Virus record (IMG/VR): IMGVR_UViG_3300010361_000001
Length of the DNA stretch: 64,000 nucleotides
Direction: 5' to 3' (one strand)
Source of the DNA: an uncultured virus (IMG/VR IMGVR_UViG_3300010361_000001)
Lineage: Duplodnaviria > Heunggongvirae > Uroviricota > Caudoviricetes
Shown: positions 1-64,000 of the stretch, piece by piece
Position numbering within the stretch: position 1 is the first letter of the stretch
How the letters are laid out: each line of letters begins with the position of its first letter
Notes under the pieces: generated by a model
Database searches by the model: none
Told to the model about the DNA's origin: nothing
Seen by the model: only the letters and a program-made list of their open reading frames with translations
Translations under genes and position numbers: made by a program

Positions 1-123
1 CCACGCCATGGGCGTCGAGGGAGCCAAGACGCGAGAGAACCCCAAGGCCAAGGCCATGACCAAGGGTGGTGAAGCCCACCCGCAGAAGGCAACCAAGCGC
101 TACAACAAAAAGGAGAACCGCTG

Positions 124-237
124 ATGGCTGAAAAGAAGCAGCCCTTCGGGGGCAAGCAGGCCAAGCCGTTCGGCAGCAAGGAGAAGGACGAGAAGAAGAA
201 GGCCGCACCGGTCAAGAAGGCGGCTAAGAAGAAGTGA
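124..237 (+). CDS. small Lys-rich protein (37 aa)
   Basis: MAEKKQPFGGKQAKPFGSKEKDEKKKAAPVKKAAKKK; ATG overlaps the upstream TGA; translated by hand. Confidence 0.6.
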   Translation: MAEKKQPFGGKQAKPFGSKEKDEKKKAAPVKKAAKKK

Positions 238-404
238 ACGACCCCCGCCTACAGCAGGCGGCAGAGGTCAACCAGAACCGCCTCAACAAGGCCCGAAAGA
301 TGGGCTTCAAGACACGAGAGGCTCGCCGTGACGCTCCGAGCTACGTGTGGCCTGGCCTCTTTCATGACCGGCGCCAGGAGGGCCGGAGGCAGGCACCGTC
401 GTAA
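234..404 (+). CDS. small basic hypothetical protein (56 aa)
   Basis: GTGA overlap upstream and TAATG overlap with the next ORF; translated by hand. Confidence 0.5.
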   Translation: MNDPRLQQAAEVNQNRLNKARKMGFKTREARRDAPSYVWPGLFHDRRQEGRRQAPS

Positions 405-958
405 TGCCAGATGACCCCCGCATCGCCCAGGTAGGGAGGTACCACCCGGACGTGTCCTGGGACGCTGCCGAACACGTCAGGGCAAAGGGTCAGATTAAGG
501 AACAGTGCTGGGTTCTAGCCATGACCGGTTACTGGGGCATGTGTGCGCGAGACAACGAGGAGATCCACCGAGATATCTTTGAGCCTGATTGCCCGGTACC
601 TTCAGGGAGCAGGCTCCAGACAGGGCGGGGTGAGGATCGTCGTCTCCAGAATCGCGTCCCCAACCCATTGTACGACCCACCTTGGGTGGAGTACATCTCC
701 AAAACAACCGGGGGCTGGGAACTCCTGAAGGGTGAAGAGTGGGGTCCGAGCTATCTCAGCAAAAAGACTAGATCAGGCGAGGAGTTCCTGACCCGAAAAA
801 ACTCCCATGGGCACCTGGCTCTGGTGCAAAGGGTCACCTGGGTGCCGAATCTGGTAGCTGCCATCACGCAGGTCGAGGAGGTACTCCTCGACAGGGACGG
901 TGAGGCAGCGGTCCAGAAGTGGAAGCAACTCATCCTCCACCGCTGCGGCTGGTTCTAA
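404..958 (+). CDS. hypothetical protein
   Basis: 184 aa ORF coupled in the operon. Confidence 0.7.
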   Translation: MPDDPRIAQVGRYHPDVSWDAAEHVRAKGQIKEQCWVLAMTGYWGMCARDNEEIHRDIFEPDCPVPSGSRLQTGRGEDRRLQNRVPNPLYDPPWVEYISKTTGGWELLKGEEWGPSYLSKKTRSGEEFLTRKNSHGHLALVQRVTWVPNLVAAITQVEEVLLDRDGEAAVQKWKQLILHRCGWF

Positions 959-967
959 GGAGCAACC

Positions 968-2059
968 ATGACCACCAAGCTAGAGACTGTCCAGACCGTC
1001 ATGGCCGAGATCAACAAGGAGCTTGGCCCCGAGACCGTGGTGTGGGGCAGCCAGATCCGGTACTCGGACCTGCCCCGGATCTCCTCCGGGAGCTTCGCCC
1101 TGGACATGGCCCTGGGGGGCGGCTGGCAGGTCAATGCACTGCATGAGATCTATGGGGACGAGTCCAGCGGGAAGACCACGGTCATCCTCAAGACCATCGC
1201 CACCCAGCAGGCCCTCAACCCGGACCACACCACCTTCTGGATCGCTGCGGAGGAGTTCGTGCCCTCCTGGGCGCGTGACCTGGGCTGCGACACCGATCGG
1301 ATCATGGTCATGCAGACCAACATCCTGGAGGAGGCGTGCAACGCCGCCATCCGGGTACTAGAGAGTAGAACCTGCGACGTTCTGGTCTTCGACAGCCTGC
1401 CTGCCTTATCACCGATCAGCGAGTCGGAGGGCACCATGGACGACACCCAGGTGGGCCTCGCCGCCAGGCTCCTGGGCAAGTTCTTCCGGAAGGGCTACAC
1501 GGCCATGAAGCGCAGCCTGGTGGAGGACGACCGGGCCGTCACCATCTTCATGGTCAACCAGTGGAGGGAGCGCATCGGCGTCCTCTTCGGTGACCCCCGC
1601 ACCACCCCAGGTGGGAGGGCCAAGAACTACTGGATGACCAGCCGTGTCGAACTCAAGCGTGACGAGTGGCTGACTGAGGGTGACCGGAAGAACCAGCGGA
1701 AGGTGGGCATCACGGTCAAGGCGCGTACCGCCAAAAACAAGAGTTTCCCGCCAGAAAAGGTCGCCGTCTTCGACTTCTACTTCGACAACAACGAGGTGGG
1801 GATCACCCCTGGTCAGTACGACTCAGCCAAAGAGTTGGTGACCCAGGCCCTGGCCCTGGACCTGTTCCGGATCAAGACCAGCTACTACTACCTGGGTGAC
1901 GAAAGCTGGCACGGGCGGGCGGCGCTAGAGGAGCAGGTCAGGTATGACTTGGGGTTGCAGCAGAGGCTCCGAGATGCTATTCATGACCAAATCACGAAGG
2001 GCAAGCGCCCGGAGGAGCCACGCCCGTCCCCCCGGCGTCTAGCGAGGAGTAAGAAGTGA
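968..2059 (+). CDS. recA: RecA-like recombinase
   Basis: ISSGSFALDMALGGG, Walker A EIYGDESSGKTT, Walker B VLVFDS, NQWRERIGVLFGDPRTTPGG; SD AAGGAG. Confidence 0.95.
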   Translation: MTTKLETVQTVMAEINKELGPETVVWGSQIRYSDLPRISSGSFALDMALGGGWQVNALHEIYGDESSGKTTVILKTIATQQALNPDHTTFWIAAEEFVPSWARDLGCDTDRIMVMQTNILEEACNAAIRVLESRTCDVLVFDSLPALSPISESEGTMDDTQVGLAARLLGKFFRKGYTAMKRSLVEDDRAVTIFMVNQWRERIGVLFGDPRTTPGGRAKNYWMTSRVELKRDEWLTEGDRKNQRKVGITVKARTAKNKSFPPEKVAVFDFYFDNNEVGITPGQYDSAKELVTQALALDLFRIKTSYYYLGDESWHGRAALEEQVRYDLGLQQRLRDAIHDQITKGKRPEEPRPSPRRLARSKK

Positions 2060-2658
2060 GGGCGCCCAAGCGGCTCCTGTTGTCACGTCAGCAGGAGAGA
2101 AAGGGCATGCGGAGATTTGGAGGGCAGCAGTCGCCACGTTCTGGTGCGGGTTGGAGTCGAAAAAACGACGGTCGCACAGACTGGGAACTTGTCGAGTTCA
2201 AGCGTACAGATAACCGGAGTGTCATCACCCTCCGGCATGCAGACCTCGACGCTCTCTATCGCCACGCAGTGGTCGAGTCTCGCGTCCCTGTTCTCGGATT
2301 TGAGCTATGCGGAGACAACTTCGTGGTCCTCCGGGAATCGGACTACCACGAACTGGTTCTTCATCGACAACAACCAGACCCTCCCGGCGATCTACGAGAG
2401 GGAGGCCCCCACCTGGCTGAGCCAGGCGAAGTGCCGGGGCCTGCCCGGAAACCTGTTCTACGCCGAGTACCAACACAACAACTCTCAGGTCCAGGAGGCG
2501 AAGAGCGTCTGCCTAGGAACCCACCCGGACCACCCAGGCCGCTGCCCGGTCCTGGAGGCTTGTCTCGACTACGCGATAGCCAACGGGGAGAGGTACGGCG
2601 TTTGGGGAGGAACCAGCGAAAGGGAGCGGCGCCGGATCAAACGCCAACGGCATCGTGA
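2056..2658 (+). CDS. putative Holliday junction resolvase (PD-(D/E)xK) with long C-terminal extension
   Basis: RSGAGWSRKNDG...LVEFKRT motif directly after RecA; ~100 aa tail overlaps WhiB. Confidence 0.65.
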   Translation: MRAPKRLLLSRQQERKGMRRFGGQQSPRSGAGWSRKNDGRTDWELVEFKRTDNRSVITLRHADLDALYRHAVVESRVPVLGFELCGDNFVVLRESDYHELVLHRQQPDPPGDLREGGPHLAEPGEVPGPARKPVLRRVPTQQLSGPGGEERLPRNPPGPPRPLPGPGGLSRLRDSQRGEVRRLGRNQRKGAAPDQTPTAS

Positions 2659-2866
2659 GGCAGCTATCCAGGCAGGGAAGATCATCGACATCACGGCGCG
2701 TGATCGACCCGAACCTGCGGATGCTCCTGGACACGACCAAGCGGGACACCCGACTCCTTGGGGATGTTCAAAGATTGCTCTTGCAGCCTGGCGCCGAGAA
2801 CGGGCTGAGAGACGACGCTCTGCATCCATCGGAGATCAGCCATTCGGACTGGTGTCCCAGGGCTAG
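2300..2866 (+). CDS. whiB: WhiB-family transcription factor (start uncertain)
   Basis: W..QAKC...FY...AKSVC...CPVLEACLDYA...YGVWGGTSERERR; four Cys plus GVWGG. Confidence 0.9.
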   Translation: MSYAETTSWSSGNRTTTNWFFIDNNQTLPAIYEREAPTWLSQAKCRGLPGNLFYAEYQHNNSQVQEAKSVCLGTHPDHPGRCPVLEACLDYAIANGERYGVWGGTSERERRRIKRQRHREAAIQAGKIIDITARDRPEPADAPGHDQAGHPTPWGCSKIALAAWRRERAERRRSASIGDQPFGLVSQG

Positions 2867-3692
2867 CTACTACCGCATGGCCGGGGTACCAGCCAGGGAG
2901 GCCCTACCCTCTCTGCACTGGCGCATGCAGATGGTCTTCGATGAGGGCAAGGAGATCCACGGCAAGTGGCAGAAAAGGCTGTGGGATCTCGGTCGCCTGT
3001 GGGGCACGTTTTATTGCCAGGAGTGCCATTACGCCTTCCCAGCCCTGGCTCCCCAGGAGTGTGAGAAGTGCCACCGGGGGCGCCAGGCCCTGAGCTACCA
3101 CGAGATCCCGCTGATCAACCACAACCTCCACATGGTCGGTCACGCCGATGGCGGGGTGGAGGACAGCCTGGTGGAGATCAAGAGCGTGGGCCTGGGGACA
3201 CTGCGCTTTGAGGCCCCTCAGCTAATCGCTGAACACACCTACAAGCTGAACATCAACGGAAAAACCAGGAACTTCCTGGACTACGACGGGCTGTGGGACG
3301 CGATCCGCAGGCCCTTCCCCTCACACGTACGACAGGGCGACTTTTACTGCTTCCTGCACCGGAAGATCAGAGAGGTGATCTTCATCTACGAGTGCAAGTG
3401 GAACCAAAAAGTCAAGGAGATGATCGTCCAGTATCGAGAGGAACGCATCTCCGATCGACTAGACCAGTGCAGCAGGGTCGCCATGGCCCTCCAGGGTGGC
3501 AACGTACCGAAGTGCCCCTTCGGCGGATGTGCTGACTGTCAACGCTATGAGGAGAAGAATGACCGCAACGGAGGAAGAGTCCTCGTCCGGAGGACGGCGC
3601 CTGTCCCGGAAGCCACCACTGACCATCAGGGAAGCCCTGGCGAAAACGGTGGGAGGCCAGCGACGCGACGCCTTCAAAGACTTGGGGATTGA
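2655..3692 (+). CDS. Cas4-like PD-(D/E)xK exonuclease
   Basis: LHPSEI..CPRASYY, GHADG, VEIKS, C-terminal CPFGGCADC. Confidence 0.8.
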   Translation: MRQLSRQGRSSTSRRVIDPNLRMLLDTTKRDTRLLGDVQRLLLQPGAENGLRDDALHPSEISHSDWCPRASYYRMAGVPAREALPSLHWRMQMVFDEGKEIHGKWQKRLWDLGRLWGTFYCQECHYAFPALAPQECEKCHRGRQALSYHEIPLINHNLHMVGHADGGVEDSLVEIKSVGLGTLRFEAPQLIAEHTYKLNINGKTRNFLDYDGLWDAIRRPFPSHVRQGDFYCFLHRKIREVIFIYECKWNQKVKEMIVQYREERISDRLDQCSRVAMALQGGNVPKCPFGGCADCQRYEEKNDRNGGRVLVRRTAPVPEATTDHQGSPGENGGRPATRRLQRLGD

Positions 3693-4125
3693 CGAGCCGC
3701 CACCCCCCGACACCAAGGTACCGATCCTGGAAGCCGACATTGACGACCTGACCGACAAGCAGTTAATGAACCTGTTCGTACAGTTCACCCGGTGGACTGA
3801 TTTTTTCCAGTACCAGCTAGCCATCGAGGAGATCTACGAGAACCATGCAGAGGCAGAAATCCGAAAGCTGGAAGGGCTGTTCCTCACACGCAATCGTCCT
3901 ACAAAGGCGAGCGAAGCGATCACCTGGGTGCGGGCGGAAATGGAGTCGGACTCTGAGATTCGTGCCGCTAGGGAAGCCCTCATGCTGTACTACGCGAGGC
4001 GCAAGCTGAAGCAGATGCTCTTCCAGTCGGCTGAGCGGGATGCTGCCGTGGTTTCCCGGGAACTGACCAGGAGGACCGATGCAAAAAACCCTGGGTACCG
4101 CCGAGCAGACAGGGGGGCGCCATGA
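3559..4125 (+). CDS. hypothetical helical protein (recombination module)
   Basis: ATG after SD GAGGAG; overlaps the exonuclease tail by 134 nt. Confidence 0.7.
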   Translation: MTATEEESSSGGRRLSRKPPLTIREALAKTVGGQRRDAFKDLGIDEPPPPDTKVPILEADIDDLTDKQLMNLFVQFTRWTDFFQYQLAIEEIYENHAEAEIRKLEGLFLTRNRPTKASEAITWVRAEMESDSEIRAAREALMLYYARRKLKQMLFQSAERDAAVVSRELTRRTDAKNPGYRRADRGAP

Positions 4126-4349
4126 CCGATGGACACCTCATGGATGCGGTGCAGGCCATGTGGGACGAGATCGCCAGGCACGATGACCACGAGTGGGAGC
4201 AGATAGGCCGGTGCGTGTACTGCGCCGACTGTTCCCAGCGGCTCTACCAGGGGACGATCGGCCCCACTCACACCAAGGTACGGAGGAGACGACAGGGCCA
4301 GGAACCGAAGTCCACCACCGAGATGAGAAAAAGATGGGGAAAATCATGA
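4122..4349 (+). CDS. hypothetical protein, CxxCxxC
   Basis: ATGA-coupled. Confidence 0.55.
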   Translation: MTDGHLMDAVQAMWDEIARHDDHEWEQIGRCVYCADCSQRLYQGTIGPTHTKVRRRRQGQEPKSTTEMRKRWGKS

Positions 4350-4516
4350 CCAAGTGTTCAGGTCAGACCAAAAAAGGGCCATGCACCAACAAGGCGATGT
4401 ACGTCGTCGGGGACGATGAGGTGTGCTTCATCCACCTCCAGACCTCCCTGAAGGAGCAGCTAGGCCCTGGCAGGAAATCAGCAGTGGTTGTGCGCCTGGT
4501 CCCTGATGGCAGCTAG
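4346..4516 (+). CDS. small Cys/His protein
   Basis: MTKCSGQTKKGPC...CFIH; ATGA-coupled. Confidence 0.55.
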   Translation: MTKCSGQTKKGPCTNKAMYVVGDDEVCFIHLQTSLKEQLGPGRKSAVVVRLVPDGS

Positions 4517-4673
4517 AACCTGGGTGGTGGAGGGCAAGGTACTGGGCCGGTTCTCCTACGAGTGCGAGTACTGCGGGTACTGCGGGGGCAACTATTCCAC
4601 CAGGGAGGAGGCTGAGGTCTACGCCGAGATCCACAGCGCCCTGGAGGTGCCCGAGCATCGGCCCAAAAAATGA
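4506..4673 (+). CDS. small CxxC protein
   Basis: YECEYCGYCG; in operon. Confidence 0.5.
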   Translation: MAARTWVVEGKVLGRFSYECEYCGYCGGNYSTREEAEVYAEIHSALEVPEHRPKK

Positions 4674-4879
4674 GCGCCGTCGATCACCCAGCCCATTACA
4701 ACCAGCACCCCTCTGGTGTGGAGTGCATCGACGTGGTGGAACACATGACATTTAACGTGGGGAACGCCGTTAAATATCTGTGGCGGGCGGGCCTCAAGGA
4801 CAGCACCCCGGCCCTGGAGGATCTCCAGAAGGCCGCTTGGTACATCAACCGGGAAATCCAACGCGTGAGTGTGGGATGA
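4670..4879 (+). CDS. DUF3310-family protein
   Basis: VDHPAHY...ECID...GNAVKYLWRAGLK...EDLQKAAWY. Confidence 0.85.
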   Translation: MSAVDHPAHYNQHPSGVECIDVVEHMTFNVGNAVKYLWRAGLKDSTPALEDLQKAAWYINREIQRVSVG

Positions 4880-5084
4880 TTGCGCCGTGTCTCGTAGCCA
4901 AGAGTTCCTGGATGCGTTGGCAGTGGCCCGAGAGGGCGTGAAGCGCAAGCTGGCCCACCACGGCACAGAGCTTGAGCCTGAGCATGTCGAGCGGATCGCC
5001 CAGGCTCACGCTGAGCAGCTTCACGGCGCCAGGCAACTGATGAAGTGGAAGGAAGAGCGAGGCATAGCCCCAGTCAGCACATGA
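4869..5084 (+). CDS. hypothetical protein (start uncertain)
   Basis: fills operon gap; ATGA overlap with the next gene. Confidence 0.5.
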   Translation: MWDDCAVSRSQEFLDALAVAREGVKRKLAHHGTELEPEHVERIAQAHAEQLHGARQLMKWKEERGIAPVST

Positions 5085-5680
5085 GCGACATCTACATCGG
5101 CATCGACCCTGGCAGTAAGAACTGCGCCATGGTCTCCTGGTCCCCACAGGCGGGCCTGGTGACCGCCTGGAAGCCCAAGCCACCCATGCCCACCGGGGTA
5201 CTGCGGCTCCGCAAGCTCATGGTGGACATCGCCAACGAGTTCACCAAGATCGCCGCTCACCAGCCAGGGGGGGTCATCAAGCTCGTCGCCATGGAGGCGT
5301 ACTCCATGGCCGAGAAGTACGGCCAGCACGCCTCCGGGGAGGTGGGCGCCGCCATCAAGCTGACCATCCTCTCGCTATTCGACAGCGATGACCGGCGTGG
5401 CTTCCCGGTCCTGGTGGCCCCCCAGCAACTCAAGAAGTTCGTCTCCGGCAAGGGCAACGGGCGCAAGGACATGATGCCCAAGGAGATATACAAGCGCTGG
5501 GAGATGGACTTCAACGACCCGAATATCGCTGAGGCGTACGCCCTGGCTCGTGTAGCTCACGCCGTGGACGCCCGCCCTGAGGGCCTCACCCAGTTCCAGC
5601 TAGACGTCATAGCGGCCCTGGACGGGCGTACGGAGTGGATCCCGATCGCTCAGCGCCGGTTGGTCAGGGTGGGCCGGTAG
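5081..5680 (+). CDS. ruvC: RuvC-like resolvase
   Basis: YIGIDPG, VAMEAY, PQQLKKFVSGKGNGRK, NIAEAYALA. Confidence 0.85.
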   Translation: MSDIYIGIDPGSKNCAMVSWSPQAGLVTAWKPKPPMPTGVLRLRKLMVDIANEFTKIAAHQPGGVIKLVAMEAYSMAEKYGQHASGEVGAAIKLTILSLFDSDDRRGFPVLVAPQQLKKFVSGKGNGRKDMMPKEIYKRWEMDFNDPNIAEAYALARVAHAVDARPEGLTQFQLDVIAALDGRTEWIPIAQRRLVRVGR

Positions 5681-5701
5681 CCCAGCCCTAGGCTTGGGGG
5701 C

Positions 5702-6220
5702 ATGCCTGATCAGCGCAAAGTTGGACACGCGATTCGTCGCCGCATGGGTGCTTCCTCCAGCCATCTCGGACAGGCTGGCGGTCCAGGCGGTATCTGGAGT
5801 CCTCCGTTTGCTGCCTCACCAGGAGGCGAAGCTGCACTGGCTGCGGGCGAAGCTACCGCCCAGGGCGTAGCGCAGGTTCCTATTGCAGGAGGTCGTTACT
5901 TGGGTACTGGAGGTCACATCAAGGGCGTCCCGGACACCTACGAGACCGGCACTGACACCTATGGGTACGGGTCCAGGCCCGAGATCGGTGACAGCAGCCA
6001 CTTCGTGGCCGGGGTAGCCGACACCGTCAACGAGCCTGCTCCCCCTCGTGGGCGGCTGAGTCCGGGTGAGTCGGCTGGCGCCAGGCTCACGGTCTCGCCG
6101 TCGATGAAGGTGCCGCAGGAGTCGCCGGTCCCCACCCAGGGCGGCGGCAGGCCCGTGCCGTCGACACCAGGACGCCAGGCGTCGTTCGGCGCCGGTCAGG
6201 CGGGTTCCTATGCCGGGTGA
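5702..6220 (+). CDS. Gly/Pro-rich hypothetical protein, probably leaderless
   Basis: TAGGCT -10 hexamer 7 nt before ATG. Confidence 0.65.
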   Translation: MPDQRKVGHAIRRRMGASSSHLGQAGGPGGIWSPPFAASPGGEAALAAGEATAQGVAQVPIAGGRYLGTGGHIKGVPDTYETGTDTYGYGSRPEIGDSSHFVAGVADTVNEPAPPRGRLSPGESAGARLTVSPSMKVPQESPVPTQGGGRPVPSTPGRQASFGAGQAGSYAG

Positions 6221-6455
6221 TCGGGGGGTCTTCCAAGGCCCAGCCCCCACCAACGTCGGACCTGGCTCGTACGAACGCCACCAGCAGGGTGTGGGCGAGA
6301 GCCATGGCCCCACCTATGACATGGTGATGAGCGAGAAGGACGCGTCCAGGAAGGATCCCCAGGACGCCCATTTCCTGGGCCAGCTTCTTCCGGTCGCTCA
6401 CTCTCGGACTGACGAGGTACGAGGCTTCTTCGACGCCACGTCCATAACGGGGTAG
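6210..6455 (+). CDS. hypothetical protein
   Basis: operon-coupled ORF. Confidence 0.55.
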   Translation: MPGDRGVFQGPAPTNVGPGSYERHQQGVGESHGPTYDMVMSEKDASRKDPQDAHFLGQLLPVAHSRTDEVRGFFDATSITG

Positions 6456-6458
6456 TCA

Positions 6459-6962
6459 GTGCCCAGGGGCACCTTTACTCCCTGGCAGTATCTGCCGCCG
6501 TATGGCTTCGGCGCGCCCGGTGATGCCAACACAGTCGGCGGCGGGGGCGGCATGGGGCCGTTCTTCCGGGACGCCATGGATGCACGCCGGAGCGCGTACA
6601 ACCGCACGCCGGAGGCCATGTACCCGGATGGCTACCTGGGCACCATCAACACCCGGCGTGGAGATCGTCTCCTCGACAGCCTTAAGAACCGGGCCAACCA
6701 GCGGTCTTATGTAAGGGGAGTCCACAAGGGCGAGCAGATCGACCAGAGCGACTACTTCTTCCCACCCCAGCTTCAGCCCACTGACGGCATCCAGCGGCAG
6801 ATGGCAGCCCAGCCGTTCGACACCATGTGGCTGAACCAGCGCAATGCCCCCCGGCTCGATCTCGTGCCCCAGTTGACTCTCAAGGAAGAGGTGATGATGG
6901 GCGCTGAACCAGGCATCGGTCGCACCACTCAGCTACGCAAGCTCGCACCCCCCTGGAGGTAG
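6459..6962 (+). CDS. hypothetical protein
   Basis: 167 aa, typical codon usage. Confidence 0.7.
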   Translation: MPRGTFTPWQYLPPYGFGAPGDANTVGGGGGMGPFFRDAMDARRSAYNRTPEAMYPDGYLGTINTRRGDRLLDSLKNRANQRSYVRGVHKGEQIDQSDYFFPPQLQPTDGIQRQMAAQPFDTMWLNQRNAPRLDLVPQLTLKEEVMMGAEPGIGRTTQLRKLAPPWR

Positions 6963-6964
6963 CC

Positions 6965-7471
6965 ATGTCGATATGGGGAGAGAACTGGGTTCCATACCAA
7001 GGGAGTGGCGGGGGTGGCGCTCAAGGGGGCGACACACCACCGGCAGGCCCCGGTCCCTCAGAGCCGATCAAAGGACCGACCGGGCGCCCCAACGTGCCCT
7101 ACGCCGAAGGGCTGAAGGTGGGCACCGAGTTCGCCCAGCGCAAGCAGAAGCCCGTCGACCCCGACAAGCCCATCACGGGACCAACCTCTCAGTGGCAGTC
7201 AGGTGGCTTGGGCCGGTACGTCAATCGCAATGCCAACGGGTTGCAGTTCAACAAGGGGGCCATCCGGCAGACGATCGAGAAGGGCCTCGACGCCTACGCG
7301 ACCTCCCAGTTCTACCGGAAGGCTGGACTCACGGCGGGCCTGCGGGGCGCCCTGGGCATGAGGCCGACGCCCTCCCACATGAACGACTGGATCAGGGCCA
7401 GGCACAACATGAACCTCATCGGTCGGAACCCTGGCGCCGAACACGCCGAAGAAGAATACGAGCATTGGTAG
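6965..7471 (+). CDS. hypothetical protein
   Basis: SD GGAGG; abuts the next gene. Confidence 0.7.
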   Translation: MSIWGENWVPYQGSGGGGAQGGDTPPAGPGPSEPIKGPTGRPNVPYAEGLKVGTEFAQRKQKPVDPDKPITGPTSQWQSGGLGRYVNRNANGLQFNKGAIRQTIEKGLDAYATSQFYRKAGLTAGLRGALGMRPTPSHMNDWIRARHNMNLIGRNPGAEHAEEEYEHW

Positions 7472-8332
7472 ATGGGCAACTTTGACGAGTATTTTCCGTT
7501 CGACCCTGGCTACGGTGCGGCTGCCAACGCTGCCCGCTGGCGCAAGATGGCGAACCTGTGGCAGTCGGACGGTGTCGTCGCCAACTACCCCTACGGTGCT
7601 GCGGCCAACGTCAGCCAGCTATTCGCCACTCCCATCTCCGGTGGTCAGACTCAGATCCAGCAGGGGGCCGTGTTCGTCCACGGGTACTACGCCGAGATCC
7701 AGACCCCACAGACCATCTCAGTCGGCACCAACGGCAGCATCGTGGCCCAGGTCAACTTCAACACCGAAGTGGTGGCCCTGGTGTACCGGGATGGCGTCCT
7801 CGACTATGGCTCCAACCCGGCCAACAACTACGAGCAGGACGCCAACATTTGGGAGATCCCGGTCTGGCTGGTCTCCAGTGGTGCCCTCGTAGACATCCGG
7901 ACCTTGATCAACCCGGCTCAGGGCCTGCGCTGGTGGGCGCAGTCAGCCGGTGTCCAGCCCATCGCTGCCAACGGCACCCTCCAGAACAGCTTCGGTACCG
8001 CCCGCATCCCCTACGTAGCTCAGGCGTTCCTGCACGGCGTACTGCTCCTGACCTTCACTGACCTGAGCCAGGCGCAAACCGCTACCTGCACGCTGACCTA
8101 TCAGTACGGAGCCGGAGACCAACAGGTCAGCCCGAGCATCGTCCCGGCTATCACTGCTGGAGGAGCCGCTGGGCAACAGCTATCCCTACCGGTGAGCTTG
8201 ACCGGACTGGTGCCGGTGACCCAGGGCCGGAAGACCTTCGGGTGGCGCGTGGTGGCGGGGCCAGGCCCAGGCATCCAGGTGTCCACCATGTCCATGTCCA
8301 TATCCACTGGTGGAACTCCGGGAGCCGCATAA
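7472..8332 (+). CDS. putative minor tail/structural protein
   Basis: N-terminus YFPFD.G....A.RWR.M paralogous to 8333 ORF; upstream of baseplate genes. Confidence 0.7.
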   Translation: MGNFDEYFPFDPGYGAAANAARWRKMANLWQSDGVVANYPYGAAANVSQLFATPISGGQTQIQQGAVFVHGYYAEIQTPQTISVGTNGSIVAQVNFNTEVVALVYRDGVLDYGSNPANNYEQDANIWEIPVWLVSSGALVDIRTLINPAQGLRWWAQSAGVQPIAANGTLQNSFGTARIPYVAQAFLHGVLLLTFTDLSQAQTATCTLTYQYGAGDQQVSPSIVPAITAGGAAGQQLSLPVSLTGLVPVTQGRKTFGWRVVAGPGPGIQVSTMSMSISTGGTPGAA

Positions 8333-9208
8333 ATGAGCAACCTGACAGAGAACTATTTTCCCTTCGACACCGGGCCTGGCGCCACAGCTACGCCGGATCG
8401 CTGGCGCCGGATGGGACGCCAGTTCCAGTGGTCAGGCATCATCCCCGGCTACGCCAACCAGTTCAGCGCCACCATCTCCAACGGGATCCTGACCATCAAT
8501 CCTGGGGCTGTGTGGGTGGACGGGTTCTATGGCGAGACCACCACGGCGCACACGGTGAGCAGCGCCGGTCTAGGCCCAGGGCTGTGCGTGCTGCGGGTGG
8601 ACCCGGTGGCGAAGACCATCGGGTTCTACTACCTGCCAGGTGTCACCACGCCGAACCAACCAGGCCAGCCCAACGTAGGTATCTACGAGATCCCGCTGTA
8701 CTACGTCTCCTCTGCTACGGCCTTCACCGACGTGCGCCAGTTCGCCACAGCGACATCTGACTGGTCGACCACGAGGGGCCTGAATAGCAACAACAGCAAC
8801 TACTGCGCCAGGGGCAAGATGCACCGGGCTGCGGCTTATGGGACCAGCACCACGCTCTATACGTATGGCTTCGACACCTACGACTACGGCCAGAACTTCT
8901 TCAGCGCATACACCTTCATCTGCCCCTATGCCGATGACTACTTCGTCACGGCCCAGGTGGGCTTCGTCAGCAATGCGGCAGGCCAGTGGTACAACATCCG
9001 GCTCTGTAAGAACGGGAGCTATACGGTTTGGAGTGGCACCGATAATGCGGTCGTAGCCGGTGCAGTACTGCCAGTCTCAGCCACCGACGTCATGCCCTGT
9101 AAGGCCGGGGACCAGATCACCGTCCAGCACAACTGCTCCACCAACGGCCTCCAGGGGATGGTGGGTGGGTACTCGGCCTACTTCATAGTGAGGGCCATGT
9201 CGAGATGA
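8333..9208 (+). CDS. putative tail fibre/receptor-binding protein
   Basis: paralogous N-terminus; beta-rich C-terminus (FICPYADDYFVTAQV...CKAGDQITV). Confidence 0.65.
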   Translation: MSNLTENYFPFDTGPGATATPDRWRRMGRQFQWSGIIPGYANQFSATISNGILTINPGAVWVDGFYGETTTAHTVSSAGLGPGLCVLRVDPVAKTIGFYYLPGVTTPNQPGQPNVGIYEIPLYYVSSATAFTDVRQFATATSDWSTTRGLNSNNSNYCARGKMHRAAAYGTSTTLYTYGFDTYDYGQNFFSAYTFICPYADDYFVTAQVGFVSNAAGQWYNIRLCKNGSYTVWSGTDNAVVAGAVLPVSATDVMPCKAGDQITVQHNCSTNGLQGMVGGYSAYFIVRAMSR

Positions 9209-9636
9209 CCTTCGTAGTCCCCACCAACTACCGACAGCTTCCCACTAGCTGGGAGATGGCGCAGCCCTTCCACATAGACACGACCGGCGCCGTTGCTTTC
9301 GACGTCGACCCGGTCAGGTGGGCCACCAACCACATCCTGGCCCTCCTGCTGACCAACCCAGGGGAGCGGGTCATGCGGCCCACCTATGGCGTGGGCATCT
9401 TCAACATGGTGTGGGAGAACGACAACCCGGTGGTGGAAGCCACCATCGTGTCGGCCATCAACATGGGGCTGTCCATGTATGAGCCGAACATCACGGTGAT
9501 CGACGTCGAGTTCACCCAGCAGCCCCAGTTCTCCGGGATCATGAACCTTCTGATCCATTTCACCGTGGGCAACGCGCCCACCACCTATTCCACAGCCGTC
9601 AACCTGAGCGGCTCCGGCGTGGAGATCACCGCATGA
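9205..9636 (+). CDS. baseplate wedge protein, gp25/GPW-like
   Basis: LLTNPGERVMRPTYGVG, YEPNI. Confidence 0.9.
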   Translation: MTFVVPTNYRQLPTSWEMAQPFHIDTTGAVAFDVDPVRWATNHILALLLTNPGERVMRPTYGVGIFNMVWENDNPVVEATIVSAINMGLSMYEPNITVIDVEFTQQPQFSGIMNLLIHFTVGNAPTTYSTAVNLSGSGVEITA

Positions 9637-11540
9637 GCATCGCGCCCGTCTCCCTGGGCACCATCGCTGACGTCATCCCCACCAACGTCATCGTCCCGCC
9701 CATCGACTACACCAGCCGGGACTACACCTCGATCATCAACGATCTCCTGACGCTGATCCCGAGCTACCTCCCGGAGTGGACCGATCGCAGCCCTGGGGAC
9801 TTCGGCATCGTCCTCCTGGAGCTATTCGCCTACGTCGGGGACATCCTCAACTACTACTCCGACCGGATCGCCAACGAGGCGTTCATCGCCACGGCCCAGC
9901 AACGCCAGTCTGTGCTGAACCTGGCGAACCTCCTGGACTACACCCCCCATGGCAACGTGGCAGCCACCACCACCCTTCAGTTCACCCTCAACGGGGGCGT
10001 CGGCCCGGTGCCCCAGCCCATCCTGGTCCCGGCCAACACCCAGGTGTCCACCACCCTTTCCGGCACCAGCATGGTGGTCTTCGAGACCCAGTCCGACCTG
10101 TGGATCTATGGCGACGGCATCGTCACCACCCTCAACGCCACCGGCACCGGGCTGGCTGGACAGCAGTACGTACTGGGAGATGCCACCAAGCCCTGGCCCA
10201 CCTACTACAACCCCACCGGCTCCGGCGTCACGCAGATCGTCCAGGTGGGGGCCACCACCTACACCATGGCCCCCGGCAACAGCTTCGTGGGCCAGGCGGC
10301 TGCGGCCACCATGTACACGATCATTAACGGCAACACCGTCCTTTTCGGGGGCGGCACAACGCAGTCCCCTGGAGCCATCCCGGCCAACGGCGCCGCCATC
10401 GTCATCAACTACGGCATGACCGCCCTGACGGCAGGCAACCCCCCTACCCCGGCCACCCAGTACGCCGGAACCGTCTCGGCCATCAACGGCACGTCGAGCG
10501 TGGGTGAGGGCATCGGCATCTCGGACGGCACGCCCAACCAGTACTACACCCTCTTCAACACCCCGGTAGTCGACGGCAGCATCACCGTCTATGTGGACGA
10601 GGGAGGCGGTCCCACCGCTTGGATCTACCACCAGCGGTTGGTCGACGCCTTCGCGTCAGAGGGCGCCTACACCCTCTCAGTGGACGCCAACGGCGTGGTG
10701 ACGGTGAGCTTCGGGGACAACATCACCGGAAGAATCCCCGCACCGGGTGCCATGATCACCGCTACCTATCTGATGGGGGGCGGCTCGATCGGCAACGTAG
10801 CTTCCGGGTCACTGGTCCAGATCAGTAGCGGTACTGATCCCACCGTTACCGCCGTCACTAACACCGTGCCAGCTACGGGTGGGGCCGACGTCGAGACCAT
10901 CGACCACATCCGGATCCACGCCCCGATGTCCATCACGGCCATCAACCGAGCGGTCACTCTGGACGACTATGCCGCCCTGGTGTTGAACATCCCGAGCATC
11001 GCTAAAGCTGCCACACTATCGACGGCCTACAACGCAGTCAGCGTCTATATCCACCCTGCCGGGGACTTCATCTCCGACCCCACAGCCCTGGGCAATAGGG
11101 TGTCAGCGCTCATCCCCACGATCACCAACTCGGCCTATACGGGCTATATGGACGACAAGAAGATGGTGGGTACGTCCATTGCTGTTATCCCTCCGCAGTA
11201 CAACAAGGCAGGGGTGCTACAGACCGGCTACGTGCCCATCGACATCGCTGCGACCATCCAGGTGCTGCCCCAGTACCACCAGTCGACGGTGTCATCAGCC
11301 GCTCAAGCAGCTATCCAGAACCTGCTGCTGTTCTCGGTGGTGGACTTCGGCTGGAGGGTCACGCTATCGAGCCTGTACCACGCGATCATGGAGGTGGAAG
11401 GCATCGACTACGTAGTGGTCACGGTGCTATGCCGGGACGAGGTCACCCCTCAGACCTGTGCTGATGTCCAGTGCGCCGTCTACGAGATCCCCCAGTGCCA
11501 TGCCGTCACCATCACGGCCAATGGAGGTGTGGTCTATTGA
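9633..11540 (+). CDS. baseplate J-like / wedge protein
   Basis: DYTSRDY, PEWTD.SPGDFGIVLLELFAY, FGD...G.IP, GGADVET, RAVTLDDY. Confidence 0.9.
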   Translation: MSIAPVSLGTIADVIPTNVIVPPIDYTSRDYTSIINDLLTLIPSYLPEWTDRSPGDFGIVLLELFAYVGDILNYYSDRIANEAFIATAQQRQSVLNLANLLDYTPHGNVAATTTLQFTLNGGVGPVPQPILVPANTQVSTTLSGTSMVVFETQSDLWIYGDGIVTTLNATGTGLAGQQYVLGDATKPWPTYYNPTGSGVTQIVQVGATTYTMAPGNSFVGQAAAATMYTIINGNTVLFGGGTTQSPGAIPANGAAIVINYGMTALTAGNPPTPATQYAGTVSAINGTSSVGEGIGISDGTPNQYYTLFNTPVVDGSITVYVDEGGGPTAWIYHQRLVDAFASEGAYTLSVDANGVVTVSFGDNITGRIPAPGAMITATYLMGGGSIGNVASGSLVQISSGTDPTVTAVTNTVPATGGADVETIDHIRIHAPMSITAINRAVTLDDYAALVLNIPSIAKAATLSTAYNAVSVYIHPAGDFISDPTALGNRVSALIPTITNSAYTGYMDDKKMVGTSIAVIPPQYNKAGVLQTGYVPIDIAATIQVLPQYHQSTVSSAAQAAIQNLLLFSVVDFGWRVTLSSLYHAIMEVEGIDYVVVTVLCRDEVTPQTCADVQCAVYEIPQCHAVTITANGGVVY

Positions 11541-12283
11541 CCGCCGTCTTCCCCCACGCCATCAAGATCTTCCAGGTCTTCCACGACTACAGCGACATCA
11601 TTTGGGCGGTCTCGATCAACGAGTGCCACGATGAGATCCAGGCCCTGGAGTCGATGATGGGGATCAACCCCTTCCAGTCGACGCCCTATACCACCGTGGG
11701 CGGCGCCATCCAGGATCTCTACCTCAACAAGGCCCCGAGTAACCACACCCACATACACCGAAACCTGCTGGACGACACCCAGGGCAACGACCATCCCCAG
11801 TACATACTCACCACCGGGCAACCGGGCTTCACCGGCCCAGTAGGTGGCAAAGCTGGGGGCAGCCCTGCGGACCTCGTGCCACTCAGCCAGCTTCAGAGCA
11901 TGGGCTATCAGAACGCCGCCCAGGTACAAGCTGCTGTTAACGCTGCGCTCGCCAACCTCATGGCCGGGGCCTGGGGAGGGCCACCGCTGGCCGGAGCCGC
12001 CTCCTCCCCCGCCTGGAGGATCCAGGGGGGCCTCAAGTCGGGCCTGACCGATGGCAGTGGCCGGATCTCAGTCGCGTTCAACCCCGGCTATGGACGCTGC
12101 GTCCAAGCGTTCAGCGCCACCAAGCTGCCACCCTCAGGAGGAGGACCGCCCTACAACTGGATCGAGGCCCAGCTAACCCTGGTGGGTGTCTCCGGCTCCG
12201 GCGCCACCGTCCAGTTCTCACATGACTACTCCTGGCAGCCGAATCAATGGGTGACCTTTACGTGGATCGCCATAGGTAACTGA
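11537..12283 (+). CDS. putative tail/baseplate protein
   Basis: TTG overlapping upstream TGA, SD GGAGG; NDHPQY motif shared with the next ORF. Confidence 0.7.
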   Translation: MTAVFPHAIKIFQVFHDYSDIIWAVSINECHDEIQALESMMGINPFQSTPYTTVGGAIQDLYLNKAPSNHTHIHRNLLDDTQGNDHPQYILTTGQPGFTGPVGGKAGGSPADLVPLSQLQSMGYQNAAQVQAAVNAALANLMAGAWGGPPLAGAASSPAWRIQGGLKSGLTDGSGRISVAFNPGYGRCVQAFSATKLPPSGGGPPYNWIEAQLTLVGVSGSGATVQFSHDYSWQPNQWVTFTWIAIGN

Positions 12284-13143
12284 TGCCAACGCCTCCCCCG
12301 GTCCCAGCCGCCCAGCGCTACCCCCTGGCGATTCGTGACTTCGTCACCTACCAAAACCAGCCTGGTGACAACAACCACATCGTCCAGAGTTCCACCGGCC
12401 CGGTAGACCTGACTCTCGACGGGGCAGTGGTCACGCGTGACCTGCACACCGAGATCATCAGCCTGGAACAGACGATCGGAGCCAACCCGTTCATGGTGCC
12501 GGGGAACCCCACCATCGGGAAGTCCATCCAGTGGCTACACAGCAACCTGTCCCCCGGTCATGTCGGGCCTCGTGGCTCCATCGACCCTCTGCCGCCTCCT
12601 TCCCATAGCCACGTCCACCAGCAGATGTCGGGCCGAAACGGTGACGACCACCCCCAATACATGCTCGTTAACGGCAGTCGGCCCTTTATCAACCCCGTCA
12701 CGGCGCCCGCTGCACAGAACGGTCACGAGTTGATCACACTGGCCCAGGCCAAGGGCGCAGGGCTGACCTGGCAACAGGTGCAGAGCATCATCCAGTCCTC
12801 ATTGACCAACGCCATGGATGGTGGTGCCAGCGGACCCATCCTGGGACCGGACAACCGCCGCTGGAAGATGGCGGGCGGGTACTTCAACGGCTACACCGAC
12901 GAAAATGGCAACGCCTATGTCGACTTCAGCGCCGCCCAGTTTTCCGGACTGCTGAGCTTCATCTACATGAAGATGCCCTTCCCCGGCCAGAGCATGCTGG
13001 GCTGGTACAACTACCAGTACATGGAGGACCAGTTGATCCTCCTGGGCCTCTCCAACACGGGGGCGCTCATCCAGTTCATCGAGGACATCGTGGTGGACCG
13101 GCGAGCCAACGTGGCCTGCACCTGGATCGCACTGGGGATCTAG
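12283..13143 (+). CDS. putative tail/baseplate protein
   Basis: paralog of 11537 ORF (HSHVH...DDHPQY). Confidence 0.7.
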   Translation: MPTPPPVPAAQRYPLAIRDFVTYQNQPGDNNHIVQSSTGPVDLTLDGAVVTRDLHTEIISLEQTIGANPFMVPGNPTIGKSIQWLHSNLSPGHVGPRGSIDPLPPPSHSHVHQQMSGRNGDDHPQYMLVNGSRPFINPVTAPAAQNGHELITLAQAKGAGLTWQQVQSIIQSSLTNAMDGGASGPILGPDNRRWKMAGGYFNGYTDENGNAYVDFSAAQFSGLLSFIYMKMPFPGQSMLGWYNYQYMEDQLILLGLSNTGALIQFIEDIVVDRRANVACTWIALGI

Positions 13144-16100
13144 TGGGCGTCTACGGCATCGACTTCTACGGGGTGGGCCGCTTCGGTCCTGACCCGGCCC
13201 TGGTGCGGCCCGACTTCTCGGTAGCTCCCTTCGACTTCCTGCCGCTCGACTACCAGTCCCTCCACCTGACCTGGAAGAACCCGGTCTCAGCCGACTGCAC
13301 CCAGTTGCGACTGGTTCGCAATGGCAGCAACCTGCCCCAGGACGAGAACGACGGCGCTCAGGTCTTCGTGCTGTCCAACTACGCCACCACCAACACCAAT
13401 GACGCGATCGTCGTAGGAGCTATCACCAGCCTGACCGACGTCCACCTAGCCGGTGGCTTCCAGTACTACACGATGTTCGGCTGGTCAGCGAGCAGTCAGG
13501 TTTGGGTCCGCTGCACCGACCTGATCGCCCTGGTGCCCCTCCCCTGGGGCTACGGCTGGCGCATGTACAACCTCATGCCCATGGCCTATCGGGACGCCGA
13601 CATCATCCTGGTGGACCCATACAACCCCTGGTCTACTGAGGGGCTGCCAGGCGGCTCTCCCCCGCTCCAGCGCTACCTCCAGCTAGTCGGCTTCCAGTTC
13701 GACTTCATCCGCACCGAGATGGAGTCCCTGATGTCGATCAACGACGTAGCGAACTGCTCCGGCGCGTTGCTCCCTCTCATGGCTCAGCAGCTTGGGCTGG
13801 TACATGAGCCTGAGGTGGGCATGCAGCAGGAGCGCCAGCTAGTGCAGAACGCTGTCCACCTGTACAAGCAGAAGGGCAGCCCACGGGGCATCACCGAGAT
13901 GGCTTCGATCCTCACGAGCTATCCGGCCACCCAGCTTGTCCACCATGGCTATAACGAGCTTCTCTGCCTTGATGACGGCGTCATGGCCGACGCCATCGGC
14001 ACCTGGCAGGTCTGGCCTCCCCGGATCCCCACCGACCCGATCACCTGGAACGCGAACCCAGGGGGCTACACCGGCACCTACACCAACGTCTTCGCTCCCC
14101 TGGCAGGCCAGGCGGCTGGTGAAGCTCTGACCTGGATCCCCAACCTGCTGAGCGGCTCGATCGCCAACATGACCAACCCGCTGGAGACCTTCGGCACCCC
14201 CAGCACCTGGCCCTCCTCGATCCAGCCGCCCTATCAGAACAGTGGCATGCGAGTCCAGGGGACCGGCGCCGGGGACTACAACCTGACCACCAGCGGGATC
14301 CCCATCACCGACTTCTTGTCCCAGTACGGGGGTCCGGGCAACATCACCTGGCGGATCCAGGTTTGGTCAGCGACGGCCCGCACGGTCTGGCTGTCAGTGT
14401 GGGGTGATGTCGGCTCCGGCACCAGGGTCCAGGTACTACCCGAGCAGAGCTTCGTGGAGACGGCAGGCCACTGGACCACCATGACCATCACGGGGACCAT
14501 GAACCCGTACCCGAACTCGCTGCCAGGGGCGAGCGCGCCCACCGGGCCTGCGAGCTACTACCGGCTCTTCCCGCAGATCCGCATCGCCGGAGCGGCTGCC
14601 AACGAGGCCCACTACGTCACCATCTGCGGGCTGTGGCCCTGCACCCCGGCGCAGATCGGGATCGACACCCCGACCTACGACTACCCCCGAGACATCAAGC
14701 TGCTGCTCCAGCCCCAGGCATCCAACCTGCTGACCAACACGGTCAGCACCTTCTCCAAGATCAACCCCAGCCCGCCGCCCAGCCTGCTGGGCATCGGCTT
14801 CGATGGGCTGACCAACACGGTGGACCCCAACCAGCCCTCCACCCTGAACATCATCGCAGCGGCAGCCTCCGACTTTGAGACGGGCACCACGGGCAGCTAT
14901 ATCGTCAACAACTGCACCCTGGCGAACTCGACGGCCCAGGCCAACACCGGTACCCACAGCCTCCAGATCACCTCGACGGTGATCGGCAGCGGCACCAACC
15001 GGGTCTACGTGCGCTCTCCCCGGATGGGGGCGACGTCGAATCAGGTCTACACCGTCAATGCCTACTTCCGGCCAGGTACTACGGCTCGCCAGGTGGCGGC
15101 ATACCTCGTCTTCTTCGACTCCAAGGGCAATGCCCTGAGCGCTCAGACCCCGCCCTTCCTGGTGACCGAGACGGCTGCTGCCTGGGTTGGCACCAACACC
15201 GGCAGCCCTCCCACCACCCAGGTGGCGCCCGTGGGCACCACACAGATGGAGCTTCGCCTGGAGGTCCAGTACCCCGGCGCCGTCAATGAGATCCACTACG
15301 TCGACAGCGTCTCCGTCTACTACACCAACGCCGTCGCAAGCTGCCAGATGAGCATCCGTTACGCCAGCCTGGAGGATCCTCCCAGCCTGGCACCGATCAA
15401 CGGCATCGGTGCCCTCCAGGTGACCGCCATTGGGCCAGGAGCGACCATCTGGTGGGGCAAGGTGAGCGTCTGGTCCCCGCCATCGACCATCCCTGCCGGG
15501 TGGTTCGCCTCCAGTAGGCCCACCCCGCCTCCGGCCTACCCTGCTGGCCCAGTCAAGACACTGACCAACGACTGGTTTTTTGGAGCGGTGCAGGGTTACA
15601 ACCCCAGGAACTGGGTGGATCCGGTGTGGGGTTGGTTCATGACCAACCAGACATTTTTTGGCACCGGCAGCGCTGTGGTCAACGGCATTTGGTTCGCCGC
15701 CCCACCCCAGCCGCCTATCTACGGAAGCAACCTGAGCGCGTACAATGTAACGGCGGGTCAGCCCTTTAACTTCAGCATCTACGCCCAGTACATGACCGTC
15801 CAGGATCCCACCAACGCACAGATGCAGATGGGCCTGCGCTGGTACTACCCGGACGGCAACTGGATCGAGACCAGCATGACGGTGATGCTGACCGCCAACT
15901 ACGTTCGCTACAGCATGCCGGATCCAAATAATCTGGCCTCGTACTACCTGGGCGAGCCACCACCGGAAGGGTCGACGCCGAATGACCCCAATCCACCCAC
16001 CGGTATTTTGCCGACGCTGGTCTACCCCTTCGTGCGGTTCACAGCCGCTCAGAACGCTCAGTTCCTCCTGAACTCGGCCATGCTGTCACCGGGCCTGAGC

Positions 16101-16316
16101 TTGCCGCCCTACATGGACGCGACCAGCTATAGCTCAGCCAGTGGGGACTTCATCCAGGACGGCTCAGGCGCCAGCTACGTCTACCGGCGCCGCACGCCCA
16201 GGGTCGCCCGCCTCAATGAGCAGTTGTACCGTTGGGTGCCCATGGGCAGCACCTACTCCATCACCTACGCCTCAGCCGCCGTCGCCCCGCCGCTCGATCC
16301 CACGACGTGGCCGTAG
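13143..16316 (+). CDS. large tail protein (P2 gpI-like segment plus carbohydrate-binding-like domain)
   Basis: LLPLMAQQLG...AVHLYKQKGSPRG; CBM-like SDFETG..SLQIT. Confidence 0.75.
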   Translation: MGVYGIDFYGVGRFGPDPALVRPDFSVAPFDFLPLDYQSLHLTWKNPVSADCTQLRLVRNGSNLPQDENDGAQVFVLSNYATTNTNDAIVVGAITSLTDVHLAGGFQYYTMFGWSASSQVWVRCTDLIALVPLPWGYGWRMYNLMPMAYRDADIILVDPYNPWSTEGLPGGSPPLQRYLQLVGFQFDFIRTEMESLMSINDVANCSGALLPLMAQQLGLVHEPEVGMQQERQLVQNAVHLYKQKGSPRGITEMASILTSYPATQLVHHGYNELLCLDDGVMADAIGTWQVWPPRIPTDPITWNANPGGYTGTYTNVFAPLAGQAAGEALTWIPNLLSGSIANMTNPLETFGTPSTWPSSIQPPYQNSGMRVQGTGAGDYNLTTSGIPITDFLSQYGGPGNITWRIQVWSATARTVWLSVWGDVGSGTRVQVLPEQSFVETAGHWTTMTITGTMNPYPNSLPGASAPTGPASYYRLFPQIRIAGAAANEAHYVTICGLWPCTPAQIGIDTPTYDYPRDIKLLLQPQASNLLTNTVSTFSKINPSPPPSLLGIGFDGLTNTVDPNQPSTLNIIAAAASDFETGTTGSYIVNNCTLANSTAQANTGTHSLQITSTVIGSGTNRVYVRSPRMGATSNQVYTVNAYFRPGTTARQVAAYLVFFDSKGNALSAQTPPFLVTETAAAWVGTNTGSPPTTQVAPVGTTQMELRLEVQYPGAVNEIHYVDSVSVYYTNAVASCQMSIRYASLEDPPSLAPINGIGALQVTAIGPGATIWWGKVSVWSPPSTIPAGWFASSRPTPPPAYPAGPVKTLTNDWFFGAVQGYNPRNWVDPVWGWFMTNQTFFGTGSAVVNGIWFAAPPQPPIYGSNLSAYNVTAGQPFNFSIYAQYMTVQDPTNAQMQMGLRWYYPDGNWIETSMTVMLTANYVRYSMPDPNNLASYYLGEPPPEGSTPNDPNPPTGILPTLVYPFVRFTAAQNAQFLLNSAMLSPGLSLPPYMDATSYSSASGDFIQDGSGASYVYRRRTPRVARLNEQLYRWVPMGSTYSITYASAAVAPPLDPTTWP

Positions 16317-16612
16317 ACCTGGGCTGGGCGGTCCTGATCGGCTTCGGGGCCACCCGGCTGACAGAGCTATGGAAAGAGGTCATGATCCGGGTGGGGATCA
16401 TCCGGCAACAGGCATGGTGGAAAGCCGTCCTCAACTTGCTTGTATGCGGGGTGCTGGCCCTGCTGGTCACCCACCACTCCTGGGAGACCCGTGTGCTGAT
16501 CGCCGTGGGGGCCTCAGGGTTCTCGATGCTCTTCCATGCGACCGACACCCTGATCCGCCACCAGCGGGACCGGATCGTGTCTGAGGTACTAGGACGGCGC
16601 ACCCGACGATAG
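16307..16612 (+). CDS. membrane protein, possible holin
   Basis: 2-3 hydrophobic helices, basic C-terminus, end of tail module. Confidence 0.55.
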   Translation: MAVDLGWAVLIGFGATRLTELWKEVMIRVGIIRQQAWWKAVLNLLVCGVLALLVTHHSWETRVLIAVGASGFSMLFHATDTLIRHQRDRIVSEVLGRRTRR

Positions 16613-16617
16613 AGTGC

Positions 16618-16647
16618 TTGACCTTGTAGTACCCGGCTTGTTATCTT
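16618..16647 (+). promoter_or_regulatory. housekeeping-sigma-type promoter
   Basis: TTGACC-N18-TATCTT with TGn extension. Confidence 0.65.
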
Positions 16648-16651
16648 CTGG

Positions 16652-16730
16652 CTGTCTCACCTCCTTTCCAGCCGGAGTGAGCGGTAGTCAGAAAGCCTCC
16701 CTCTCAGCGGGGAGGCTTTCGGCTTTCTTA
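16652..16730 (+). ncRNA. candidate sRNA containing anti-SD UCACCUCCUUUC
   Basis: promoter, then 16S 3'-end-like sequence, then terminator; no credible ORF. Confidence 0.5.
16691..16730 (+). terminator. intrinsic terminator
   Basis: GAAAGCCTCCC/GGGAGGCTTTC 11-bp stem followed by GGCTTTCTT. Confidence 0.75.
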
Positions 16731-16827
16731 GCGGAGATAATCGCCCACCAGGCTGCACCAGCCGCCAGTGACCGTTCAGAATGGCCTCACGTCGTTCATG
16801 CCCACATCAGTGGCGGAAGGAGCAGCC

Positions 16828-17781
16828 ATGGCAAGAGGATCGAAAGCCCAGGAAGGTGTGACCATCGGATTCCTGGGTACTGGGGAGATGGAGGTGGACC
16901 CCGCCACCGACCTGATCGAGCAGTTCATCAACGAGTCGGTCAAGCCGGAGGAGCCAGCCAAGTTCATCTTCCCCCTGACTAGTGCGGAGTTCTCGGACTC
17001 CATGGACCGGCTGGCCGAGATGGCGAGGAAGTCCAAGATCGCCTACGAGTGCATCGTCACCCCTGAGGACAAGAAGCGCAGGGCCTTCCAGGAGGTCATC
17101 AACGGGGCCGTCCACACCCACACGGTCACCGACATATGGACGCAGATGGAGCAGATCCTGGTGGACGCGCCCAAGTCCGCTCTCTTCGTCCTGTGGGACG
17201 ACAAGAGGGACGACGAGCTTCAGGAGATCTGCTTCAAGTTCGTGGATGCCGACATCAACGTCCTCGATCTCACCAACAACCTCGTGCGGCTGGGCCGTGA
17301 AGAGGGCGATGAGGGTGAGGCCCCTGACGAGCCGGAGGAAGAGGACGAGGGCACCGACGAGGCCGAAGAGGTGCGCGAGCTTGAAGCTGAGGCTGTCGTC
17401 TCGGTCTTCACCAGGGCGCAGCTTGAGAAGATGAGCCACTCCGACGTGAAGGACGTGGCCGTGGGCCTGGGCCTGCCGCCCAGGAAAGCCAGGGAGAACA
17501 TGATCGTCGCCATCCTGGAGGCTCAGGGTTCTCCTGAAGCCGTCTCAGAGGCCCCTGAGCGGCCACAGGCGGTCACAGCCGCTCCTGTGGACGTGGATGC
17601 CCTATCTGAGGCTCTGACGGCCTTCAGGAAGGGCCTGGCCGATGACCTGGAGGAGTTCCGCCTGGCCTTCGCCAGCACCGTCGAGGGGATCCTCTTCAAC
17701 GTCGCCCCTGAGAAGCCCATGGAGGTCGAGGACGAGCCTGCTCCTGAGCCGAGCGGGCGTCGTCGTCTCGTTCGCCGGTAA
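16828..17781 (+). CDS. acidic protein with Rho-N/SAP-like helical domain
   Basis: FTRAQLEKMSHSDVKDVAVGLGL...MIVAILEAQ; ends RRRLVRR. Confidence 0.7.
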   Translation: MARGSKAQEGVTIGFLGTGEMEVDPATDLIEQFINESVKPEEPAKFIFPLTSAEFSDSMDRLAEMARKSKIAYECIVTPEDKKRRAFQEVINGAVHTHTVTDIWTQMEQILVDAPKSALFVLWDDKRDDELQEICFKFVDADINVLDLTNNLVRLGREEGDEGEAPDEPEEEDEGTDEAEEVRELEAEAVVSVFTRAQLEKMSHSDVKDVAVGLGLPPRKARENMIVAILEAQGSPEAVSEAPERPQAVTAAPVDVDALSEALTAFRKGLADDLEEFRLAFASTVEGILFNVAPEKPMEVEDEPAPEPSGRRRLVRR

Positions 17782-18050
17782 TGCCCCGCAGGCTGGTTCG
17801 CAGCCAGGAGCCAGAGCCTGAGGAGCCGGAGCTTCCTCCGGAGGAGGATCAGGAGGGGGATGAGACTCCCCCGGAGGAACCCTTGCTCTACAACGCTGAA
17901 GCTGCCGCCCGCATCCTGGGCGGCATCAGCACGTCCATGCTCTACCGGTACGTCCAGAACGGTGAGCTACACCCGGTCAAGCTGGGCAGCCGCACCCTGT
18001 TCACCAGGGAGGAACTGACCCGCTTCGTCAAGGCGAAACAGGGCGGATGA
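17781..18050 (+). CDS. excisionase-like HTH protein
   Basis: LYNAEAAARILGGISTSMLYRYVQNGELHPVKLGSRTLF. Confidence 0.85.
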   Translation: MPRRLVRSQEPEPEEPELPPEEDQEGDETPPEEPLLYNAEAAARILGGISTSMLYRYVQNGELHPVKLGSRTLFTREELTRFVKAKQGG

Positions 18051-18498
18051 CGTCGGTCTGAGTGTTGACCCACTCCTCGTGGGTGGGGCTGTCCTGGATG
18101 ATGACCCACCCGTCGTCGGTGATGGCGTTGATGCGCCCTGAGCCGACGTGGCTCTCTTGTCGGGGGCCGACTGGGGCTGTGCGATACTCCACGTACCCCC
18201 CCACCTGGAGGACGGGCGATTCCCCCGGCCCGTCCTCCAGGTCATCATCGTCCTCCTCGTCCTCCCCCTGGAGGGCCTCCCACACCGCAGGCGGCGTGAT
18301 GTTGGAGGTCACTACCAGGGAGAGGCCGTGCGACCCAAGCCAGTGCTTGAGGCCCACGGGAGGGTCCAGGTGATCGAGCAGATCGTCGCCCGTGATAGCC
18401 AGGACGGCGATTAGCTGATCAGCTACGCGCTCCATCGTGTCACCGTCGTACTCCTCCAGGACGGTGCAGATCACGTTGAAGGTGTCTTCACGATTCAT
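18028..18498 (-). CDS. hypothetical protein
   Basis: 156 aa acidic ORF. Confidence 0.65.
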   Translation of the reverse strand: MNREDTFNVICTVLEEYDGDTMERVADQLIAVLAITGDDLLDHLDPPVGLKHWLGSHGLSLVVTSNITPPAVWEALQGEDEEDDDDLEDGPGESPVLQVGGYVEYRTAPVGPRQESHVGSGRINAITDDGWVIIQDSPTHEEWVNTQTDVIRPVSP

Positions 18499-18604
18499 GA
18501 TTCATGACTCTTGAAAGGTGGCGCCGGGGGTGCGGGCCGTTCCTCGCCCGCTAGTAGGCCGGGTGCGACCCGACTCTCCGGCCCCCCGGCGTCCCTCCCA
18601 TGGC

Positions 18605-19258
18605 TCATACCAGGGCTGGCAGGCTCCCTCGATGGACGTTGGCCGTGCGGAGGAAGTGGTCCTCGTCGTGGCGGATCTCGATCATCTGCATGAGCCACGC
18701 GTCACCCTCCGGCAGCATCTCGTAGGTGTCACCGGGTGGTCTCCTGGGATGGGCACACAGGCGGGCCTGCACGGTCCCATCGGCCTTCAGGAGGTCGACG
18801 TTGCCGCTCTGGCCCTCAGCCCGGATGCAATAACGACGGCCCTTAGAACCGGTCACGTAAAAGCGCCCATGCCGGTTTAACTCGGCCTTCTGCTCGTCGT
18901 CCAGGAAGTCCTCCAGGAGGGTACGCGCTCGTGCCCGAGCCGCCACCCTGCGCTGGTTGCGCTCCTCATAGATAGCCCGCTGGCGAGCCTCACGGGCCTC
19001 CATCTCAGCCACCTCTTCCGGCGTCAAGACCCGTGGCGTATACGGCGTCTGATTCCACTGGATCCATACCTGATTGGCGTAGGTGTTCTGCGTGATGATG
19101 GTGGAAGTGGTGTTCCAGTTGAGCCAGGCCAGGTCAGGGGAGGAGACAGTGGTCTGATAGCTGGGGGTCTGGCTCCAGGTGTAGTTCGCCGGGATGTAGT
19201 TGGTGGTAGTGGCCGACGTGGTGTAGTACTGCTGCGGCCAGTAGCCGGTCTGTGGCAT
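18605..19258 (-). CDS. hypothetical protein
   Basis: start MPQTGY coupled to the upstream stop. Confidence 0.7.
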   Translation of the reverse strand: MPQTGYWPQQYYTTSATTTNYIPANYTWSQTPSYQTTVSSPDLAWLNWNTTSTIITQNTYANQVWIQWNQTPYTPRVLTPEEVAEMEAREARQRAIYEERNQRRVAARARARTLLEDFLDDEQKAELNRHGRFYVTGSKGRRYCIRAEGQSGNVDLLKADGTVQARLCAHPRRPPGDTYEMLPEGDAWLMQMIEIRHDEDHFLRTANVHRGSLPALV

Positions 19259-19527
19259 CAGCCCCCCTGTAGAGCAGGGGAAAAGATGATCTTCTCGGCC
19301 TGGGGGTCGAAGGTGGTGATGCGGGCGTCCTTGTCGCCCTTCCTGGTGACCGACCACGCCTGCATACCACGCTTGATCATGCGGTCGAACAGCGAGCGAG
19401 CTTCCTCGACTTCGGCCTCGCTATTGCGGTCCCATATGTGCTTGGTGTCACCGGAGTGGTCAAGGACGACGATCACCCCTACACCGGGGATCTCCTCCTT
19501 GTTGGCTTCTGCTACGAGCGTTGTCAT
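19258..19527 (-). CDS. hypothetical protein
   Basis: SD AGGAGG; ends SPALQGG. Confidence 0.7.
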   Translation of the reverse strand: MTTLVAEANKEEIPGVGVIVVLDHSGDTKHIWDRNSEAEVEEARSLFDRMIKRGMQAWSVTRKGDKDARITTFDPQAEKIIFSPALQGG

Positions 19528-19695
19528 GGCTGTCCTCCTGGCTTGTCGTACCAAAGCCGCTCATGATGTCGGCACTGGCATGTCTCATCAGTACACAGGT
19601 CATGCTGACCCTGCATGCAGGCCACACTCGCTGTGCGGCCCACGGCTCCCCCCAGTTCAGCGACCGGGGGGAACGCCTCAAGATTCTCCGGGACG

Positions 19696-19980
19696 TCAGG
19701 CACCTCTGTTTTCCATGGCGCTGACTTCTAGCCTGGCTGCCTCGTCGGCCTCGATCTGCTCCCTGGTGCGGCGTACGCGTTTCTTCGGGGTCTGGATGCG
19801 GTCGTTGGCCCACCGGCTGACGCAGGCCCAGGAGCAGAACACCCGCATCTCCAGGTTGCCCTGGCCCTCCTGGTAGTAGTCGGCTGACAGCCAGCCGTCC
19901 GGGATCTCGGCGCCATCAGCCGCCGCCCCGAGTTTTCCACAGGATCTAAGGTCACACTCAACCGCCGTTACCTTCGCCAT
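19696..19980 (-). CDS. hypothetical Zn-binding protein
   Basis: CDLRSC ... FCSWAC; SD GGAGG. Confidence 0.65.
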   Translation of the reverse strand: MAKVTAVECDLRSCGKLGAAADGAEIPDGWLSADYYQEGQGNLEMRVFCSWACVSRWANDRIQTPKKRVRRTREQIEADEAARLEVSAMENRGA

Positions 19981-20431
19981 CTCCTACCTCCTTGACGTGC
20001 GCTGCACAGATCACCTGGACAAGTTTGCAGGTTTCGGCGTGGCCCGCCAGGGCCTCTTCCTCTGTGCTGTAGCGCCACTGCTCCAGGTCTAGGTCGCCGC
20101 CGAAGATCATGGTCTCAAAGATCTTGATGGGGCGATCCGGCCACCAGTTGTGGTCCAGCCCTAGCCATACCGTGGACACCTCGACGGGCGCGTCACCCAT
20201 GATGTAGACGTCCTTGGCGATGACCTTGTAGTCATAGTCAGCCAGGTAGTCGTTCGCCACCACCATGGGGATGCGCTTGCCCTGCTTGTCATACCAGTGA
20301 TCAGTACCAAACGGATTTAGTTCAGCCCAGGTGTGAGGGCCGTCCTCGATGTTCAGGGACGTGTGGATACGCCACCAAAGACCCCTACGTTCCTCCCAAC
20401 GCCAGGGACCGGGCAGGTTGCTCAGGGGCAC
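19958..20431 (-). CDS. hypothetical phage protein
   Basis: VSTVWLGLDH...FETMIFGG...RYST.EEA.AGH. Confidence 0.7.
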   Translation of the reverse strand: MPLSNLPGPWRWEERRGLWWRIHTSLNIEDGPHTWAELNPFGTDHWYDKQGKRIPMVVANDYLADYDYKVIAKDVYIMGDAPVEVSTVWLGLDHNWWPDRPIKIFETMIFGGDLDLEQWRYSTEEEALAGHAETCKLVQVICAAHVKEVGDGEGNGG

Positions 20432-21714
20432 TACCGCACGAGGGCCTTGACGGTCTCACGCACCACCAAGGGCTTGTCAGCAGGCCCCTTCTGATAGGCG
20501 TCAATCAGCTTGGGCCGGTGAGTGTTGTCGGAGGGATACCACTGGTTGCGCCAGTGGCTGCCGACGATCCAGCGGTGGCTCCACTCGACGTCCCGCTGCT
20601 CACCCTTGGTCCGGGGCGCCGCCTCCCGCAGCCTGATGATGCGGACATCGGGGATCGAGCGCCAGCCCTCGCGCTGAGCCTGGCGCCGGATGTTCCGGTC
20701 AGGCTTATAGGTCTCCTGGAGAGCTATCCGCTGGCTACAGAGCGCCCAAAACGTCGCCAGGATGCGCCGGTCCTCCAGCATGGACTGCTCCATCCGGGGG
20801 TTGCCAGCGGGCAGCTTGGAGAAGTCAGTGGTCATGCAGTCGACCGGCCACTCCGACCCCCCAGTGGGGTGCAGGCGCATGGGCATGGCGGTACGGAAGG
20901 TGTTGCGCTCCGTCTCGTCCATCATGCGCCAGGTGTGGATCAGGTCACGCCAGCAGTAGGTCTCGATCCCCCAGCACACCCCCACCTTGGTGGTGACGGT
21001 GCGCCACAGGTAGGCCGTGGTGTAGATCTCGGTGCCGGTCTCGGCGTCGAGGCCCGCCAGGGACCGGGAGAAGACCACGAAGCCGTCCTTGCAGGGCGGC
21101 TCCGGGATGCAGTCCGGGATGGAGGGAGCCATGGCCGTGACCAACTGGGTCATCTCGGTCGACACCCAAAAGAGTTCGGCGTCCCGGAAGCCGTCCTCCA
21201 CCCAGCCCCTGGCTGCCTCAGCGTCGAGGGGGGTGTTCTCAAAGCCCTCGATCGGGCGGCGCCCCTGGAGGGCGTAGCGCTGCTGCCAGACCCCTGGCTC
21301 CGACCACCAGTCCAGTAGCTGCTTGCGGACGTGGACGACGTCGGCGGGCCGGAGGGACATCTCCAGGACATGGTCCGGGATGGGGTTCTCGGCCTCCATC
21401 CGCCGCATCTCGTTGTGGATCAACTCCCGCTGGCGGGCAGCGGAAGCCGTCCGATCCTGTGGAGCCTGGTGAGGCTGGAGGGTCCGCTCGCCCGCCTGAG
21501 TCTTGCCGTCCAGATTGCCGGGGTACTCCGGGTCGTAGGCGGCAGCCAGGCTGTCCGGGGTGTAGGCCCGCATGTCATCGACCTGCTTGCCCTTGTGGAC
21601 GTGGGTGGTGGCCCGTGCTGACTGAGCCGTGCCGTCAGCCGGATCGCGTGGCTGCCTCTTCGTCGCCTGCCGCACATATCGAGGATCAGCGGCTCGCCGT
21701 CTACGCTTGCTCAT
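20431..21714 (-). CDS. hypothetical phage protein, paralog of 61469 ORF
   Basis: C-terminal WSHRWIVGSHWRNQW...KGPADKPL. Confidence 0.75.
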   Translation of the reverse strand: MSKRRRRAADPRYVRQATKRQPRDPADGTAQSARATTHVHKGKQVDDMRAYTPDSLAAAYDPEYPGNLDGKTQAGERTLQPHQAPQDRTASAARQRELIHNEMRRMEAENPIPDHVLEMSLRPADVVHVRKQLLDWWSEPGVWQQRYALQGRRPIEGFENTPLDAEAARGWVEDGFRDAELFWVSTEMTQLVTAMAPSIPDCIPEPPCKDGFVVFSRSLAGLDAETGTEIYTTAYLWRTVTTKVGVCWGIETYCWRDLIHTWRMMDETERNTFRTAMPMRLHPTGGSEWPVDCMTTDFSKLPAGNPRMEQSMLEDRRILATFWALCSQRIALQETYKPDRNIRRQAQREGWRSIPDVRIIRLREAAPRTKGEQRDVEWSHRWIVGSHWRNQWYPSDNTHRPKLIDAYQKGPADKPLVVRETVKALVR

Positions 21715-22625
21715 TCCGGCACCGGCCAGGCCATACGAGTGGTGGGCGTGTAGACCCACTTCAGTTGGCGGATGGGCTTGCCCTCACGCCACGCGTTCCA
21801 CGCCGTCAGGACATAGGCGACGTAGCGGTAGTCCGGGGCACGGCCCCTGGTGTGCCGCTTGGCGGCATCTTCCAGGCACCACTCCCGCAGCCGGAAGATG
21901 GGATCGCTGGCCCTGAGGTCAGTCCCCTCCAGCCAGGACTTGAAGAAAATGTCGACCTCCTGGTCGATGTTCGGATCGTCTATTTCCCGGAGGCGATGGT
22001 AGATCGCCAGGGTGGCGCCAGCACGCACCTTGAGGTTGTTGACGTGCTTGCCGATCTTGGGCGCCTCTTCGGCCAGGTTCTTGTTGGCGTCGTAGAGGGC
22101 CAATAGCTGGCGGAAGGTGGGCCGCTGCTGCGGCTCCGCATAGTGAGCTACGCCGCTGGCCTCTGAGTACTGCATGCGATGCAGCCAGAAGAGCGCTGAG
22201 GAGACGTACGTGTAGTACGGCACTCCCCTGCGCTGCAACTGGTCCCCGAGTTGGCGTGGTAGCCCCGAGTCGAACACCTCCTGTGCCTTGGAAGGCACGC
22301 CCCTAAGGACGATGAATCGAGCCGGGATCCCCGTGATCACCACAGCGCTGAGCCGATGCTGACCGTTGAGGAGGGTGCCGTCTTCGTCAAAGACGATGGC
22401 GTCACCGGTTAGCTCCCACTCCCCTCGTTGGAGAACTTGGGCATGCTGGAGGACTCGTGGCTCCCGCAGGTTGCGGTTGTCGACGTTCCCCTCAAGCCAC
22501 TTCTGAGCCTGAGCGGGAGTCACCTCCATGATCCGAACGCTCTCGTTCGTCTTACTCACCTTCCCATTGCCGTTGTTATTGGTCTTGGTTGACTTCGTGG
22601 TAGTTGTAGCCGACTGCTGTGACAC
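21711..22625 (-). CDS. ParB-like N-terminal domain protein
   Basis: VTPAQAQKWL..N..NR, GEW, LLNGQHRLSAV. Confidence 0.75.
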   Translation of the reverse strand: MSQQSATTTTKSTKTNNNGNGKVSKTNESVRIMEVTPAQAQKWLEGNVDNRNLREPRVLQHAQVLQRGEWELTGDAIVFDEDGTLLNGQHRLSAVVITGIPARFIVLRGVPSKAQEVFDSGLPRQLGDQLQRRGVPYYTYVSSALFWLHRMQYSEASGVAHYAEPQQRPTFRQLLALYDANKNLAEEAPKIGKHVNNLKVRAGATLAIYHRLREIDDPNIDQEVDIFFKSWLEGTDLRASDPIFRLREWCLEDAAKRHTRGRAPDYRYVAYVLTAWNAWREGKPIRQLKWVYTPTTRMAWPVPE

Positions 22626-22988
22626 TTAGACCGCTGCCTTCTTTCTGCTCCTAGTCTTGACTGGCTCAGGAACTTCCTGGCCGATGGAGTTGGACTTCTC
22701 CAACTTAGCACGGAGCTTGGAAAAAAGCTCTTCACGGAAGATGACTTTCGGGACGCCTTTTTGCTGGTACCCATCCGGGTAGATGTAGCGGCGCCCCATC
22801 ACCTTGCCCTTGAAGTCGATGTTGTCATGCCGTTCTGTCTGGCAGCGCAAGCACCTCAGCGACAGGCGCCAGCCGTACCAGGGCGCCTCCATGTCGATCG
22901 GAGCGAACTCGTCCCATGCGTGTCCATAGGACCGACAGCGCAGGTAAGTGAGATCGAGTGAGGTGTCTATGCGATGCACTGTCGCCAC
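22626..22988 (-). CDS. hypothetical Zn-ribbon protein
   Basis: CRSYGHAW...LRCLRC. Confidence 0.65.
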   Translation of the reverse strand: MATVHRIDTSLDLTYLRCRSYGHAWDEFAPIDMEAPWYGWRLSLRCLRCQTERHDNIDFKGKVMGRRYIYPDGYQQKGVPKVIFREELFSKLRAKLEKSNSIGQEVPEPVKTRSRKKAAV

Positions 22989-23163
22989 AGCTTGCCTCCT
23001 GGTTTCCAGCCTGGGCAGTGATTTTCCGGGGATGCTAGCATCCTCCGATTGTTGTGACTACAGGGAGGAGAAGCCTCTGGCACTGACCAGGGTTCGTGTC
23101 AACCGACTCGTTCCCTCAGCAGACCCATCGCACGAGCCGAAGGGGCTACGACGAAAGGATCCC

Positions 23164-23865
23164 ATGAGGAAACTTCTACTTGCCGCCGCCATGTTGGGCG
23201 GCTTTCTTATAGCAGTACCCGCTCAAGCGGCGACAGCCGCACCGACACCAGACGCAGGAGCGCAAGTGGCGGCAGCCAGTGGTTCGCCACCGAAAGCCCT
23301 GGTACTGACCGCAGCGGCACCGAAGCTCCCCACGTACACGATCGTGAGTGGGGACACGCTTTGGGCACTGGGTCTGAGGTTCGGGAGGACGTGGAGCGCG
23401 CTGGCAAGCTGGAACCACATCCCTAACCCGAACCTCATCTACGTCGGGAACGTGCTGACGATCCCACCGGCCAGCTTTAACACCCCTGCGCCGGTTATAC
23501 CCAGCACCCCTGTACATAGCCAGTACAACTATGCACCGATGAAACAGCAGGTCAGCACCCCTGTTTTGCATAGTCGTACTTCCTATGTAGCACCTACGGC
23601 CCCCTCAGGGGGAGGCTCCGGGGGCTACACGGGGATTTGGGCCTGCATCGCCCAGCACGAGTCCGGTGGCAACGTCCACATCAACACCGGGAACGGCTAC
23701 TACGGTGGCCTCCAGTTCACGGCTCAGACGTGGGCGGCGTACGGGGGCCAGGGCAGTGCCGCCGACGCGTCAGCCGCTGAGCAGATGGCGGTCGCCAACC
23801 GGGTCGTTGCCGCCAACGGTGGCTACGGGGCCTGGCCGAACACCAGCAGGATGTGCGGGGTCTAA
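23164..23865 (+). CDS. secreted LysM + Rpf-type transglycosylase
   Basis: signal peptide; YTIVSGDTLW...NPNLIYVG LysM; W.CIAQHESGGN..INTGNGYYGGLQF...W...AW. Confidence 0.92.
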   Translation: MRKLLLAAAMLGGFLIAVPAQAATAAPTPDAGAQVAAASGSPPKALVLTAAAPKLPTYTIVSGDTLWALGLRFGRTWSALASWNHIPNPNLIYVGNVLTIPPASFNTPAPVIPSTPVHSQYNYAPMKQQVSTPVLHSRTSYVAPTAPSGGGSGGYTGIWACIAQHESGGNVHINTGNGYYGGLQFTAQTWAAYGGQGSAADASAAEQMAVANRVVAANGGYGAWPNTSRMCGV

Positions 23866-23900
23866 ACTGATCACCGCTACGTGAACACGTAGTCACAACG

Positions 23901-23937
23901 AAAAATCCCCCGGCGCCCGTCGTCGGGGGATTTTTTT
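23901..23937 (+). terminator. intrinsic terminator
   Basis: AAAATCCCC...GGGGATTTTTTT. Confidence 0.8.
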
Positions 23938-24046
23938 GTGTACCTTGGGTGTCAGCACTATCAGCCCCGTAAGAGGCGCCAGGGCGGCACCCGCCACCCC
24001 CTGGAGGGCCTAAGGGGACGTGCGAGGCGCCCATGCTGGCGCCGGG

Positions 24047-24080
24047 ATCCTCCCCCACCCGCCTGGGGGAGGATTTTTTT
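24047..24080 (+). terminator. intrinsic terminator
   Basis: ATCCTCCCCCA/TGGGGGAGGAT followed by T-run. Confidence 0.8.
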
Positions 24081-24143
24081 CTGCCTGACTTTACGACAGG
24101 TCCAAAAACCTGCTAAGGTGACTTCCGCTGCATCTACCACAGC

Positions 24144-25109
24144 ATGACCTACGAAAGGAAACCAATGGCAAAGCGCCGCTCATGGCCTCCCATCATCCAG
24201 GAGGCCCGCAACATCGTCAACAGCTACAACCCTGGTGGGACCGGCTACCTGATCACCCTCCGGCAGCTTCACTACCGGCTGTACATGAGTCCCCTGGGCC
24301 TGGGCTACCACAACAACGAGGACGACTACAAGTACCTCTCCAAGCTCACCGCTGAGGGGCGCCGGGAGGGCACCTTCCCCGATCTCCTGGACGAGACCCG
24401 TGAGGTCCACCAGGCCGACTCCTGGGATGACCCCGCCGACGCCGTCAACTGGATGGCTGGTTACTACCGGCGTGATCGTACGGAGGGCCAGCCCTACTAC
24501 ATCGCCCTGGCTGGAGAAAAAGCCACCCTGTTGGCCCAGTTGAACGCCTGGTTTTTCGACAGGGGGTTGCCGGTCATCCTGACCCGTGGCTACGGTTCAC
24601 AGACCTATGTGGACGAGGTGCGCCGGAAGGTGCAACGCGAAGCCGGGGGGCGCACCACGATCCTCATCTACGCCGGGGATCTGGACCCGTCCGGGATGGA
24701 CATCCTGCGTGACTTCCAGGCCCGCTGCCCGGTGTGGGACAAGGTCGAACACATCGCCGTGAAGATCGAGCAGGTTGAGCGCAAGAGGGGCCACATCAGG
24801 GAGTTCCTGGGCCTGGCGAAGATCACGCCCGCCGATGACTACGCCAAGTTCTTCTTCACCGGCAACCACCCCAAGGCCGGTGAGTACCGGGATTCGCGTG
24901 CCCCGTCCTTCATCGCCAGGTACGGGGAACTGTTCCAGACCGAAGTCGAGGCCATCGAGCCTGACACCCTCCGGCGCCTCTACACCGAAGCACTCGATCA
25001 GGTTTGGGACGAGTCGGCATACGAGGCGTCCCTGGCCCAGGAGGAAGCCGATAAGGCCCACCTCCACGAGATCGCTGACGGAATGGAGGACGACGATGAC
25101 GATGAATGA
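24144..25109 (+). CDS. TopoVI-A/Spo11-like wHTH-TOPRIM protein (alternative start 24165)
   Basis: TLRQLHYRL, GEK, RGYGS, YAGDLDPSG.DI, EVEA. Confidence 0.75.
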   Translation: MTYERKPMAKRRSWPPIIQEARNIVNSYNPGGTGYLITLRQLHYRLYMSPLGLGYHNNEDDYKYLSKLTAEGRREGTFPDLLDETREVHQADSWDDPADAVNWMAGYYRRDRTEGQPYYIALAGEKATLLAQLNAWFFDRGLPVILTRGYGSQTYVDEVRRKVQREAGGRTTILIYAGDLDPSGMDILRDFQARCPVWDKVEHIAVKIEQVERKRGHIREFLGLAKITPADDYAKFFFTGNHPKAGEYRDSRAPSFIARYGELFQTEVEAIEPDTLRRLYTEALDQVWDESAYEASLAQEEADKAHLHEIADGMEDDDDDE

Positions 25110-25815
25110 CACCCTCTTCGCCCAGCAGGCTGAGATCGGACGGCGCCTCAAGGCTGAGGCCGTCCGCAAGTTCGGCAAGACCCGTGACCCGGAGGACGCC
25201 GACATCATGGGCTACTGCTCGTGCGTGAGGAACGGTCGACCGACCTTCCTCGTGTACCACGGGCCTGGCCCCTTCGCCATGAGGGAGTGCGTCTTCTGGA
25301 GCGCTCTGACCACCCAGTGTTCCGAGATCTTCGTGGTCTCCGACGCCCGCTACAAGGTGCTGGAGAGCCTGGACGAGGGGCTACCAGCCCCTGGGGGCCT
25401 CCAGGACGACTGGGAGGCCGGTCGACGTGACGGCATCCATGAGTGCCTGTCGATCTACCGGTTCCCCTTCATCGGGGAGCCGACGTCGGCCCAGTACCCC
25501 TACGTCCGGGAGGGCACCAAGCTGACCTGGGGCAAGATCATGTACTTCCCCAACGCTGAGCAATCCGGCGCCATATGGGACGCTGCCAGGACGGGCTGGG
25601 CCAAGCGACGCGAGATCGAGCCTGGCCTCATCGACAGGGCCAACGCCATCGGGCGGGCCATGAAGCTCACCGAAGCTGAGCAGCGCAATCACCAGGACTG
25701 GGGCATCGGTCGGTATCTCTCCCGCCAGAAGAGCGTCTTTATGGTGGACTACATGCCCGACGAGGTCTTCTTCATCGACGGGGAGACCCTGGATGAGAAG
25801 GGACTTGGCAACTGA
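25102..25815 (+). CDS. hypothetical protein
   Basis: coupled to the previous gene. Confidence 0.65.
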   Translation: MNDTLFAQQAEIGRRLKAEAVRKFGKTRDPEDADIMGYCSCVRNGRPTFLVYHGPGPFAMRECVFWSALTTQCSEIFVVSDARYKVLESLDEGLPAPGGLQDDWEAGRRDGIHECLSIYRFPFIGEPTSAQYPYVREGTKLTWGKIMYFPNAEQSGAIWDAARTGWAKRREIEPGLIDRANAIGRAMKLTEAEQRNHQDWGIGRYLSRQKSVFMVDYMPDEVFFIDGETLDEKGLGN

Positions 25816-26401
25816 GCGGACGACTGCCCCCAGGCTGGCTGGACACGCATGACCCCTACGCCGGGTGGGAACACGGCCTCATCGAGTACAAGAACCCCCA
25901 CACCGGCACCCGCCATCTGCGCTGCACAGAATGTTCATCCACAGCATGTGGAAAATCTGTGGATCGTATGGAGGAACTGGGGGCCATCGACCCCCAGGAG
26001 ACTCCCTGGATCCACGCCCTGGCCTGCGCCAAGTGCAAGCGTGCCCTGGAGCGTGGCAGCCTGGGCTACAGCATCCTGTTCCCCCGGCCCCGTACCACCA
26101 CCTTCGTAGAGGGTCCAGGGCCGGAGCCGGGGGAGGACGCCTACCGGTATCGCCCGCCCCCAATGCTGGGGGTGCCCGACAAGGGCTAGGTCGCATTATT
26201 TCCAGACCCTGGCACTCTCAGAGAGTGTGGGGAGCAACGGAGATAACCCCAGCTTCGACCCAGTGCCTCCAGAGGTCATCCAAAGGGCCAAAGACGCCTT
26301 TAAGCGTAGGCTTGAGGATGAGAGAAAGGAGGAGCCTGCCGAGAAACAGAATCCGCCCGATGAAGGCCCCCCTGGGGGCAAGCCAGGGGGGCTTTCTTCT
26401 C

Positions 26402-26956
26402 CTAACGGCGCCTAGCCACCGGGCGCAGCAGCCCGTTGTTGGCCCCCTGGGTGCTGATCGGGCCGGGACGACGCTTCTTGGTGCCACCCTTACCGGACTT
26501 CTTGCCCTGGACCCTGACGGCCCGCAGGCCCGGTGAGATCCGGCCCAGCCGCACCGTGCCCAGCAGGCTGCTGAGGTCGTTCTTGTTGACCTTGGACATG
26601 TCGAAGGCGATGGTGGTCATACGGGCCAGGTCCATCGTCTTGTACTTGATGGCGTAGGTGGGGTACTCGATGTAGCTGTAGGTGCGTCCGATCTCGGCCC
26701 ACACTGCCCCGAAGGAACGCGTGCAGCCGTGGGAGATCAGGCACTGGGTGTTGCTGCCCGTGACGGCGCCGTTCGTGTCGGCCAGGATCAGATCGACGTC
26801 GAGGTCGTTGTCAGCGAAGTACAGCGGCTTTTTGACAGGATCCCCGTTGGCGTCGAGGTCGCAGGGCACCCCAGTGTCATCGAGGCGCACGTACGCCCTG
26901 GGAGCCTGCTGGTTGGGCACAGGGATGGGTGTGATGGTCGGTTTGACCTTTGGCAT
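26402..26956 (-). CDS. hypothetical protein with basic tail
   Basis: SD AGGAGGT. Confidence 0.7.
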   Translation of the reverse strand: MPKVKPTITPIPVPNQQAPRAYVRLDDTGVPCDLDANGDPVKKPLYFADNDLDVDLILADTNGAVTGSNTQCLISHGCTRSFGAVWAEIGRTYSYIEYPTYAIKYKTMDLARMTTIAFDMSKVNKNDLSSLLGTVRLGRISPGLRAVRVQGKKSGKGGTKKRRPGPISTQGANNGLLRPVARRR

Positions 26957-27031
26957 GGCGTCACCTCCTGGTGAGGGCCGCATCTTCGCGCAACATCGCG
27001 AAAAGCGCAATGCGGCATTCCACAGCGCCGC

Positions 27032-27241
27032 CTACAGCCGCTCCTCGTCGCTCCAGACCACCCCAGGGACCACGTCATCGACGTCGTACGGCCCCCCGAA
27101 GACGCCAGGCCAGTCCGGTCTCGGCTTCGAGCCGCCCTCGTCCACCAGGGCCTGGTAGTACTCGTTGAATCCGGGCCAGTACGGGAAAATAGTCTTGCCG
27201 GCGCGTGCCAGCCCGGAGACGGGATTATCGGGGGAGGCCAT
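27032..27241 (-). CDS. hypothetical protein
   Basis: operon position. Confidence 0.5.
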   Translation of the reverse strand: MASPDNPVSGLARAGKTIFPYWPGFNEYYQALVDEGGSKPRPDWPGVFGGPYDVDDVVPGVVWSDEERL

Positions 27242-27551
27242 CGACGGGCCTGCCGTCCACCCCCCAGCCATCGGGGGGCCTGCCCATCTCCTGCTCCAGG
27301 AGCCAGGAGCCGTGGATCTCATGCGTCTTGCCCCGGCCCACCATGATGCGCTTCTTGGTCTCGTCCAGGACGCGTCCGAAACGCTCCTTGATGTCCAGGG
27401 CCTGGAGCCACTCGTAGTCGGGATCGCCCGGACCCTGCTTGCCCACGCCCCGCTCGTCGCCGGTCGCGTTGCGGTAGCGCCGGTCGAACTCCTCCGGCAT
27501 GATGCCCTCGTCGGCTAGCTCCTGCCACAGCACCTTGAGCGCCGCCTTCAC
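27225..27551 (-). CDS. hypothetical protein
   Basis: GTGA-coupled. Confidence 0.6.
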   Translation of the reverse strand: MKAALKVLWQELADEGIMPEEFDRRYRNATGDERGVGKQGPGDPDYEWLQALDIKERFGRVLDETKKRIMVGRGKTHEIHGSWLLEQEMGRPPDGWGVDGRPVDGLPR

Positions 27552-27784
27552 CTGGGCGACGAGCCGTGGTAGCGGTCCAAGTCCTCTGTGGTGACCTGGA
27601 GGGGGTTGTCGTTGTCGTCCCTGGTGATCTCGACGTCGTCATCGTCAATGGTGGCCCACAGGTAGGGCGACATGGCCGCCAGGGCGTCATCGAAGGACGC
27701 CCCAGGCGGCAGGTCACTCCTGGTCTCGGAGTCCAGGATGGCGAACTTGTCGAGCAGGCTCTTGCTCACCACATGGTTAGCCAA
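27548..27784 (-). CDS. hypothetical protein
   Basis: coupled. Confidence 0.55.
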   Translation of the reverse strand: MANHVVSKSLLDKFAILDSETRSDLPPGASFDDALAAMSPYLWATIDDDDVEITRDDNDNPLQVTTEDLDRYHGSSPR

Positions 27785-27932
27785 CCCGCTCCACCTCCTC
27801 GATGCTCATGACGTCGCCATCGGCGGCGTAGAAGCCCTCAGCCCAGCGTACGGTGGCCTGGGCGGCGTCGTCAGCGGCCTGAAGCTCCGGGGCCTGGAAG
27901 ACGATCTGGATGGTCGCCAGGTACTGCTTCAC
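27777..27932 (-). CDS. small hypothetical protein (51 aa)
   Basis: MKQYLATIQIVFQAPEL...; fills gap, GTGA overlap; translated by hand. Confidence 0.55.
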   Translation of the reverse strand: MKQYLATIQIVFQAPELQAADDAAQATVRWAEGFYAADGDVMSIEEVERVG

Positions 27933-28267
27933 GAGGCCACCGTCTCCGGCACGCCCTCCACCCAGCCCATGACCTCGTTGATGGCGCCGTAGTCCATCTC
28001 GGCGTCAGAGGTCTCGTCGTCCCGCAGGGTCTCGGCCAGTAGCACGGTCAGGGGGCTGTAGCGCACGTCGTCCCGGTGGGTGGCGGCGTTCATCCTGTCC
28101 CGGTAGTAGTGGAACTTGAAGGCTTCAGCGATGACCCCGTAGGCGGCAGCCCGCTGCTCCAGGCGAGTAGCCGCCTCCTTGTTCAGCCCCTGCCCGACCC
28201 CGTTGAGGGCTTTCATCATCCTGGGCGTGACCAGCTTGCCAGCCAGTTCGTGGTCGGTCAGTGTCAT
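27929..28267 (-). CDS. hypothetical protein
   Basis: SD AGGAGGT, preceded by CTACCAC and TAGACT -10. Confidence 0.7.
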   Translation of the reverse strand: MTLTDHELAGKLVTPRMMKALNGVGQGLNKEAATRLEQRAAAYGVIAEAFKFHYYRDRMNAATHRDDVRYSPLTVLLAETLRDDETSDAEMDYGAINEVMGWVEGVPETVAS

Positions 28268-28416
28268 AATCCACCTCCTGTGGTAGGGGGGCGAGTCTAC
28301 GTTATTTTTCCCGGAAGATCCGGCAGGCGTGCTGCCACCGGGCGTCTTCGGCCCTGGTGTGATGCCAGGACCGACGACGCTTGCGATGCTTGCCCTTCTG
28401 CCGCTTCTCCCGCCCG

Positions 28417-28785
28417 TTAGTCCTCCTCTTCCTCTTCATCGGGGTCGTACTCCACCCAGGACTCACCGGAGGCGATCTCACCGGCAGTCGACTCGTAGTC
28501 GTCCTTCAGTTCCTCTTCCTTCTCCTCTGACGCCTGCTGGCCCTGGTCGTAGATCCAGCCCGACACCAGCTTGGTCACCTCCTGCTGGTCCAGTTGCTCG
28601 CCGTCTTCGGTCCTGTAGCTCTCCATGATGAAGTCGATCACCAGGCTGTACTCCTGGTAGTCCCTCAGGTAGCTCTCCTGATTGGACCGGGCACTGGTAC
28701 GCGCCTGCCAGGCGGCAGGATCCTCACCAGGAGCCTGGGTCCACCACTCCGGGTCGTTGTAGTCGGGTAGCTCGATGGTTGTCAT
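28417..28785 (-). CDS. acidic hypothetical protein
   Basis: GAAAGG-CA-CTACCAC-A-ATG leader. Confidence 0.7.
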   Translation of the reverse strand: MTTIELPDYNDPEWWTQAPGEDPAAWQARTSARSNQESYLRDYQEYSLVIDFIMESYRTEDGEQLDQQEVTKLVSGWIYDQGQQASEEKEEELKDDYESTAGEIASGESWVEYDPDEEEEED

Positions 28786-28807
28786 TGTGGTAGTGCCTTT
28801 CTGTTGG

Positions 28808-29050
28808 TTATGTCTGTCCGGGGAACTTGAACACGCGCTCTTCGACCACCGTCACCGTCCAGCCGGTCACGGTCACGCTGTCGTCGCCGCTCGATATGGT
28901 CATGTACTTGCCGGGGACGGTCTCGCCGTAGTCGTCCTTCTCGACTAGCTCGTCCTCCAGGGTTTGGGCCAGCAGGCTGGCGATGCGCTTGATGTCGCCC
29001 TTCTGCTCTGAGATCTCCGGTTCGATGATGAAGCGCATCAGGAGATCCAC
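28808..29050 (-). CDS. hypothetical protein
   Basis: operon position. Confidence 0.6.
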   Translation of the reverse strand: MDLLMRFIIEPEISEQKGDIKRIASLLAQTLEDELVEKDDYGETVPGKYMTISSGDDSVTVTGWTVTVVEERVFKFPGQT

Positions 29051-29619
29051 ACTTCGGATCCGGCCAGGACCACCATCATCACCAGCGGTAGCTCGTCCCC
29101 CAGGGCGCCCGCACCGGCTATCACCTGGCCGGTGTGCCCGTTCAAAACCACCGCAGGGGTGTACCGGGGGTTGTACTCGCCCTTGGCGGCGTCGGGGTCC
29201 ACGTTCTCCCCTATGACGCTGCGTAGCGCCACCACGGCATGCACAGCGTTGTCAGCCTGCTCCTCACCGAAGCGGAACACCGCAGCGGTCTCGGGGATCT
29301 TCAGGTCGACGTTGGTCTTGCCGCCACTCAAGTTCATAGCGGCTATGTCCAGGATGGAGGCGCCCGCCAGCGGCCAGGCTGACGAGTAGGTGATCTCGCC
29401 CCGCTCCTCCAGGAACAGCGCCGGTTGGTATCCCGGCTTCCTCACTCGTAGCCAGGCGTCAGCCATCTCCCTGGTCACCTCCATGACCGTGAGGACCGGA
29501 GGCGCCAACTGGATAGGGTCCGGGAGGGGTTCTCCTCCCATATCGTGGGTGGCGCCAGGCTGCCATGGCTCCCCGTGTACGGGGATGACGAGCATGCGCC
29601 CCTGAAAGGTGAAGGGCAC
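29038..29619 (-). CDS. hypothetical protein
   Basis: first gene after a TAGTAT -10 / GGCTACTACCAC leader. Confidence 0.65.
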   Translation of the reverse strand: MPFTFQGRMLVIPVHGEPWQPGATHDMGGEPLPDPIQLAPPVLTVMEVTREMADAWLRVRKPGYQPALFLEERGEITYSSAWPLAGASILDIAAMNLSGGKTNVDLKIPETAAVFRFGEEQADNAVHAVVALRSVIGENVDPDAAKGEYNPRYTPAVVLNGHTGQVIAGAGALGDELPLVMMVVLAGSEVWIS

Positions 29620-30346
29620 TTCAAAACTTCCTCTCTGTTGTCATCGGCGTGGTAGTAGCCACCGGGGATACTACAGCACCCCATACGACCTCGCAAGTCG
29701 GGTCATACATATCAAAGCGAGCAGTTACTAGTGCGCTGACCTGCACTTATACCGAAGCACCGCATTTGGGGGCTGTTCGTGAGTTAGTCACGGGGGGTAC
29801 TACCCCGCATTTCCGCTCTCAACTAAGGCTACCTCCTGGGACCGCCCCGACCACGGAGAGTGGTTAAGGGTGGGGGGGTGGCATGCATGCTTATGCATGC
29901 CTTCCACAGCTATGCACAGGGCTGCATAGCTGCTGGTACGCGATTCCCCCTGCGTAGCAAGGGTTATTCACCCCGTATGCAGTGCTGTGGACAGCATGCA
30001 TACTCATGCACTGCATGTGCATGCACAGGGTACCCTGAGCCTGCTCACTCAGCGTGGTGGACTGTGGGTACGGCCAGGCTACAGACAGGGGGGTCAGGAG
30101 GGTGACTTGATCCCGTACCGATGCAGTGCTAGGGCCTATGGCATGTATGGAGTCATGGCCTCAGTCGTACTGGGGCATGAGGGCGATCCTCACGAGCCAT
30201 GGTGGGCACATGCAAGCGTCAATGGCCTGTATGGCGGCTGTGTGGCCCTGTGTGGTCACCAATCACATGCTTTGATGCAATCACCCATGCGGACCTGTTC
30301 TGTGGCCCCTGGTGGCCTCCTGGGGGCCTTACAGAGGCGTCTGGAC

Positions 30347-30676
30347 CTATGCCTGGTCCTGGGTTTGCACCTGGGGCGTGTAGACGTACTCCTGGCCCAG
30401 GTGAGCTACGCCCTCGATGCGGTACGTGGGGTCGTTGTGCTTGCTGGCCTGCGACCTCTTGCCGTAGTGGGCGTCGAGCATCTGCTCCCGGATGCCGGAG
30501 TGGTCTGCGTAGGCCAGGAAGTCCACCAGGGCACCGTCAGCGAACAGCACCCGGTAGCGGGCGATGGGCACGGGCAGGCAGATGGTCTCCTGGGCCTGGG
30601 TGCCTGGTGCAGCCACAGGCGGCTGTGTGGCCTCTGTGGGCCTGCGTACGGGCCTGGGAGCGCGTGAGGTGGGCAT
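30347..30676 (-). CDS. hypothetical protein
   Basis: TACGTT -10 shortly before ATG. Confidence 0.55.
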   Translation of the reverse strand: MPTSRAPRPVRRPTEATQPPVAAPGTQAQETICLPVPIARYRVLFADGALVDFLAYADHSGIREQMLDAHYGKRSQASKHNDPTYRIEGVAHLGQEYVYTPQVQTQDQA

Positions 30677-30743
30677 GGGGGCACAACGTACAAGAGCCGC
30701 CCCTGGGGGCGGCTCCTGGTGGATCAGATGTGGGTGGGTGGTC

Positions 30744-32279
30744 TCAGGCGATCACCCCCTCCGGCAGGCGGCTCTCACCGTACTTTGCCAGGAGGTGGGC
30801 CAGCAGCTTGGCCTGCACTGCCTTGAAGATCTCGTCCTCCTGCCACTCAGCGATGGAGCCGTCAGCGGCAGCCTTGAAGGTCTCCCACTTGCCAGCGATG
30901 AGATCCTCCAGCCAGGTGTCCACCGTGCCGGGGGCGATGAGCGTGTGGGCGAAGACCACGTCAGCCTCCTGGCCGATGCGGTTGATCCGATCCTCACACT
31001 GCATGACCGCACCGGGGTGCCAGGGCTGCTCGTGGAACAGGCAGTCAGTGACGTTGTGGCCGTTGCCGGTGAACGTGTGACCGAAGCCGTGGGCCTTGAT
31101 CGAGCAGACCAGCACCTGGGCGTCACCCTGGTTGAACTCAGCCTTGGCAGCCTCCAGGCGACCACGCTCCTGCTCAGCCATCAGGTGGATGGTCTTGATC
31201 CCGGCAGCGTTGAGAGCGGCGGCGATCTCGCGCTGGGCCTCGACATGATCGGCCCAAACCACCAGCTTCTTGCCGGGGTTGTCAGCCAGGAACTCGTCCT
31301 GGATCCAGTCCACCGTGGCGTTGATCTTGCAGGAGGCGACCGTCTTGCGGAGGGCACCCAGCAGTTCGATCACGAAGCTGCGGGGGTCACCCGAGCCGGT
31401 GAAGTTCTTCTCGACGTCCCAGTAGCGGTCCAGGTCACCGTTCAGGCTCAGGGGGATGTGCTGGCGTTGGGTCTCCTGCATGTCCAGCACGTCCTTGCGG
31501 AGGCGGCGGATGTAGCAGCGGTTGCGGAGCAGGCTGTTGAGCCGATCAAGGCGGCTGGCCCCCTTGAACTCCCACTTGCCGTAGCTGTTCTTGGTGGCCC
31601 CACAGTAGGTGAACTTGAAGCTGAACTCCCAGTCCCTCTCGGTGGGCTGCCAGTCGGCGGGGGCACCGTAGGGGGCCTTGGGGCGGGGGGTGACATCCTC
31701 CAGGCGACCGATCATCATCAACTGGGCCACCAGTTCCACCGGGCGGTTGAGCAGCGGGGTGCCGGTGAGCAGCAGCACCAGCCCCTTGGCCTGGCGAACA
31801 GCGGCGGCGATCTTCAGGGCAGCCTTGGTCTGCTGGGCCTTGGGATCCTTGACGTTGTGGGACTCGTCAATGACCAGGGCCGTGAAGCCCTCAGTGCTGA
31901 GAGCGGTCTGCCACTTGCTCAGCAGGTTGTAGCTGATGATGGCGACCTGGGCCGTGATCTCGTAGGGGCGGTTGCCACCCAGCACCTGGGTGGTCAGGTC
32001 CGGGAAGGCCAGGTTGATCTCGCGCTCCATGTTGGCCTTGAGGCTGGCCTTGACCACGAAGAGGAACTTGGGGGCCAGGCTGTGGGCCTTGGCGTGCAGG
32101 ACAGCGGTGCCGATGCCCTGGATGGACTTGCCCAGGCCCATCTCGTCTGCGATGAAGCAGCCCTTGCCGTCCTGGGTCTGGAACAGGGCGTAGGCCATGC
32201 CCACGGTCTGGAAAGGCTTGGGCTTGCGATCACCCGTGAAGAGGTGGTCGAAGTTGATCGGTGAGGTAGAAGTAGCCAT
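30744..32279 (-). CDS. SNF2-family helicase/translocase (SMARCAL1-like), leaderless
   Basis: IADEMGLGKS, DESH, LTGTP..NRP, QCEDRINRIGQ. Confidence 0.9.
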   Translation of the reverse strand: MATSTSPINFDHLFTGDRKPKPFQTVGMAYALFQTQDGKGCFIADEMGLGKSIQGIGTAVLHAKAHSLAPKFLFVVKASLKANMEREINLAFPDLTTQVLGGNRPYEITAQVAIISYNLLSKWQTALSTEGFTALVIDESHNVKDPKAQQTKAALKIAAAVRQAKGLVLLLTGTPLLNRPVELVAQLMMIGRLEDVTPRPKAPYGAPADWQPTERDWEFSFKFTYCGATKNSYGKWEFKGASRLDRLNSLLRNRCYIRRLRKDVLDMQETQRQHIPLSLNGDLDRYWDVEKNFTGSGDPRSFVIELLGALRKTVASCKINATVDWIQDEFLADNPGKKLVVWADHVEAQREIAAALNAAGIKTIHLMAEQERGRLEAAKAEFNQGDAQVLVCSIKAHGFGHTFTGNGHNVTDCLFHEQPWHPGAVMQCEDRINRIGQEADVVFAHTLIAPGTVDTWLEDLIAGKWETFKAAADGSIAEWQEDEIFKAVQAKLLAHLLAKYGESRLPEGVIA

Positions 32280-32296
32280 GTCCCCCAGGGTAGCGG

Positions 32297-32330
32297 ATCC
32301 ACATGGGTGAGCGGCGTCACCCATGTGGAT
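32297..32330 (-). promoter_or_regulatory. 14-6-14 inverted-repeat promoter element
   Basis: ATCCACATGGGTGA-N6-TCACCCATGTGGAT, then 4 nt, TACCCT, 7 nt, ATG. Confidence 0.85.
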
Positions 32331-32344
32331 TTTCTCGGCGGTCA

Positions 32345-33397
32345 TCAGAGGATCTCGTTCAGCATCATGACGAACGAGGCGGGCAGGTCTTCAGGGCTGC
32401 CACAGCGGCTCACAGCGTTCATCACCGTGTCCAGGTCAGCCTGGGCCAGGGCAGAGGCATCCTGGGCCACCAGGACAGCCTGAGCGGCCTCACAGGCGGC
32501 TCTGGCCTCAGGAGCCACCACCAGTCCGAACCGGGTGGCGAAGGCCAGCACATCGGGCGTGGGGTTGGCACTGTTGGCGTACAGGCTGCGGACGAACGAG
32601 CGACCAGGCAGGTCGCGTACAGCGTCGGCAGCAGGCTGCCCAGGGGCGGTCAGGTTGGTCTTGATGATGATGCGACCGTCCACCAGGGTGACCTCAGCCG
32701 GGGCCTCCTGGACCACAGGCTCAGGCGACCAGGCGGGCACCTCAGGCTCAGGGGTGGGAGCAGGGGCCTGGGGGGCATGGGCCTCAGGCTGGGGCAGGTC
32801 GGTGGGCACCTCCACCTTGGGGGCCTCAGCCCACTTGCCAGCACAGACAGGGCCGATGCCAGCAGCGATGCTGCCCTCATCGGTCAGGGTGCGACCACAG
32901 ACCATGCAGCGACCGTAGAGGTGGCCCAGGGACTTGGCGATCTCCAGGGTCAGGGGCTGGACGGTGCCGTCAGCCATGCCCTTGCGGATGGTGCCGATGG
33001 CCCCACTGACGTAGACGAACGAGCCTGACTCAGTGTTCAGCACCTTGGCGTACTGGTTGCCAGAGCCATGCACGGCGACCTGGACTTTCCAGACGCGTTG
33101 CCCATCGGTGTAGAAGCCGTCCTGCACCTCAGCCTTGGCCGGGGCGGCAGCCTTGGGGCGACGGTTGACGTCAGCCCTCCAGCAGTTCAGGACACCCTTG
33201 GCCTTGCCGACCGACAGCCCACGAGGGCCACGGGCGTCAGCCCTCATGTCCAGCATGAAGTCGAAGCTGCCGGTGTAGGCGACAGCCCAGGCAGTAGCTG
33301 CCTGGCGTAGCTCCTCAGTCACGTCAGTGACCTCAACCTTGCGGTCCAGGCTGGCGAGCCAGCCCTCAATCTGTGCGGTGGTGGGTTCCGTAGCCAT
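32345..33397 (-). CDS. DUF6011-like Zn-finger protein, leaderless
   Basis: CMVCGRTLTDEGSIAAGIGPVCA. Confidence 0.8.
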   Translation of the reverse strand: MATEPTTAQIEGWLASLDRKVEVTDVTEELRQAATAWAVAYTGSFDFMLDMRADARGPRGLSVGKAKGVLNCWRADVNRRPKAAAPAKAEVQDGFYTDGQRVWKVQVAVHGSGNQYAKVLNTESGSFVYVSGAIGTIRKGMADGTVQPLTLEIAKSLGHLYGRCMVCGRTLTDEGSIAAGIGPVCAGKWAEAPKVEVPTDLPQPEAHAPQAPAPTPEPEVPAWSPEPVVQEAPAEVTLVDGRIIIKTNLTAPGQPAADAVRDLPGRSFVRSLYANSANPTPDVLAFATRFGLVVAPEARAACEAAQAVLVAQDASALAQADLDTVMNAVSRCGSPEDLPASFVMMLNEIL

Positions 33398-33413
33398 GGC
33401 TCCATGGTAGGTC

Positions 33414-33447
33414 ATCGGCATGGACATGTGGCATCACCCATGCGGTT
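33414..33447 (-). promoter_or_regulatory. 14-6-14 inverted-repeat promoter element
   Basis: CCGCATGGGTGA-N6-ATGTCCATGCCGAT, 4 nt, TACCAT, 6 nt, ATG. Confidence 0.8.
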
Positions 33448-33578
33448 TTTTTCGGGGTCGGTGAGCGGGGTCGGTGAGTCTCGGAGTCCCAACGGGGTCA
33501 CGAGAGGCAGCATACCAGTGCGAGCATTGGTATGTGAGGTCACCCCCTGGGATTTCTCCCAGGGGGCGTGGCTACACC

Positions 33579-33791
33579 TCACCCCACAGGGGTCTTGGGA
33601 GCCTCCGGGACCGTGAGGCCCAGGGCGCGCATGGTCAGTTCCACCTGGAAGACCTGGCGTTGCGCCTCCAGGGTCTCTTCGGGCGTGGCGTGCTTCAGGG
33701 CAGCGATGCCACGGTTGGTCTTGAGCAGGGCGCACAGGGCCTCGTTGACCACGTTGGCCTGCTCCAGGCTCAGCTTGACGTTGACTTGCAT
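33579..33791 (-). CDS. hypothetical protein
   Basis: SD GGAGGTGA. Confidence 0.6.
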   Translation of the reverse strand: MQVNVKLSLEQANVVNEALCALLKTNRGIAALKHATPEETLEAQRQVFQVELTMRALGLTVPEAPKTPVG

Positions 33792-33805
33792 TCGATTCAC
33801 CTCCC

Positions 33806-34090
33806 TCACCAGTCCCAGCGGTTCAGTCTGTCCCACCCCTGTGACAGGCACAGCCGGTGGACCTCGTCCTCCAGCACCTCCTGCACAGCGGTGTCGTACA
33901 CCTCAGGGTGGCCCTTGCCGTCAGCCTGGTAGGCCACGTACTTCAGCCCCAGGCGGATGCGGTCAGGCAGGGTCTCCCTGGTCACCTGGCCCATGCGGAC
34001 CTCAGCGATGATCATCTGCACCACGCGCTGGACAGCGATGTCCCCCTCATCGGAGAACATGCCGAAGCGGGGGAAATCGCGCCCAGGCAT
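33806..34090 (-). CDS. hypothetical protein
   Basis: TGATG-coupled. Confidence 0.65.
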   Translation of the reverse strand: MPGRDFPRFGMFSDEGDIAVQRVVQMIIAEVRMGQVTRETLPDRIRLGLKYVAYQADGKGHPEVYDTAVQEVLEDEVHRLCLSQGWDRLNRWDW

Positions 34091-34497
34091 CAGCGGCTCA
34101 GGCTCTCATAGGCAGCCCAGGTCTCAAACCGGTCATGGATGGCGATGGCCGAGTGGCTCTTGCCACCCAGGGCACGCACAGCGTCACCCCAGCGGCTGTC
34201 AGAGGTGCTGGCGTAGTTGCCTCCGAACATGGGACCACAGTGATCCTTGGTGTCACGAGGGGCAGCGGTCCAGACCCCGAACTCGTCCTGGTAGGCGGGC
34301 ACCAGGATGACCGTGTTGCCCTGGCCCTTGACCAGGACCACCGGGGCGGTCTCGTCGTCAGGGTCAAAGGGGCCTGAGACGTTCATGACGCACAGGCGGG
34401 GGTAGAGGCTGGAGATCCCACCGTTGGTGGCATCGTTGGGCCATTGGCGGCTGTAGGCGGTCTCAGCCTGGCGGTAAACAGAGACGATGAGTCCCAT
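34090..34497 (-). CDS. hypothetical phage protein
   Basis: GPMFGGNYASTSDSRW...IHDRFE; SD GAAAGGA. Confidence 0.75.
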   Translation of the reverse strand: MGLIVSVYRQAETAYSRQWPNDATNGGISSLYPRLCVMNVSGPFDPDDETAPVVLVKGQGNTVILVPAYQDEFGVWTAAPRDTKDHCGPMFGGNYASTSDSRWGDAVRALGGKSHSAIAIHDRFETWAAYESLSR

Positions 34498-34549
34498 GGT
34501 TGTCGGTCCTTTCGGGTGGTAGATGTAGCGACAGGGGGAATGCTAGCGG

Positions 34550-34583
34550 GTCCACATGGACATGTGGTGTCAGGTATGCGGAT
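34550..34583 (-). promoter_or_regulatory. 14-6-14 inverted-repeat promoter element
   Basis: ATCCGCATACCTGA-CACCAC-ATGTCCATGTGGAC, 4 nt, TAGCAT. Confidence 0.8.
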
Positions 34584-34728
34584 TTTCTGGCAGGCGGGCA
34601 GGGTGGTGGTAGCCATCCCTGGACGAGTCACACACGGACTCGTCCAGGTTGAGGCGGCGATCGGTGGCGAGCCAGGTGGTGGCCTGGAACTCGATGTCCT
34701 CACCACAGTGACGGCAGAAGTCGGTCAC
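34570..34728 (-). CDS. small CxxC protein (52 aa)
   Basis: MTDFCRHCGEDIEF...; GTGA-coupled; translated by hand. Confidence 0.5.
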   Translation of the reverse strand: MTDFCRHCGEDIEFQATTWLATDRRLNLDESVCDSSRDGYHHPARLPENPHT

Positions 34729-34943
34729 GCGTGGCACTCCCTGGGGCAGGTAGCTCCGGTGGAGGTGCCGTTGACGGCGGTCACGGTCTTGCCACAGAAA
34801 CAGGTGGTGATGAACCGGGACATGGGGCCAGTCACCATGGGGCGACCCCGGTGGGCGGGGCAGTTCACGGTGCGGTCAGCAGGCGATGCCTCAAAGGTGG
34901 CACCGCACTTGCGACAGGTGCGGGGGCGGCGGAACGTGGTCAT
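34725..34943 (-). CDS. small Cys-rich protein
   Basis: CRKCG, CFCG, CPREC; SD GGAGG. Confidence 0.6.
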   Translation of the reverse strand: MTTFRRPRTCRKCGATFEASPADRTVNCPAHRGRPMVTGPMSRFITTCFCGKTVTAVNGTSTGATCPRECHA

Positions 34944-34988
34944 GGGAACCTCCAGGGGTGGTAGTGGGTAGCAAGTACACGGTACAGG

Positions 34989-35022
34989 ATCCGCATGGAT
35001 GAGTGGTGTCACCCATGCGGAT
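34989..35022 (-). promoter_or_regulatory. 14-6-14 inverted-repeat promoter element
   Basis: ATCCGCATGGGTGA-CACCAC-TCATCCATGCGGAT, 4 nt, TACCGT. Confidence 0.85.
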
Positions 35023-35047
35023 CCTTAGGATTTTATCAGGATGTCTG

Positions 35048-35644
35048 TCAGGCGACCACCCCCTCCACGAAGCAGTCGGAGATCTTCTTCCACGAGTGGG
35101 TGTAGCCCACCCGATCCTGCCAGGACACCTCGCGCCGACGCATGACGTCGTCCAGGCTGGCCTGGGCACCACGGGCGAGGCGGGCCTCAAAGCCCTCCTC
35201 CTCAACCTCTGCCAGCTTGTCAGCGTTCTTGACGAGGTATTCCTGGTCACGCACCTTGGTCCCAGCGTTGTAGTTCCAGCCGTACTTGGCCGTGGCGTCA
35301 CGGGACTCGTCAATGAGGAACAGGTAGTTGCTGGTGAACGTGGGGCGATACTCAGCGATGTGAGCCTCCAGGGTGGTGGGACGAGCCAGGCAGCGAGCCA
35401 GACCGTCCTGGGCCTCCTTGATGGCACCAGGCGTGGTGAACAGGACATGCACACGGGTCTTGGTCACCTCAGTGACCACGCCCACGCGCTGCTTGTTGTG
35501 GCCCCAGCAGGAGATCACCTGGCCCACCTGGACTTGACCAGGCGTGGCAGGCACCCACCCAGCGGGGGGACCAGTCAGGGAGGCGACGACACTCAGTGCC
35601 TGAGCCTCAAGTTCGGGGGTGATTGGGTTCGTCTTCGTAGCCAT
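35048..35644 (-). CDS. hypothetical protein, leaderless
   Basis: TACCAT-N6-ATGGCTAC. Confidence 0.7.
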   Translation of the reverse strand: MATKTNPITPELEAQALSVVASLTGPPAGWVPATPGQVQVGQVISCWGHNKQRVGVVTEVTKTRVHVLFTTPGAIKEAQDGLARCLARPTTLEAHIAEYRPTFTSNYLFLIDESRDATAKYGWNYNAGTKVRDQEYLVKNADKLAEVEEEGFEARLARGAQASLDDVMRRREVSWQDRVGYTHSWKKISDCFVEGVVA

Positions 35645-36032
35645 GACTGCATGGTACAGCACATGGACCGTGTCACACGTTCAGGTGGGCAGATTTCTCC
35701 AGATTTCTTTCCTGGGCCTGCCCAGCTACATGGAATGCATCGAGTCCACATGGAAGCTGTAACACGTTCATGTACCTGCCAAACAGGGGGATTTCCCTTG
35801 TGGCGTAAGGGTTTCTCGACACATTGTGCGATTGTGAAATGCCCCAGGAGGCTCTAGGAGCCTCACGCGAGGGTGGTTGGTGCTTGGAGGGGGTCTGTGA
35901 CCTCACAGGGCCGTACAGGGGCCTCTCAGGGCATTCCAGCAGGAGTCTGCATGGACCAGTGCCACTGTTCATGTGACCGATGACACATCAACCTGACACC
36001 ACAACCATGCGGCTGACCTGTACCTTGTCCCC

Positions 36033-36878
36033 ATGGCTACGAAGCAACGACATCAGGGGCGCATCACCATGCCCCCCATCCCGGACCTGTCCAGGTATCA
36101 CTGGATCCTCGTCAACAGCAGTGCTGGCAAGGACTCCCAGGCGATGCTGGACTACATCGTCTCGCTCGCTGACGCCCAGGGCGTCTCGCGTGACCGCATC
36201 GTGGTCGTTCACTGCGACCTGGGTCGCGTCGAGTGGGAGGGCACCGCTGAGCTAGCGGCTGAGCAGGCTGCCCACTACGGACTGCGTTTCGAGATCGTGC
36301 GCCGTGACCTGGGCGACCTGCTGACCCAGGTGGAGACCCGCCACGCCACCAACGTCGCCAAGGGCAAGGACATCGCTGCCTGGCCGTCGAGCAAGGCTCG
36401 CTGGTGTACCTCTGATCAGAAGACCGCCCAGGTGCTGAAGCTGATCACGCGCCTGACCGATGAGGTCTACCGGGGCCATCAGATCCGCATCCTGAACTGC
36501 CTGGGCATCCGGGCGCAGGAGTCGGTCGCTCGCTCGCAGAAGCTGGCCTGGGAGAAAGACCCCAAGGCATGCAACGGCAAGCGTGACGTGGACCGCTGGC
36601 TGCCCATCTTCGACTGGACTGAGGATCAGGTGTGGGACCGGATCCATGCCTCTGGCGTGCGCTACCACCGTGCGTACGACCTGGGCATGAGCCGCCTGTC
36701 CTGCTGCTTCTGTGTCCTCGCCAGCAAGCCTGACCTGCTCATCGCTGCCACCCACAACAAGGGCCTGGCCCAGGAGTACCTGGCCGTCGAGAACAAGACG
36801 GGCAAGCGCTTCACCCAGGCTCTGTCCATCGCTGAGATCATCGAGGCGGCTGCCCGTGCGGAGAGTGTCTCCGCATAG
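36033..36878 (+). CDS. PAPS reductase-family protein, leaderless
   Basis: PP-loop SSAGKDS, RWCTSDQK, GIRAQES..R, LPIFDW, RLSCCFC. Confidence 0.9.
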   Translation: MATKQRHQGRITMPPIPDLSRYHWILVNSSAGKDSQAMLDYIVSLADAQGVSRDRIVVVHCDLGRVEWEGTAELAAEQAAHYGLRFEIVRRDLGDLLTQVETRHATNVAKGKDIAAWPSSKARWCTSDQKTAQVLKLITRLTDEVYRGHQIRILNCLGIRAQESVARSQKLAWEKDPKACNGKRDVDRWLPIFDWTEDQVWDRIHASGVRYHRAYDLGMSRLSCCFCVLASKPDLLIAATHNKGLAQEYLAVENKTGKRFTQALSIAEIIEAAARAESVSA

Positions 36879-36964
36879 GCAGGCTCGCCCTGACATGTAA
36901 TCGTCCCACCCATCTGATACTCTGTACCTGGCTACACCACTACCACCCCGAAAGGACCACTGCA

Positions 36965-37339
36965 ATGCCCACCGAGACCCTCCAGGACTTCCTGGACACC
37001 TACAACGAGGGAGACGTCCACAACCTGATCACGGTTGACGTCCCCCAGTCCACCAACGACACCTACTCCCCGTTCATCCTGGTGCGCTTCGGCAAGTTCG
37101 CTGCCATCATCAACCCCCAGGGGCTGGGCAACGAGGATGACCCCAAGCGCCACCTGTCCATCGACATCCACAGCTTCGTGGATGGCAAGGACGCCACCGC
37201 TGGCGTCTTCACCATGGGCAATGGCCGTCGCCACACGCTGGAGACCACTGGCACCACCAGCCACGGCTGGGCCTCTGCCCCCCTCGTGGTGGCCCTCATC
37301 GGCGCCCAGGGCGTCGAGGATGACGACGACGAGTCATGA
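36965..37339 (+). CDS. hypothetical protein
   Basis: GGCTAC...CTACCAC leader, SD GAAAGGA. Confidence 0.7.
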   Translation: MPTETLQDFLDTYNEGDVHNLITVDVPQSTNDTYSPFILVRFGKFAAIINPQGLGNEDDPKRHLSIDIHSFVDGKDATAGVFTMGNGRRHTLETTGTTSHGWASAPLVVALIGAQGVEDDDDES

Positions 37340-37641
37340 GCGCTGACGACTTCACCCACGCGTTCAAGACCTTCATGGGCCTTCCCCCTGCCAAGGGGGA
37401 GGCGCCCGTGTGCGGTGCGGTGCTGACCGACGCCTATGACTTCCCTGGCGTCGAGCGGCCCGTCTGCCCGCAGTGCCAGGCAGCCATGACACCGCCTGAT
37501 CAGGTGCCCTACACCATCCCTGACTCCCGTGGCAACCGTGTGCGGGTGGAGGGCTGCGACCGCTGTGTCTGCGGCTGCAAGTACTGGGAGAACGACCGCT
37601 GCATCGACTGTGGCGGCACAGAAATCCAACCGACCGACTGA
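37336..37641 (+). CDS. Cys-rich hypothetical protein
   Basis: CDRCVCGCKYWENDRCIDC. Confidence 0.65.
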   Translation: MSADDFTHAFKTFMGLPPAKGEAPVCGAVLTDAYDFPGVERPVCPQCQAAMTPPDQVPYTIPDSRGNRVRVEGCDRCVCGCKYWENDRCIDCGGTEIQPTD

Positions 37642-37665
37642 AGAACAGGAGCTACACCTACCACC

Positions 37666-38646
37666 ATGGCAAAGACCACCTACGTCAAGGCTGCACAGCA
37701 GCGATACGAAATGGTCCCGGTGATCGACCCCGAGACCGGCAAGCAGAAGCAGACCCCTGTCATGCGAAATGGCAAGCAGCGGGTCACCAAGACGGGGCGC
37801 CCCATTTTCATGAGCGTGACCGTCGCTGACAAGACCAAGCCCCTGCCCAACTACAAGTGCGGCAAGTGCGGCTGTGAGATCAAGGTGGGAGACCCCTACA
37901 AGCACATCACCCCCAAGTCAGGCCCCTACGGCGGTCGGACCATGCGGCGCTGTGCCTCCTGCCCCCAGTGGCAGGTATGGGAGTACTCGTCCAGCCTGAG
38001 CGCTCGCGTGGCTGAGATCAGCCATGACTTCTGGAACGAGGTTGACAACGCCAGCGATGCGGATGAGGTGCAGGAGTGCCTCAACAGCGCCGCTGAGCGG
38101 GTGCGTGAGATCGCTGAGGAAAAGCGTGAGGGTGCCTCCAACATCGAGGACGGCTTCGGTCACAGCACCTACCAGTCAGACGAACTCAACGACGTGGCTG
38201 ACCAGTTGGACTCCTGGGCCGATGACATCGAGTCGGCTGACATCCCTGACTACCCCGAAGCTGAAGAGCATGACTGCGATGACTGCGAGGGATCCGGGGA
38301 AGTCGACAACGACCAGTACGAGCTACTCCATGACAAGCAGGAAGAGACCCAGGTGGCCCTGGAGGCTTTCCGGAGGCGGCTGACCCTGCTCAATGCCATC
38401 CAGGTGCCCCTGTCCCCCCAGGCGGCGGCTGAGCGGAAGAAGCTGCTGGAGGTGACCATCCCAGCCCTGGTAAAGGAACTGGAGGCCGTTGAAGCCCTCC
38501 TGCTGGAGACTGAGGCCCAGGTGTCCTGTGAGACCTGTGACGGCACCGGACGCGTCGAGGATGACGAACCCACCGTCGAGCAGGTAGACGAGTGGAAAGA
38601 GGAAGTCCAGGGCAACCTGAGCATCGTGGACGAGTGCCCGGTATGA
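37666..38646 (+). CDS. hypothetical protein with CxxC/CxxCxGxG motifs
   Basis: CGKCG, CDDCEGSG, CETCDGTG. Confidence 0.75.
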   Translation: MAKTTYVKAAQQRYEMVPVIDPETGKQKQTPVMRNGKQRVTKTGRPIFMSVTVADKTKPLPNYKCGKCGCEIKVGDPYKHITPKSGPYGGRTMRRCASCPQWQVWEYSSSLSARVAEISHDFWNEVDNASDADEVQECLNSAAERVREIAEEKREGASNIEDGFGHSTYQSDELNDVADQLDSWADDIESADIPDYPEAEEHDCDDCEGSGEVDNDQYELLHDKQEETQVALEAFRRRLTLLNAIQVPLSPQAAAERKKLLEVTIPALVKELEAVEALLLETEAQVSCETCDGTGRVEDDEPTVEQVDEWKEEVQGNLSIVDECPV

Positions 38647-39281
38647 GCTACGACACCAGCTACATCGGTGCCCACCGGGGCACCATCATCACCCAGGCTG
38701 AGGGTGCAGGGTCCAACTTCGGTTGGTCCTGCACCTGTGGCCGGAAGTGCAACGTGGCGACCCTGGATGAGCGGAGCGTCGTCACCTCGTTTGCCAGGCA
38801 TGCCCATGAGGAACTGGAGCATGCGGCTGTGGACCTGATCCTGAGCAATCGACCCAAGACCAGGGCTGTCATGTTCAGCCTGGAGGCCCAGGGCAAGAGG
38901 CTCCAGGCAGAGGGCAAGACTGACCAGGGGAACCTCCTGATCCTGGCCTCCAGCAAGCTGAACAGTCAGCTAGCGGAAGCCTGGGAAGAGCAGTACAACA
39001 ACCTGGAGTGGCACCCCTGGCCTGACGACACTGCCATCACTGACCATACGGGCATGGCTGCCGAAGTCATGGCTGGCATGTACTCCCAGGACTACTGGAT
39101 GTACACCCACAAGGATGGCGAGCAGTGGACCTGGGAGACCTGGAGGCACACTCACAGGGACGAGGAATGGCGTGTGGCCCAGGGTGAGGCTCCCACCCGT
39201 GGAGAGGCACAGCGGGCCTCCTGGGAGGCTCTCGTGGCCCACCAGGAGCAGCTTGAGGATGAGCAGGAGGAACCCTTCTAG
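38643..39281 (+). CDS. hypothetical protein
   Basis: ATGA-coupled. Confidence 0.65.
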   Translation: MSYDTSYIGAHRGTIITQAEGAGSNFGWSCTCGRKCNVATLDERSVVTSFARHAHEELEHAAVDLILSNRPKTRAVMFSLEAQGKRLQAEGKTDQGNLLILASSKLNSQLAEAWEEQYNNLEWHPWPDDTAITDHTGMAAEVMAGMYSQDYWMYTHKDGEQWTWETWRHTHRDEEWRVAQGEAPTRGEAQRASWEALVAHQEQLEDEQEEPF

Positions 39282-39289
39282 CAGAAAAT

Positions 39290-39323
39290 ATCCGCATGGG
39301 TGATGACACATACCCATGCGGAT
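39290..39323 (+). promoter_or_regulatory. 14-6-14 inverted-repeat promoter element
   Basis: ATCCGCATGGGTGA-TGACAC-ATACCCATGCGGAT, 4 nt, TAAGGT, 7 nt, ATG. Confidence 0.85.
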
Positions 39324-39340
39324 CTGCTAAGGTGACACCC

Positions 39341-40423
39341 ATGGCTACCGCAACCGCAACCAAGACCAAGATCCAGCACAAGGGCCGTGTCACCCGCACG
39401 GTACGCGATGTCTACGCTGAGATCACCACCAAGATGATCGCTGCCCTCAAGGGCGGCAAGATCCCCTGGCACAAGCCCTGGCGGGTCACCGGCCTGGGCA
39501 GTGGCTGTGGCCCTGTCTCGCTGGCGACCGGCAAGCTGTATCGGGGCATCAACGTGTACCTGCTCATGCTCGCAGCCCAGGAGAAGGGCTACAGGACTGA
39601 CGCCTGGGGCACCTTCAATCAGATGGCTGAGCTAGCTGGCATGGTGCGTACCGAGATCAACGGACGCGTCAAGTACCTCTCGCCCACCCTGCCTGATGGC
39701 ACCGTCGATCCCACCCCCAGGGGCGTCCGCAAGGGTGAGCGCAGCACTGAGATCGTGTTCTGGAAAATCCTGAAGAAGGAAGAGTGGGACGAGACCAAGG
39801 GCAAGAACGTCACCAAGACCATCCCCCTGCTGCGCTTCTTCCACGTCTTCAACATGGACCAGTGCGAGTTCCCTGAGGGCACCAAGGGCGCCCGGATCAT
39901 GGACAGGCTGGCCCATCAGCCTGAGGTGACCCCCGCTGAGCGTGACGAGGTCGCTGAGAGCCTGCTCGCCAACTACCTGGCAACCGGCCCGTCGCTGGGC
40001 CACGGGGGCGACAGCGCTCACTACGTGCCAGCCGCTGACCACATCCAGATGCCCAAGGTGGAGGACTTCGACAGCAGCGAGCATTACCTGTCCACGCTCT
40101 ATCACGAGGTCACCCACTCGACGGGCCATGACTCCAGGCTCAAGCGTGAGGGCATCGCCAAGGGCACGTTCGGCGGGTTCGGCTCCAAGGTCTACAGCGA
40201 GGAAGAGCTAGTGGCCGAAATGGGCGCCAGCATGCTCTGTGCCATCGCTGACGTCGAGCAGGCTGCGATATTCGACAACAGCGTGGCCTACATCCAGCAC
40301 TGGATTTCCAAGCTGGAGCAGGACGACAAGCTGATCATCCGGGCGGCTGCCCAGGCTCAGAAGGCCGTGGACCTCGTCCTGGGGACCACGTTCGATGACG
40401 AAGAGGAAGGGGGCGAGTCATGA
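39341..40423 (+). CDS. ardC: ArdC-like antirestriction protein (ssDNA-binding + zincin), leaderless
   Basis: IPWHKPW, YRGIN, W.TFNQ, VRKGE, VFN..Q, HEVTHSTGH..RL.R, EELVAEMG. Confidence 0.9.
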   Translation: MATATATKTKIQHKGRVTRTVRDVYAEITTKMIAALKGGKIPWHKPWRVTGLGSGCGPVSLATGKLYRGINVYLLMLAAQEKGYRTDAWGTFNQMAELAGMVRTEINGRVKYLSPTLPDGTVDPTPRGVRKGERSTEIVFWKILKKEEWDETKGKNVTKTIPLLRFFHVFNMDQCEFPEGTKGARIMDRLAHQPEVTPAERDEVAESLLANYLATGPSLGHGGDSAHYVPAADHIQMPKVEDFDSSEHYLSTLYHEVTHSTGHDSRLKREGIAKGTFGGFGSKVYSEEELVAEMGASMLCAIADVEQAAIFDNSVAYIQHWISKLEQDDKLIIRAAAQAQKAVDLVLGTTFDDEEEGGES

Positions 40424-40583
40424 TCCCCTTTCATGCCTGGTATGACCCAGGTGACGGGACGCTGGAACCCTGCCTGGTGCTGGGCCGCTCAATGTGGCCT
40501 GGCACCTGGAGGGTCCAGGTTGAGGGCAGCCAGACCAAGTTGGTGCGGGCTGTCATGGACCACGAGGGGAATGTGAGGAAGCC

Positions 40584-41132
40584 ATGAATGAGCCATGGAG
40601 AGTCAGCGATGACTGGATCGACCCAGGCCAGGCCCGGACCTACCAGGAGTGGGTCCAGGCCAACCAGGCGATGGAGTGCAAGTTCTGTGGCGGGCGTGGC
40701 TACATCTTCACTGAGGATGTCCAGGGCATGCCCAGCACCCAGGTGGAGTGCCCCTACTGCCATGGCTGGCGACACAACGGCTGGGTGGCTGAGCGGCGGT
40801 CCAAGAGGTTCGATGTGTGGGACCGGCGCCGAAACTGGCTCATAGGTCTCACCATCTTCCTGTGGGCCACCGGCAACGCCTGGCCTGGTGGTGACTACAG
40901 CAGTGCTGGTGCCCTGCTCGTGGTCATCCACATAGGTCTCTGGCTGGCCCTCCTGGGCGGCTGGGTGGCCTGGTTGGTCAACCGTCGACCCAAGGAAGAG
41001 AAGCCCAACCAGGGGCCTCCTAAGCACGCACCAGGCTTCAACGACCAGCGCGAGGCCAATGCCCTGGGCCTCTACGGTGCAGCCCTGGGCATCCGGGGCC
41101 TCCTGGGCGAGTGGTTCGGGAAGAAACGATGA
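40584..41132 (+). CDS. membrane protein with Zn-finger
   Basis: CKFCGGRG, CPYCHG, two hydrophobic helices. Confidence 0.65.
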   Translation: MNEPWRVSDDWIDPGQARTYQEWVQANQAMECKFCGGRGYIFTEDVQGMPSTQVECPYCHGWRHNGWVAERRSKRFDVWDRRRNWLIGLTIFLWATGNAWPGGDYSSAGALLVVIHIGLWLALLGGWVAWLVNRRPKEEKPNQGPPKHAPGFNDQREANALGLYGAALGIRGLLGEWFGKKR

Positions 41133-41458
41133 TCACCTTTGACGAGGACATCCACTGCCGTGGCTGTGCTGGCCGTGGTGAGCATCCCAGGCGCGAGGGC
41201 GATTGGTGCCCCGAGTGCAATGGCTCTGGCTACAAAGGAGATCCAGATCTCATCCGGGCCGATGTCCAGGTATAGCCATGTCATCGTGGCCTACCTGCCA
41301 GCGGCCCCTGGGAAGCCCTACAGCGGCCCCGTACGGGCTGGCTGTGGCCGACGCCTGGCTGGCCTGGGCAACGTCACCTGGATCCAACCAGGGGAGGCTG
41401 AGCGGCACCTGGACTGCCCAGGCTGCCTACGATATGTCCAGGGGATCCTGGCAAGATA

Positions 41459-41492
41459 AATCGCATGGGTGACACCACTCACCCATGCGGAC
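41459..41492 (+). promoter_or_regulatory. 14-6-14 inverted-repeat promoter element
   Basis: ATCGCATGGGTGA-CACCAC-TCACCCATGCGGAC, 4 nt, TAGTCT. Confidence 0.85.
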
Positions 41493-41543
41493 CTGATAGT
41501 CTGACTGACAGCTACACCTACCACACACAGAAAGGCAAGACCG

Positions 41544-41771
41544 TTGTTCATCATCACCGCATTCCTTTGGGAGGATCGTGGTGGCACCCGCATGGTTGTG
41601 GGGTGCGAACAGATGGCGCGTCGCACGTACGACGCCATCGGCACCCTGGGCTACACGGCCCGCATGACCATCGCCCCTGAGGCCCCGGCACGCAGTGCTG
41701 ACGAGGTCGCTAGGGCTGAGCGGCTCGCTGCCCGTCTCGCTCCCATCATCTTCGGGACGGTCCAGTCATGA
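41544..41771 (+). CDS. hypothetical protein
   Basis: TTG after SD GAAAGG. Confidence 0.6.
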   Translation: MFIITAFLWEDRGGTRMVVGCEQMARRTYDAIGTLGYTARMTIAPEAPARSADEVARAERLAARLAPIIFGTVQS

Positions 41772-42247
41772 CCAAGGCCACCCTCCGCAACACCATCCGC
41801 ACTGAGACCGAAGTCCTCCAGTCCGACGTCGAGACCAGGGGCGACGAGGTGGTCATGGTCACCAACATCAAGGTCACCACCCGCACCTATGACGGGCGTG
41901 GCTTCGCCAAGGCTGACGAGGCATATCAGACCATCGTCCTGCCCATCCGCCAGGTGGAGAACCTCATGTCCTCGCTGGCCTCAGGCATGACCTACGTACT
42001 CTCCGGCGACCAGGCCAACGATGGCTACAGCCACCAGGACGAGCGCTTCAAGATCTTCTCCATCCGCCACTTCCATGACACAGCGACCATCATCGGTCAC
42101 TTCTACTCCTGGAATGAGGCCCGTGAGTACGTGACCTGGGCCAAGCGCCTGGGCATCGACACCAAGTTTTGGGCGCTCTACAACGACGAGCGTGACGAGG
42201 GCCACAACAACCCCGTGGACTATCTCAGCCTGGAGCAGACACGATGA
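41768..42247 (+). CDS. hypothetical protein
   Basis: ATGA-coupled. Confidence 0.7.
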   Translation: MTKATLRNTIRTETEVLQSDVETRGDEVVMVTNIKVTTRTYDGRGFAKADEAYQTIVLPIRQVENLMSSLASGMTYVLSGDQANDGYSHQDERFKIFSIRHFHDTATIIGHFYSWNEAREYVTWAKRLGIDTKFWALYNDERDEGHNNPVDYLSLEQTR

Positions 42248-42525
42248 GCGACCGCAACTTCGGCTACATGCCAGACGGTCACGTCGAGGTGACCATCCGC
42301 ATCCACATCCCACAGACCCCGGACCAGCCCCACGCTCGCCCGTCCATGAACTTCATCGCTGAACTGGCTGCCACGCTGAACCAGGGCATCGACAACCCCG
42401 ATGAGTGGGCCGTTGTCGAGCTACTGGATGGCAAGGACGCTGGCTTCGCCGCCAATGGCAGCGGCTCACAGATTCTCCACACGGTGAGCGGCTGGGGCGC
42501 AGGCAAGGACCGGCTGGCATGGTGA
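42244..42525 (+). CDS. hypothetical protein
   Basis: ATGA-coupled. Confidence 0.65.
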   Translation: MSDRNFGYMPDGHVEVTIRIHIPQTPDQPHARPSMNFIAELAATLNQGIDNPDEWAVVELLDGKDAGFAANGSGSQILHTVSGWGAGKDRLAW

Positions 42526-42998
42526 CCCCCAAGCAGGGCCTCATCGCCCACCTGGAGACGCTGCACCAGGAGTACAGCAACCGTGGCAACCACCGGCAGC
42601 TAGCGCTGCACCACCGGCACCTCCACGATGGAGTGCTGACACACTCACACAGCCCCGATGGCTGGGCCACTGGACACGATCAGCGTGCGACACCTATCAC
42701 GCTGATCAAGCCCAAGAACCCCAGCAGCAGCAAGGCTGAGGATCGCAACTGGACCCTCCAGATCAGCGGTCACCCCAACAAGGACATGGTGCAGTTCGTG
42801 CGCCTCTACGCCACCAGGGATGGTGACGACAAGGGCGCCAAGCAGGCCGCTGAGCAGTGGCTGGGCTGGGCCGTCGCTGAGTGGGTGCCTCTCGCTGGAG
42901 GGTTCGGAGTCAAGGATGACTTCACCACCACGGCTGCCAAGGCTGCCGCCACCAACGCCCTATTTGAGAAGTACTTACCAGGAGGAACATCGGAATGA
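42519..42998 (+). CDS. hypothetical His-rich protein
   Basis: coupled. Confidence 0.6.
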   Translation: MVTPKQGLIAHLETLHQEYSNRGNHRQLALHHRHLHDGVLTHSHSPDGWATGHDQRATPITLIKPKNPSSSKAEDRNWTLQISGHPNKDMVQFVRLYATRDGDDKGAKQAAEQWLGWAVAEWVPLAGGFGVKDDFTTTAAKAAATNALFEKYLPGGTSE

Positions 42999-43810
42999 AG
43001 ATGACCGTGACCGGTCTCCCCAATGAGATCTACGTCAGAGACAAGTGGTACCCCATCAAGATCCAGGCCAACGGCTGGATGCGGGTAGCCATCAACCCCA
43101 AGGCTCGCTACCCCGATCATGTCGAGGGCAAGAACCTGGGTGAGGTGCGGCGTGGCATCGAGCGCTACCTGGACGCCAAGGCCGAAGAGCGCCAGGCCAC
43201 CAAGAGCCGCAAGGCACAACTGGAGACCGCTGTGACCGTCGACGCGTACGTCGGCATTCGCCAGGTCAAGGTGCGGGGCCAGCACGCCAGCAGTGGCGAG
43301 TACCTCGTCACCTACCAGGACGATGGTGAGAAGGGCACCGTGGGTGGCCTCATGAGCATCGAGACCGACATGGGCCTCTACAGCGCCATCGCTGAGCAGG
43401 TCAAGGAACTGAGCATGAAGCGCTACGACCTCCAGCATGGCTACCACGAGGCCAGCCGGGAGTTTGAGGACGAAGAGGTCCAGGTGATGTACCGGGACGC
43501 TGAGGACGACTACAAGGCCACCTGGGGCGGCTGGACGATGACGGCGCCCACCGTGTTTGAACTGCGTGACTCGCTGATCGAGCGGGCCGTCATCAACAAG
43601 TACCCCTGGAGCATCCAGGACGACAAGCCCATGCTCACCCGTGAACTGGACGCACCCAGGCGCACCCACTACCTCTTCATGACCCAGGAGCAGGCCCAGG
43701 AGTACCTCGACATCGAGGCTCGCTTCCAGGCCCTCCAGGAGGAACTCCAGTCGGTCATCGTCCCCTTCGACTACCCGACTGAACTGGAGAGGGCCACTGC
43801 TCGTGCCTGA
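42995..43810 (+). CDS. hypothetical protein
   Basis: SD AGGAGG, 271 aa. Confidence 0.75.
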   Translation: MKMTVTGLPNEIYVRDKWYPIKIQANGWMRVAINPKARYPDHVEGKNLGEVRRGIERYLDAKAEERQATKSRKAQLETAVTVDAYVGIRQVKVRGQHASSGEYLVTYQDDGEKGTVGGLMSIETDMGLYSAIAEQVKELSMKRYDLQHGYHEASREFEDEEVQVMYRDAEDDYKATWGGWTMTAPTVFELRDSLIERAVINKYPWSIQDDKPMLTRELDAPRRTHYLFMTQEQAQEYLDIEARFQALQEELQSVIVPFDYPTELERATARA

Positions 43811-44225
43811 GCCGATCCCCATCCGCAAAGAGTCCTGCACCGCATGCCCCTACCGGAGGGACGTGCCCTCCGGTGTATGGGCTGCCAGCGAGTACGAGAA
43901 GCTCGCTGGCTACGACAACGAGACCCAGGAGCAGCCCATGGGCGTGTTCCACTGCCACGCCACGCCGGATGTCATCTGCCATGGCTGGGCCACCGTCCAC
44001 GGGCGCCAGGAGGGCGCTCACGAACTGATCTCGCTGCGCCTGGCCGCTGGCATGGGCCTGTTCGACTTCGCTGAGCTAGACAAGGTCAGGGAGGGCACCC
44101 CGCTGTTCTCCAGTGGCGCTGAGGCGTGCGAGCATGGCAAGCGTGACATCGAGAACCCCTCCCAGGAGGCCATGGACGTGGTCGCTCGCTTGAGCGACAA
44201 GTACGAGCGGCTGCGCTTCCGATGA
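43803..44225 (+). CDS. DUF6283-like protein
   Basis: CTACPYRRDVPSGVW...FHCH...CHGW. Confidence 0.7.
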   Translation: MPEPIPIRKESCTACPYRRDVPSGVWAASEYEKLAGYDNETQEQPMGVFHCHATPDVICHGWATVHGRQEGAHELISLRLAAGMGLFDFAELDKVREGTPLFSSGAEACEHGKRDIENPSQEAMDVVARLSDKYERLRFR

Positions 44226-44367
44226 GCGGCGTCGGCTGGGTCATCGCTGCCATCGGGTTCTCGACTGGCTGCATCCTCGCTGCCATCAGGAATCTTAGAA
44301 AAAAACTTTGACACTTGCCCGGACAAGCCTCCTTGTTTCTACGTAGAGACGAGGAAGGAGGTGAGTT

Positions 44368-44781
44368 ATGAGCAAGGAATCACCGTTTTACGACATGCCT
44401 GGGGGCATGGACATCGCCCACTACTTCATTGACGAGTGGTGCCAGAAGTTCGATGCCCAGGGCGCCGATGGCATGCCACTGTGGAGGGAGGGACGCGCCT
44501 ACAGCTACATGTGGCTGGAGGCCAAGGTCGACCATGACCTGGAGCAGTATTTCCTCCTGGACATCCGCACCGCCCAGGGCGAGGCCCCCTTCGATGAGTA
44601 CAGGGACTACCTGTTCGTCAGCGTGGGCGTGGGCTGCAAGGTGGAGTGCGAGTGGCACAACCACCCCGTGCGCTTCGACGCGCCCACCGATGACCACCTG
44701 GACCGGCTCAACAAGGGTCTGAAGTGGTTTGTTCAGTCGGTGGTGGAGGGGACTGAGCGGGTGGTGGAGGCGAACTCCTAG
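44368..44781 (+). CDS. hypothetical protein
   Basis: very strong SD AAGGAGGTGAG. Confidence 0.7.
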   Translation: MSKESPFYDMPGGMDIAHYFIDEWCQKFDAQGADGMPLWREGRAYSYMWLEAKVDHDLEQYFLLDIRTAQGEAPFDEYRDYLFVSVGVGCKVECEWHNHPVRFDAPTDDHLDRLNKGLKWFVQSVVEGTERVVEANS

Positions 44782-44828
44782 CCACGAACGACCAGTCGAG
44801 GATCCACTGCTCAAACTCGTCTGGCTCG

Positions 44829-45431
44829 TTATCCGCCACGCCTGATCTCCTGGATGGAGTTGAGGGGGTAGAGACGCTCCCGATACCCATCCAGGATCAG
44901 GTAGGTGGCGCCAGCAGTATCCTTGATGTCGCTCAGCACGCCCGTGGCGTCATGCCAGTCCACGTTGAAGACCAGGGTCACGCGCTCGCCCACGAGGGCC
45001 TCAGCCTGCCCCCTGGTGGGCTGGCCCATAGAAGCCCGTGCCTCAGAAATAAAGGCGTCTTGGTACTTCCGGTCGGAAATGTTTTTTGCGCCGCTCCTGC
45101 GGGCTGCTGGGTGCCTCTCAGTGGCATCCACAGGTATGAGGGAACTGGTGTATGTGGCAGTCCCAGGGGCATCCTCGTAGGCATGGCGCAACTGGGTGGG
45201 CGTGACCTCCACCTCCGGCACGTACGGCTCGCCCCTCTTGACCGTCACCAGGGCTGAGGCCAGGGCACCGATGGCCCGCCAGATCCTCTCGGACAGGTCG
45301 TTCTTCTCCAGGTTGTCCTCAGCCTCCCAGGCCATGACCACCTCGTGGGCGGCATCCCTCAGCGGGTCGTAGCGGCTCTCACTGGAGGCGGCGTCCAGCT
45401 TGGACTCGTACTCGTCACGAGAAGATGACAT
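44829..45431 (-). CDS. hypothetical protein
   Basis: SD GGAGG. Confidence 0.65.
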   Translation of the reverse strand: MSSSRDEYESKLDAASSESRYDPLRDAAHEVVMAWEAEDNLEKNDLSERIWRAIGALASALVTVKRGEPYVPEVEVTPTQLRHAYEDAPGTATYTSSLIPVDATERHPAARRSGAKNISDRKYQDAFISEARASMGQPTRGQAEALVGERVTLVFNVDWHDATGVLSDIKDTAGATYLILDGYRERLYPLNSIQEIRRGG

Positions 45432-45813
45432 CTTGCCTCCAGTGGGCAGCAGTCCGCAGCCCCCGGATGAACTGCTGGGTCAACAGTACCCAGGCAGGCG
45501 TGCTGCCTGGGGCACTCATGATGTGTTCTATGCGCTCCAGGCAGTCAGCCAGGTAGGGCGCGTGCTGCCACTTGATGATGCCCTTGTCCTCGTAGTGGGC
45601 CAGGAGGATCAGGAGAGGGTCATCCGGCGCCCCATTGGGCCACTCACCCAGGAGATCCTCGTGGCTGAAGGCTCCGATGTCGATCCTGGGCATGACCGGC
45701 CCGCCCTGGTTGCGGAAGTCCATGAGGCCGTACCCAGCCGCCTGCGCCCACATGCAGCGCAGGTTGTCGAACTGGGCCTCACTGCCGTTGAAGCACCCGT
45801 GGTCAACGTCCAC
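45415..45813 (-). CDS. hypothetical protein
   Basis: DPLLILLAH..D.G motif; coupled. Confidence 0.65.
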   Translation of the reverse strand: MDVDHGCFNGSEAQFDNLRCMWAQAAGYGLMDFRNQGGPVMPRIDIGAFSHEDLLGEWPNGAPDDPLLILLAHYEDKGIIKWQHAPYLADCLERIEHIMSAPGSTPAWVLLTQQFIRGLRTAAHWRQDVIFS

Positions 45814-46519
45814 GGGTCTCGTACTGCTTCCAGTCCACCCCAGGTAGCTGAAGCTGCTCGTGCTGTACGTCCTCCAGGAGGCGCACCTGGGGCCTGGCGG
45901 TCTGCCTGGCGGGCGTGGGGCCGAACTGGTTCTGGTAGTTGTTGCGGCGCTCTGGATGGCCGTAGGGCCACTCGCTGGGCCTGGACATCATCCAGAACTT
46001 CATCTGAGCGATGATCAGGCCAGGCGTCAGCTTCACTGGGACGGGACTCAGATTGCTGATTTCAAGGGTCGCAGTGCCGTTAAAGCCGGGGTCAAAGAAG
46101 CCCGCTGTGGAGTGGACCTGGATGCCCATGCGCCCAATCCTGGACTTGCCGGTTAGCTCTCCGGCGATGTCGTAGGGGAAGGTGAAGGTCTCGACTGAGG
46201 TGCCCAGCACGAACTCCCCTGGGCGCAGCAGGTAGTAGCCGACGTCGTACCACTCCTGCTCGTTGTCATCAATGTTGACCAGCTTGGTGTAGTCCTTGAC
46301 GTCGAGGGGGTCGATGACTTCCACCAGGGGGTCGAACACCCGGAACTGGGATCCCAGGGCGATCTCGTAGCTGGCGGGCTGGAGCCGCTCTTTCTCCCAG
46401 GGGACGATGCCCAGGTGTTCGCTCTTGTGACTGGGTGGCACGTTGACGCGCCGGTTGAAGATGTCGGCGCTCTCCAGGAGGCCGGATCCGTAGATCCTGC
46501 GATCGGTCACAGCGAGCAT
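45803..46519 (-). CDS. dcd: dCTP deaminase
   Basis: LQPASYE, LRPGEFVLG, GKSRIGRMG, AGFFDPGF.G..TLE, YQNQ.GPT. Confidence 0.9.
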   Translation of the reverse strand: MLAVTDRRIYGSGLLESADIFNRRVNVPPSHKSEHLGIVPWEKERLQPASYEIALGSQFRVFDPLVEVIDPLDVKDYTKLVNIDDNEQEWYDVGYYLLRPGEFVLGTSVETFTFPYDIAGELTGKSRIGRMGIQVHSTAGFFDPGFNGTATLEISNLSPVPVKLTPGLIIAQMKFWMMSRPSEWPYGHPERRNNYQNQFGPTPARQTARPQVRLLEDVQHEQLQLPGVDWKQYETRGR

Positions 46520-46731
46520 CCTGGCTTCAACTGAAGGGCTGCCATCTGATTGACCGGGATGTAGACCCAGCCGTTGTTGGTCTGGATGTGGTAGCTGCCC
46601 ATGGTGGGGCCACCCGGCATGAGCGCCCCCAGGTTGGGCAGGAAGCTGGGGACAGCGGTGACGATGGTGGTGTAGTTGATCCCAGTGGTGGTGCGACCAT
46701 CCTGGGTCTGACAAGTGACTTGTGTACTCAT
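46507..46731 (-). CDS. hypothetical protein
   Basis: operon position. Confidence 0.5.
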   Translation of the reverse strand: MSTQVTCQTQDGRTTTGINYTTIVTAVPSFLPNLGALMPGGPTMGSYHIQTNNGWVYIPVNQMAALQLKPGCSL

Positions 46732-46735
46732 GTGT

Positions 46736-48547
46736 TCACCAGAGGTTGTAGTGGGATCGTGCCCATGTGGTTAGGTTGCTGAGTTCACTGACAGAGAGCG
46801 GGCTGCCTTTGAAGCCCATGAAGGCGATGCTGCCGCCAAAGCCATAGCCAACCGGCCCGCCAGGAATCTGGAGGTCACCGATGCCGGTGGGTCCGATGTT
46901 GGCAAGGACGGTGACTGGAGCAGCACCGTTGAGCCTCAGGCTGGAGGACGCGCCGTTCCAGTTGGCAACCACCATGTAGGCGACACCAGCCGGGGCAGCG
47001 CTGTTGGTTGGGAATCCCTGCACGATGGACCCGGCGTACATGAACAGTGCATTGGCGCCGCCCGAAGCGCTCTTCAGCCGCAACAGCCAGCGGTTGCTAA
47101 TACCGTCATGAAGACCGCACTCTGCTCCTCCACCAGCGTTCGTGGAGTCGTAGAAGACGATGAACACCGACGTGCCAGGTTGCTGGAGTGCCACGGCCCC
47201 ACTGGTTTGCAGCAAGTTGGTGCTGCGTGTGAGACCTACGGATGGCTGACCATTGAGGTGGGGATCCGACGCGTTGAAGGTGGGGTAGGGCGTTCCCTGA
47301 GCGGTGAGCGCCATGGTGCTTTGCTTCCCAGCATTCCTCCAAGAGGTGACCGAGTTCTGATCCCCAGGGTTCGTCCACTGAGGATCCTCTGCCCAAAAAG
47401 CGTGGTCCCACGCGATGTTCAGCGGGCTGTATGGGTTGAGGGTGGAGGTGCTGCCAATGGTGATGGTGTCGACCGTGTGTAGCTCACCAGCAGCGGCACC
47501 GTAGACATAGACCAGGACATCCATGGAGGCCGCACCAGGCGGGGCTGCCGCTACCGTGACCGCCTGGGTCCAGGTACCAGCTAACTCCACCACGTTATAG
47601 GAGACCATGTTGATGTACGCGCCCGTGGTGTCGTACCACTGGATGTACACCGACACTGTCCGAACCGTGGTGCTGGGCCGAAAATAAGCAGTCGCCACAT
47701 AGGTGTTGTTGGGTATGCAGGTCAAGCCAGTGGTGGCGTGGGCCAGGCGGGCATACATGTCACCAGCAGCTACAGCGGTCATACCCAGGGAGTGGTTCCC
47801 CGTGTTAGCGAAGGAAGCATTGTTGGTCAGGGTGCAGTTGGTGCCCACGGTCCAGTCACCCAGGCCAGCACCCTCCAGGTCGGAGTCCTGGGCGTTGAGC
47901 GCGTTGGGAACCACGCCGTTGGCGCTGTAGATCACGAAGGTGCTGTCACCCTCCAGGGCCACGCCGTAGGTGGACCAGTCCACCGGGAAGGCGTTCAGGG
48001 TGGTGACCGTGTCGGTCATGCTCACCGATGACCAGCCCACAGCCTGGGTGTCAGCCTCGACGTCAAGCTCCGAGTCAGAGTCGGTCATCCAGACCCCTGG
48101 GGAGGTGGGGTCATAGGAGGTGACGTCGATATTCATGCCACTGTTGGCTGCCATCCACACAGAGGGACTGATCTGCGGCGGGATGATGGGTGGCGTGATC
48201 GGGGCAGGTGGCGGGACGTAGCTCGACGGCACGAAGCTGAAGATCCAGGACGTGTCCCAGGTGTCGCCATTGGACACCACAGGTGGCGGGCCTTGGCCCA
48301 CGAGCGCGTACTGGACCTGGAGGCCCAGGCCCTGGAGGGTGGCACCGTCCGGGGCGAAGGTCTGCCAGTTGGGGACGTTGAACGTCAGGATCGAGCCGGG
48401 TGTCCTGGGCAAGTCCTGGACCAGGCTCTGCTCCCCGTCGAGCGGGCCTCCCTGGAGGATCATCTTGACGTAGCCGCTCTTCAGCCCCGTCGAGGCCGAC
48501 ATGCTGACGACGCCGGTCACGGTGGCCTGGGTCTCGACTTGACTCAT
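46736..48547 (-). CDS. putative fibre/virion protein with CBM-like and LamG-like domains, leaderless
   Basis: CBM-like segment resembles that in the 13143 ORF; TACGCT-N6-ATG. Confidence 0.7.
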   Translation of the reverse strand: MSQVETQATVTGVVSMSASTGLKSGYVKMILQGGPLDGEQSLVQDLPRTPGSILTFNVPNWQTFAPDGATLQGLGLQVQYALVGQGPPPVVSNGDTWDTSWIFSFVPSSYVPPPAPITPPIIPPQISPSVWMAANSGMNIDVTSYDPTSPGVWMTDSDSELDVEADTQAVGWSSVSMTDTVTTLNAFPVDWSTYGVALEGDSTFVIYSANGVVPNALNAQDSDLEGAGLGDWTVGTNCTLTNNASFANTGNHSLGMTAVAAGDMYARLAHATTGLTCIPNNTYVATAYFRPSTTVRTVSVYIQWYDTTGAYINMVSYNVVELAGTWTQAVTVAAAPPGAASMDVLVYVYGAAAGELHTVDTITIGSTSTLNPYSPLNIAWDHAFWAEDPQWTNPGDQNSVTSWRNAGKQSTMALTAQGTPYPTFNASDPHLNGQPSVGLTRSTNLLQTSGAVALQQPGTSVFIVFYDSTNAGGGAECGLHDGISNRWLLRLKSASGGANALFMYAGSIVQGFPTNSAAPAGVAYMVVANWNGASSSLRLNGAAPVTVLANIGPTGIGDLQIPGGPVGYGFGGSIAFMGFKGSPLSVSELSNLTTWARSHYNLW

Positions 48548-48659
48548 GCTCCGAGCGTACGTGGGGCCACAGGGCGCCCCTGGGACGGTGGGCGATTGTC
48601 TCCGGAGATATTCGCCCAGGCCCCTGACGGCCCGTGGCTGGCTCTGCTAAAGCTAGAGC

Positions 48660-48995
48660 ATGACTACCACCGAAGACTGGGAAGAGCCTGAGGATAAGTA
48701 CATCGTCTTCAAGCTGGAGGAGTTCAACCGCTGGAACGATCTGGTGGGTGGCACGAAAAGGGCTGGCCTCCAGGGCAGGGTGGACGACGCCGTGGTCATC
48801 CGGCGCAAGGATCCCTTTGCAGCAACAGCCCTTTACACCTACTGCAATACCATCATGAGTTTCCTGGAGCTAATGGACGACAGGGACGCGTCCATGACTG
48901 CGGAAGAGCGTCAGCGGATGCTAGACATTGCGGACTACTTCCACGGCCAGGCCATGGACTCCGAGAAAATAAAGGGTAAGCGACTCCCTGACTGA
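48660..48995 (+). CDS. hypothetical phage protein
   Basis: KYIVFK...AVVIRRKDPFA..AL..Y, ends RLPD. Confidence 0.7.
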   Translation: MTTTEDWEEPEDKYIVFKLEEFNRWNDLVGGTKRAGLQGRVDDAVVIRRKDPFAATALYTYCNTIMSFLELMDDRDASMTAEERQRMLDIADYFHGQAMDSEKIKGKRLPD

Positions 48996-49154
48996 TGAAG
49001 TATTTACGGTGGAGATGGCGGTTATGGCGGGCGCGTCACTACGCCTGGCTGGCGTGGTGTGCCTACTGCAATGACCTGGAGAGAAGCACCAGCCGCCAGG
49101 ACGCCTGGGTGAGGGCCACCCACCATGTAGAAGAGATCCGCCTAGAGCGATAGC

Positions 49155-49295
49155 TCATCCATCCAAGGCACCCGGCACATCCTCAGGTTCGGGGTTCCTG
49201 GCCTGCTCTTGAGGATTGGCAGCGCTCTGCTCCTCATGGGTGTCAACGAAGCTGCTGAACTGCTGAGAAGAAAGGATCTGATGCTTCTGACTCAT
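49155..49295 (-). CDS. small protein with LSSQQF tag (46 aa)
   Basis: MSQKHQILSSQQFSSF...; SD AGGAGG; translated by hand. Confidence 0.65.
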   Translation of the reverse strand: MSQKHQILSSQQFSSFVDTHEEQSAANPQEQARNPEPEDVPGALDG

Positions 49296-49399
49296 CTCAG
49301 TCCTCCTAGGAAGTCATCAGGGCGAACAGCACACCCAGCGTGAAGCCCAGCAGGATCACCAGCCCCAGGGCCAGCATGAACAGGATCCAGATGCATGAC

Positions 49400-50839
49400 C
49401 TACTCCATCGTGCGCCGGATGGCGTCCTCTGCCCTGTCGGGGTCGACGCGTCGTAGGGTCTCTGCCCGTTCAGCGCCGAAGAGCCTTGATAGGACGCCTG
49501 CTTGCGCTCGCCCCTCCACGGTGACCTTGAGGAAGTCACGGTTGTCCTGTATCTCCTTCACCGACTGGGTCATCTTCATGAACCGGTCCAGTTCCATGCT
49601 GAGGTTGGCGTCCGGGTAGCCCCCCTGTAGCTGCTCCGACAGGAAGGTGAACTGGATGCGCTGACCCTGCATCTCCAGGAGGGAGTACAGGATGCCCATT
49701 AGTTGGTCACGATTCCGGATCTCACTGGGGATCTTGTACTTGCAGGCTGAGGCTGCCTCGTAGAGGGGGCAGACCACGGCCAGGGCACAGGAGTCGCATA
49801 GCCGCAGGTCAGCGTTCCCCATGTGAGCTACCTGGGTGACGATCTCCTTGGTCCCGGCGCCGTCCGGATTGGGCACCACGGTGGTTACCGGGCGGTAGTC
49901 GAAGACCGGCAACACCCGGCGCGTATCCCCGTTTTGTTGCATCTCCAGGGGTACGTGACCAACTAGTTCAACGGCAGTCGACCCGTTTTCGGGTACACGC
50001 CCGTTGCCCTCGTGAGTTAATCCCGAACGGTCTGGCGCCTCCATGCTGGCCTCCATCTGGCGCCAGGCCCATATGGTGTAGCGGCCCACCTCCTTGGAGT
50101 CGTCAGCCAGGATCTTGGCGGCGTCGAAGCCTGCCTGGGTGAAGTGCTGCCGGTGCCGGGTGCGGATCTTCTCCTTCTCGTCAGCCGGGTACCGACGCAG
50201 CCGGTTGTTGTCCCACACCACGGTCTCTCCAAATCTCGTTGGCGAGATCCAGGAGGAGCTAACTAGCGTGCTGTACAAGCCGCCAGGAGCGTCGTAGGGG
50301 TGAGAGAAGCTCAGCCCATGCAGGTTCAGCCTGGTGCGCCGTACGAGAGAGGACAGGACATTTTGGGTGCGTGGCGCGACTGGCGGCACCCCTAAGTTGG
50401 TGTACTGCTCCACCATCCTGCGGAGCAACGGGGCACCCCAGTCCTCGTGCCAGACCGGCACCAGCTTGTCCTGATCCAGGCCCTCCCACACCTCACGCTG
50501 GCGCTCGATCCACTCCAGGTTGAGGGCCGGGTCGTACTCGGTAAAGAAGGTCAGCCGGTCTATGTTCTGGCTAACGAAGGCCACGTAGTCGGTGAGATAT
50601 GCCTCGTGCTGAGCCAGCGTCCAGTTCTTCTTCTCAGTGCTGCTGGCCCCTGACAGCAGGAAGATCCTCTGGTCTTCGGGGAAGTTGTTCACCAGTAGCC
50701 ACTGCTTCTTCTGTGGCAATCGAGGCTTCAGGTGCATGTAGTTGATAGCCACATGAGGGGCCTTCTCCTCGCGCAATAGCTTGCGCCAGGTGGGCACCTC
50801 TGCCCCGGCGAAATAAAGCTCCAGCCTATGGATACTCAT
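49400..50839 (-). CDS. divergent TGT/DpdA-like barrel plus Cys cluster
   Basis: LYFAG, IFLLSGA, PVWH, LHGL, VSSSW; CDSC...CPLY...C. Confidence 0.45.
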   Translation of the reverse strand: MSIHRLELYFAGAEVPTWRKLLREEKAPHVAINYMHLKPRLPQKKQWLLVNNFPEDQRIFLLSGASSTEKKNWTLAQHEAYLTDYVAFVSQNIDRLTFFTEYDPALNLEWIERQREVWEGLDQDKLVPVWHEDWGAPLLRRMVEQYTNLGVPPVAPRTQNVLSSLVRRTRLNLHGLSFSHPYDAPGGLYSTLVSSSWISPTRFGETVVWDNNRLRRYPADEKEKIRTRHRQHFTQAGFDAAKILADDSKEVGRYTIWAWRQMEASMEAPDRSGLTHEGNGRVPENGSTAVELVGHVPLEMQQNGDTRRVLPVFDYRPVTTVVPNPDGAGTKEIVTQVAHMGNADLRLCDSCALAVVCPLYEAASACKYKIPSEIRNRDQLMGILYSLLEMQGQRIQFTFLSEQLQGGYPDANLSMELDRFMKMTQSVKEIQDNRDFLKVTVEGRAQAGVLSRLFGAERAETLRRVDPDRAEDAIRRTME

Positions 50840-51149
50840 GAAGCGCCGTCCACTCGTGGGGTGCCCTCGTCATCTTGGTCCCTAGCTCGTCTTCCTCCAC
50901 CGTATGGAACCCCATCCTGCTGTACCACTGGACAAGCTCTGGCCTGGCCGTGTGCAGGGTGATCCGGGAGTGGGCCTTGTCATGCTCCTCCAGGATCTGG
51001 TGCATGAGGTGAGTGCCAATCCCATGGCCTCGTTGGTCAGGGTTGACCCACAGGTTGTGGAGGTAGTGATGACCGGGAGAGACCTGATTGATCCTGACGT
51101 GGGCAGGACCGTAGGTGATCTCCCCCGTGCGGGGCGGCGGGGCCTTCAT
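50826..51149 (-). CDS. GNAT acetyltransferase
   Basis: LWVNPDQRGHGIGTHLM, WYSRMGF. Confidence 0.85.
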   Translation of the reverse strand: MKAPPPRTGEITYGPAHVRINQVSPGHHYLHNLWVNPDQRGHGIGTHLMHQILEEHDKAHSRITLHTARPELVQWYSRMGFHTVEEDELGTKMTRAPHEWTALHEYP

Positions 51150-52111
51150 CAGTTCCTCTCCTGCCTGGGAGAGTAGTGGCGCTCCTCCACCTGGGCCTCA
51201 GGCTTGAGGTGGCGGAAGGCTTGGTCCTGGAAGTGAGTCACCAGGCCCGTGGCCTTGTCAGTGGCCCTCAGCACCTGTACCTGGCGGGGGTGCGTCACCA
51301 CGGTCTCCTTGCCTCCCAGGGCCAAGGTGTCGTAGCCGTGCTGACGCCAGAAGTTGGGGTCGATGCCCCGGCCCGTGCGGTAGTCGTAACGGCTGGTGCG
51401 GCGCCACATCTGCTCGACGCGTTTGGGCGGATCCGGATCCCACATGGTTGACCCTCCTGGGCCAGTCCCCAGGGACCGCTTGCCACTGGACTGGTGGAGG
51501 TGCAGGGCGAACTCGTAGCCAGGATGCTCCCGACGATGGCCTATGTACTGCCAGGCGGTCTTGTCAGCAGAGGTGTAGATCCCCGGCCCGGTGTCACCGG
51601 TCCTGGACACCAGCAGCCCTGGCTTGCCCTGGTGCAGCCGCCCCATGATGTCGTGGGCGGCTGCCTCTGAGGTGTGGTGGTAGAACTCGTTGTCGGCCCA
51701 GGACTTGAGTCGGTGGGACTCAGGTTTGCGGGCCAGGTCAGCCCCGGTGAACTGAGGGCCTGCCGACAGCCGGGAGACCGCCCTGGGGTTGTGGATGTCG
51801 TACTCGTGGAAATGCTCCGGCTTCCACAGGGAGGGCCTGACCGTGATGTCCTCGTCCCCATGCTCCTCGTCCTCACCCCGAAGGACCACCTTGGCCCCTG
51901 GGCGGATCTGAGACTGCACAGAGCCGAAGCCATGGCCCAGGTCACCACGCACGTAGGGCATGTCAGTGGCCTGCTTGGCGAACGACTCCGAGAGGCCACG
52001 TAGCCTCTCCAGGCGGGTGACCTTGCCCGCCCGGACGGCACTCTCTACGTAGTCACCCACCATGTGGTGGAGCGTGGTGCCAGCCCACTGGCGACCCAGG
52101 GCGTCGGTCAT
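51149..52111 (-). CDS. putative ADP-ribosyltransferase (H-Y-E, PARP-like) in C-terminal half
   Basis: FYHHTS...GPGIYTS...GYD...ETVV. Confidence 0.6.
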   Translation of the reverse strand: MTDALGRQWAGTTLHHMVGDYVESAVRAGKVTRLERLRGLSESFAKQATDMPYVRGDLGHGFGSVQSQIRPGAKVVLRGEDEEHGDEDITVRPSLWKPEHFHEYDIHNPRAVSRLSAGPQFTGADLARKPESHRLKSWADNEFYHHTSEAAAHDIMGRLHQGKPGLLVSRTGDTGPGIYTSADKTAWQYIGHRREHPGYEFALHLHQSSGKRSLGTGPGGSTMWDPDPPKRVEQMWRRTSRYDYRTGRGIDPNFWRQHGYDTLALGGKETVVTHPRQVQVLRATDKATGLVTHFQDQAFRHLKPEAQVEERHYSPRQERN

Positions 52112-52113
52112 GG

Positions 52114-52590
52114 TCAGGCTGGCTTGTTCTCCGGCGTCCCGGCCACGATGGCGATCTCAGTCATGACACCGGCCACCACGTCGATAGCCAGCGAGCCGAT
52201 GTAGTCACCGGTCCCGTCCTGGTTGACGTCGTTGGAGACCGTCACCGCAGCGGATCCCACCGGGCCGACAGCTACCGCCGTGGCGTGGGAGGGGTCATGG
52301 ACCGTCACCGTCACGATGGACGTGTCCGAAGACTTCCACTGGGTGTCCCCGGCGATGGTGACTGGGTTGCCATAGGCGTCCTCTCCGGTGATGGAGAGTT
52401 CGACCTGCTGGTCAGCGGTCAGTTGCATGAGGATGTCCTCTCTTCCTGTTGGGGGTCGACCGGGCGGTCCCGGCACTGGTTGAAGCAACTTCTCGGTGAC
52501 TGGGCCGACCCGCCAACGCCATGGTGGCCGTTTCGGGATGACCTCTTTGTGCGTGTACTCGTCGTAACCCCAGCGCGCCTCATAGCTCAC
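52114..52590 (-). CDS. Ig-like domain protein
   Basis: DAYGNPV...WKSSDTSIVTV. Confidence 0.65.
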   Translation of the reverse strand: MSYEARWGYDEYTHKEVIPKRPPWRWRVGPVTEKLLQPVPGPPGRPPTGREDILMQLTADQQVELSITGEDAYGNPVTIAGDTQWKSSDTSIVTVTVHDPSHATAVAVGPVGSAAVTVSNDVNQDGTGDYIGSLAIDVVAGVMTEIAIVAGTPENKPA

Positions 52591-53003
52591 TGGCGCCTCC
52601 GGGGTAGGCGGTCCCCAGTCGACCTGGCCCAGGCTTCTCCTGAGTCAGTGCGATGCTCCGAGTGCCTGGGCTGGGTCACACCACGAGTGTCTCCGGCGAT
52701 CCGGCGAGCCTCCCCCAACATGGCTGTGGCGATGCCCTGACGCTGATGCTCCGGGTTCGTGTACAGCCCCAGGATCTCCCCGGAGCGGTGGTGCCAGGAG
52801 AGCGAGGCAGCCGGGGCCTGGGCGGGGTCAGCCGATCGGGGATCCCGGAGCCGCTCCCCTGGGTGCATCTGTGCGTACTCCGACTCCAGCTTCTCCCTGG
52901 GCCAGACCTCAACAGTGTGGTAGGGCTTGCCGCCCATCTCCCGATGAGTCGAGCCGTGGAACAGGAAGCCGAACTGCTCAGTGTTCAGGGCGCGCTGGCT
53001 CAT
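52587..53003 (-). CDS. GNAT acetyltransferase
   Basis: ILGLYTNPEHQRQGIATAML, TDSGEAW. Confidence 0.8.
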   Translation of the reverse strand: MSQRALNTEQFGFLFHGSTHREMGGKPYHTVEVWPREKLESEYAQMHPGERLRDPRSADPAQAPAASLSWHHRSGEILGLYTNPEHQRQGIATAMLGEARRIAGDTRGVTQPRHSEHRTDSGEAWARSTGDRLPRRRQ

Positions 53004-53648
53004 TCAAAACAGCTTGCCTTGTGTGTAACGGGGCACCACGCTGACCCTGGGATGTGGCCCTAAACGCTCAACTCGATATTGCCTATTACGACCGAGAAGG
53101 ATCTCCTGGTCCGCATTCCCTTCACGTCGGCCCTCAGTCATCCTCCGGTTGACTTCCATCGTTGGCGCGCTGGCTTCAGTGCCTTTGGGGATACGCACCT
53201 CGACGGTCTCACCCTCATGACCGGCGTAGCTGGCCGCCGTGCGATGGAGCAGCGACGTCGAGCCGAAGCCCTCGTCACTGTAGACGTCACCCACCTTTCT
53301 CCCTGCCAGGATCGACTTCGGCTGACCCCGGAAGGCCGTCGTATTGACCTTCACATGACTGCCAGCAATCGACTTATCAATGCCCTCGATAACCGGGGCG
53401 ATCTGCTTCATGAACTCCGGAGGAGCGTCCTTGTGTCGGATGGCAGAGTTGATGCCTGCTGAACTCATGACATACGAGCCTTCGTGTTCCGTAGGCTCCA
53501 CCGAAGACTCGACATTCTTGCCTATCCAGTCCCTGGCCGACTGCCGTTGAGCGATGGCCTCTGGATTGAGCTTGCGTTCCGCAAAGGGTGGCGGGTTCGT
53601 CGTCTGCCATGGTTCCACGGGGAACTGCTGGGAGCTTAGGACGGTCAT
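53004..53648 (-). CDS. VIP2/Alt-like ADP-ribosyltransferase (R-S-E)
   Basis: INSAIR, AFRG, GFGSTSL, IPKGT, DQEILL. Confidence 0.85.
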   Translation of the reverse strand: MTVLSSQQFPVEPWQTTNPPPFAERKLNPEAIAQRQSARDWIGKNVESSVEPTEHEGSYVMSSAGINSAIRHKDAPPEFMKQIAPVIEGIDKSIAGSHVKVNTTAFRGQPKSILAGRKVGDVYSDEGFGSTSLLHRTAASYAGHEGETVEVRIPKGTEASAPTMEVNRRMTEGRREGNADQEILLGRNRQYRVERLGPHPRVSVVPRYTQGKLF

Positions 53649-54703
53649 GGGCCGTACTTAGGGTTGAGCAGGGCACGCCTGACGTTGACCCTCTTCTGCT
53701 TGGGCGGCTTCGGCTCCGGCGACTGGGTCTCCTCAAACTGGCCTCTGGTGTAGGGACCACCCAGGCGAGACAGGTACGTCGTACGGTTGGCATTAAGGGC
53801 GCGCCCGGCCTTTACGTCCCTGGGATCAGGCCGGTAGTGGGTGACCATGTAGCGGTCAGCCCGAGCCTCCTCAGCCGGTCCAGCCGGTGACTCCGAGACG
53901 TGATGGCCGATCTCGTGGATCAGGGTGGCCTCCGACTGCTGGCGTTGCCGGTGACCAGCCTTGGGCACGAAGGTGGGCTTGCCAGCCTGCCGAAGGGCGG
54001 CTGACGGCTTGTCCATGTCCTCGATGAGCCGTTGACCCTTCTGCTCCCCACGCCCAGGTGTCTTGGCCGGTACCGGGTACAGCCGCACCTTGCCGGTGCC
54101 CTGGCCCCTCTTGCCGGTGTAGAGGCCCAGGACGTTCTTCATGCTGCCGGTGCCCAGCTTGCGCTCTGCCGGGATCTCGATGGACTGGAGACCCTCCAGG
54201 TGCTGGGCTGGCACCGTCGAGCGGGCGATGGCCTCCCGCATCATCCGCTCCCCGTGGCCCCCAGGCTGGTAGAAGGGGTGATCGAGGGAGGCAGCCATCC
54301 CCCGGTTGGTCTGCTGGGCCACCTGGGTGGTGCCCTTGCCTCCACAGGACCAGCACGTCCCAGGAGCGGTGGCGACCACCCCGTTGTGGGTGATGCCCCT
54401 CTCCTTCCAGTGGGCCTGGGTGACTGGGCTGGTCAGCATGTCCCCGGTGACCCGGAAGGTGGGGTTCTCTCCCCGGCCCCCACAGTGGGGGCACGGCTCC
54501 TTGGTGGGCGGGCCTGGCACCTCCCCGTAGGTGGGGATGCTGACGTTGGGCGTGGCGGCGCGTACCTCCCGCATCCGCTCCGGCGTGTAGCCACGCTGGT
54601 AGCGGATGTCCGAGCGGGGCTTGACCTGCCTCTGGTCGAAGAGGGAGGGCTGCTCCTTGAGGTGTGCCCTAGGATCCGGGCGGGGGTCGAAGAGGCTGGT
54701 CAC
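53645..54703 (-). CDS. zincin-like metallopeptidase with CxxCxGxG finger
   Basis: TLIHEIGHH...EEARAD; CPHCGGRG, CWSCGGKG. Confidence 0.7.
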   Translation of the reverse strand: MTSLFDPRPDPRAHLKEQPSLFDQRQVKPRSDIRYQRGYTPERMREVRAATPNVSIPTYGEVPGPPTKEPCPHCGGRGENPTFRVTGDMLTSPVTQAHWKERGITHNGVVATAPGTCWSCGGKGTTQVAQQTNRGMAASLDHPFYQPGGHGERMMREAIARSTVPAQHLEGLQSIEIPAERKLGTGSMKNVLGLYTGKRGQGTGKVRLYPVPAKTPGRGEQKGQRLIEDMDKPSAALRQAGKPTFVPKAGHRQRQQSEATLIHEIGHHVSESPAGPAEEARADRYMVTHYRPDPRDVKAGRALNANRTTYLSRLGGPYTRGQFEETQSPEPKPPKQKRVNVRRALLNPKYGP

Positions 54704-54949
54704 TCACTCTTCCTCTCCACCCTCTTCACTCCACGGCATCATGTTGCGACCGCCCCCCTCACCACCGAACTCGGTGCCAGACGGCATGCCCCGAACCGTG
54801 GTGAGGTCGTTGGAAAATGAGGGGCGAAACACGTTCGACGTCATGTGCTGAATACCACGAACCCTGGTGGTCAGTTCGTCGGCATTCCCTTGTTCGATCA
54901 TGCTGCGTTCGGTGTTGAACTGCTGGTTCGACAAAGCTCCGGCACTCAT
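54704..54949 (-). CDS. small protein with LSNQQF tag
   Basis: MSAGALSNQQF. Confidence 0.65.
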   Translation of the reverse strand: MSAGALSNQQFNTERSMIEQGNADELTTRVRGIQHMTSNVFRPSFSNDLTTVRGMPSGTEFGGEGGGRNMMPWSEEGGEEE

Positions 54950-55467
54950 ATGCGCTCTGGCTCCTGCTCAGTGAGGCGTGGATCGGTGGCTTTTAACTCC
55001 CTCTGGCGAGTTATTTCCTCGTCTATTTCTTGCCAGGGACGAGGCAGTCTTTTCTTGTCAGGGCGGTACTCGGCCCACCGGTAGGACGGGTTGGTGAAGA
55101 GCAGGCAGGGGATGCCCATCTCGGTCACCAGGAGGATGGTGGCCGGGTCAGCCGAGACCACCAGGCCCAGGTCATGGCCCTCCCGGCGTAGATAGGCAGC
55201 CTGGTCAGCCCGTAGCTCAGAATCGGACATATCCGCCTGTTCCGGACTCCGGACCAGGAGCCGGTGGTAGAAGGCAGGCTGGGTCATGCCGTTGACCAGC
55301 AGCCAATGCTCCGTAGCGACGTGGTCAGCCTGGACGGTCCCGAGCATCATCGAGTAGCCCGTCCGGAGGGCGTGGGCCAGCTTGACCCCGTCAGGGATGG
55401 GATAAAACCCGTTCAGGGTGGAATAATCCCCCAGCACTCCCTCGATGCTGATCAGGACCGTACTCAT
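54946..55467 (-). CDS. degenerate HAD-fold protein
   Basis: VLISIEGVL resembles DxDGVL but lacks the catalytic Asp; ATGA-coupled. Confidence 0.55.
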   Translation of the reverse strand: MSTVLISIEGVLGDYSTLNGFYPIPDGVKLAHALRTGYSMMLGTVQADHVATEHWLLVNGMTQPAFYHRLLVRSPEQADMSDSELRADQAAYLRREGHDLGLVVSADPATILLVTEMGIPCLLFTNPSYRWAEYRPDKKRLPRPWQEIDEEITRQRELKATDPRLTEQEPERI

Positions 55468-55667
55468 GAGGTGTACTGACTGGCTCTGGACCCCTTGCTG
55501 TGGATGTTGTCCGGGCCGTAGGGGTAGGGCTGGGTCTGGCCGAAGTGGGTCTCCCAAGACTCCCTCAGGGGGCTGGGCCACTCTCCGGGATCGCGTGAGC
55601 CGTTTGCAGAGTCGTAGAAGCTGCTCCAGTTCGTAGCCTTCGGCGTCCGACCAAGAGGCTTCTTCAT
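55464..55667 (-). CDS. hypothetical protein
   Basis: coupled; SD GGAGG. Confidence 0.55.
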   Translation of the reverse strand: MKKPLGRTPKATNWSSFYDSANGSRDPGEWPSPLRESWETHFGQTQPYPYGPDNIHSKGSRASQYTS

Positions 55668-55933
55668 TTCACCCTCCGGACCCGGATCTTGGTGTCACCC
55701 CGCTCCAGGGCGCCTCCTACCCGGTGGTGGCCGTCGAGGACGTAGTACCTGCCGTTGTGCTTGGCGACCAGGGGGTCAGTGCCGTCGTAGGCGCCCTTCT
55801 TGGCGATGCTCTGGACCTTGGCCGGGTCCAGGTACCGCTGGGTGGCTACGACCTTGTCCAGGCGCACCGTGGTGGCTGGCATTTTCGGGTTGGGCTTGTC
55901 CTCAAACTGCTTCGTGTTGAAGGGGACCGACAC
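55664..55933 (-). CDS. stand-alone ParB/Srx-like domain, leaderless
   Basis: VATQ...PLV...YYVLDGHHR; TACGCT-N6-GTG. Confidence 0.8.
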   Translation of the reverse strand: MSVPFNTKQFEDKPNPKMPATTVRLDKVVATQRYLDPAKVQSIAKKGAYDGTDPLVAKHNGRYYVLDGHHRVGGALERGDTKIRVRRVK

Positions 55934-55988
55934 GCTTCAAGCGTAGGTGGCCCAGGTGGGCGCACCCCGGCCACCTAGGCTGGATCTC

Positions 55989-56306
55989 GTGTCTGACGCC
56001 CAGGTGCTGAGTGGCTTCTGCTACCTCTGCAACACCGCTATCCACCATGACGTCCAGGCCCACTTTGAGCAGGAACACATGACGGCGGCGCGTAAGCCCA
56101 AGGTGCCGATCATGTCCTGGCAGCATCGACTCAGGAACGTCCTGAGCGAGCTACAGGAGGTCCAGGAGTCAGAGGACCGGGGCCGTCAGATCGACCTCGT
56201 GGACAACACACTCACGGAGCTTTACGTCATCAGGCAGAAGCTGGCCCAGGAAAAGGGCACACCCGTCAGAACAGTGAAGGAAGGAAGCGGAAATGGGAGT
56301 AGTTGA
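55989..56306 (+). CDS. hypothetical C2H2-like protein, leaderless
   Basis: CYLC...HFEQEH; TAGGCT-N7-GTG. Confidence 0.6.
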   Translation: MSDAQVLSGFCYLCNTAIHHDVQAHFEQEHMTAARKPKVPIMSWQHRLRNVLSELQEVQESEDRGRQIDLVDNTLTELYVIRQKLAQEKGTPVRTVKEGSGNGSS

Positions 56307-56586
56307 CTGGAGGGCCTGGACGAACCAGGGCGGCGGCTCATTGCCGACAGCCCCCAACCCGCCTGGCACCCCCTACGTGCCGAACACGCCGTTCCCCGGC
56401 GTGGGGCCGATCACCGACCTGATCAACCCGGCCACCTCGATCCCGCCCTACTCAGCCACGCCCACCACCATCAAGCCGACTGACCCCTTCGGCGGCTGGG
56501 TGGATCAGAAGGAGTTCGTGGCGAACTCGGCTGGGGCACAGGTGCCCACCATGAGGCCAGCTATCCCAGGGCTGACGTCTCCTTAA
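56293..56586 (+). CDS. Pro-rich hypothetical protein
   Basis: SD AAGGAAG. Confidence 0.6.
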   Translation: MGVVDWRAWTNQGGGSLPTAPNPPGTPYVPNTPFPGVGPITDLINPATSIPPYSATPTTIKPTDPFGGWVDQKEFVANSAGAQVPTMRPAIPGLTSP

Positions 56587-56592
56587 CCAGCC

Positions 56593-57135
56593 ATGCCTGA
56601 GAGCGAGTCCATCCGGGCTGAAGCGCGCCGGAGGGGCGTCAGCTTCGCCAAGGTCAAGGGCGAGCGGCTCTACCAACAGAAGGGATCCACCTACCGTCAG
56701 GAGCGGGAGGAACGGTTCCGGTCACAGAAAATCAGGAGCATCCGCCAGGCTCAGGCTGCGGGCGTCGAGGAAGAGATACCCGAGTGGGTCCAGGCGGATC
56801 TCCCGTTCCCCACCGAGACGACGGGACCAGACGCCACTGAGCCACATGGCATGCAAGGCCCGTTCGGTCCCAGTCCGATGCCCGACTGGGACTTCTACTG
56901 GCCCACTCGGACCATCAACCCACCCAGGCCCCGGACCCTCCAGGCCCGGTATTCCAGGACTCAGCGACGGCTGGAGGTCATCTTCCGGGACGGCACCCCC
57001 TGGCACTACGACGAGGTGCCTCCGGGCATCTGGACTCGGTTCAAGCGCGTGGAGTCCCCAGGCCGCTACATCAACTCGGTGCTGAACGGCTATCCATACG
57101 GGAGAGGCGGATGGGGCAGCGTTGTCGGGGAGTAG
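56593..57135 (+). CDS. KTSC domain protein
   Basis: RY....RLEVIFRDG..WHYDEVP...W..F....SPGRYIN. Confidence 0.8.
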   Translation: MPESESIRAEARRRGVSFAKVKGERLYQQKGSTYRQEREERFRSQKIRSIRQAQAAGVEEEIPEWVQADLPFPTETTGPDATEPHGMQGPFGPSPMPDWDFYWPTRTINPPRPRTLQARYSRTQRRLEVIFRDGTPWHYDEVPPGIWTRFKRVESPGRYINSVLNGYPYGRGGWGSVVGE

Positions 57136-57314
57136 AGAAAGAGCCACCCAAGCCGAAGTTGCCGTCGAGGATCGACCAGATCCTGGCTGAGATCGACAAG
57201 GCCCTAGAGGAGAACGAGGCCCAACCTCTTGGAGATCCACCCCGACGACTACGACGATCCGGAGGAAAATCTGTGGGTACTACCCAACCTCCCGGACCCG
57301 GCCTCAGTTCCTGA
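57111..57314 (+). CDS. Pup-like peptide
   Basis: KLPSRIDQILAEIDKALEEN resembles Pup KLTEETDDLLDEIDDVLEEN. Confidence 0.55.
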   Translation: MGQRCRGVEKEPPKPKLPSRIDQILAEIDKALEENEAQPLGDPPRRLRRSGGKSVGTTQPPGPGLSS

Positions 57315-57585
57315 CAACACCAAGTCACTCTGGATTTTCTACTTCTGGCGAGGCGAGCCACGGCAGGGCCACTGGCCCGTGACGGTGGCACTCACCAGGG
57401 AAATCACGGCTCCCTGGCGTAGGGGCCTGGGTATCATGTTCCACAGAAAACATCGTGCTAGTGCAGTCGGCGTCTGGATTCGTGGGAAGGAACCCCGTAT
57501 CTTGAGCGACGCGCCGTCTGAGAAGGACTGGCGTGATGTCGTAGCCAGAGCGAGCGACTTGGAGAGAGGACTTGAACGTAACTGA
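57229..57585 (+). CDS. hypothetical protein
   Basis: ETT/EITAPWRRG-type segment; operon position. Confidence 0.55.
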   Translation: MEIHPDDYDDPEENLWVLPNLPDPASVPDNTKSLWIFYFWRGEPRQGHWPVTVALTREITAPWRRGLGIMFHRKHRASAVGVWIRGKEPRILSDAPSEKDWRDVVARASDLERGLERN

Positions 57586-58405
57586 GGCTTGGCAGAAGCT
57601 CACTGGGGAACCGGTGAAGGTTGGGCGGGCCGGAGTGATCCCAGTGTTTGACAACGGCGAGTGGGCCTTTTATCGAAATACAGCTATCGTCTGGCCTGGC
57701 GTAGAGACTGCGGCAGACCCGGCCAAGGTGGAAAAGCTAAGGCAGAACGTCTTGGCTCTACTGGCTGCTTTTCCTGAGACCCTGCCCGAACTAGAGAAGC
57801 TGGGGATCCGAGTCAAGGGACTCCTCAACAAGCCCATCAAGACCGAAGCTGACGTTAAACAGTGGGCTGAGGCGTTCTTCAACACCGGGCCGACTACATC
57901 GGTTCCTCTTCATGTCCAAGACGCCATGTCCCTGGCCTACGACGACATCAAGATCCAGGTGCGGATGGGCAGGCACCCTGCCTTCGTCCTACCAGTGGGA
58001 TCGAGGGACTCTCACGTCAGACAGACTGTCGACTTCACCGTGCCTGGCTCCAAGCTGCGGTACGGGCCTCGACATGAGTTCACCAAGGCTGCCTTCTCCC
58101 TCCAGGATCCTCCACAGGGCCGTACAGAGGCGGATAGGCGTGCCCAGGCCAAGGACGTCCTCGACGGGGCTGTACGAGGCCGTGGGAGGCCCAGGAAGGA
58201 CGGTCTGATGCCTGGGTCCAGAGAGGCCATGGCTGCCGACAAGAGGCGGCAGCGAGAGCTAGAGCGAGAGCGAGCCAAGCGAGTGAGGGCACGAGAGCGG
58301 AAGGCCAAGCCGGTCGAAGAGCTAGCGACCATCACTGAGCTACCTCAGCCACAACCACGTCGTCTCGTCCGGATAGGCAAGACGGCAAGTGGCGAATCCG
58401 CTTAA
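57572..58405 (+). CDS. hypothetical protein with AT-hook-like GRGRPRK
   Basis: basic C-terminus including PRRLVR. Confidence 0.7.
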   Translation: MNVTEAWQKLTGEPVKVGRAGVIPVFDNGEWAFYRNTAIVWPGVETAADPAKVEKLRQNVLALLAAFPETLPELEKLGIRVKGLLNKPIKTEADVKQWAEAFFNTGPTTSVPLHVQDAMSLAYDDIKIQVRMGRHPAFVLPVGSRDSHVRQTVDFTVPGSKLRYGPRHEFTKAAFSLQDPPQGRTEADRRAQAKDVLDGAVRGRGRPRKDGLMPGSREAMAADKRRQRELERERAKRVRARERKAKPVEELATITELPQPQPRRLVRIGKTASGESA

Positions 58406-58646
58406 AGCCTGGCGGCAGGACAGACGGGACGTCGGCTACTGGAAGAAGGCACGCGACCGCTCAGCCTCACTGAGGGAGCCGGAGATCGTGGCTGAGGTCG
58501 ACCTGGCCCTCATGACAGCGGGCCAGGCGATCTCCCGGTACCGGAACGGCAGTCAAGGCCGAGAGTACCAACTAGACCAGCTACGCGAGGCCAGGATCAG
58601 CCTGGAGGCCAGCCTGGGCATGCTGGAGAACGTCATCCCTGATTAA
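58389..58646 (+). CDS. hypothetical protein
   Basis: coupled. Confidence 0.6.
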   Translation: MANPLKAWRQDRRDVGYWKKARDRSASLREPEIVAEVDLALMTAGQAISRYRNGSQGREYQLDQLREARISLEASLGMLENVIPD

Positions 58647-58763
58647 GCGTCGGCCTATCCCCTACCGACATGATGTGGCCCTTGCTGTGCCCCCTTCCTA
58701 GGTTAGGGCACCGCACCTCTGTTCCACACCGTCCGAGACTGGAGGGTACTACCCAGTCAGACC

Positions 58764-59036
58764 CTATAACCCCTCAGATTTTTCTAGGGTCAGGTTGTCT
58801 GCGTTGACCTCCCACTGCCCGTTGTTGATGATGGCAGTCACGAACTCGTCACCCAGGTGGACAAGCTCAGTGATGACCAGGGGAGGGTCCATGCCTCCGG
58901 TCTTGTAGCTGCCGTCTGGCTGCCTCCACTCATCCACTTGGTAGAGGACGTGGTCACCAGGCTTCAGCCCGTTGTACTCGTCCAGGAGGGTCGGAGCCTC
59001 CGGGTCATCGGGGTCTGTCTCATAGAACTGACTCAC
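58764..59036 (-). CDS. hypothetical protein
   Basis: GTGA-coupled. Confidence 0.6.
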   Translation of the reverse strand: MSQFYETDPDDPEAPTLLDEYNGLKPGDHVLYQVDEWRQPDGSYKTGGMDPPLVITELVHLGDEFVTAIINNGQWEVNADNLTLEKSEGL

Positions 59037-59365
59037 TTGCGTGGCTTCCTGACTAGTCGACGTGGCCCGTTGCTGGGCGGCTCAGGTGGCACGTTATGCG
59101 ACCAGTAGCAGGTCCGGAACGACTTGACTGCCCGGAGCAGAGCCGCATAGGAAGAGATAGCTTTGGCTGCGGGGAAGCGATGCTTGGCTTCCTTCTCCAG
59201 TAGCTCCCACAGTGCCCAAAAAGCACCCTGGTCCAGTTGAACCAGCATGGTGGGCGGGCCGTCAGCCGTCAGCTTCTCCCCGGTGTAGTTGGCGACCGGG
59301 GGCGGGCCAAGGTAACGGGGGAAGTCATCCTCGTAGGTGTGGACTTCAGGAGTGAACTGAGTCAT
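59033..59365 (-). CDS. hypothetical protein, leaderless
   Basis: TATGCT-N6-ATG; ends PRRLVRKPRK. Confidence 0.7.
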   Translation of the reverse strand: MTQFTPEVHTYEDDFPRYLGPPPVANYTGEKLTADGPPTMLVQLDQGAFWALWELLEKEAKHRFPAAKAISSYAALLRAVKSFRTCYWSHNVPPEPPSNGPRRLVRKPRK

Positions 59366-59483
59366 CCCTCTAGCATAGCACAGCGAGCAGACCTGTGTGG
59401 ATCGGGTTGATGTGACGCATGTCACAGCTCACACGGTTTGGGGGTGACTTGTATGTGACATGGATGTGTGGTAGCTTAGATGC

Positions 59484-60950
59484 ATGGCAAATACCACCCA
59501 TAACCCAAACGTATTGGAGATAGATCTCCAGGGGTACCGCCAGACCTTGCAGAACAAAGGCAAGGCTCGCATCCTCCTGGAGGGCTGGTCCAATGCGGCA
59601 GACACTAACACCACCGTCATCCACGTCACCTTCGCGCAGAAGGATGGCTGGGCTGACCTGACTGTCGAGGACAACGACCCGGACGGCTTCAAGAGCCTGA
59701 AGGACGCGTGGACCCTCTTCGCTGCCTCTGAGCGGCGTGAGGACACCTCGCTTCGTGGTCGCTTCGGACAAGGCGAGAAGGAACTGATCGCCATCTGCTG
59801 CGACGGCAAGGAAGCCTTCCTCACCATCGCCTCCACCACGGGCACCGTCACCTTCAACCTGGACGGTCGCACTGAGGACAAGGAGGCCAAGACCAGCCTG
59901 GGCACCAAGCTGACGGCTCGCCTGAAGCTGAACGTCAAGGAGGCAGCCGAGTTCCGCCGCCTGGTCGCAACCATCATCCCTCCGCAGGAGGTCACCTTCC
60001 GCTTCAACGACAAGGTGGTCGATCGCCCGACGCCAGTCCGCACGGTCAGCGAGTCGCTCGACACTGTGTTCTGGAACAAGGACGGGGAGATGAAAGAGTC
60101 CACCCGCAAGACCGTGGTGGAGATCTTTGAGCCTGGTCCCAACCAGGATCCTCACATCATGGAACTGGGCGTGCCTGTCGTCAGCCACCCCGGCAAGTTC
60201 CACATCAACGTCAACCAAAAGGTGCCGTTGAACAGCGCCCGTGACAACGTGCGCCCCTCCTATCTGCGTCGGCTCAACGAGGTGGCCTTCAATGCCACGC
60301 ATGACCTGCTGACTGTGGAGGAACTGCAAGCTGGCTGGGTCAAGGACGCGCTGCCCAAGGCCAGTGCTGAGGCCCTGAAGACCCACTGGGACACCGTGTG
60401 GGGCGAGGACGCTGTCAGCTTCGACCCGTCCAACCCGGAGGCCAACAAGCGGGCCATGGATGAGGGGCGGCGCATCGTTTACGGGCGCAGCTACTCCGGC
60501 GACACCTGGGACCGCATGAAGGGCGAGGGCATCGCCAAGCCCAGCGGCCAGGTCATCGAGGTGGGCGTGCCCACGTCTCTCGATGGCATGCCTCCCATCG
60601 AAGAGGTGGAGTGGACCGCTGGCATGGTCAGCCTGGCTACCTACACCAGGGCCGTGGGCGAGTTCCTCTTGGGCTTTGAGCCTGAGGTCAACTTCTACAA
60701 CCAGGGCCTGGCTGGGCCGAACGCCCGTGCCATGTGGGGGAACCGGGAGATCATCTTCAACCTCCGCTACCTGGGCAAGCGCTGGCCCCAGGACGCGTCC
60801 CAGGAGGACATTGACGAGCTACTCATCCACGAGTTCGCTCACAACTGGGAGGCCGACCACCTCTCTGACTCCTACAACAGGTGGACGTGTCGCCTGGGCG
60901 CCAGGCTCCGCAACTGCACCACCAACATCAGGGAGGTTCGCAAGTCGTAG
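59484..60950 (+). CDS. GHKL ATPase fused to HExxH peptidase-like domain, leaderless
   Basis: LEGWSNAAD, VEDNDPDG, RGRFGQGEK, GT; LLIHEFAH. Confidence 0.8.
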   Translation: MANTTHNPNVLEIDLQGYRQTLQNKGKARILLEGWSNAADTNTTVIHVTFAQKDGWADLTVEDNDPDGFKSLKDAWTLFAASERREDTSLRGRFGQGEKELIAICCDGKEAFLTIASTTGTVTFNLDGRTEDKEAKTSLGTKLTARLKLNVKEAAEFRRLVATIIPPQEVTFRFNDKVVDRPTPVRTVSESLDTVFWNKDGEMKESTRKTVVEIFEPGPNQDPHIMELGVPVVSHPGKFHINVNQKVPLNSARDNVRPSYLRRLNEVAFNATHDLLTVEELQAGWVKDALPKASAEALKTHWDTVWGEDAVSFDPSNPEANKRAMDEGRRIVYGRSYSGDTWDRMKGEGIAKPSGQVIEVGVPTSLDGMPPIEEVEWTAGMVSLATYTRAVGEFLLGFEPEVNFYNQGLAGPNARAMWGNREIIFNLRYLGKRWPQDASQEDIDELLIHEFAHNWEADHLSDSYNRWTCRLGARLRNCTTNIREVRKS

Positions 60951-61019
60951 GTACATGGTGGCAGGGAGAAATCCCTGCCACCTACCTGCGTTCGCTCATC
61001 CATGCGATAGAATGAGACC

Positions 61020-61469
61020 ATGATGCAACTGCTACCACAGCCAAACTATGACCACTACCTACTCGACTCCCAGGACTACTGGGCCAGGCTGCGAGGCCAG
61101 CCTGAGCCTCCTGCCCCCACCTATCGGTGGGTCAACGGGCGTGCGGTGCTGGGTCGCTACGTCGATCCCTTCGGCGCCCAGGGACTCATGGAAGAGAGCA
61201 AGAACGTGTGGACCAAGTGGTACACCACGTTCCTGATCTCAGCCATCGTCGGCCCCCTCATCTGCGGGGTCGATGCGGTCTTCGTCTTCCTGGTCCTGCC
61301 CATCTTCGCTGTGTGGTACCTGATCAAGCGCAACAAGCAGCGGGCGCTCTACGACGAGTACTACGCCATCGCCCAGGAGATCCAGCGCACCGGCCAGCCC
61401 CAGTGGGTGCCCTTCAACAAGGACCGGCTGGCCTTCATCGAGCGTCACCCTGAGGCGGTGTGGCCCTGA
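61020..61469 (+). CDS. membrane protein, leaderless
   Basis: TAGAAT-N6-ATG; two hydrophobic helices. Confidence 0.65.
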   Translation: MMQLLPQPNYDHYLLDSQDYWARLRGQPEPPAPTYRWVNGRAVLGRYVDPFGAQGLMEESKNVWTKWYTTFLISAIVGPLICGVDAVFVFLVLPIFAVWYLIKRNKQRALYDEYYAIAQEIQRTGQPQWVPFNKDRLAFIERHPEAVWP

Positions 61470-62464
61470 TGGCGAGCGTCTACCGACCCATCGACGTGCT
61501 GGAGCAGCAGGTCGATCTCATCCGCTTCTGGAAGCACAGCATCCACCGGCACAGCTTCGCTGACGCCTTTGAGTTCCAGATCAGACAGTTCCGCTCCACC
61601 ATGGGCGAGGCCGTCGACACCTTCCTGGTGAGCAGGCTCGACAACGCTGAGACCTTCTATGTGAGGAATCAGATCATCGACCGGCTCTGGCACTTCACCG
61701 ACGTGTACGAGGCCCACGAACACGAGACCATCGAGTACCAGGACTTGCCCTGCCCCAGGGGGTTCATCTACCTGGAGAAGCCCATCCACCTCTTCGACAC
61801 GCGTGGCCGGGTCTGCTCAGTCAAGGCCATCCTGTGGTCCGAAGAGCGGGGTGGGGTGAGCATCGTGGAGTTCAGCGATGCCCGTGACCCACTGGATGAG
61901 ATCAACACCCTGGACTACAACGGCACCGGCAAGCCCACCTACGAGACCTGCGAGCTACCCCTGTTCCACATCATGCCGTGGGCCTGGGGGAAAAAGATCA
62001 GGAACCTGACGGCGGATGATTTCCGCATGCAGGAGCTAGGTGACCCCAACGACACCACCCCCGAAGAGCGGGACATGATGGTCCAGAACCTGCCCTCCAC
62101 GGTGCAGAGCATGGACCGGTTCAACGGGTTCCTGATCAGCCTGTGGGAGTTCGTACAGCAACAGATCCCCCATCGCATGCGGGCTGACCGTCCCATGCTG
62201 AAGCGTCTCCAGAGGGCACACAGCCCCCTCTCAGAGGTAACCGTGGTCGACCTGAGGGCGGAAGATCCCCCGCCCAGGCACGTCGACCCGGACCATGTTC
62301 CACAGACTGTCCTGTGGACTCATCGCTGGCGGTCCAGGGAACACAAGCGCCGCTGGATCGACAAGCACGGCAACTACAGGGAGACCACCGTCTCCGCATC
62401 AGTCAAGGGGCCAGAGCATCTGCCCCTCATAGAGAAAGATCGGATATTCAATGTCAAGCGCTAA
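61469..62464 (+). CDS. hypothetical phage protein, paralog of 20431 ORF
   Basis: WTHRWRSREHKRRW...KGPEHLPL. Confidence 0.75.
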   Translation: MASVYRPIDVLEQQVDLIRFWKHSIHRHSFADAFEFQIRQFRSTMGEAVDTFLVSRLDNAETFYVRNQIIDRLWHFTDVYEAHEHETIEYQDLPCPRGFIYLEKPIHLFDTRGRVCSVKAILWSEERGGVSIVEFSDARDPLDEINTLDYNGTGKPTYETCELPLFHIMPWAWGKKIRNLTADDFRMQELGDPNDTTPEERDMMVQNLPSTVQSMDRFNGFLISLWEFVQQQIPHRMRADRPMLKRLQRAHSPLSEVTVVDLRAEDPPPRHVDPDHVPQTVLWTHRWRSREHKRRWIDKHGNYRETTVSASVKGPEHLPLIEKDRIFNVKR

Positions 62465-62672
62465 CACACAGATGAAGCAGAAGATCGTGAGCAGGGTGAG
62501 GCTGGGCGACAGCCGGGAGGTGCGTATCACGCGCATCCCCAACGGCACCAGCGACGACTACATCAGGGTCGGTATCAACCTGCTCCCCAACGGTGAGAAC
62601 ATGAGCGGGGCGGTCTTCCCCGAGTCCGCACTGGACGAGGTCATCGCCGCCCTGAGGAAGGTGCATAGCTGA
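62451..62672 (+). CDS. possible PC4-like ssDNA-binding protein
   Basis: beta-rich REVRI...YIRV...GAVFP..ALDEVIAAL. Confidence 0.45.
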   Translation: MSSANTQMKQKIVSRVRLGDSREVRITRIPNGTSDDYIRVGINLLPNGENMSGAVFPESALDEVIAALRKVHS

Positions 62673-63058
62673 TGGCTAATGAACCCAACGACGAGCTACT
62701 GGAGATGAGGTGCCGCTGCTGCGGCGTGTTCATGGGCCACCGACGCCGCATAGGACGGTTCGTTTTTTGGTGCAGCGAGGACTGTGCGGACTCCCCCATG
62801 GCTAAGTGGCAGGAGTCCCAGCCCAGGGATGAGGCCATCGTCGCTATGTTCCTAGATGGCAAGGGAATCATGGAAATATCTCGTGATCTTGAGGACTGGC
62901 CCTACCAGTACATCCAGCAGACCCTGACCAGGAGGGGCCTCACAGAGCGGCGCCTGGTGGTCAAGGAACACACCAGGCTGGACTCTGAGGGCAAGGAACG
63001 CACGGTCAAGGAGCATGTGCTGGCACCACGCAGGCTGGTGCGTAGCAAGGCGAGCTAA
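62672..63058 (+). CDS. Zn-finger + HTH protein
   Basis: CRCCG, WCSEDC, RDEAIVAMFLDGKGIMEISRDL; ends PRRLVRSKAS. Confidence 0.7.
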   Translation: MANEPNDELLEMRCRCCGVFMGHRRRIGRFVFWCSEDCADSPMAKWQESQPRDEAIVAMFLDGKGIMEISRDLEDWPYQYIQQTLTRRGLTERRLVVKEHTRLDSEGKERTVKEHVLAPRRLVRSKAS

Positions 63059-63076
63059 GACCTGATACTGTGATCC

Positions 63077-63183
63077 ACGCCACCTGATCCTTTCCTCCTT
63101 GCGAGTGGGTGTCGGTAGGTCATGGTGTGGTAGCCATGTAGCCATCGAGAAGGCCCCCCATCGGGGGGCCTCTCGTATTTTCT
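63077..63183 (+). ncRNA. candidate trans-acting sRNA antisense to early-transcript 5' ends
   Basis: TGnTACTGT promoter at 63063-63071; anti-SD plus GTGGTAGCCAT/GTAGCCAT; terminator. Confidence 0.6.
63146..63183. terminator. terminator hairpin, probably bidirectional
   Basis: CGAGA-AGGCCCCCC/GGGGGGCCT-CTCG then TATTTT. Confidence 0.75.
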
Positions 63184-63193
63184 GGCTAAAAAA

Positions 63194-63460
63194 TCAGGCC
63201 AGAGTGCCTACTGGCCCCTCGTTCACCCGCTCATCCATCCCATGGGTACCGATGGCACTGGTGATGGTGTGGATCAGCTTCCCACCCATCGACCCAGCGA
63301 TTTTTCCGAAGGGCATGTCGTTGAAGTCCTTCATCATGCCGCCACCCTCCGCAGCACCACCCGCTTCAGCACCTCCAGCTAGTTCCGGGAGGGCCTCCGC
63401 AGCCACTGCGCCGATGTTGGAGCGGGTCAGGAGCCAGACTGCCAAGAGAATCAGTGCCAT
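63194..63460 (-). CDS. small membrane/secreted protein, leaderless
   Basis: TACGCT-N6-ATG; hydrophobic N-terminus. Confidence 0.6.
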   Translation of the reverse strand: MALILLAVWLLTRSNIGAVAAEALPELAGGAEAGGAAEGGGMMKDFNDMPFGKIAGSMGGKLIHTITSAIGTHGMDERVNEGPVGTLA

Positions 63461-63512
63461 AGCAGGAGCGTAGTTGGGTGGTCAAGGCCCCCCAGGTGCC
63501 ACGGGTAAGACT

Positions 63513-63950
63513 ATGGACATGGCAGATGAGCAAGAGCATCCACATCGCAGGTCATCCCACCAGGCTGAGGCCAAAGACGAGGTAACCCCCCCGGAGGAGC
63601 AGCCCGCCCCTCCTGAGGTGGTGGATCCCTACAAGCAAGTCCTCTCCCCGTACGAGCTTCCCGCCAACACCGCTGCCGCTGCCTCCATCGTGGCGACTGG
63701 GAACGTGGCCGTGGATCCGGAGGCGCCCATCTCCGACGAGCGCAAGGCCCAGGCTGAGGCCAACATCCAGGCACACCAGGACGCCGTCCAGGAGGCCATG
63801 GCTGGGGTGACCGACGATCCCCGCCTGGGTGGGAGCGCAGACTTCCAGGAGTACAACCAGTCCCAGGCCAAGGCGGCAGCCGAGAGGGAGGCTCAGAAGG
63901 CTGAGGCTGAGGTGAAGGAGGAGGCAGAGAAGGTAGAGGCCAAGGCTTAA
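63513..63950 (+). CDS. acidic Ala/Glu-rich hypothetical protein
   Basis: typical codon usage; start 63513 or 63519. Confidence 0.65.
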   Translation: MDMADEQEHPHRRSSHQAEAKDEVTPPEEQPAPPEVVDPYKQVLSPYELPANTAAAASIVATGNVAVDPEAPISDERKAQAEANIQAHQDAVQEAMAGVTDDPRLGGSADFQEYNQSQAKAAAEREAQKAEAEVKEEAEKVEAKA

Positions 63951-64000
63951 TGCCTGCGCCGTACCTCCTCAACCCCCTGGAGCTTCCGGTCGCTCAGTCA

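Follow-up and report, generated by a model that had tools for sequence, protein, structure and literature searches.

Why does one short basic peptide recur near the ends of unrelated proteins in a single phage genome? In the window, by which we mean the whole stretch of 64,000 nucleotides analysed here, a six-frame search identified seven exact copies of RRLVR. Six of them have the coordinates and codons given by a sequence-only reading of this DNA, which had also placed them near a terminus; all six lie inside called genes and at most 15 residues from an end, and every variant site of that reading was recovered (2033, 3576, 3595, 3666 and 57243). The sites are as follows.

2033..2047, plus strand: RecA tag, present in 41 of 54 homolog tails
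3576..3590, plus strand: exonuclease RVLVR, directly behind the folded domain of a Cas4-like exonuclease (about 2700-3692)
3595..3609, plus strand: RRLSR near the N-terminus of the UvsY-like protein (3559-4125)
3666..3680, plus strand: exonuclease RRLQR, at the C-terminus, in 20 of 22 homologs
5654..5668, plus strand: RuvC RRLVR, in 19 of 19 homologs, 18 exact
17761..17775, plus strand: RRLVR at the C-terminus of the SLOG-fold protein (probable gene start 16828, end 17781)
17787..17801, plus strand: RRLVR at residues 3-7 of the HTH_17 protein (17781-18050)
44319..44333, minus strand: the seventh RRLVR, in a 30-codon stretch with no called gene
57243..57257, plus strand: RRLRR in a 67-aa ORF (57111-57314) with a Pup-like helix (57174-57215)
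58358..58372, plus strand: AT-hook protein RRLVR, 8 of 10 tails within one mismatch
59048..59062, minus strand: RRLVR of the 59033 ORF, 8 of 8 tails within two mismatches, mostly RKLVR, with a coupled downstream start
63029..63043, plus strand: Zn-HTH RRLVR, 5 of 10 tails within one mismatch

A chance expectation well below one copy had been claimed, and the computed values are 0.008 to 0.035. With the 117 called genes (19,442 aa) as background set, the analytical expectation is 0.035 copies anywhere in called genes and 0.008 within 15 residues of an end, where six were observed; under a tail-composition null it is 0.019. RRLVR is the most frequent 5-mer, and the enrichment held in the comparison with shuffles that had been suggested as a check (six proteins, while in 200 shuffles the best of any 5-mer reached at most four). 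The shared terminal tag is confirmed. Non-coding frames of the window contain one RRLVR in 108,554 aa and those of the relative G002 contain five in 97,775 aa, so shadow frames are able to produce the peptide.

Two carrier labels were revised. The protein previously called Rho-N-like has a SLOG fold instead (YpsA Z 11.1, DprA Z 9.1), and it also contains a linker that is acidic and a small domain of three helices; Rho-N has no Pfam support, and an atlas search with this protein returned no match. The Pup label of the 57111 ORF comes down to a sub-threshold helix (TIGR03687, 14.8 bits against a cut-off of 41.45) that covers only positions 4-19 of 33 and does not reach the conjugation C-terminus, and a PDB sequence search gave nothing useful. 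For the 3559 ORF, whose product has neither a Pfam nor a PDB sequence match, the top atlas match (0.96) is to a cluster in which 12% of members carry PF11056; the UvsY-like assignment is a lead.

Conservation and position of the tag

Among homologs, the short peptide is kept as claimed, but its core is R-x-L-x-R rather than exact RRLVR (R1 95%, R2 75% with Lys in 14%, L3 94%, V4 64%, R5 96%). The invariant positions alternate (R1, L3 and R5), and Lys, though common in the flanks, never exceeds 1% at positions 1 and 5. Non-synonymous changes account for 0-21% of codon differences at R1, L3 and R5 and for 55-82% in the flank, and 28 terminal RRLVR tags are written in 27 distinct codon strings. 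R1, L3 and R5 are under purifying selection, with drifting flanks and mostly synonymous codon changes. Selection on the peptide, which had been proposed from codon differences, is borne out by the codon strings and the synonymous excess, except that some copies are partly constrained by ribosome-binding sites or overlapping genes.

Of 90 copies of R[RK][LI]xR in the tagged genomes, 65 lie at most 14 residues from an end. The tag occurs at the N- or the C-terminus, on arms whose claimed disorder was found in both models (pLDDT <55); C-terminal tags have 0 to 11 free residues behind them, and the final residues are unconserved. The single-chain models left the tagged arms unplaced, which is uninformative as to a binding partner. 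[quoted passage not shown] The SLOG-fold protein has 11 of 11 tails within one mismatch, the HTH_17 protein has the tag in seven homologs and lacks it in two of the nine, and the UvsY-like protein has it in 17 of 20 close and 0 of 19 distant homologs. In the 67-aa ORF the tag is retained in G003 and G011 and lost from G005 and G006; several Zn-HTH homologs carry RVLVR, and more distant ones are tagless.

Distribution among related phages

SSB, helicase and polymerase are known from relatives' genomes, the SSB gene lying outside the window. The tag is found in 11 genomes that form one clade (support 100/100), so the homolog counts are not independent events. About ten unrelated recombination or DNA-binding proteins are tagged in this uncultured soil phage group. 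Any tagged member was found in 13 of 80 shared families, and the tagged set is a recombination module (RecA, UvsY-like protein, SSB, exonuclease, RuvC and SLOG protein) plus small DNA-binding proteins; the other 67 families include helicase, primase, polymerase, loader, MerR-type regulator and virion proteins. Nucleic-acid association, claimed for most carriers, holds for every carrier with an assignable function, all of which act on DNA. Tagged genes confined to one genome (21564 and 22129 in G007) suggest that the tag has been gained repeatedly.

The wording of the tag shifts between genomes. G014 has RKVxR on SSB, RecA, a 109-aa protein, a 156-aa protein and the exonuclease, G012 has (K/R)RTVRR on SSB and RecA, and G011 prefers Ile at position 3. 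The G014 wording is the top motif of that genome yet is no stronger than what shuffles give (log P -5.3 vs -6.2), and among the 11 tagged genomes only four (the window, G001, G005 and G007) yielded more than their shuffles in unbiased motif discovery. In G016, G017 and G020 the SSB, RecA and RuvC families are present without the tag, so the module works untagged. The tag slots of G013 hold Pro/Ala/Lys repeats and an AT-hook-like stretch, those of G018 an AT-hook-like stretch, and the phages Cantare and ChisanaKitsune have long Arg/Lys tails on SSB and RecA. Among genes confined to tagged genomes, where a reader was sought, the presence table lists many that are clade-specific and points to none in particular. 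A genome scan for related loci found three (a Gemmatimonadales-bin contig and two Streptomyces regions), none belonging to the tagged clade.

A proposed docking motif and its alternatives

The tag is probably an address label for one shared partner. The docking signal proposed by the sequence-only reading is kept, as a short linear motif, as the best reading, with conservation, synonymous excess and disorder behind it. We give a probability of about 0.5 to a docking motif whose reader, which we infer, is a single protein belonging to the recombination-replication centre of the phage. The alternating invariant residues would bind as an extended strand in a single groove, with two acidic pockets flanking a hydrophobic one, and the reader would gather tagged proteins at sites of recombination-dependent replication. 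Alternating invariance, Arg kept over Lys, the end position, the sharp carrier set and the genome-wide shifts in wording argue for docking. Against it stand the DNA-binding elements or loose basic runs in the tag slots of sister lineages, the untagged relatives, motif discovery in 4 of 11 genomes, the single clade, an R5 partly held by ribosome-binding sites, three slots in overlapping frames, and several carriers that resemble double-strand DNA regulators and are not obvious SSB clients.

It is very improbable that DNA or RNA constraints (ribosome-binding sites, promoters, overlapping frames or GC-rich codon bias) gave rise to the motif as a by-product. Such an origin draws on the last Arg codon of RecA, which is AGG in 20 of 25 tails and also provides the coupled gene at 2056 with its ribosome-binding site (a coupled start is present in all 24 RecA rows listed), on a candidate promoter behind RuvC, and on the exonuclease and 124-aa-protein copies, which are read over other genes. 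The exonuclease RVLVR shares its DNA with the start of the 3559 gene, which is read in another frame, and its chance of having arisen from this overlap is about 0.02 per site over 16 sites; RRLQR is weaker evidence because the same letters also encode a conserved part of the UvsY-like protein (chance of a by-product, about 0.16 per site over 21 sites). However, the HTH, SLOG and 62672 copies are free of gene overlap, the higher-GC relatives G012-G014 and G016 have no terminal RRLxR, and DNA words are not in excess (TGGTCAGG, z 0.0; GGTCAGG, z 2.6). A DNA-level element was ruled out by codon diversity, these word counts and the synonymous excess, and a by-product is largely refuted for R1, R2 and L3. 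A compact DNA- or polyanion-binding tail, an Arg version of the actinobacterial lysine repeats acting without a protein pocket, is less likely but still a serious rival; it would prolong residence on DNA or draw the proteins into a charged condensate in which acidic arms, those of SSB and of the SLOG protein, take part. The slots of G013 and G018, the loose basic tails of other actinophages, the action on DNA of all function-assignable carriers, the two tag copies on both SSB and exonuclease, and the net charge of the SLOG protein (-32 to -49 in the clade) fit this role, as does the Streptomyces precedent, in which, by the excerpted text, lysine repeats are over-represented in DNA-binding proteins and required by the TopA CTD for DNA binding (PMC5714199). 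A generic tether, however, would accept Lys for Arg and would not fix Leu, polymerase, primase, helicases and the MerR-type regulator are untagged, a single five-residue unit stands against five or more repeats, and wording that shifts per genome suits a variable reader better than DNA.

We consider it unlikely that the tag is a signal to an AAA+ enzyme of the host, an unfoldase or a protease (ClpX, ClpC1 or the proteasome ATPase), which would remodel the recombination proteins or clear them away ahead of packaging. The tag stands strictly near a free end, at either terminus, and disordered N- or C-termini are a recognition feature of ClpC1 in the excerpted source (PMC12913811). Excerpts of another source give precedents in ClpX-binding peptides, that of SspB ending in LRVVK and the MuA-type motif being basic (PMC3983244), and the phage-encoded Pup-like helix may mean contact with host proteolysis. 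On the other hand, the residues behind the tag are unconserved, only two of five positions match LRVVK, and the consensus of ClpX C motif-2, given in extracts as R/H-x-K/R-K-hydrophobic at the extreme C-terminus (PMC3983244, PMC8808172), is unmatched; a double degron on abundant SSB would be costly. In 800 kb of one Streptomyces genome (620 proteins; not the known host) C-terminal RRLxR is absent (0 vs 0.72 expected) and looser forms are barely enriched (RxLVR, 3 vs 0.61; RxLxR, 13 vs 7.4).

For the docking motif, the lead candidate reader, still a tentative one, is the SSB core on ssDNA filaments, whose clients would copy the N-terminal peptide of SSB itself. The SSB model from relatives has a gp32 fold (RB69 gp32, Z 8.1, rmsd 3.5, 152 aligned), and a PDB sequence search gave nothing useful. 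The model leaves residues 1-48 unstructured (pLDDT 45-55), compatible with folding on binding; the first conserved helix spans residues 56-66, and core-clade SSB has no acidic C-terminal tail. The gp32 fold, the N-terminal tag, the analogy with T4 gp32 and the missing acidic tail favour docking through SSB. A complex prediction for the G005 SSB core (46-239) with a 32-residue G005 AT-hook tail scored 0.00 twice with controls unfolded, which is evidence neither way. An untagged phage replisome protein (e.g., DnaB helicase) or the acidic SLOG protein is a less likely reader, and a host hub an improbable one. As other identities of the tag, a copy of the N-terminal strand of phage RecA found no support (no R-x-L-x-R in the N-termini of the 20 RecA rows listed), and a Tat signal, a clamp-binding motif and an AT-hook were set aside on their consensus sequences.

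More speculatively, large actinophages might possess a self-made addressing code. In it, R-x-L-x-R, easily gained by new genes, would co-evolve with one phage-encoded reader and bring the entire recombination machinery, along with certain regulators, to a replication centre that is not enclosed; a second, separate tag at the N-terminus, L[SN]xxQF, would direct other proteins, with the capsid as their probable destination. If true, short linear motifs would sort proteins in a bacterial cell that contains no phage nucleus. Should there be one reader, a tagged orphan phage gene can be predicted to function in recombination or at the DNA centre, and the five residues offer a pull-down handle on recombination-dependent replication in large actinophages and a portable targeting tag; if the tag instead contacts DNA itself, DNA-binding motifs gain a new minimal member. 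In the searched literature, which mostly excludes subscription journals, we found no description of an RRLVR phage tag or RxLxR, nor in print of a basic tag common to unrelated phage recombination proteins at either terminus.

Comparison with known systems

Clamps and SSB tips offer familiar cases of short docking motifs: clamp-binding tails and the C-terminal tip of SSB serve as hub-docking motifs in replication and are acidic or hydrophobic-aromatic in character. Like them, the tag would let unrelated DNA proteins share a binding site through one short motif; unlike them, it is basic and sits on recombination proteins rather than the core replisome, and its reader is a prediction. The ClpX-binding peptides (SspB XB and MuA-type) are likewise short, basic-hydrophobic and at a flexible end, phage DNA proteins included, whereas the tag stands at either terminus, has no conserved end residue and departs from C motif-2 and LRVVK. 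Actinobacterial lysine repeats, defined in extracts of the source by five or more repeats with a minimum of 10% Lys and 27% Ala and found on TopA, HupS, Ku and HrdB (PMC5714199), are also basic terminal extensions on unrelated DNA proteins, and sister phages have such repeats in the same slots. The annotated carriers are DNA-binding as well (RecA, RuvC, exonuclease, SSB, HTH_17, AT-hook, UvsY-like and SLOG proteins), but each has one or two Arg-specific copies, which fall outside the repeat definition.

In T4 gp32, as excerpted, the basic N-terminal LAST motif (Lys-Arg-Lys-Ser-Thr, residues 3-7), within a largely helical N-domain of 21 residues, binds the neighbouring core, where an acidic surface is its proposed target (PMC12893549). 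The SSB tag is similarly a basic five-residue motif at the extreme N-terminus of a gp32-fold SSB. However, its consensus is R-R-L-V-R with a fixed Leu, in contrast to KRKST with three basic residues and two Ser/Thr, and it lies on a disordered arm, often in duplicate, with the first conserved helix following about 45 residues later. T4 gp32 clients bind its acidic C-domain, which the SSB of the tagged clade does not have, and the tag, unlike LAST, turns up again in nine or more further protein families and can also stand at a C-terminus.

Counts, conservation and selection of the terminal RRLVR tag

The window has a GC content of 63% and 117 called genes, and a search for tRNA genes in it returned none. 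Among its genes are those for baseplate proteins, WhiB and a LysM-transglycosylase, along with one resembling dpdA, a set that fits a contractile-tailed actinophage. RecA identity to the nearest cultured phages, GiJojo and BRock, is 38-41%. For comparison, 14 RuvC loci, 25 RecA loci, 80 SSB loci (the gp32-fold ssDNA-binding protein) and 19 long contigs of IMG/VR relatives were used.

The sequence-only reading had reported six exact RRLVR copies near the ends of unrelated proteins, and each was confirmed at its coordinates; a seventh exact copy sits in a non-coding frame. By chance, 0.035 copies are expected anywhere in the window and 0.008 within 15 residues of a protein end, and in 200 shuffles the best 5-mer of any kind was found in at most four proteins. 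Terminal RRLxR occurs in 3 to 7 proteins in each of the relative contigs G001-G009 and G011 (0.09-0.25 expected), in one protein each of G015 and Cantare, and in none of G012-G014, G016-G020, BRock and the 34-50 kb stretches of GiJojo, E3, Yaboi and ChisanaKitsune. Among 90 tag copies, 65 are at most 14 residues from an end, 35 of them at most 4 residues from the C-terminus. The 11 tagged genomes, of which two contigs are near-complete (G006, 98%; G011, 100%), group as a single clade on the RecA tree (support 100/100) with G014 as sister (85/83), so the tag counts describe one lineage, not independent events.

R[RK][LIV]xR was found in distinct close and in distant homologs, respectively, of RuvC (19/19 and 0/15), SSB (35/35 and 4/25), RecA (20/23 and 1/20), the exonuclease (20/22 and 0/18) and the UvsY-like protein (17/20 and 0/19); a broader RecA search gave the tag in 41 of the 54 top matches and then in 5 of the next 66. 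Of 181 tails from nine families, 145 differ from RRLVR by at most one residue and 173 by at most two. The profile (R1 95%, R2 75% with K 14%, L3 94%, V4 64%, R5 96%) leaves out the 8 worse tails and takes the best-matching 5-mer of each tail, a choice that raises every position to the same degree. Codon pairs at R1, L3 and R5 show 38-63% synonymous and 0-21% non-synonymous differences, against 55-82% non-synonymous differences in the five flanking codons (not gap-aligned). The 28 terminal RRLVR copies use 27 codon strings, no underlying DNA word is over-represented, and in RuvC the linker ahead of the tag changes length while the tag is kept. The tag is lost in 2 of 9 HTH homologs and in the Pup-like ORFs of G005 and G006. 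It is a real, selected, clade-wide motif with a putative reader.

Carriers and overlapping reading frames

Tag carriers
RecA
UvsY-like protein (identity a lead)
Cas4-like exonuclease
RuvC
SSB, gp32 fold, in which RRLxx usually recurs some 20 residues further on
SLOG-fold protein, nearest to YpsA and DprA
HTH_17 protein
AT-hook protein
Cys-rich protein
110-aa protein without assigned function

Among 80 families each present in at least five of the 11 genomes, 67 had no tagged member, including capsid and tail proteins and the homologs of the helicase, primase, polymerase and loader that are annotated in BRock. Genes seen in a single genome likewise bear the tag.

The last Arg codon of the tag is AGG in 20/25 RecA tails, at the ribosome-binding-site position of the coupled next gene, and in 10/18 RuvC tags. 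The exonuclease tail is encoded over part of the UvsY-like gene; with the UvsY-like residues held fixed, the by-product chance is about 0.16 per site for the terminal copy (21 sites, two being really first copies) and about 0.02 for the RVLVR copy (16 sites). For a 124-aa protein, tagged in only 20/32, the tail overlaps the SSB start (chance 0.11, 18 sites). These overlapping-frame slots are weaker evidence for a peptide tag. At 2056-4125, the four genes for resolvase, WhiB, exonuclease and UvsY-like protein each share 130-360 bases in overlap, which leaves their long tails dual-coded, and the shifted frame turns acidic codon runs into Arg-rich peptides, a possible source of new tags.

Tag slots in other phages and further features

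In G014, five matching slots hold RKVxR; in G011, position 3 leans to Ile; SSB and RecA of G012, G013 and contig L193 bear a looser (K/R)R(T/S/V)V(R/K). Such genome-wide shifts in wording might point to a shared reader, but this argument is only suggestive, because motifs from unbiased discovery outscored those of shuffled tails in just 4/11 tagged genomes and failed to do so in G014. The SLOG slot of G013 and G018 holds Pro/Ala/Lys repeats or AT-hook-like stretches, tails of this kind are absent from SSB, RecA and RuvC of G016, G017 and G020, and BRock and GiJojo have an Arg-rich tail on the exonuclease only, their SSB starting with a basic run.

L193 (109,690 bases, Gemmatimonadales bin) resembles a G012/G013 relative over the 20 kb read (SSB, Pol, RecA, exonuclease) and is probably a phage contig within a bacterial bin. 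Two Streptomyces regions (L194, L195) have the same SSB family together with exonuclease and RuvC, but neither a polymerase nor RecA was called within the 20 kb read; a 133-aa protein there has C-terminal RRVRR or RRARR. RecA and the SSB or SSB-like protein carry long Arg/Lys tails in ChisanaKitsune (L198, 11545-12288 and 20001-21107) and Cantare (L199, 13564-14334 and 19992-21173), which are cultured, testable systems for the loose tag form.

Further shared motifs in the window
49257-49274, minus, L[SN]xxQF tag
52971-52988, minus, L[SN]xxQF tag
53622-53639, minus, L[SN]xxQF tag
54917-54934, minus, L[SN]xxQF tag
53007-53021, minus, QGxLF / QPSLF motif
54638-54652, minus, QGxLF / QPSLF motif

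Four window proteins, among them a GNAT and a member of the ADP-ribosyltransferase family, carry L[SN]xxQF at the N-terminus. This tag also occurs in G003, G005, G006, G011, G012 and G015 (up to five proteins per relative) and may resemble the capsid-targeting sequence found on internal proteins of T4. QGxLF / QPSLF, often C-terminal in proteins of the L[SN]xxQF cluster, which is shared by G003, G005, G006 and G012, resembles the beta-clamp-binding motif. In G012, terminal DG.TQ on 8/184 proteins (log P -14.2 vs -6.3 in shuffles) is either another tag or a paralog family.

A small ORF at 57111-57314 has a Pup-like helix without the conjugation end; G003, G005, G006 and G011 have homologs and G015 a weak homolog, and its product is a candidate mimic binding the proteasome ATPase. 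At 5689-5704, TAGGCT lies 7 bases upstream of the ATG at 5702, is kept in several relatives and is a candidate promoter of a leaderless transcript directly after RuvC. In the window with G001-G009 and G011, CAGCTC/GAGCTG (2 vs 398 expected), CACGTG (2 vs 334), CTCGAG (16 vs 525) and AAGCTT (26 vs 374) are extremely avoided even though there is a dpdA-like gene (49400-50839); this may point to host restriction systems.

Possible readers of the tag and known systems

That the tag docks into a groove on a protein has a probability of roughly 0.5. A protein groove is favoured by the invariant, Arg-specific positions that alternate about a fixed Leu, the sharp carrier set, the apparent gain of the tag by orphan genes and the genome-wide shifts in its wording. 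A DNA tether, for which actinobacterial lysine repeats offer a direct precedent (PMC5714199), is a rather unlikely alternative, and the tag falls outside these repeats in membership tests. The terminal position would suit a host protease degron (PMC12913811, PMC3983244, PMC8808172), but the consensus does not fit and a sample of 620 Streptomyces proteins had no matching host use; this reading is improbable.

As for the reader of a docking motif, in T4 gp32 the basic N-terminal motif acts on the neighbouring core and the acidic C-domain serves clients (PMC12893549), whereas the clade SSB is without an acidic C-terminal tail, so clients may instead carry copies of its basic N-terminal peptide. 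The reader could equally be an untagged protein. The last 20 residues of DnaB contain 7-11 acidic ones in the ten tagged genomes read, and 2, 4 and 6 in untagged G016, G017 and G020; as BRock and G018 also have 7, this acidic end would be a weak hint of a reader feature.

A search of published literature at the level of listings found no description of the tag, which by membership tests also falls outside LAST and the ClpX motifs. Its mode of working would be that of known hub-docking motifs, and its carriers in this clade resemble the proteins gathered around gp32 in T4.

What the first reader, a model, noticed from the sequence alone, without database searches (positions are those of the whole stretch)
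63063..63183. Candidate master sRNA antisense to the 5' ends of a whole class of phage early mRNAs
Seen: an intergenic unit with an extended -10 (TGaTACTGT, 63063-71), about 70 nt of unstructured-looking sequence and a terminator. Its body is a string of reverse complements of motifs recurring at predicted transcript starts 20-40 kb away. GTAGCCAT occurs twice (63130-37, 63138-45) and pairs with ATGGCTAC, the first 8 nt of leaderless genes at 32279(-), 33397(-), 35644(-), 36033(+) and 39341(+). GTGGTAG pairs with CTACCAC in leaders near 24134, 28285(-), 28790(-), 29655(-), 34520(-), 34962(-), 36940, 37658 and 41518. 63115-63133 is complementary at 18 of 19 nt to 24134-24152, which spans the ATG of the TOPRIM gene. 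TCCTTTCCTCCTT pairs with the GAAAGGA and GGAGG SDs of these leaders. Inference: one modular sRNA shuts off translation of early genes, including leaderless ones by covering the start codon, as an early-to-late switch. I do not know of a described equivalent.
Basis: partly seen in the sequence, partly recalled or inferred. Interest (0 to 1): 0.92.

Follow-up and report, generated by a model that had tools for sequence, protein, structure and literature searches.

The report
Conserved phage small RNA against gene starts
A soil phage and its relatives carry a small conserved non-coding gene whose RNA is the mirror image of the short sequence that opens many of the phage's own early messages, so it probably switches those genes down together.

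Summary
The unit at 63063-63183 lies between two convergent genes. It has an extended -10 (TGATACTGT), a CU-rich anti-Shine-Dalgarno stretch, a hairpin with a GUGGUA loop, two GUAGCCAU repeats and a plus-strand terminator.

The same architecture follows the homologous 128-aa gene in 6 of 6 viral contigs and 21 of 24 metagenome loci, giving 17 distinct sequences. The -10, the GUAGCCAU(G) element and the terminator are kept. The 5' part varies in length by amounts that are not multiples of 3.

The complementary motifs (ATG)GCTAC and CTACCAC are strand-specifically concentrated at gene 5' ends. In the window, 14 of 27 CTACCAC sites lie there (2.7 expected). The reverse orientation gives 1 of 27.

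There are no Rfam hits and no RNA data. An energy-based whole-window scan was not discriminating.

My best reading (about 0.55) is a trans-acting antisense sRNA that covers the start codons or 5' ends of about 15 phage transcripts. The direction of the effect (repression) is inferred.

It belongs to no known RNA family. It works most like P1 c4 or P4 CI RNA, but with a dispersed regulon. Cluster K mycobacteriophages show a parallel: a single inverted copy of their start-associated sequence sits in a conserved hairpin loop.

The parts
63063..63071 (+). Extended -10 promoter element TGATACTGT (hexamer TACTGT at 63066-71), 5 nt after the stop codon of the upstream gene.
   Evidence: All 17 distinct homologous units keep T/G-G-n-T-A-n-n-n-T at this place. 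TGNTANNNT is depleted in the window, 15 against 34.9 expected, and several of the 15 lie at the early promoters.
63078..63183 (+). Predicted sRNA transcript of about 105 nt. The 5' end is inferred as 6-8 nt after the -10; the 3' end is in the U-tract.
   Evidence: Inference from the promoter and terminator. No conserved ORF. Repeat spacing varies between homologues at 8, 9 and 10 nt. No Rfam family matches.
63088..63100 (+). CU-rich anti-Shine-Dalgarno element TCCTTTCCTCCTT in the variable 5' domain.
   Evidence: A CU-rich 5-mer is present in 11 of 17 distinct units, against 2.3 expected from shuffles. It is complementary to the GAAAGGA/GGAGG SDs of the leaders.
63121..63138 (+). Conserved hairpin CAUGGU-[GUGGUA]-GCCAUG. 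The loop and 5' arm are complementary to CUACCACACC-AUG.
   Evidence: It is the RNAalifold consensus. 100% of cells are paired in 13 sequences. There is 1 pair with a change on both sides (UA to CG) and a U-G closing pair in 12 of 13 sequences. Single-sequence folds agree.
63130..63145 (+). Two tandem GTAGCCAT repeats, complementary to the AUGGCUAC start of the leaderless mRNAs. The second repeat lies between the hairpin and the terminator.
   Evidence: GTAGCCAT(G) lies 4-8 nt before the terminator in most homologues; variants are GTTAGCCAT, GTGAGCCAT and GTAGCTG.
63146..63183 (+). Intrinsic terminator: stem CGAGAAGGCCCCCC/GGGGGGCCTCTCG followed by UAUUUUCU.
   Evidence: plus-strand terminator at 63151-63171 with a T-rich tail. 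(helix 2 has U-G pairs on the plus strand).
63186..63217 (-). Separate minus-strand terminator of the convergent 88-aa gene (63194-63460). Context only.
   Evidence: minus-strand stem 63217-63196 with tail GATTTTTTAG.
62672..63058 (+). Upstream 128-aa gene, always linked to the unit. It has a Cys-rich N-terminus and an HTH-like C-terminal half.
   Evidence: Conserved protein: 6 viral and 24 metagenome relatives. There are only weak HTH_23/Sigma70_r4-type leads.
32272..32279 (-). Predicted target: leaderless start ATGGCTAC of the SNF2 helicase gene (TACCCT, 7 nt, then ATG; an inverted-repeat operator lies upstream).
33390..33397 (-). Predicted target: leaderless start ATGGCTAC of the DUF6011 gene.
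35637..35644 (-). Predicted target: leaderless start ATGGCTAC of a 198-aa gene.
36033..36040 (+). Predicted target: leaderless start ATGGCTAC of the PAPS-reductase-like gene.
39341..39348 (+). Predicted target: leaderless start ATGGCTACC of the ArdC-like gene. Homologues in two relatives start the same way.
24127..24167 (+). Predicted target: leader of the TOPRIM-like gene. It holds the 18-of-19 complementarity (24134-24152) and a GAAAGGA SD.
29620..29660 (-). Predicted target: leader GGCTACTACCAC... of the 29619-29038 operon.
34498..34530 (-). Predicted target: leader GCTACATCTACCACCCGAAAGGA.
34944..34973 (-). Predicted target: leader GCTACCCACTACCACCCCTGGAGG.
36930..36967 (+). Predicted target: leader GGCTACACCACTACCACCCCGAAAGGA.
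41510..41546 (+). Predicted target: leader GCTACACCTACCACACACAGAAAGG.
37651..37668 (+). Predicted target: intercistronic GCTACACCTACCACC immediately before an ATG, with no promoter upstream.
   Evidence: The site is not among the promoter-pattern hits.
28783..28793 (-). Predicted target: intercistronic CTACCACA immediately before an ATG.
59426..59475 (-). Predicted target outside the early block: leader GCTACCACACATCC of gene 59425-59033.

Best explanation
The locus is a small RNA gene transcribed on the plus strand from its own extended -10 promoter and ended by its own intrinsic terminator.

The RNA carries up to three recognition modules:
1. A CU-rich anti-Shine-Dalgarno stretch in a variable 5' hairpin.
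2. A conserved hairpin whose 5' arm and loop (CAUGGUGUGGUAG) are complementary to CUACCACACC-AUG.
3. One or two GUAGCCAU elements just before the terminator, complementary to AUGGCUAC, the very 5' end of the phage's leaderless mRNAs.

By pairing in trans with these start-associated sequences, it would cover the start codon or the 5' end of about 15 phage transcripts. Most are DNA-metabolism and host-takeover genes at 24-42 kb. Pairing would block ribosome loading, and duplex-dependent decay may follow. The result would be to turn this gene class down together during a lytic cycle.

Shown: the anatomy, the conservation, the strand, and the strand-specific placement of the complementary motifs.
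Inferred: that the RNA is made, that pairing happens, and that the outcome is repression.
For: **Conservation of a gene-like architecture.** The unit follows the homologous 128-aa gene in 6 of 6 viral contigs and 21 of 24 metagenome loci. Of the other three, L048 is cut at its contig end, and L057 and L058 lack the unit. Further copies are L025 and L060. There are 17 distinct sequences. The -10, GUAGCCAU(G) and the terminator are kept, while the 5' part ranges from 16 to 64 nt.

**Promoter.** TGNTANNNT is depleted in the window (15 against 34.9 +/- 6.2 expected; all 100 shuffles reach 15). Several of the 15 are the recognisable early promoters. The unit's -10 is followed by G, as at the early promoters.

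**Strand.**
- The plus-strand fold is more stable than the minus-strand fold in 17 of 17 units, by 7.3 kcal/mol on average.
- The hairpin has a U-G closing pair in 12 of 13 sequences, and the terminator stem has U-G pairs.
- The U-tract is on the plus strand, and the convergent gene has its own minus-strand terminator.

**Non-coding.** The spacing between the repeats is 8, 9 or 10 nt in different homologues. Peptides read from the minus strand are not conserved (read).

**Targets: motif counts in the sense-strand 5' zones**

| Genome | Motif | Sites in zone | Expected | p |
|---|---|---|---|---|
| window | CTACCAC | 14 of 27 | 2.7 | 5.5e-8 |
| G002 | CTACCAC | 9 of 33 | 3.2 | 0.0035 |
| G004 | CTACCAC | 6 of 19 | 1.8 | 0.0071 |
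| G005 | CTACCAC | 5 of 13 | 1.4 | 0.0092 |
| G004 | ATGGCTAC | 6 of 9 | 0.9 | 5.1e-5 |

The reverse orientation in the same zones gives 1 of 27, 4 of 33, 1 of 19 and 1 of 13.

8-mers complementary to the core are enriched in 5' zones: window 15 against 4.8 (0 of 200 shuffles reach it) and G004 13 against 3.2 (0 of 200).

All 6 inverted-repeat (IR) operator promoters are followed by (ATG)GCTAC.

The motif also lies directly before ATGs without a promoter: window 37651 and 28786, and G004 9432. A further copy directly before an ATG, at G006 82693, has a -10-like TAGAGT upstream. This fits an RNA-level site better than a promoter element.

**Start codons.** Every register of the conserved core contains CAU opposite a start codon.

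**Lifestyle.** No tyrosine integrase was found in 3 of 3 relatives, including a contig rated 98% complete. No prophage copy was found in the species genomes. Both fit a lytic-cycle role.
Against: There is no expression evidence of any kind.

**Energy-based scanning does not single out 5' ends.** With a 35-nt seed against 31,908 windows, only 4 of the top 25 clusters lie in sense 5' zones (about 2.2 expected), and the best hit is inside a gene. With the whole sRNA, the scan was uninformative.

The strong duplex energies at 11 predicted 5' ends are partly circular. The mean was -28.4 kcal/mol, against -15.7 for shuffled seeds (0 of 300 shuffles reach it). But those ends were chosen by the presence of GCTAC.

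**Covariation between seed and targets is mixed.**
- For: G006 has a GUUAGCCAU seed and an ATGGCTAAC leaderless gene. G004 has one seed, and 5 of 5 of its promoter-preceded leaderless starts read ATGGCTACC, against 1 of 5 in the window.
- Against: G007 has two ATGGCTAAC starts but a GUAGCCAU seed, and G002 has an ATGGCTAA start without a matching seed.

Enrichment in the fragment G005 is not significant for 8-mers (5 against 2.3; 22 of 200 shuffles reach it).

Hairpin covariation is thin: 4 of 6 pairs never vary.

In the L051-L056 group, GUAGCCAU is predicted to be paired inside a hairpin.

The sRNA promoter looks like the early promoters, so the RNA may be made at the same time as its targets. 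That does not by itself give a switch.
Confidence: 0.55

Rival explanations
1. The RNA and the pairing are the same, but the outcome is opposite. The sRNA pairs with the extreme 5' ends of the phage messages and protects them from 5'-end-dependent RNases, or opens their structure. It would then be an activator or stabiliser of the early class, not a shut-off.
For: The pairing sites lie at or within a few nt of the predicted 5' ends of 10 transcripts. The sRNA promoter has the same TGnTAnnnT-G form as the early promoters and lacks their inverted-repeat operator, so it may be co-expressed with them. sRNAs that stabilise mRNAs by pairing with the 5' end are known in Gram-positive bacteria (FasX, RoxS; recalled, not checked here).
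Against: For leaderless mRNAs, the duplex would bury the 5' AUG that the ribosome must bind. The other registers also cover the AUG or the SD, which is the classical geometry of translational repression.
Confidence: 0.12
2. The shared motif works at the DNA level. A phage or host protein binds (G)CTAC repeats at the +1 region of the early promoters, and the locus is one more binding site or a decoy in inverted orientation. Any RNA made there is incidental.
For: The motif sits right at the predicted +1 of 10 promoters. A perfect palindrome of the same word, CTACGTG-AA-CACGTAG, is conserved at 23876-23899 and in relative G002. The neighbouring, always-linked 128-aa gene looks like a small Cys-rich protein with an HTH (weak leads).
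Against: The motif is strictly sense-oriented at gene starts: 14 of 27 against 1 of 27 in the window. It also occurs between cistrons next to the ATG with no promoter. Spacing between the CTAC words varies from 5 to 10 nt, and spacing between the locus repeats from 8 to 10 nt, which suits bulged RNA duplexes better than a fixed protein dimer. The conserved plus-strand -10, U-tract and G-U pairs are not explained by this reading.
Confidence: 0.1
3. The locus is only the structured 3' untranslated end of the upstream operon, or a relic of a promoter-leader cassette that was duplicated in inverted orientation. It has no trans function.
For: There is no terminator between the 128-aa gene and the unit, so the operon transcript would run through it. 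The reverse complement resembles a whole leader, at 18 of 19 nt with the TOPRIM-like gene's leader plus an SD-like stretch. The early promoters look like duplicated cassettes.
Against: A relic would decay. Instead, the core is nearly invariant across relatives whose neighbouring protein is only 50-77% identical, while the flanks diverge. A -10 is kept at every copy, even 60 nt downstream of the stop codon in L003.
Confidence: 0.1
4. The functional strand is the minus strand. The region is one more leader (ATGGCTAC..CTACCAC..SD) for a minus-strand gene or small ORF.
For: On the minus strand, the region reads like the other leaders and ends in an SD-like AAGGAGGAAAGGA. A 97-codon ORF starts at 63145.
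Against: No -10 precedes it on the minus strand. It lies directly behind two terminators. The ORF is antisense to a conserved gene and has no family hit. Short peptides after the SD differ completely between relatives, and L005, L006 and L049 have no SD-like stretch at all. Repeat spacing is not kept in frame. The minus strand folds worse in 17 of 17 units.
Confidence: 0.03

Closest known systems
c4 antisense RNA of phages P1/P7 (immI region)
   Same: A phage-encoded antisense RNA that acts on a phage mRNA from a separate site. Its recognition sequences are presented in RNA loops and pair around a ribosome-binding region to block translation. (Passages of review PMC12197685; further details recalled.)
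   Different: c4 controls one operon, is cut out of the same transcript as its target, and serves prophage immunity (recalled). Here there is an own promoter, about 15 dispersed targets including leaderless 5' ends, no sign of lysogeny, and no sequence or Rfam similarity.
CI RNA of satellite phage P4 and relatives
   Same: A small phage RNA complementary to repeated short target sequences in early transcripts, used in place of a protein repressor (recalled; only a search listing was seen).
   Different: It acts by premature transcription termination within one operon, and it is processed from that operon's leader (recalled). Here the complementarity centres on start codons and SDs of many separate transcripts. 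There is no Rfam match.
Start-associated sequences (SAS) and extended SAS of Cluster K mycobacteriophages
   Same: A short asymmetric motif tied, in one orientation, to the translation starts of 13-19 non-structural genes. It is often preceded by a promoter embedded in an inverted repeat. Its role is still unknown, and K1 phages have one copy in the opposite orientation (passages of PMC3203893, PMC11373665 and PMC12699233). The window has the same three ingredients.
   Different: The motif sequence is different. The SAS consensus has 1 match with 2 mismatches in the window against 3.3 expected, so it is absent. SAS includes the SD and lies 3-9 nt before the ATG. Here the motif lies at the 5' end, or is itself the leaderless start. 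No sRNA has been proposed for SAS in the papers I could search.
Multi-target seed sRNAs with C/U-rich loops that mask Shine-Dalgarno sequences (e.g. RsaE/RoxS)
   Same: One small RNA, with short accessible CU-rich or loop seeds, has many mRNA targets hit at the ribosome-binding site (recalled general knowledge).
   Different: Those sRNAs are host-encoded and their regulons are metabolic. Here both the RNA and the regulon are phage-encoded, and the main seed recognises a phage-specific start motif rather than the SD alone.

Membership tests
Trans-encoded base-pairing small RNA (generic class) | Own promoter | tested here: met
   The evidence is computational only. An extended -10 is conserved in 17 of 17 distinct units, and the motif is rare in the window. 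No transcription start site has been mapped.
Trans-encoded base-pairing small RNA (generic class) | Rho-independent terminator at the 3' end | tested here: met
   One search finds a plus-strand stem with a T-tail. A GC-rich hairpin is present in all units, though a clear U-tract is present in only a minority of them.
Trans-encoded base-pairing small RNA (generic class) | Non-coding | tested here: met
   There is no conserved ORF on either strand. Indels are not multiples of three. The minus-strand ORF has no Pfam or PHROG hit.
Trans-encoded base-pairing small RNA (generic class) | Conserved seed complementary to targets encoded elsewhere | tested here: met
   The core is conserved. Complementary motifs are enriched in sense-strand 5' zones. 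The energy scan was not discriminating.
Trans-encoded base-pairing small RNA (generic class) | The RNA is expressed and changes target expression | not testable with these tools
   No RNA run holds the sequence. No cultured host is known.
Rfam C4 / P1 c4-P4 CI antisense RNA family, and any other Rfam family | Match to the family covariance model | tested here: not met
   The whole window gives 0 matches at gathering thresholds. At 62900-63300, only sub-threshold chance matches appear, the best scoring 22.7 bits against a cut-off of 55.
P1 c4-type immunity RNA | Processed from the same operon as its single target, in a temperate phage | tested here: not met
   The targets are dispersed over more than 35 kb on both strands. 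No tyrosine integrase was found in 3 of 3 relatives. No prophage copies were found. Serine integrases were not searched.
SAS/ESAS system of Cluster K mycobacteriophages | 13-bp consensus GGGATAGGAGCCC (up to 2 mismatches) 3-9 bp upstream of start codons | tested here: not met
   There is 1 match with 2 mismatches in the window, against 3.3 expected.
SAS/ESAS system of Cluster K mycobacteriophages | Promoter embedded in an imperfect inverted repeat upstream of a subset of the motif-bearing genes | tested here: met
   An analogous architecture, but not homologous sequence, is present. There are 6 inverted-repeat units (CCGCATGGGTGA..TCACCCATGCGG), each followed by a -10 and (ATG)GCTAC.

The most novel reading that the evidence does not exclude
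A general, undescribed regulatory design in phages that use -10-only promoters and leaderless mRNAs. A class of genes is tagged with a short start-associated sequence, and the genome carries exactly one inverted copy of the tag inside a small structured RNA that reads the whole class in trans.

The window's sRNA would be one instance. The conserved hairpin carrying the single inverted SAS in Cluster K mycobacteriophages would be another. That would explain what SAS are for, a question open since 2011.
Probability: 0.3. Interest if true: 0.85.

Novelty: new variant of a known kind. Interest (0 to 1): 0.72.

Why it matters
Phage sRNAs known to act on phage messages control one neighbouring gene or operon. 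A single RNA aimed at a start-site tag shared by about 15 scattered transcripts would be different: a post-transcriptional counterpart of a repressor-operator regulon, and it would include leaderless mRNAs, whose only handle is their 5' AUG. It would show how a lytic phage can time a whole gene class without a new sigma factor.

It also gives a concrete hypothesis, testable in Mycobacterium smegmatis, for the unexplained start-associated sequences of Cluster K mycobacteriophages.

Tried and rejected
- **Whole-sRNA duplexfold against 50-nt windows.** Energies of -50 to -59 kcal/mol appear everywhere in this GC-rich DNA, so the scan is uninformative.
- **35-nt seed against 28-nt windows over both strands.** Only 4 of the top 25 clusters lie in sense 5' zones, about 2.2 expected. 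This is not a useful discriminator.
- **Ungapped complementarity of the whole 73-nt body at 8-10 nt.** There are 243, 86 and 28 hits spread over genes, which is too noisy. Only the conserved core gives a signal.
- **Promoter definition by TGACnn, 16-19 nt, then TAnnnT.** It found only 1 of the known early promoters, because the conserved TGAC word sits 21 nt from the -10. I dropped it as an independent promoter set.
- **Consensus sigma-70 scan of 62000-64000.** No promoter was found. The scan requires a -35, which these promoters lack.
- **Sequence searches for relatives.** Megablast and tblastn against named phage genomes gave no match. ArdC gave only 37% identity, to Caulobacter phages, which says nothing about the host. 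Genome contigs gave no prophage. No whole genome is held for the window.
- **Sequencing runs.** No RNA holder is listed; all holders are soil metagenome DNA.
- **Earlier findings.** Nothing was on record.
- **Viral-contig scan for the L052-type seed.** No match, so that variant's targets could not be examined.
- **Minus-strand small ORFs after the SD-like stretch.** Read by eye. The peptides are unrelated between relatives, so I rejected this.
- **Resemblance of the 5' domain to a 16S rRNA 3' end.** I only recalled this and could not test it, because the host is unknown. It is not used as evidence.
Full report
**Setting.** The window is 63% GC and phage-like. It encodes a baseplate wedge protein, a UvsX-like recombinase, a RuvC-like resolvase, a DpdA-like transglycosylase, a dCTP deaminase, an SNF2 helicase, an ArdC-like protein, a PAPS-reductase-like protein and a TOPRIM/topoisomerase-like protein. 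No whole genome is held for it. It has no near relative among named phages. Its DNA is found only in soil metagenomes.

The locus lies between the stop codon of a plus-strand 128-aa gene (62672-63058) and a convergent minus-strand 88-aa gene (63194-63460).

**Checking the observation.**
- TGATACTGT is at 63063-71, two GTAGCCAT copies are at 63130-45, and TCCTTTCCTCCTT is at 63088-63100.
- ATGGCTAC occurs 13 times, against 1.17 expected. CTACCAC occurs 28 times, against 7.3 expected.
- The five named leaderless sites are in frame with long ORFs and lie 6-7 nt after a TAnnnT hexamer.
- The nine named CTACCAC leaders exist.
- 63115-63133 pairs with 24134-24152 at 18 of 19 positions.

Two corrections apply. 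The body is predicted to be structured. The ATG covered at 24144 is an in-frame upstream ATG, and the SD-preceded ATG is at 24165.

**What the targets look like.** The 24-42 kb block is a mosaic of short transcription units.
- Six units have a long inverted repeat (CCGCATGGGTGA..TCACCCATGCGG) just upstream of the -10.
- A search for TAnnnT, 5-10 nt, then (ATG)GCTA[AC] returns 11 sites in the window. Ten of them are gene 5' ends.
- Transcripts therefore begin in one of two ways. Some are leaderless and begin AUGGCUAC. Others begin GCUAC-n-CUACCAC and continue to a GAAAGGA/GGAGG Shine-Dalgarno sequence.
- The same word also sits directly in front of ATGs between cistrons, where there is no promoter: window 37651 and 28786, and G004 9432. 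At G006 82693 it also sits directly before an ATG, but a -10-like TAGAGT lies upstream.

The placement is strand-specific. In the window, 14 of 27 CTACCAC sites lie in sense-strand 5' zones, which make up 10% of the sequence (2.7 expected, p = 5.5e-8). In the opposite orientation the count is 1 of 27. Relatives G002, G004 and G005 behave the same way, with 9 of 33, 6 of 19 and 5 of 13.

**Comparative evidence for a gene.** The upstream 128-aa protein has relatives at 50-97% identity. The same unit lies downstream of it in 6 of 6 viral contigs and 21 of 24 metagenome loci. Of the other three, one is cut at its contig end and two lack the unit. Two more copies came from pattern scans. The other hits were chance matches inside genes.

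There are 17 distinct sequences. Three features are kept:
- a T/G-G-n-TAnnnT element after the stop codon, followed by G, the same form as the early promoters;
- GUAGCCAU(G) 4-8 nt before a GC-rich hairpin;
- the hairpin itself.

The part in between ranges from 16 to 64 nt. It still carries a CU-rich anti-SD word in 11 of 17 units, against 2.3 expected.

The extended -10 word is under-represented in the window: 15 found against 34.9 +/- 6.2 expected. Several of the 15 mark the early promoters. So its conserved presence here is meaningful.

**Which strand.** Five lines of evidence point to the plus strand.
- The conserved -10 is on it.
- Where a U-tract exists, it follows the hairpin on the plus strand. 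The convergent gene has its own minus-strand terminator at 63217-63186.
- The plus strand folds better than its complement in 17 of 17 units, by 7.3 kcal/mol on average, and with more G-U pairs. Part of this reflects the G+T-rich composition.
- The consensus hairpin CAUGGU[GUGGUA]GCCAUG is fully paired in 13 sequences. It has one double change (UA to CG in L006), a stem extended by matched insertions in L049, and a U-G closing pair in 12 of 13 sequences that would be a C-A mismatch on the other strand.
- On the minus strand there is no promoter. The 97-codon ORF is antisense to a conserved gene, and the repeat spacing of 8, 9 or 10 nt does not respect a reading frame.

**How it probably works.** The conserved core UCAUGGUGUGGUAGCCAUGUAGCCAU contains three CAU triplets. 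In every register these face a start codon: CUACCACACC-AUG for leadered genes and AUGGCUAC for leaderless ones. Together with the anti-SD word, this is the geometry of translational occlusion. I therefore favour a trans-acting repressor of a start-tagged gene class.

Further support is weaker.
- 8-mers complementary to the core are enriched in 5' zones: window 15 against 4.8 and G004 13 against 3.2 (0 of 200 shuffles reach either); G002 17 against 6.5 (3 of 200); G005 5 against 2.3 (22 of 200, not significant).
- Duplex energies at 11 predicted 5' ends are far below those of shuffled seeds (-28.4 against -15.7 kcal/mol; 0 of 300 shuffles reach it). However, those ends were picked by a word that the seed complements.
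- An unbiased energy scan fails to single out 5' ends.
- Covariation between seed variants and leaderless starts is mixed.

No integrase was found in 3 of 3 relatives, and no prophage copy was found. This makes an immunity role less likely than a role within the lytic cycle.

**Comparison with what is known.** Rfam has nothing for this unit. The nearest working analogues are P1 c4 RNA and P4 CI RNA, but those act on one operon. A 2025 review of phage sRNAs, read in passages, lists cis or single-target cases. My searches found no phage sRNA described against a class of its own start sites. This statement is limited to the open-access library searched.

The nearest analogue of the targets is the SAS/ESAS system of Cluster K mycobacteriophages, whose role is stated to be unknown in 2011, 2024 and 2025.

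[quoted passage not shown] I followed it up in phage Adephagia.
- The inverted copy lies in the 430-bp non-coding gap between genes 92 and 93.
- It sits downstream of an invariant TAGACT, in the 10-nt apical loop (CCUCCUAUCC) of a long hairpin.
- The 138-nt stretch folds at -72.8 kcal/mol, with a z-score of -6.7.
- The region is conserved in 161 Mycobacterium phage records and is mostly unannotated.
- In an alignment of 7 diverse members, 8 of 46 predicted pairs keep pairing through changes on both sides. The loop is kept in 5 of 7 and altered in Ekdilam and Hurricane.
- Pixie (K3) matches only the first half of the region, so the parallel may not hold for all subclusters.

This is a lead, not a result.

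**Verdict.** The unit is a real, conserved, plus-strand sRNA-like gene. Its conserved core mirrors the start-site tag of a class of the phage's own genes. The anatomy and conservation are shown. The pairing, and the direction of its effect, are inferred.

Noticed in passing
window 32298-32327(-), 33415-33444(-), 34551-34580(-), 34990-35019(-), 39293-39322(+), 41462-41491(+): Six copies of a long inverted repeat (CCGCATGGGTGA..N..TCACCCATGCGG), preceded by GAAAAT and followed by a -10 and the start motif. They look like operators for a dimeric regulator of the early class. Similar repeats occur in relatives G004 and G006.
   Followed up: partly
window 23862-23945 (+): A second small conserved unit, right after the stop codon of the transglycosylase-like gene. 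It has TAAACT, then GCTACGTGAACACGTAGTCACAAC (a perfect palindrome of the CTAC word), then a GC hairpin and a T7 run. The 24-nt core is identical in relative G002 (86843, minus strand), although the neighbouring TOPRIM-like proteins are only 54% identical. Its function is unknown.
   Followed up: partly
L068 38570-38745 (Mycobacterium phage Adephagia, record 58569-58744): The single inverted copy of the Cluster K start-associated sequence sits in the apical loop of a conserved hairpin. It lies downstream of an invariant TAGACT, in a non-coding gap. The fold has a z-score of -6.7, 8 of 46 pairs covary across 7 phages, and the region is present in 161 records. It is a possible anti-SAS small RNA.
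   Followed up: partly
whole window: The extended -10 word TGNTANNNT is strongly under-represented: 15 found against 34.9 +/- 6.2 expected, and all 100 shuffles reach 15. This looks like selection against stray promoters.
   Followed up: no
window 59460-59492: Overlapping divergent promoters. The leaderless start ATGGCA of the plus-strand operon (59484) reads TGCCAT on the other strand. There it sits where the -10 would be for the minus-strand leader GCTACCACAC (59475).
   Followed up: no
window 49400-50839(-), 45803-46714(-), 36033-36878(+): A DpdA-like tRNA-guanine transglycosylase, a dCTP deaminase and a PAPS-reductase-like gene. Together they suggest that the phage modifies its DNA bases.
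   Followed up: no
window 62672-63058 (+): The gene always linked to the sRNA encodes a small protein with an invariant Cys-rich N-terminus (RCRxCG...FWCSEDC) and an HTH-like C-terminal half. It matches no Pfam family above threshold.
   Followed up: partly
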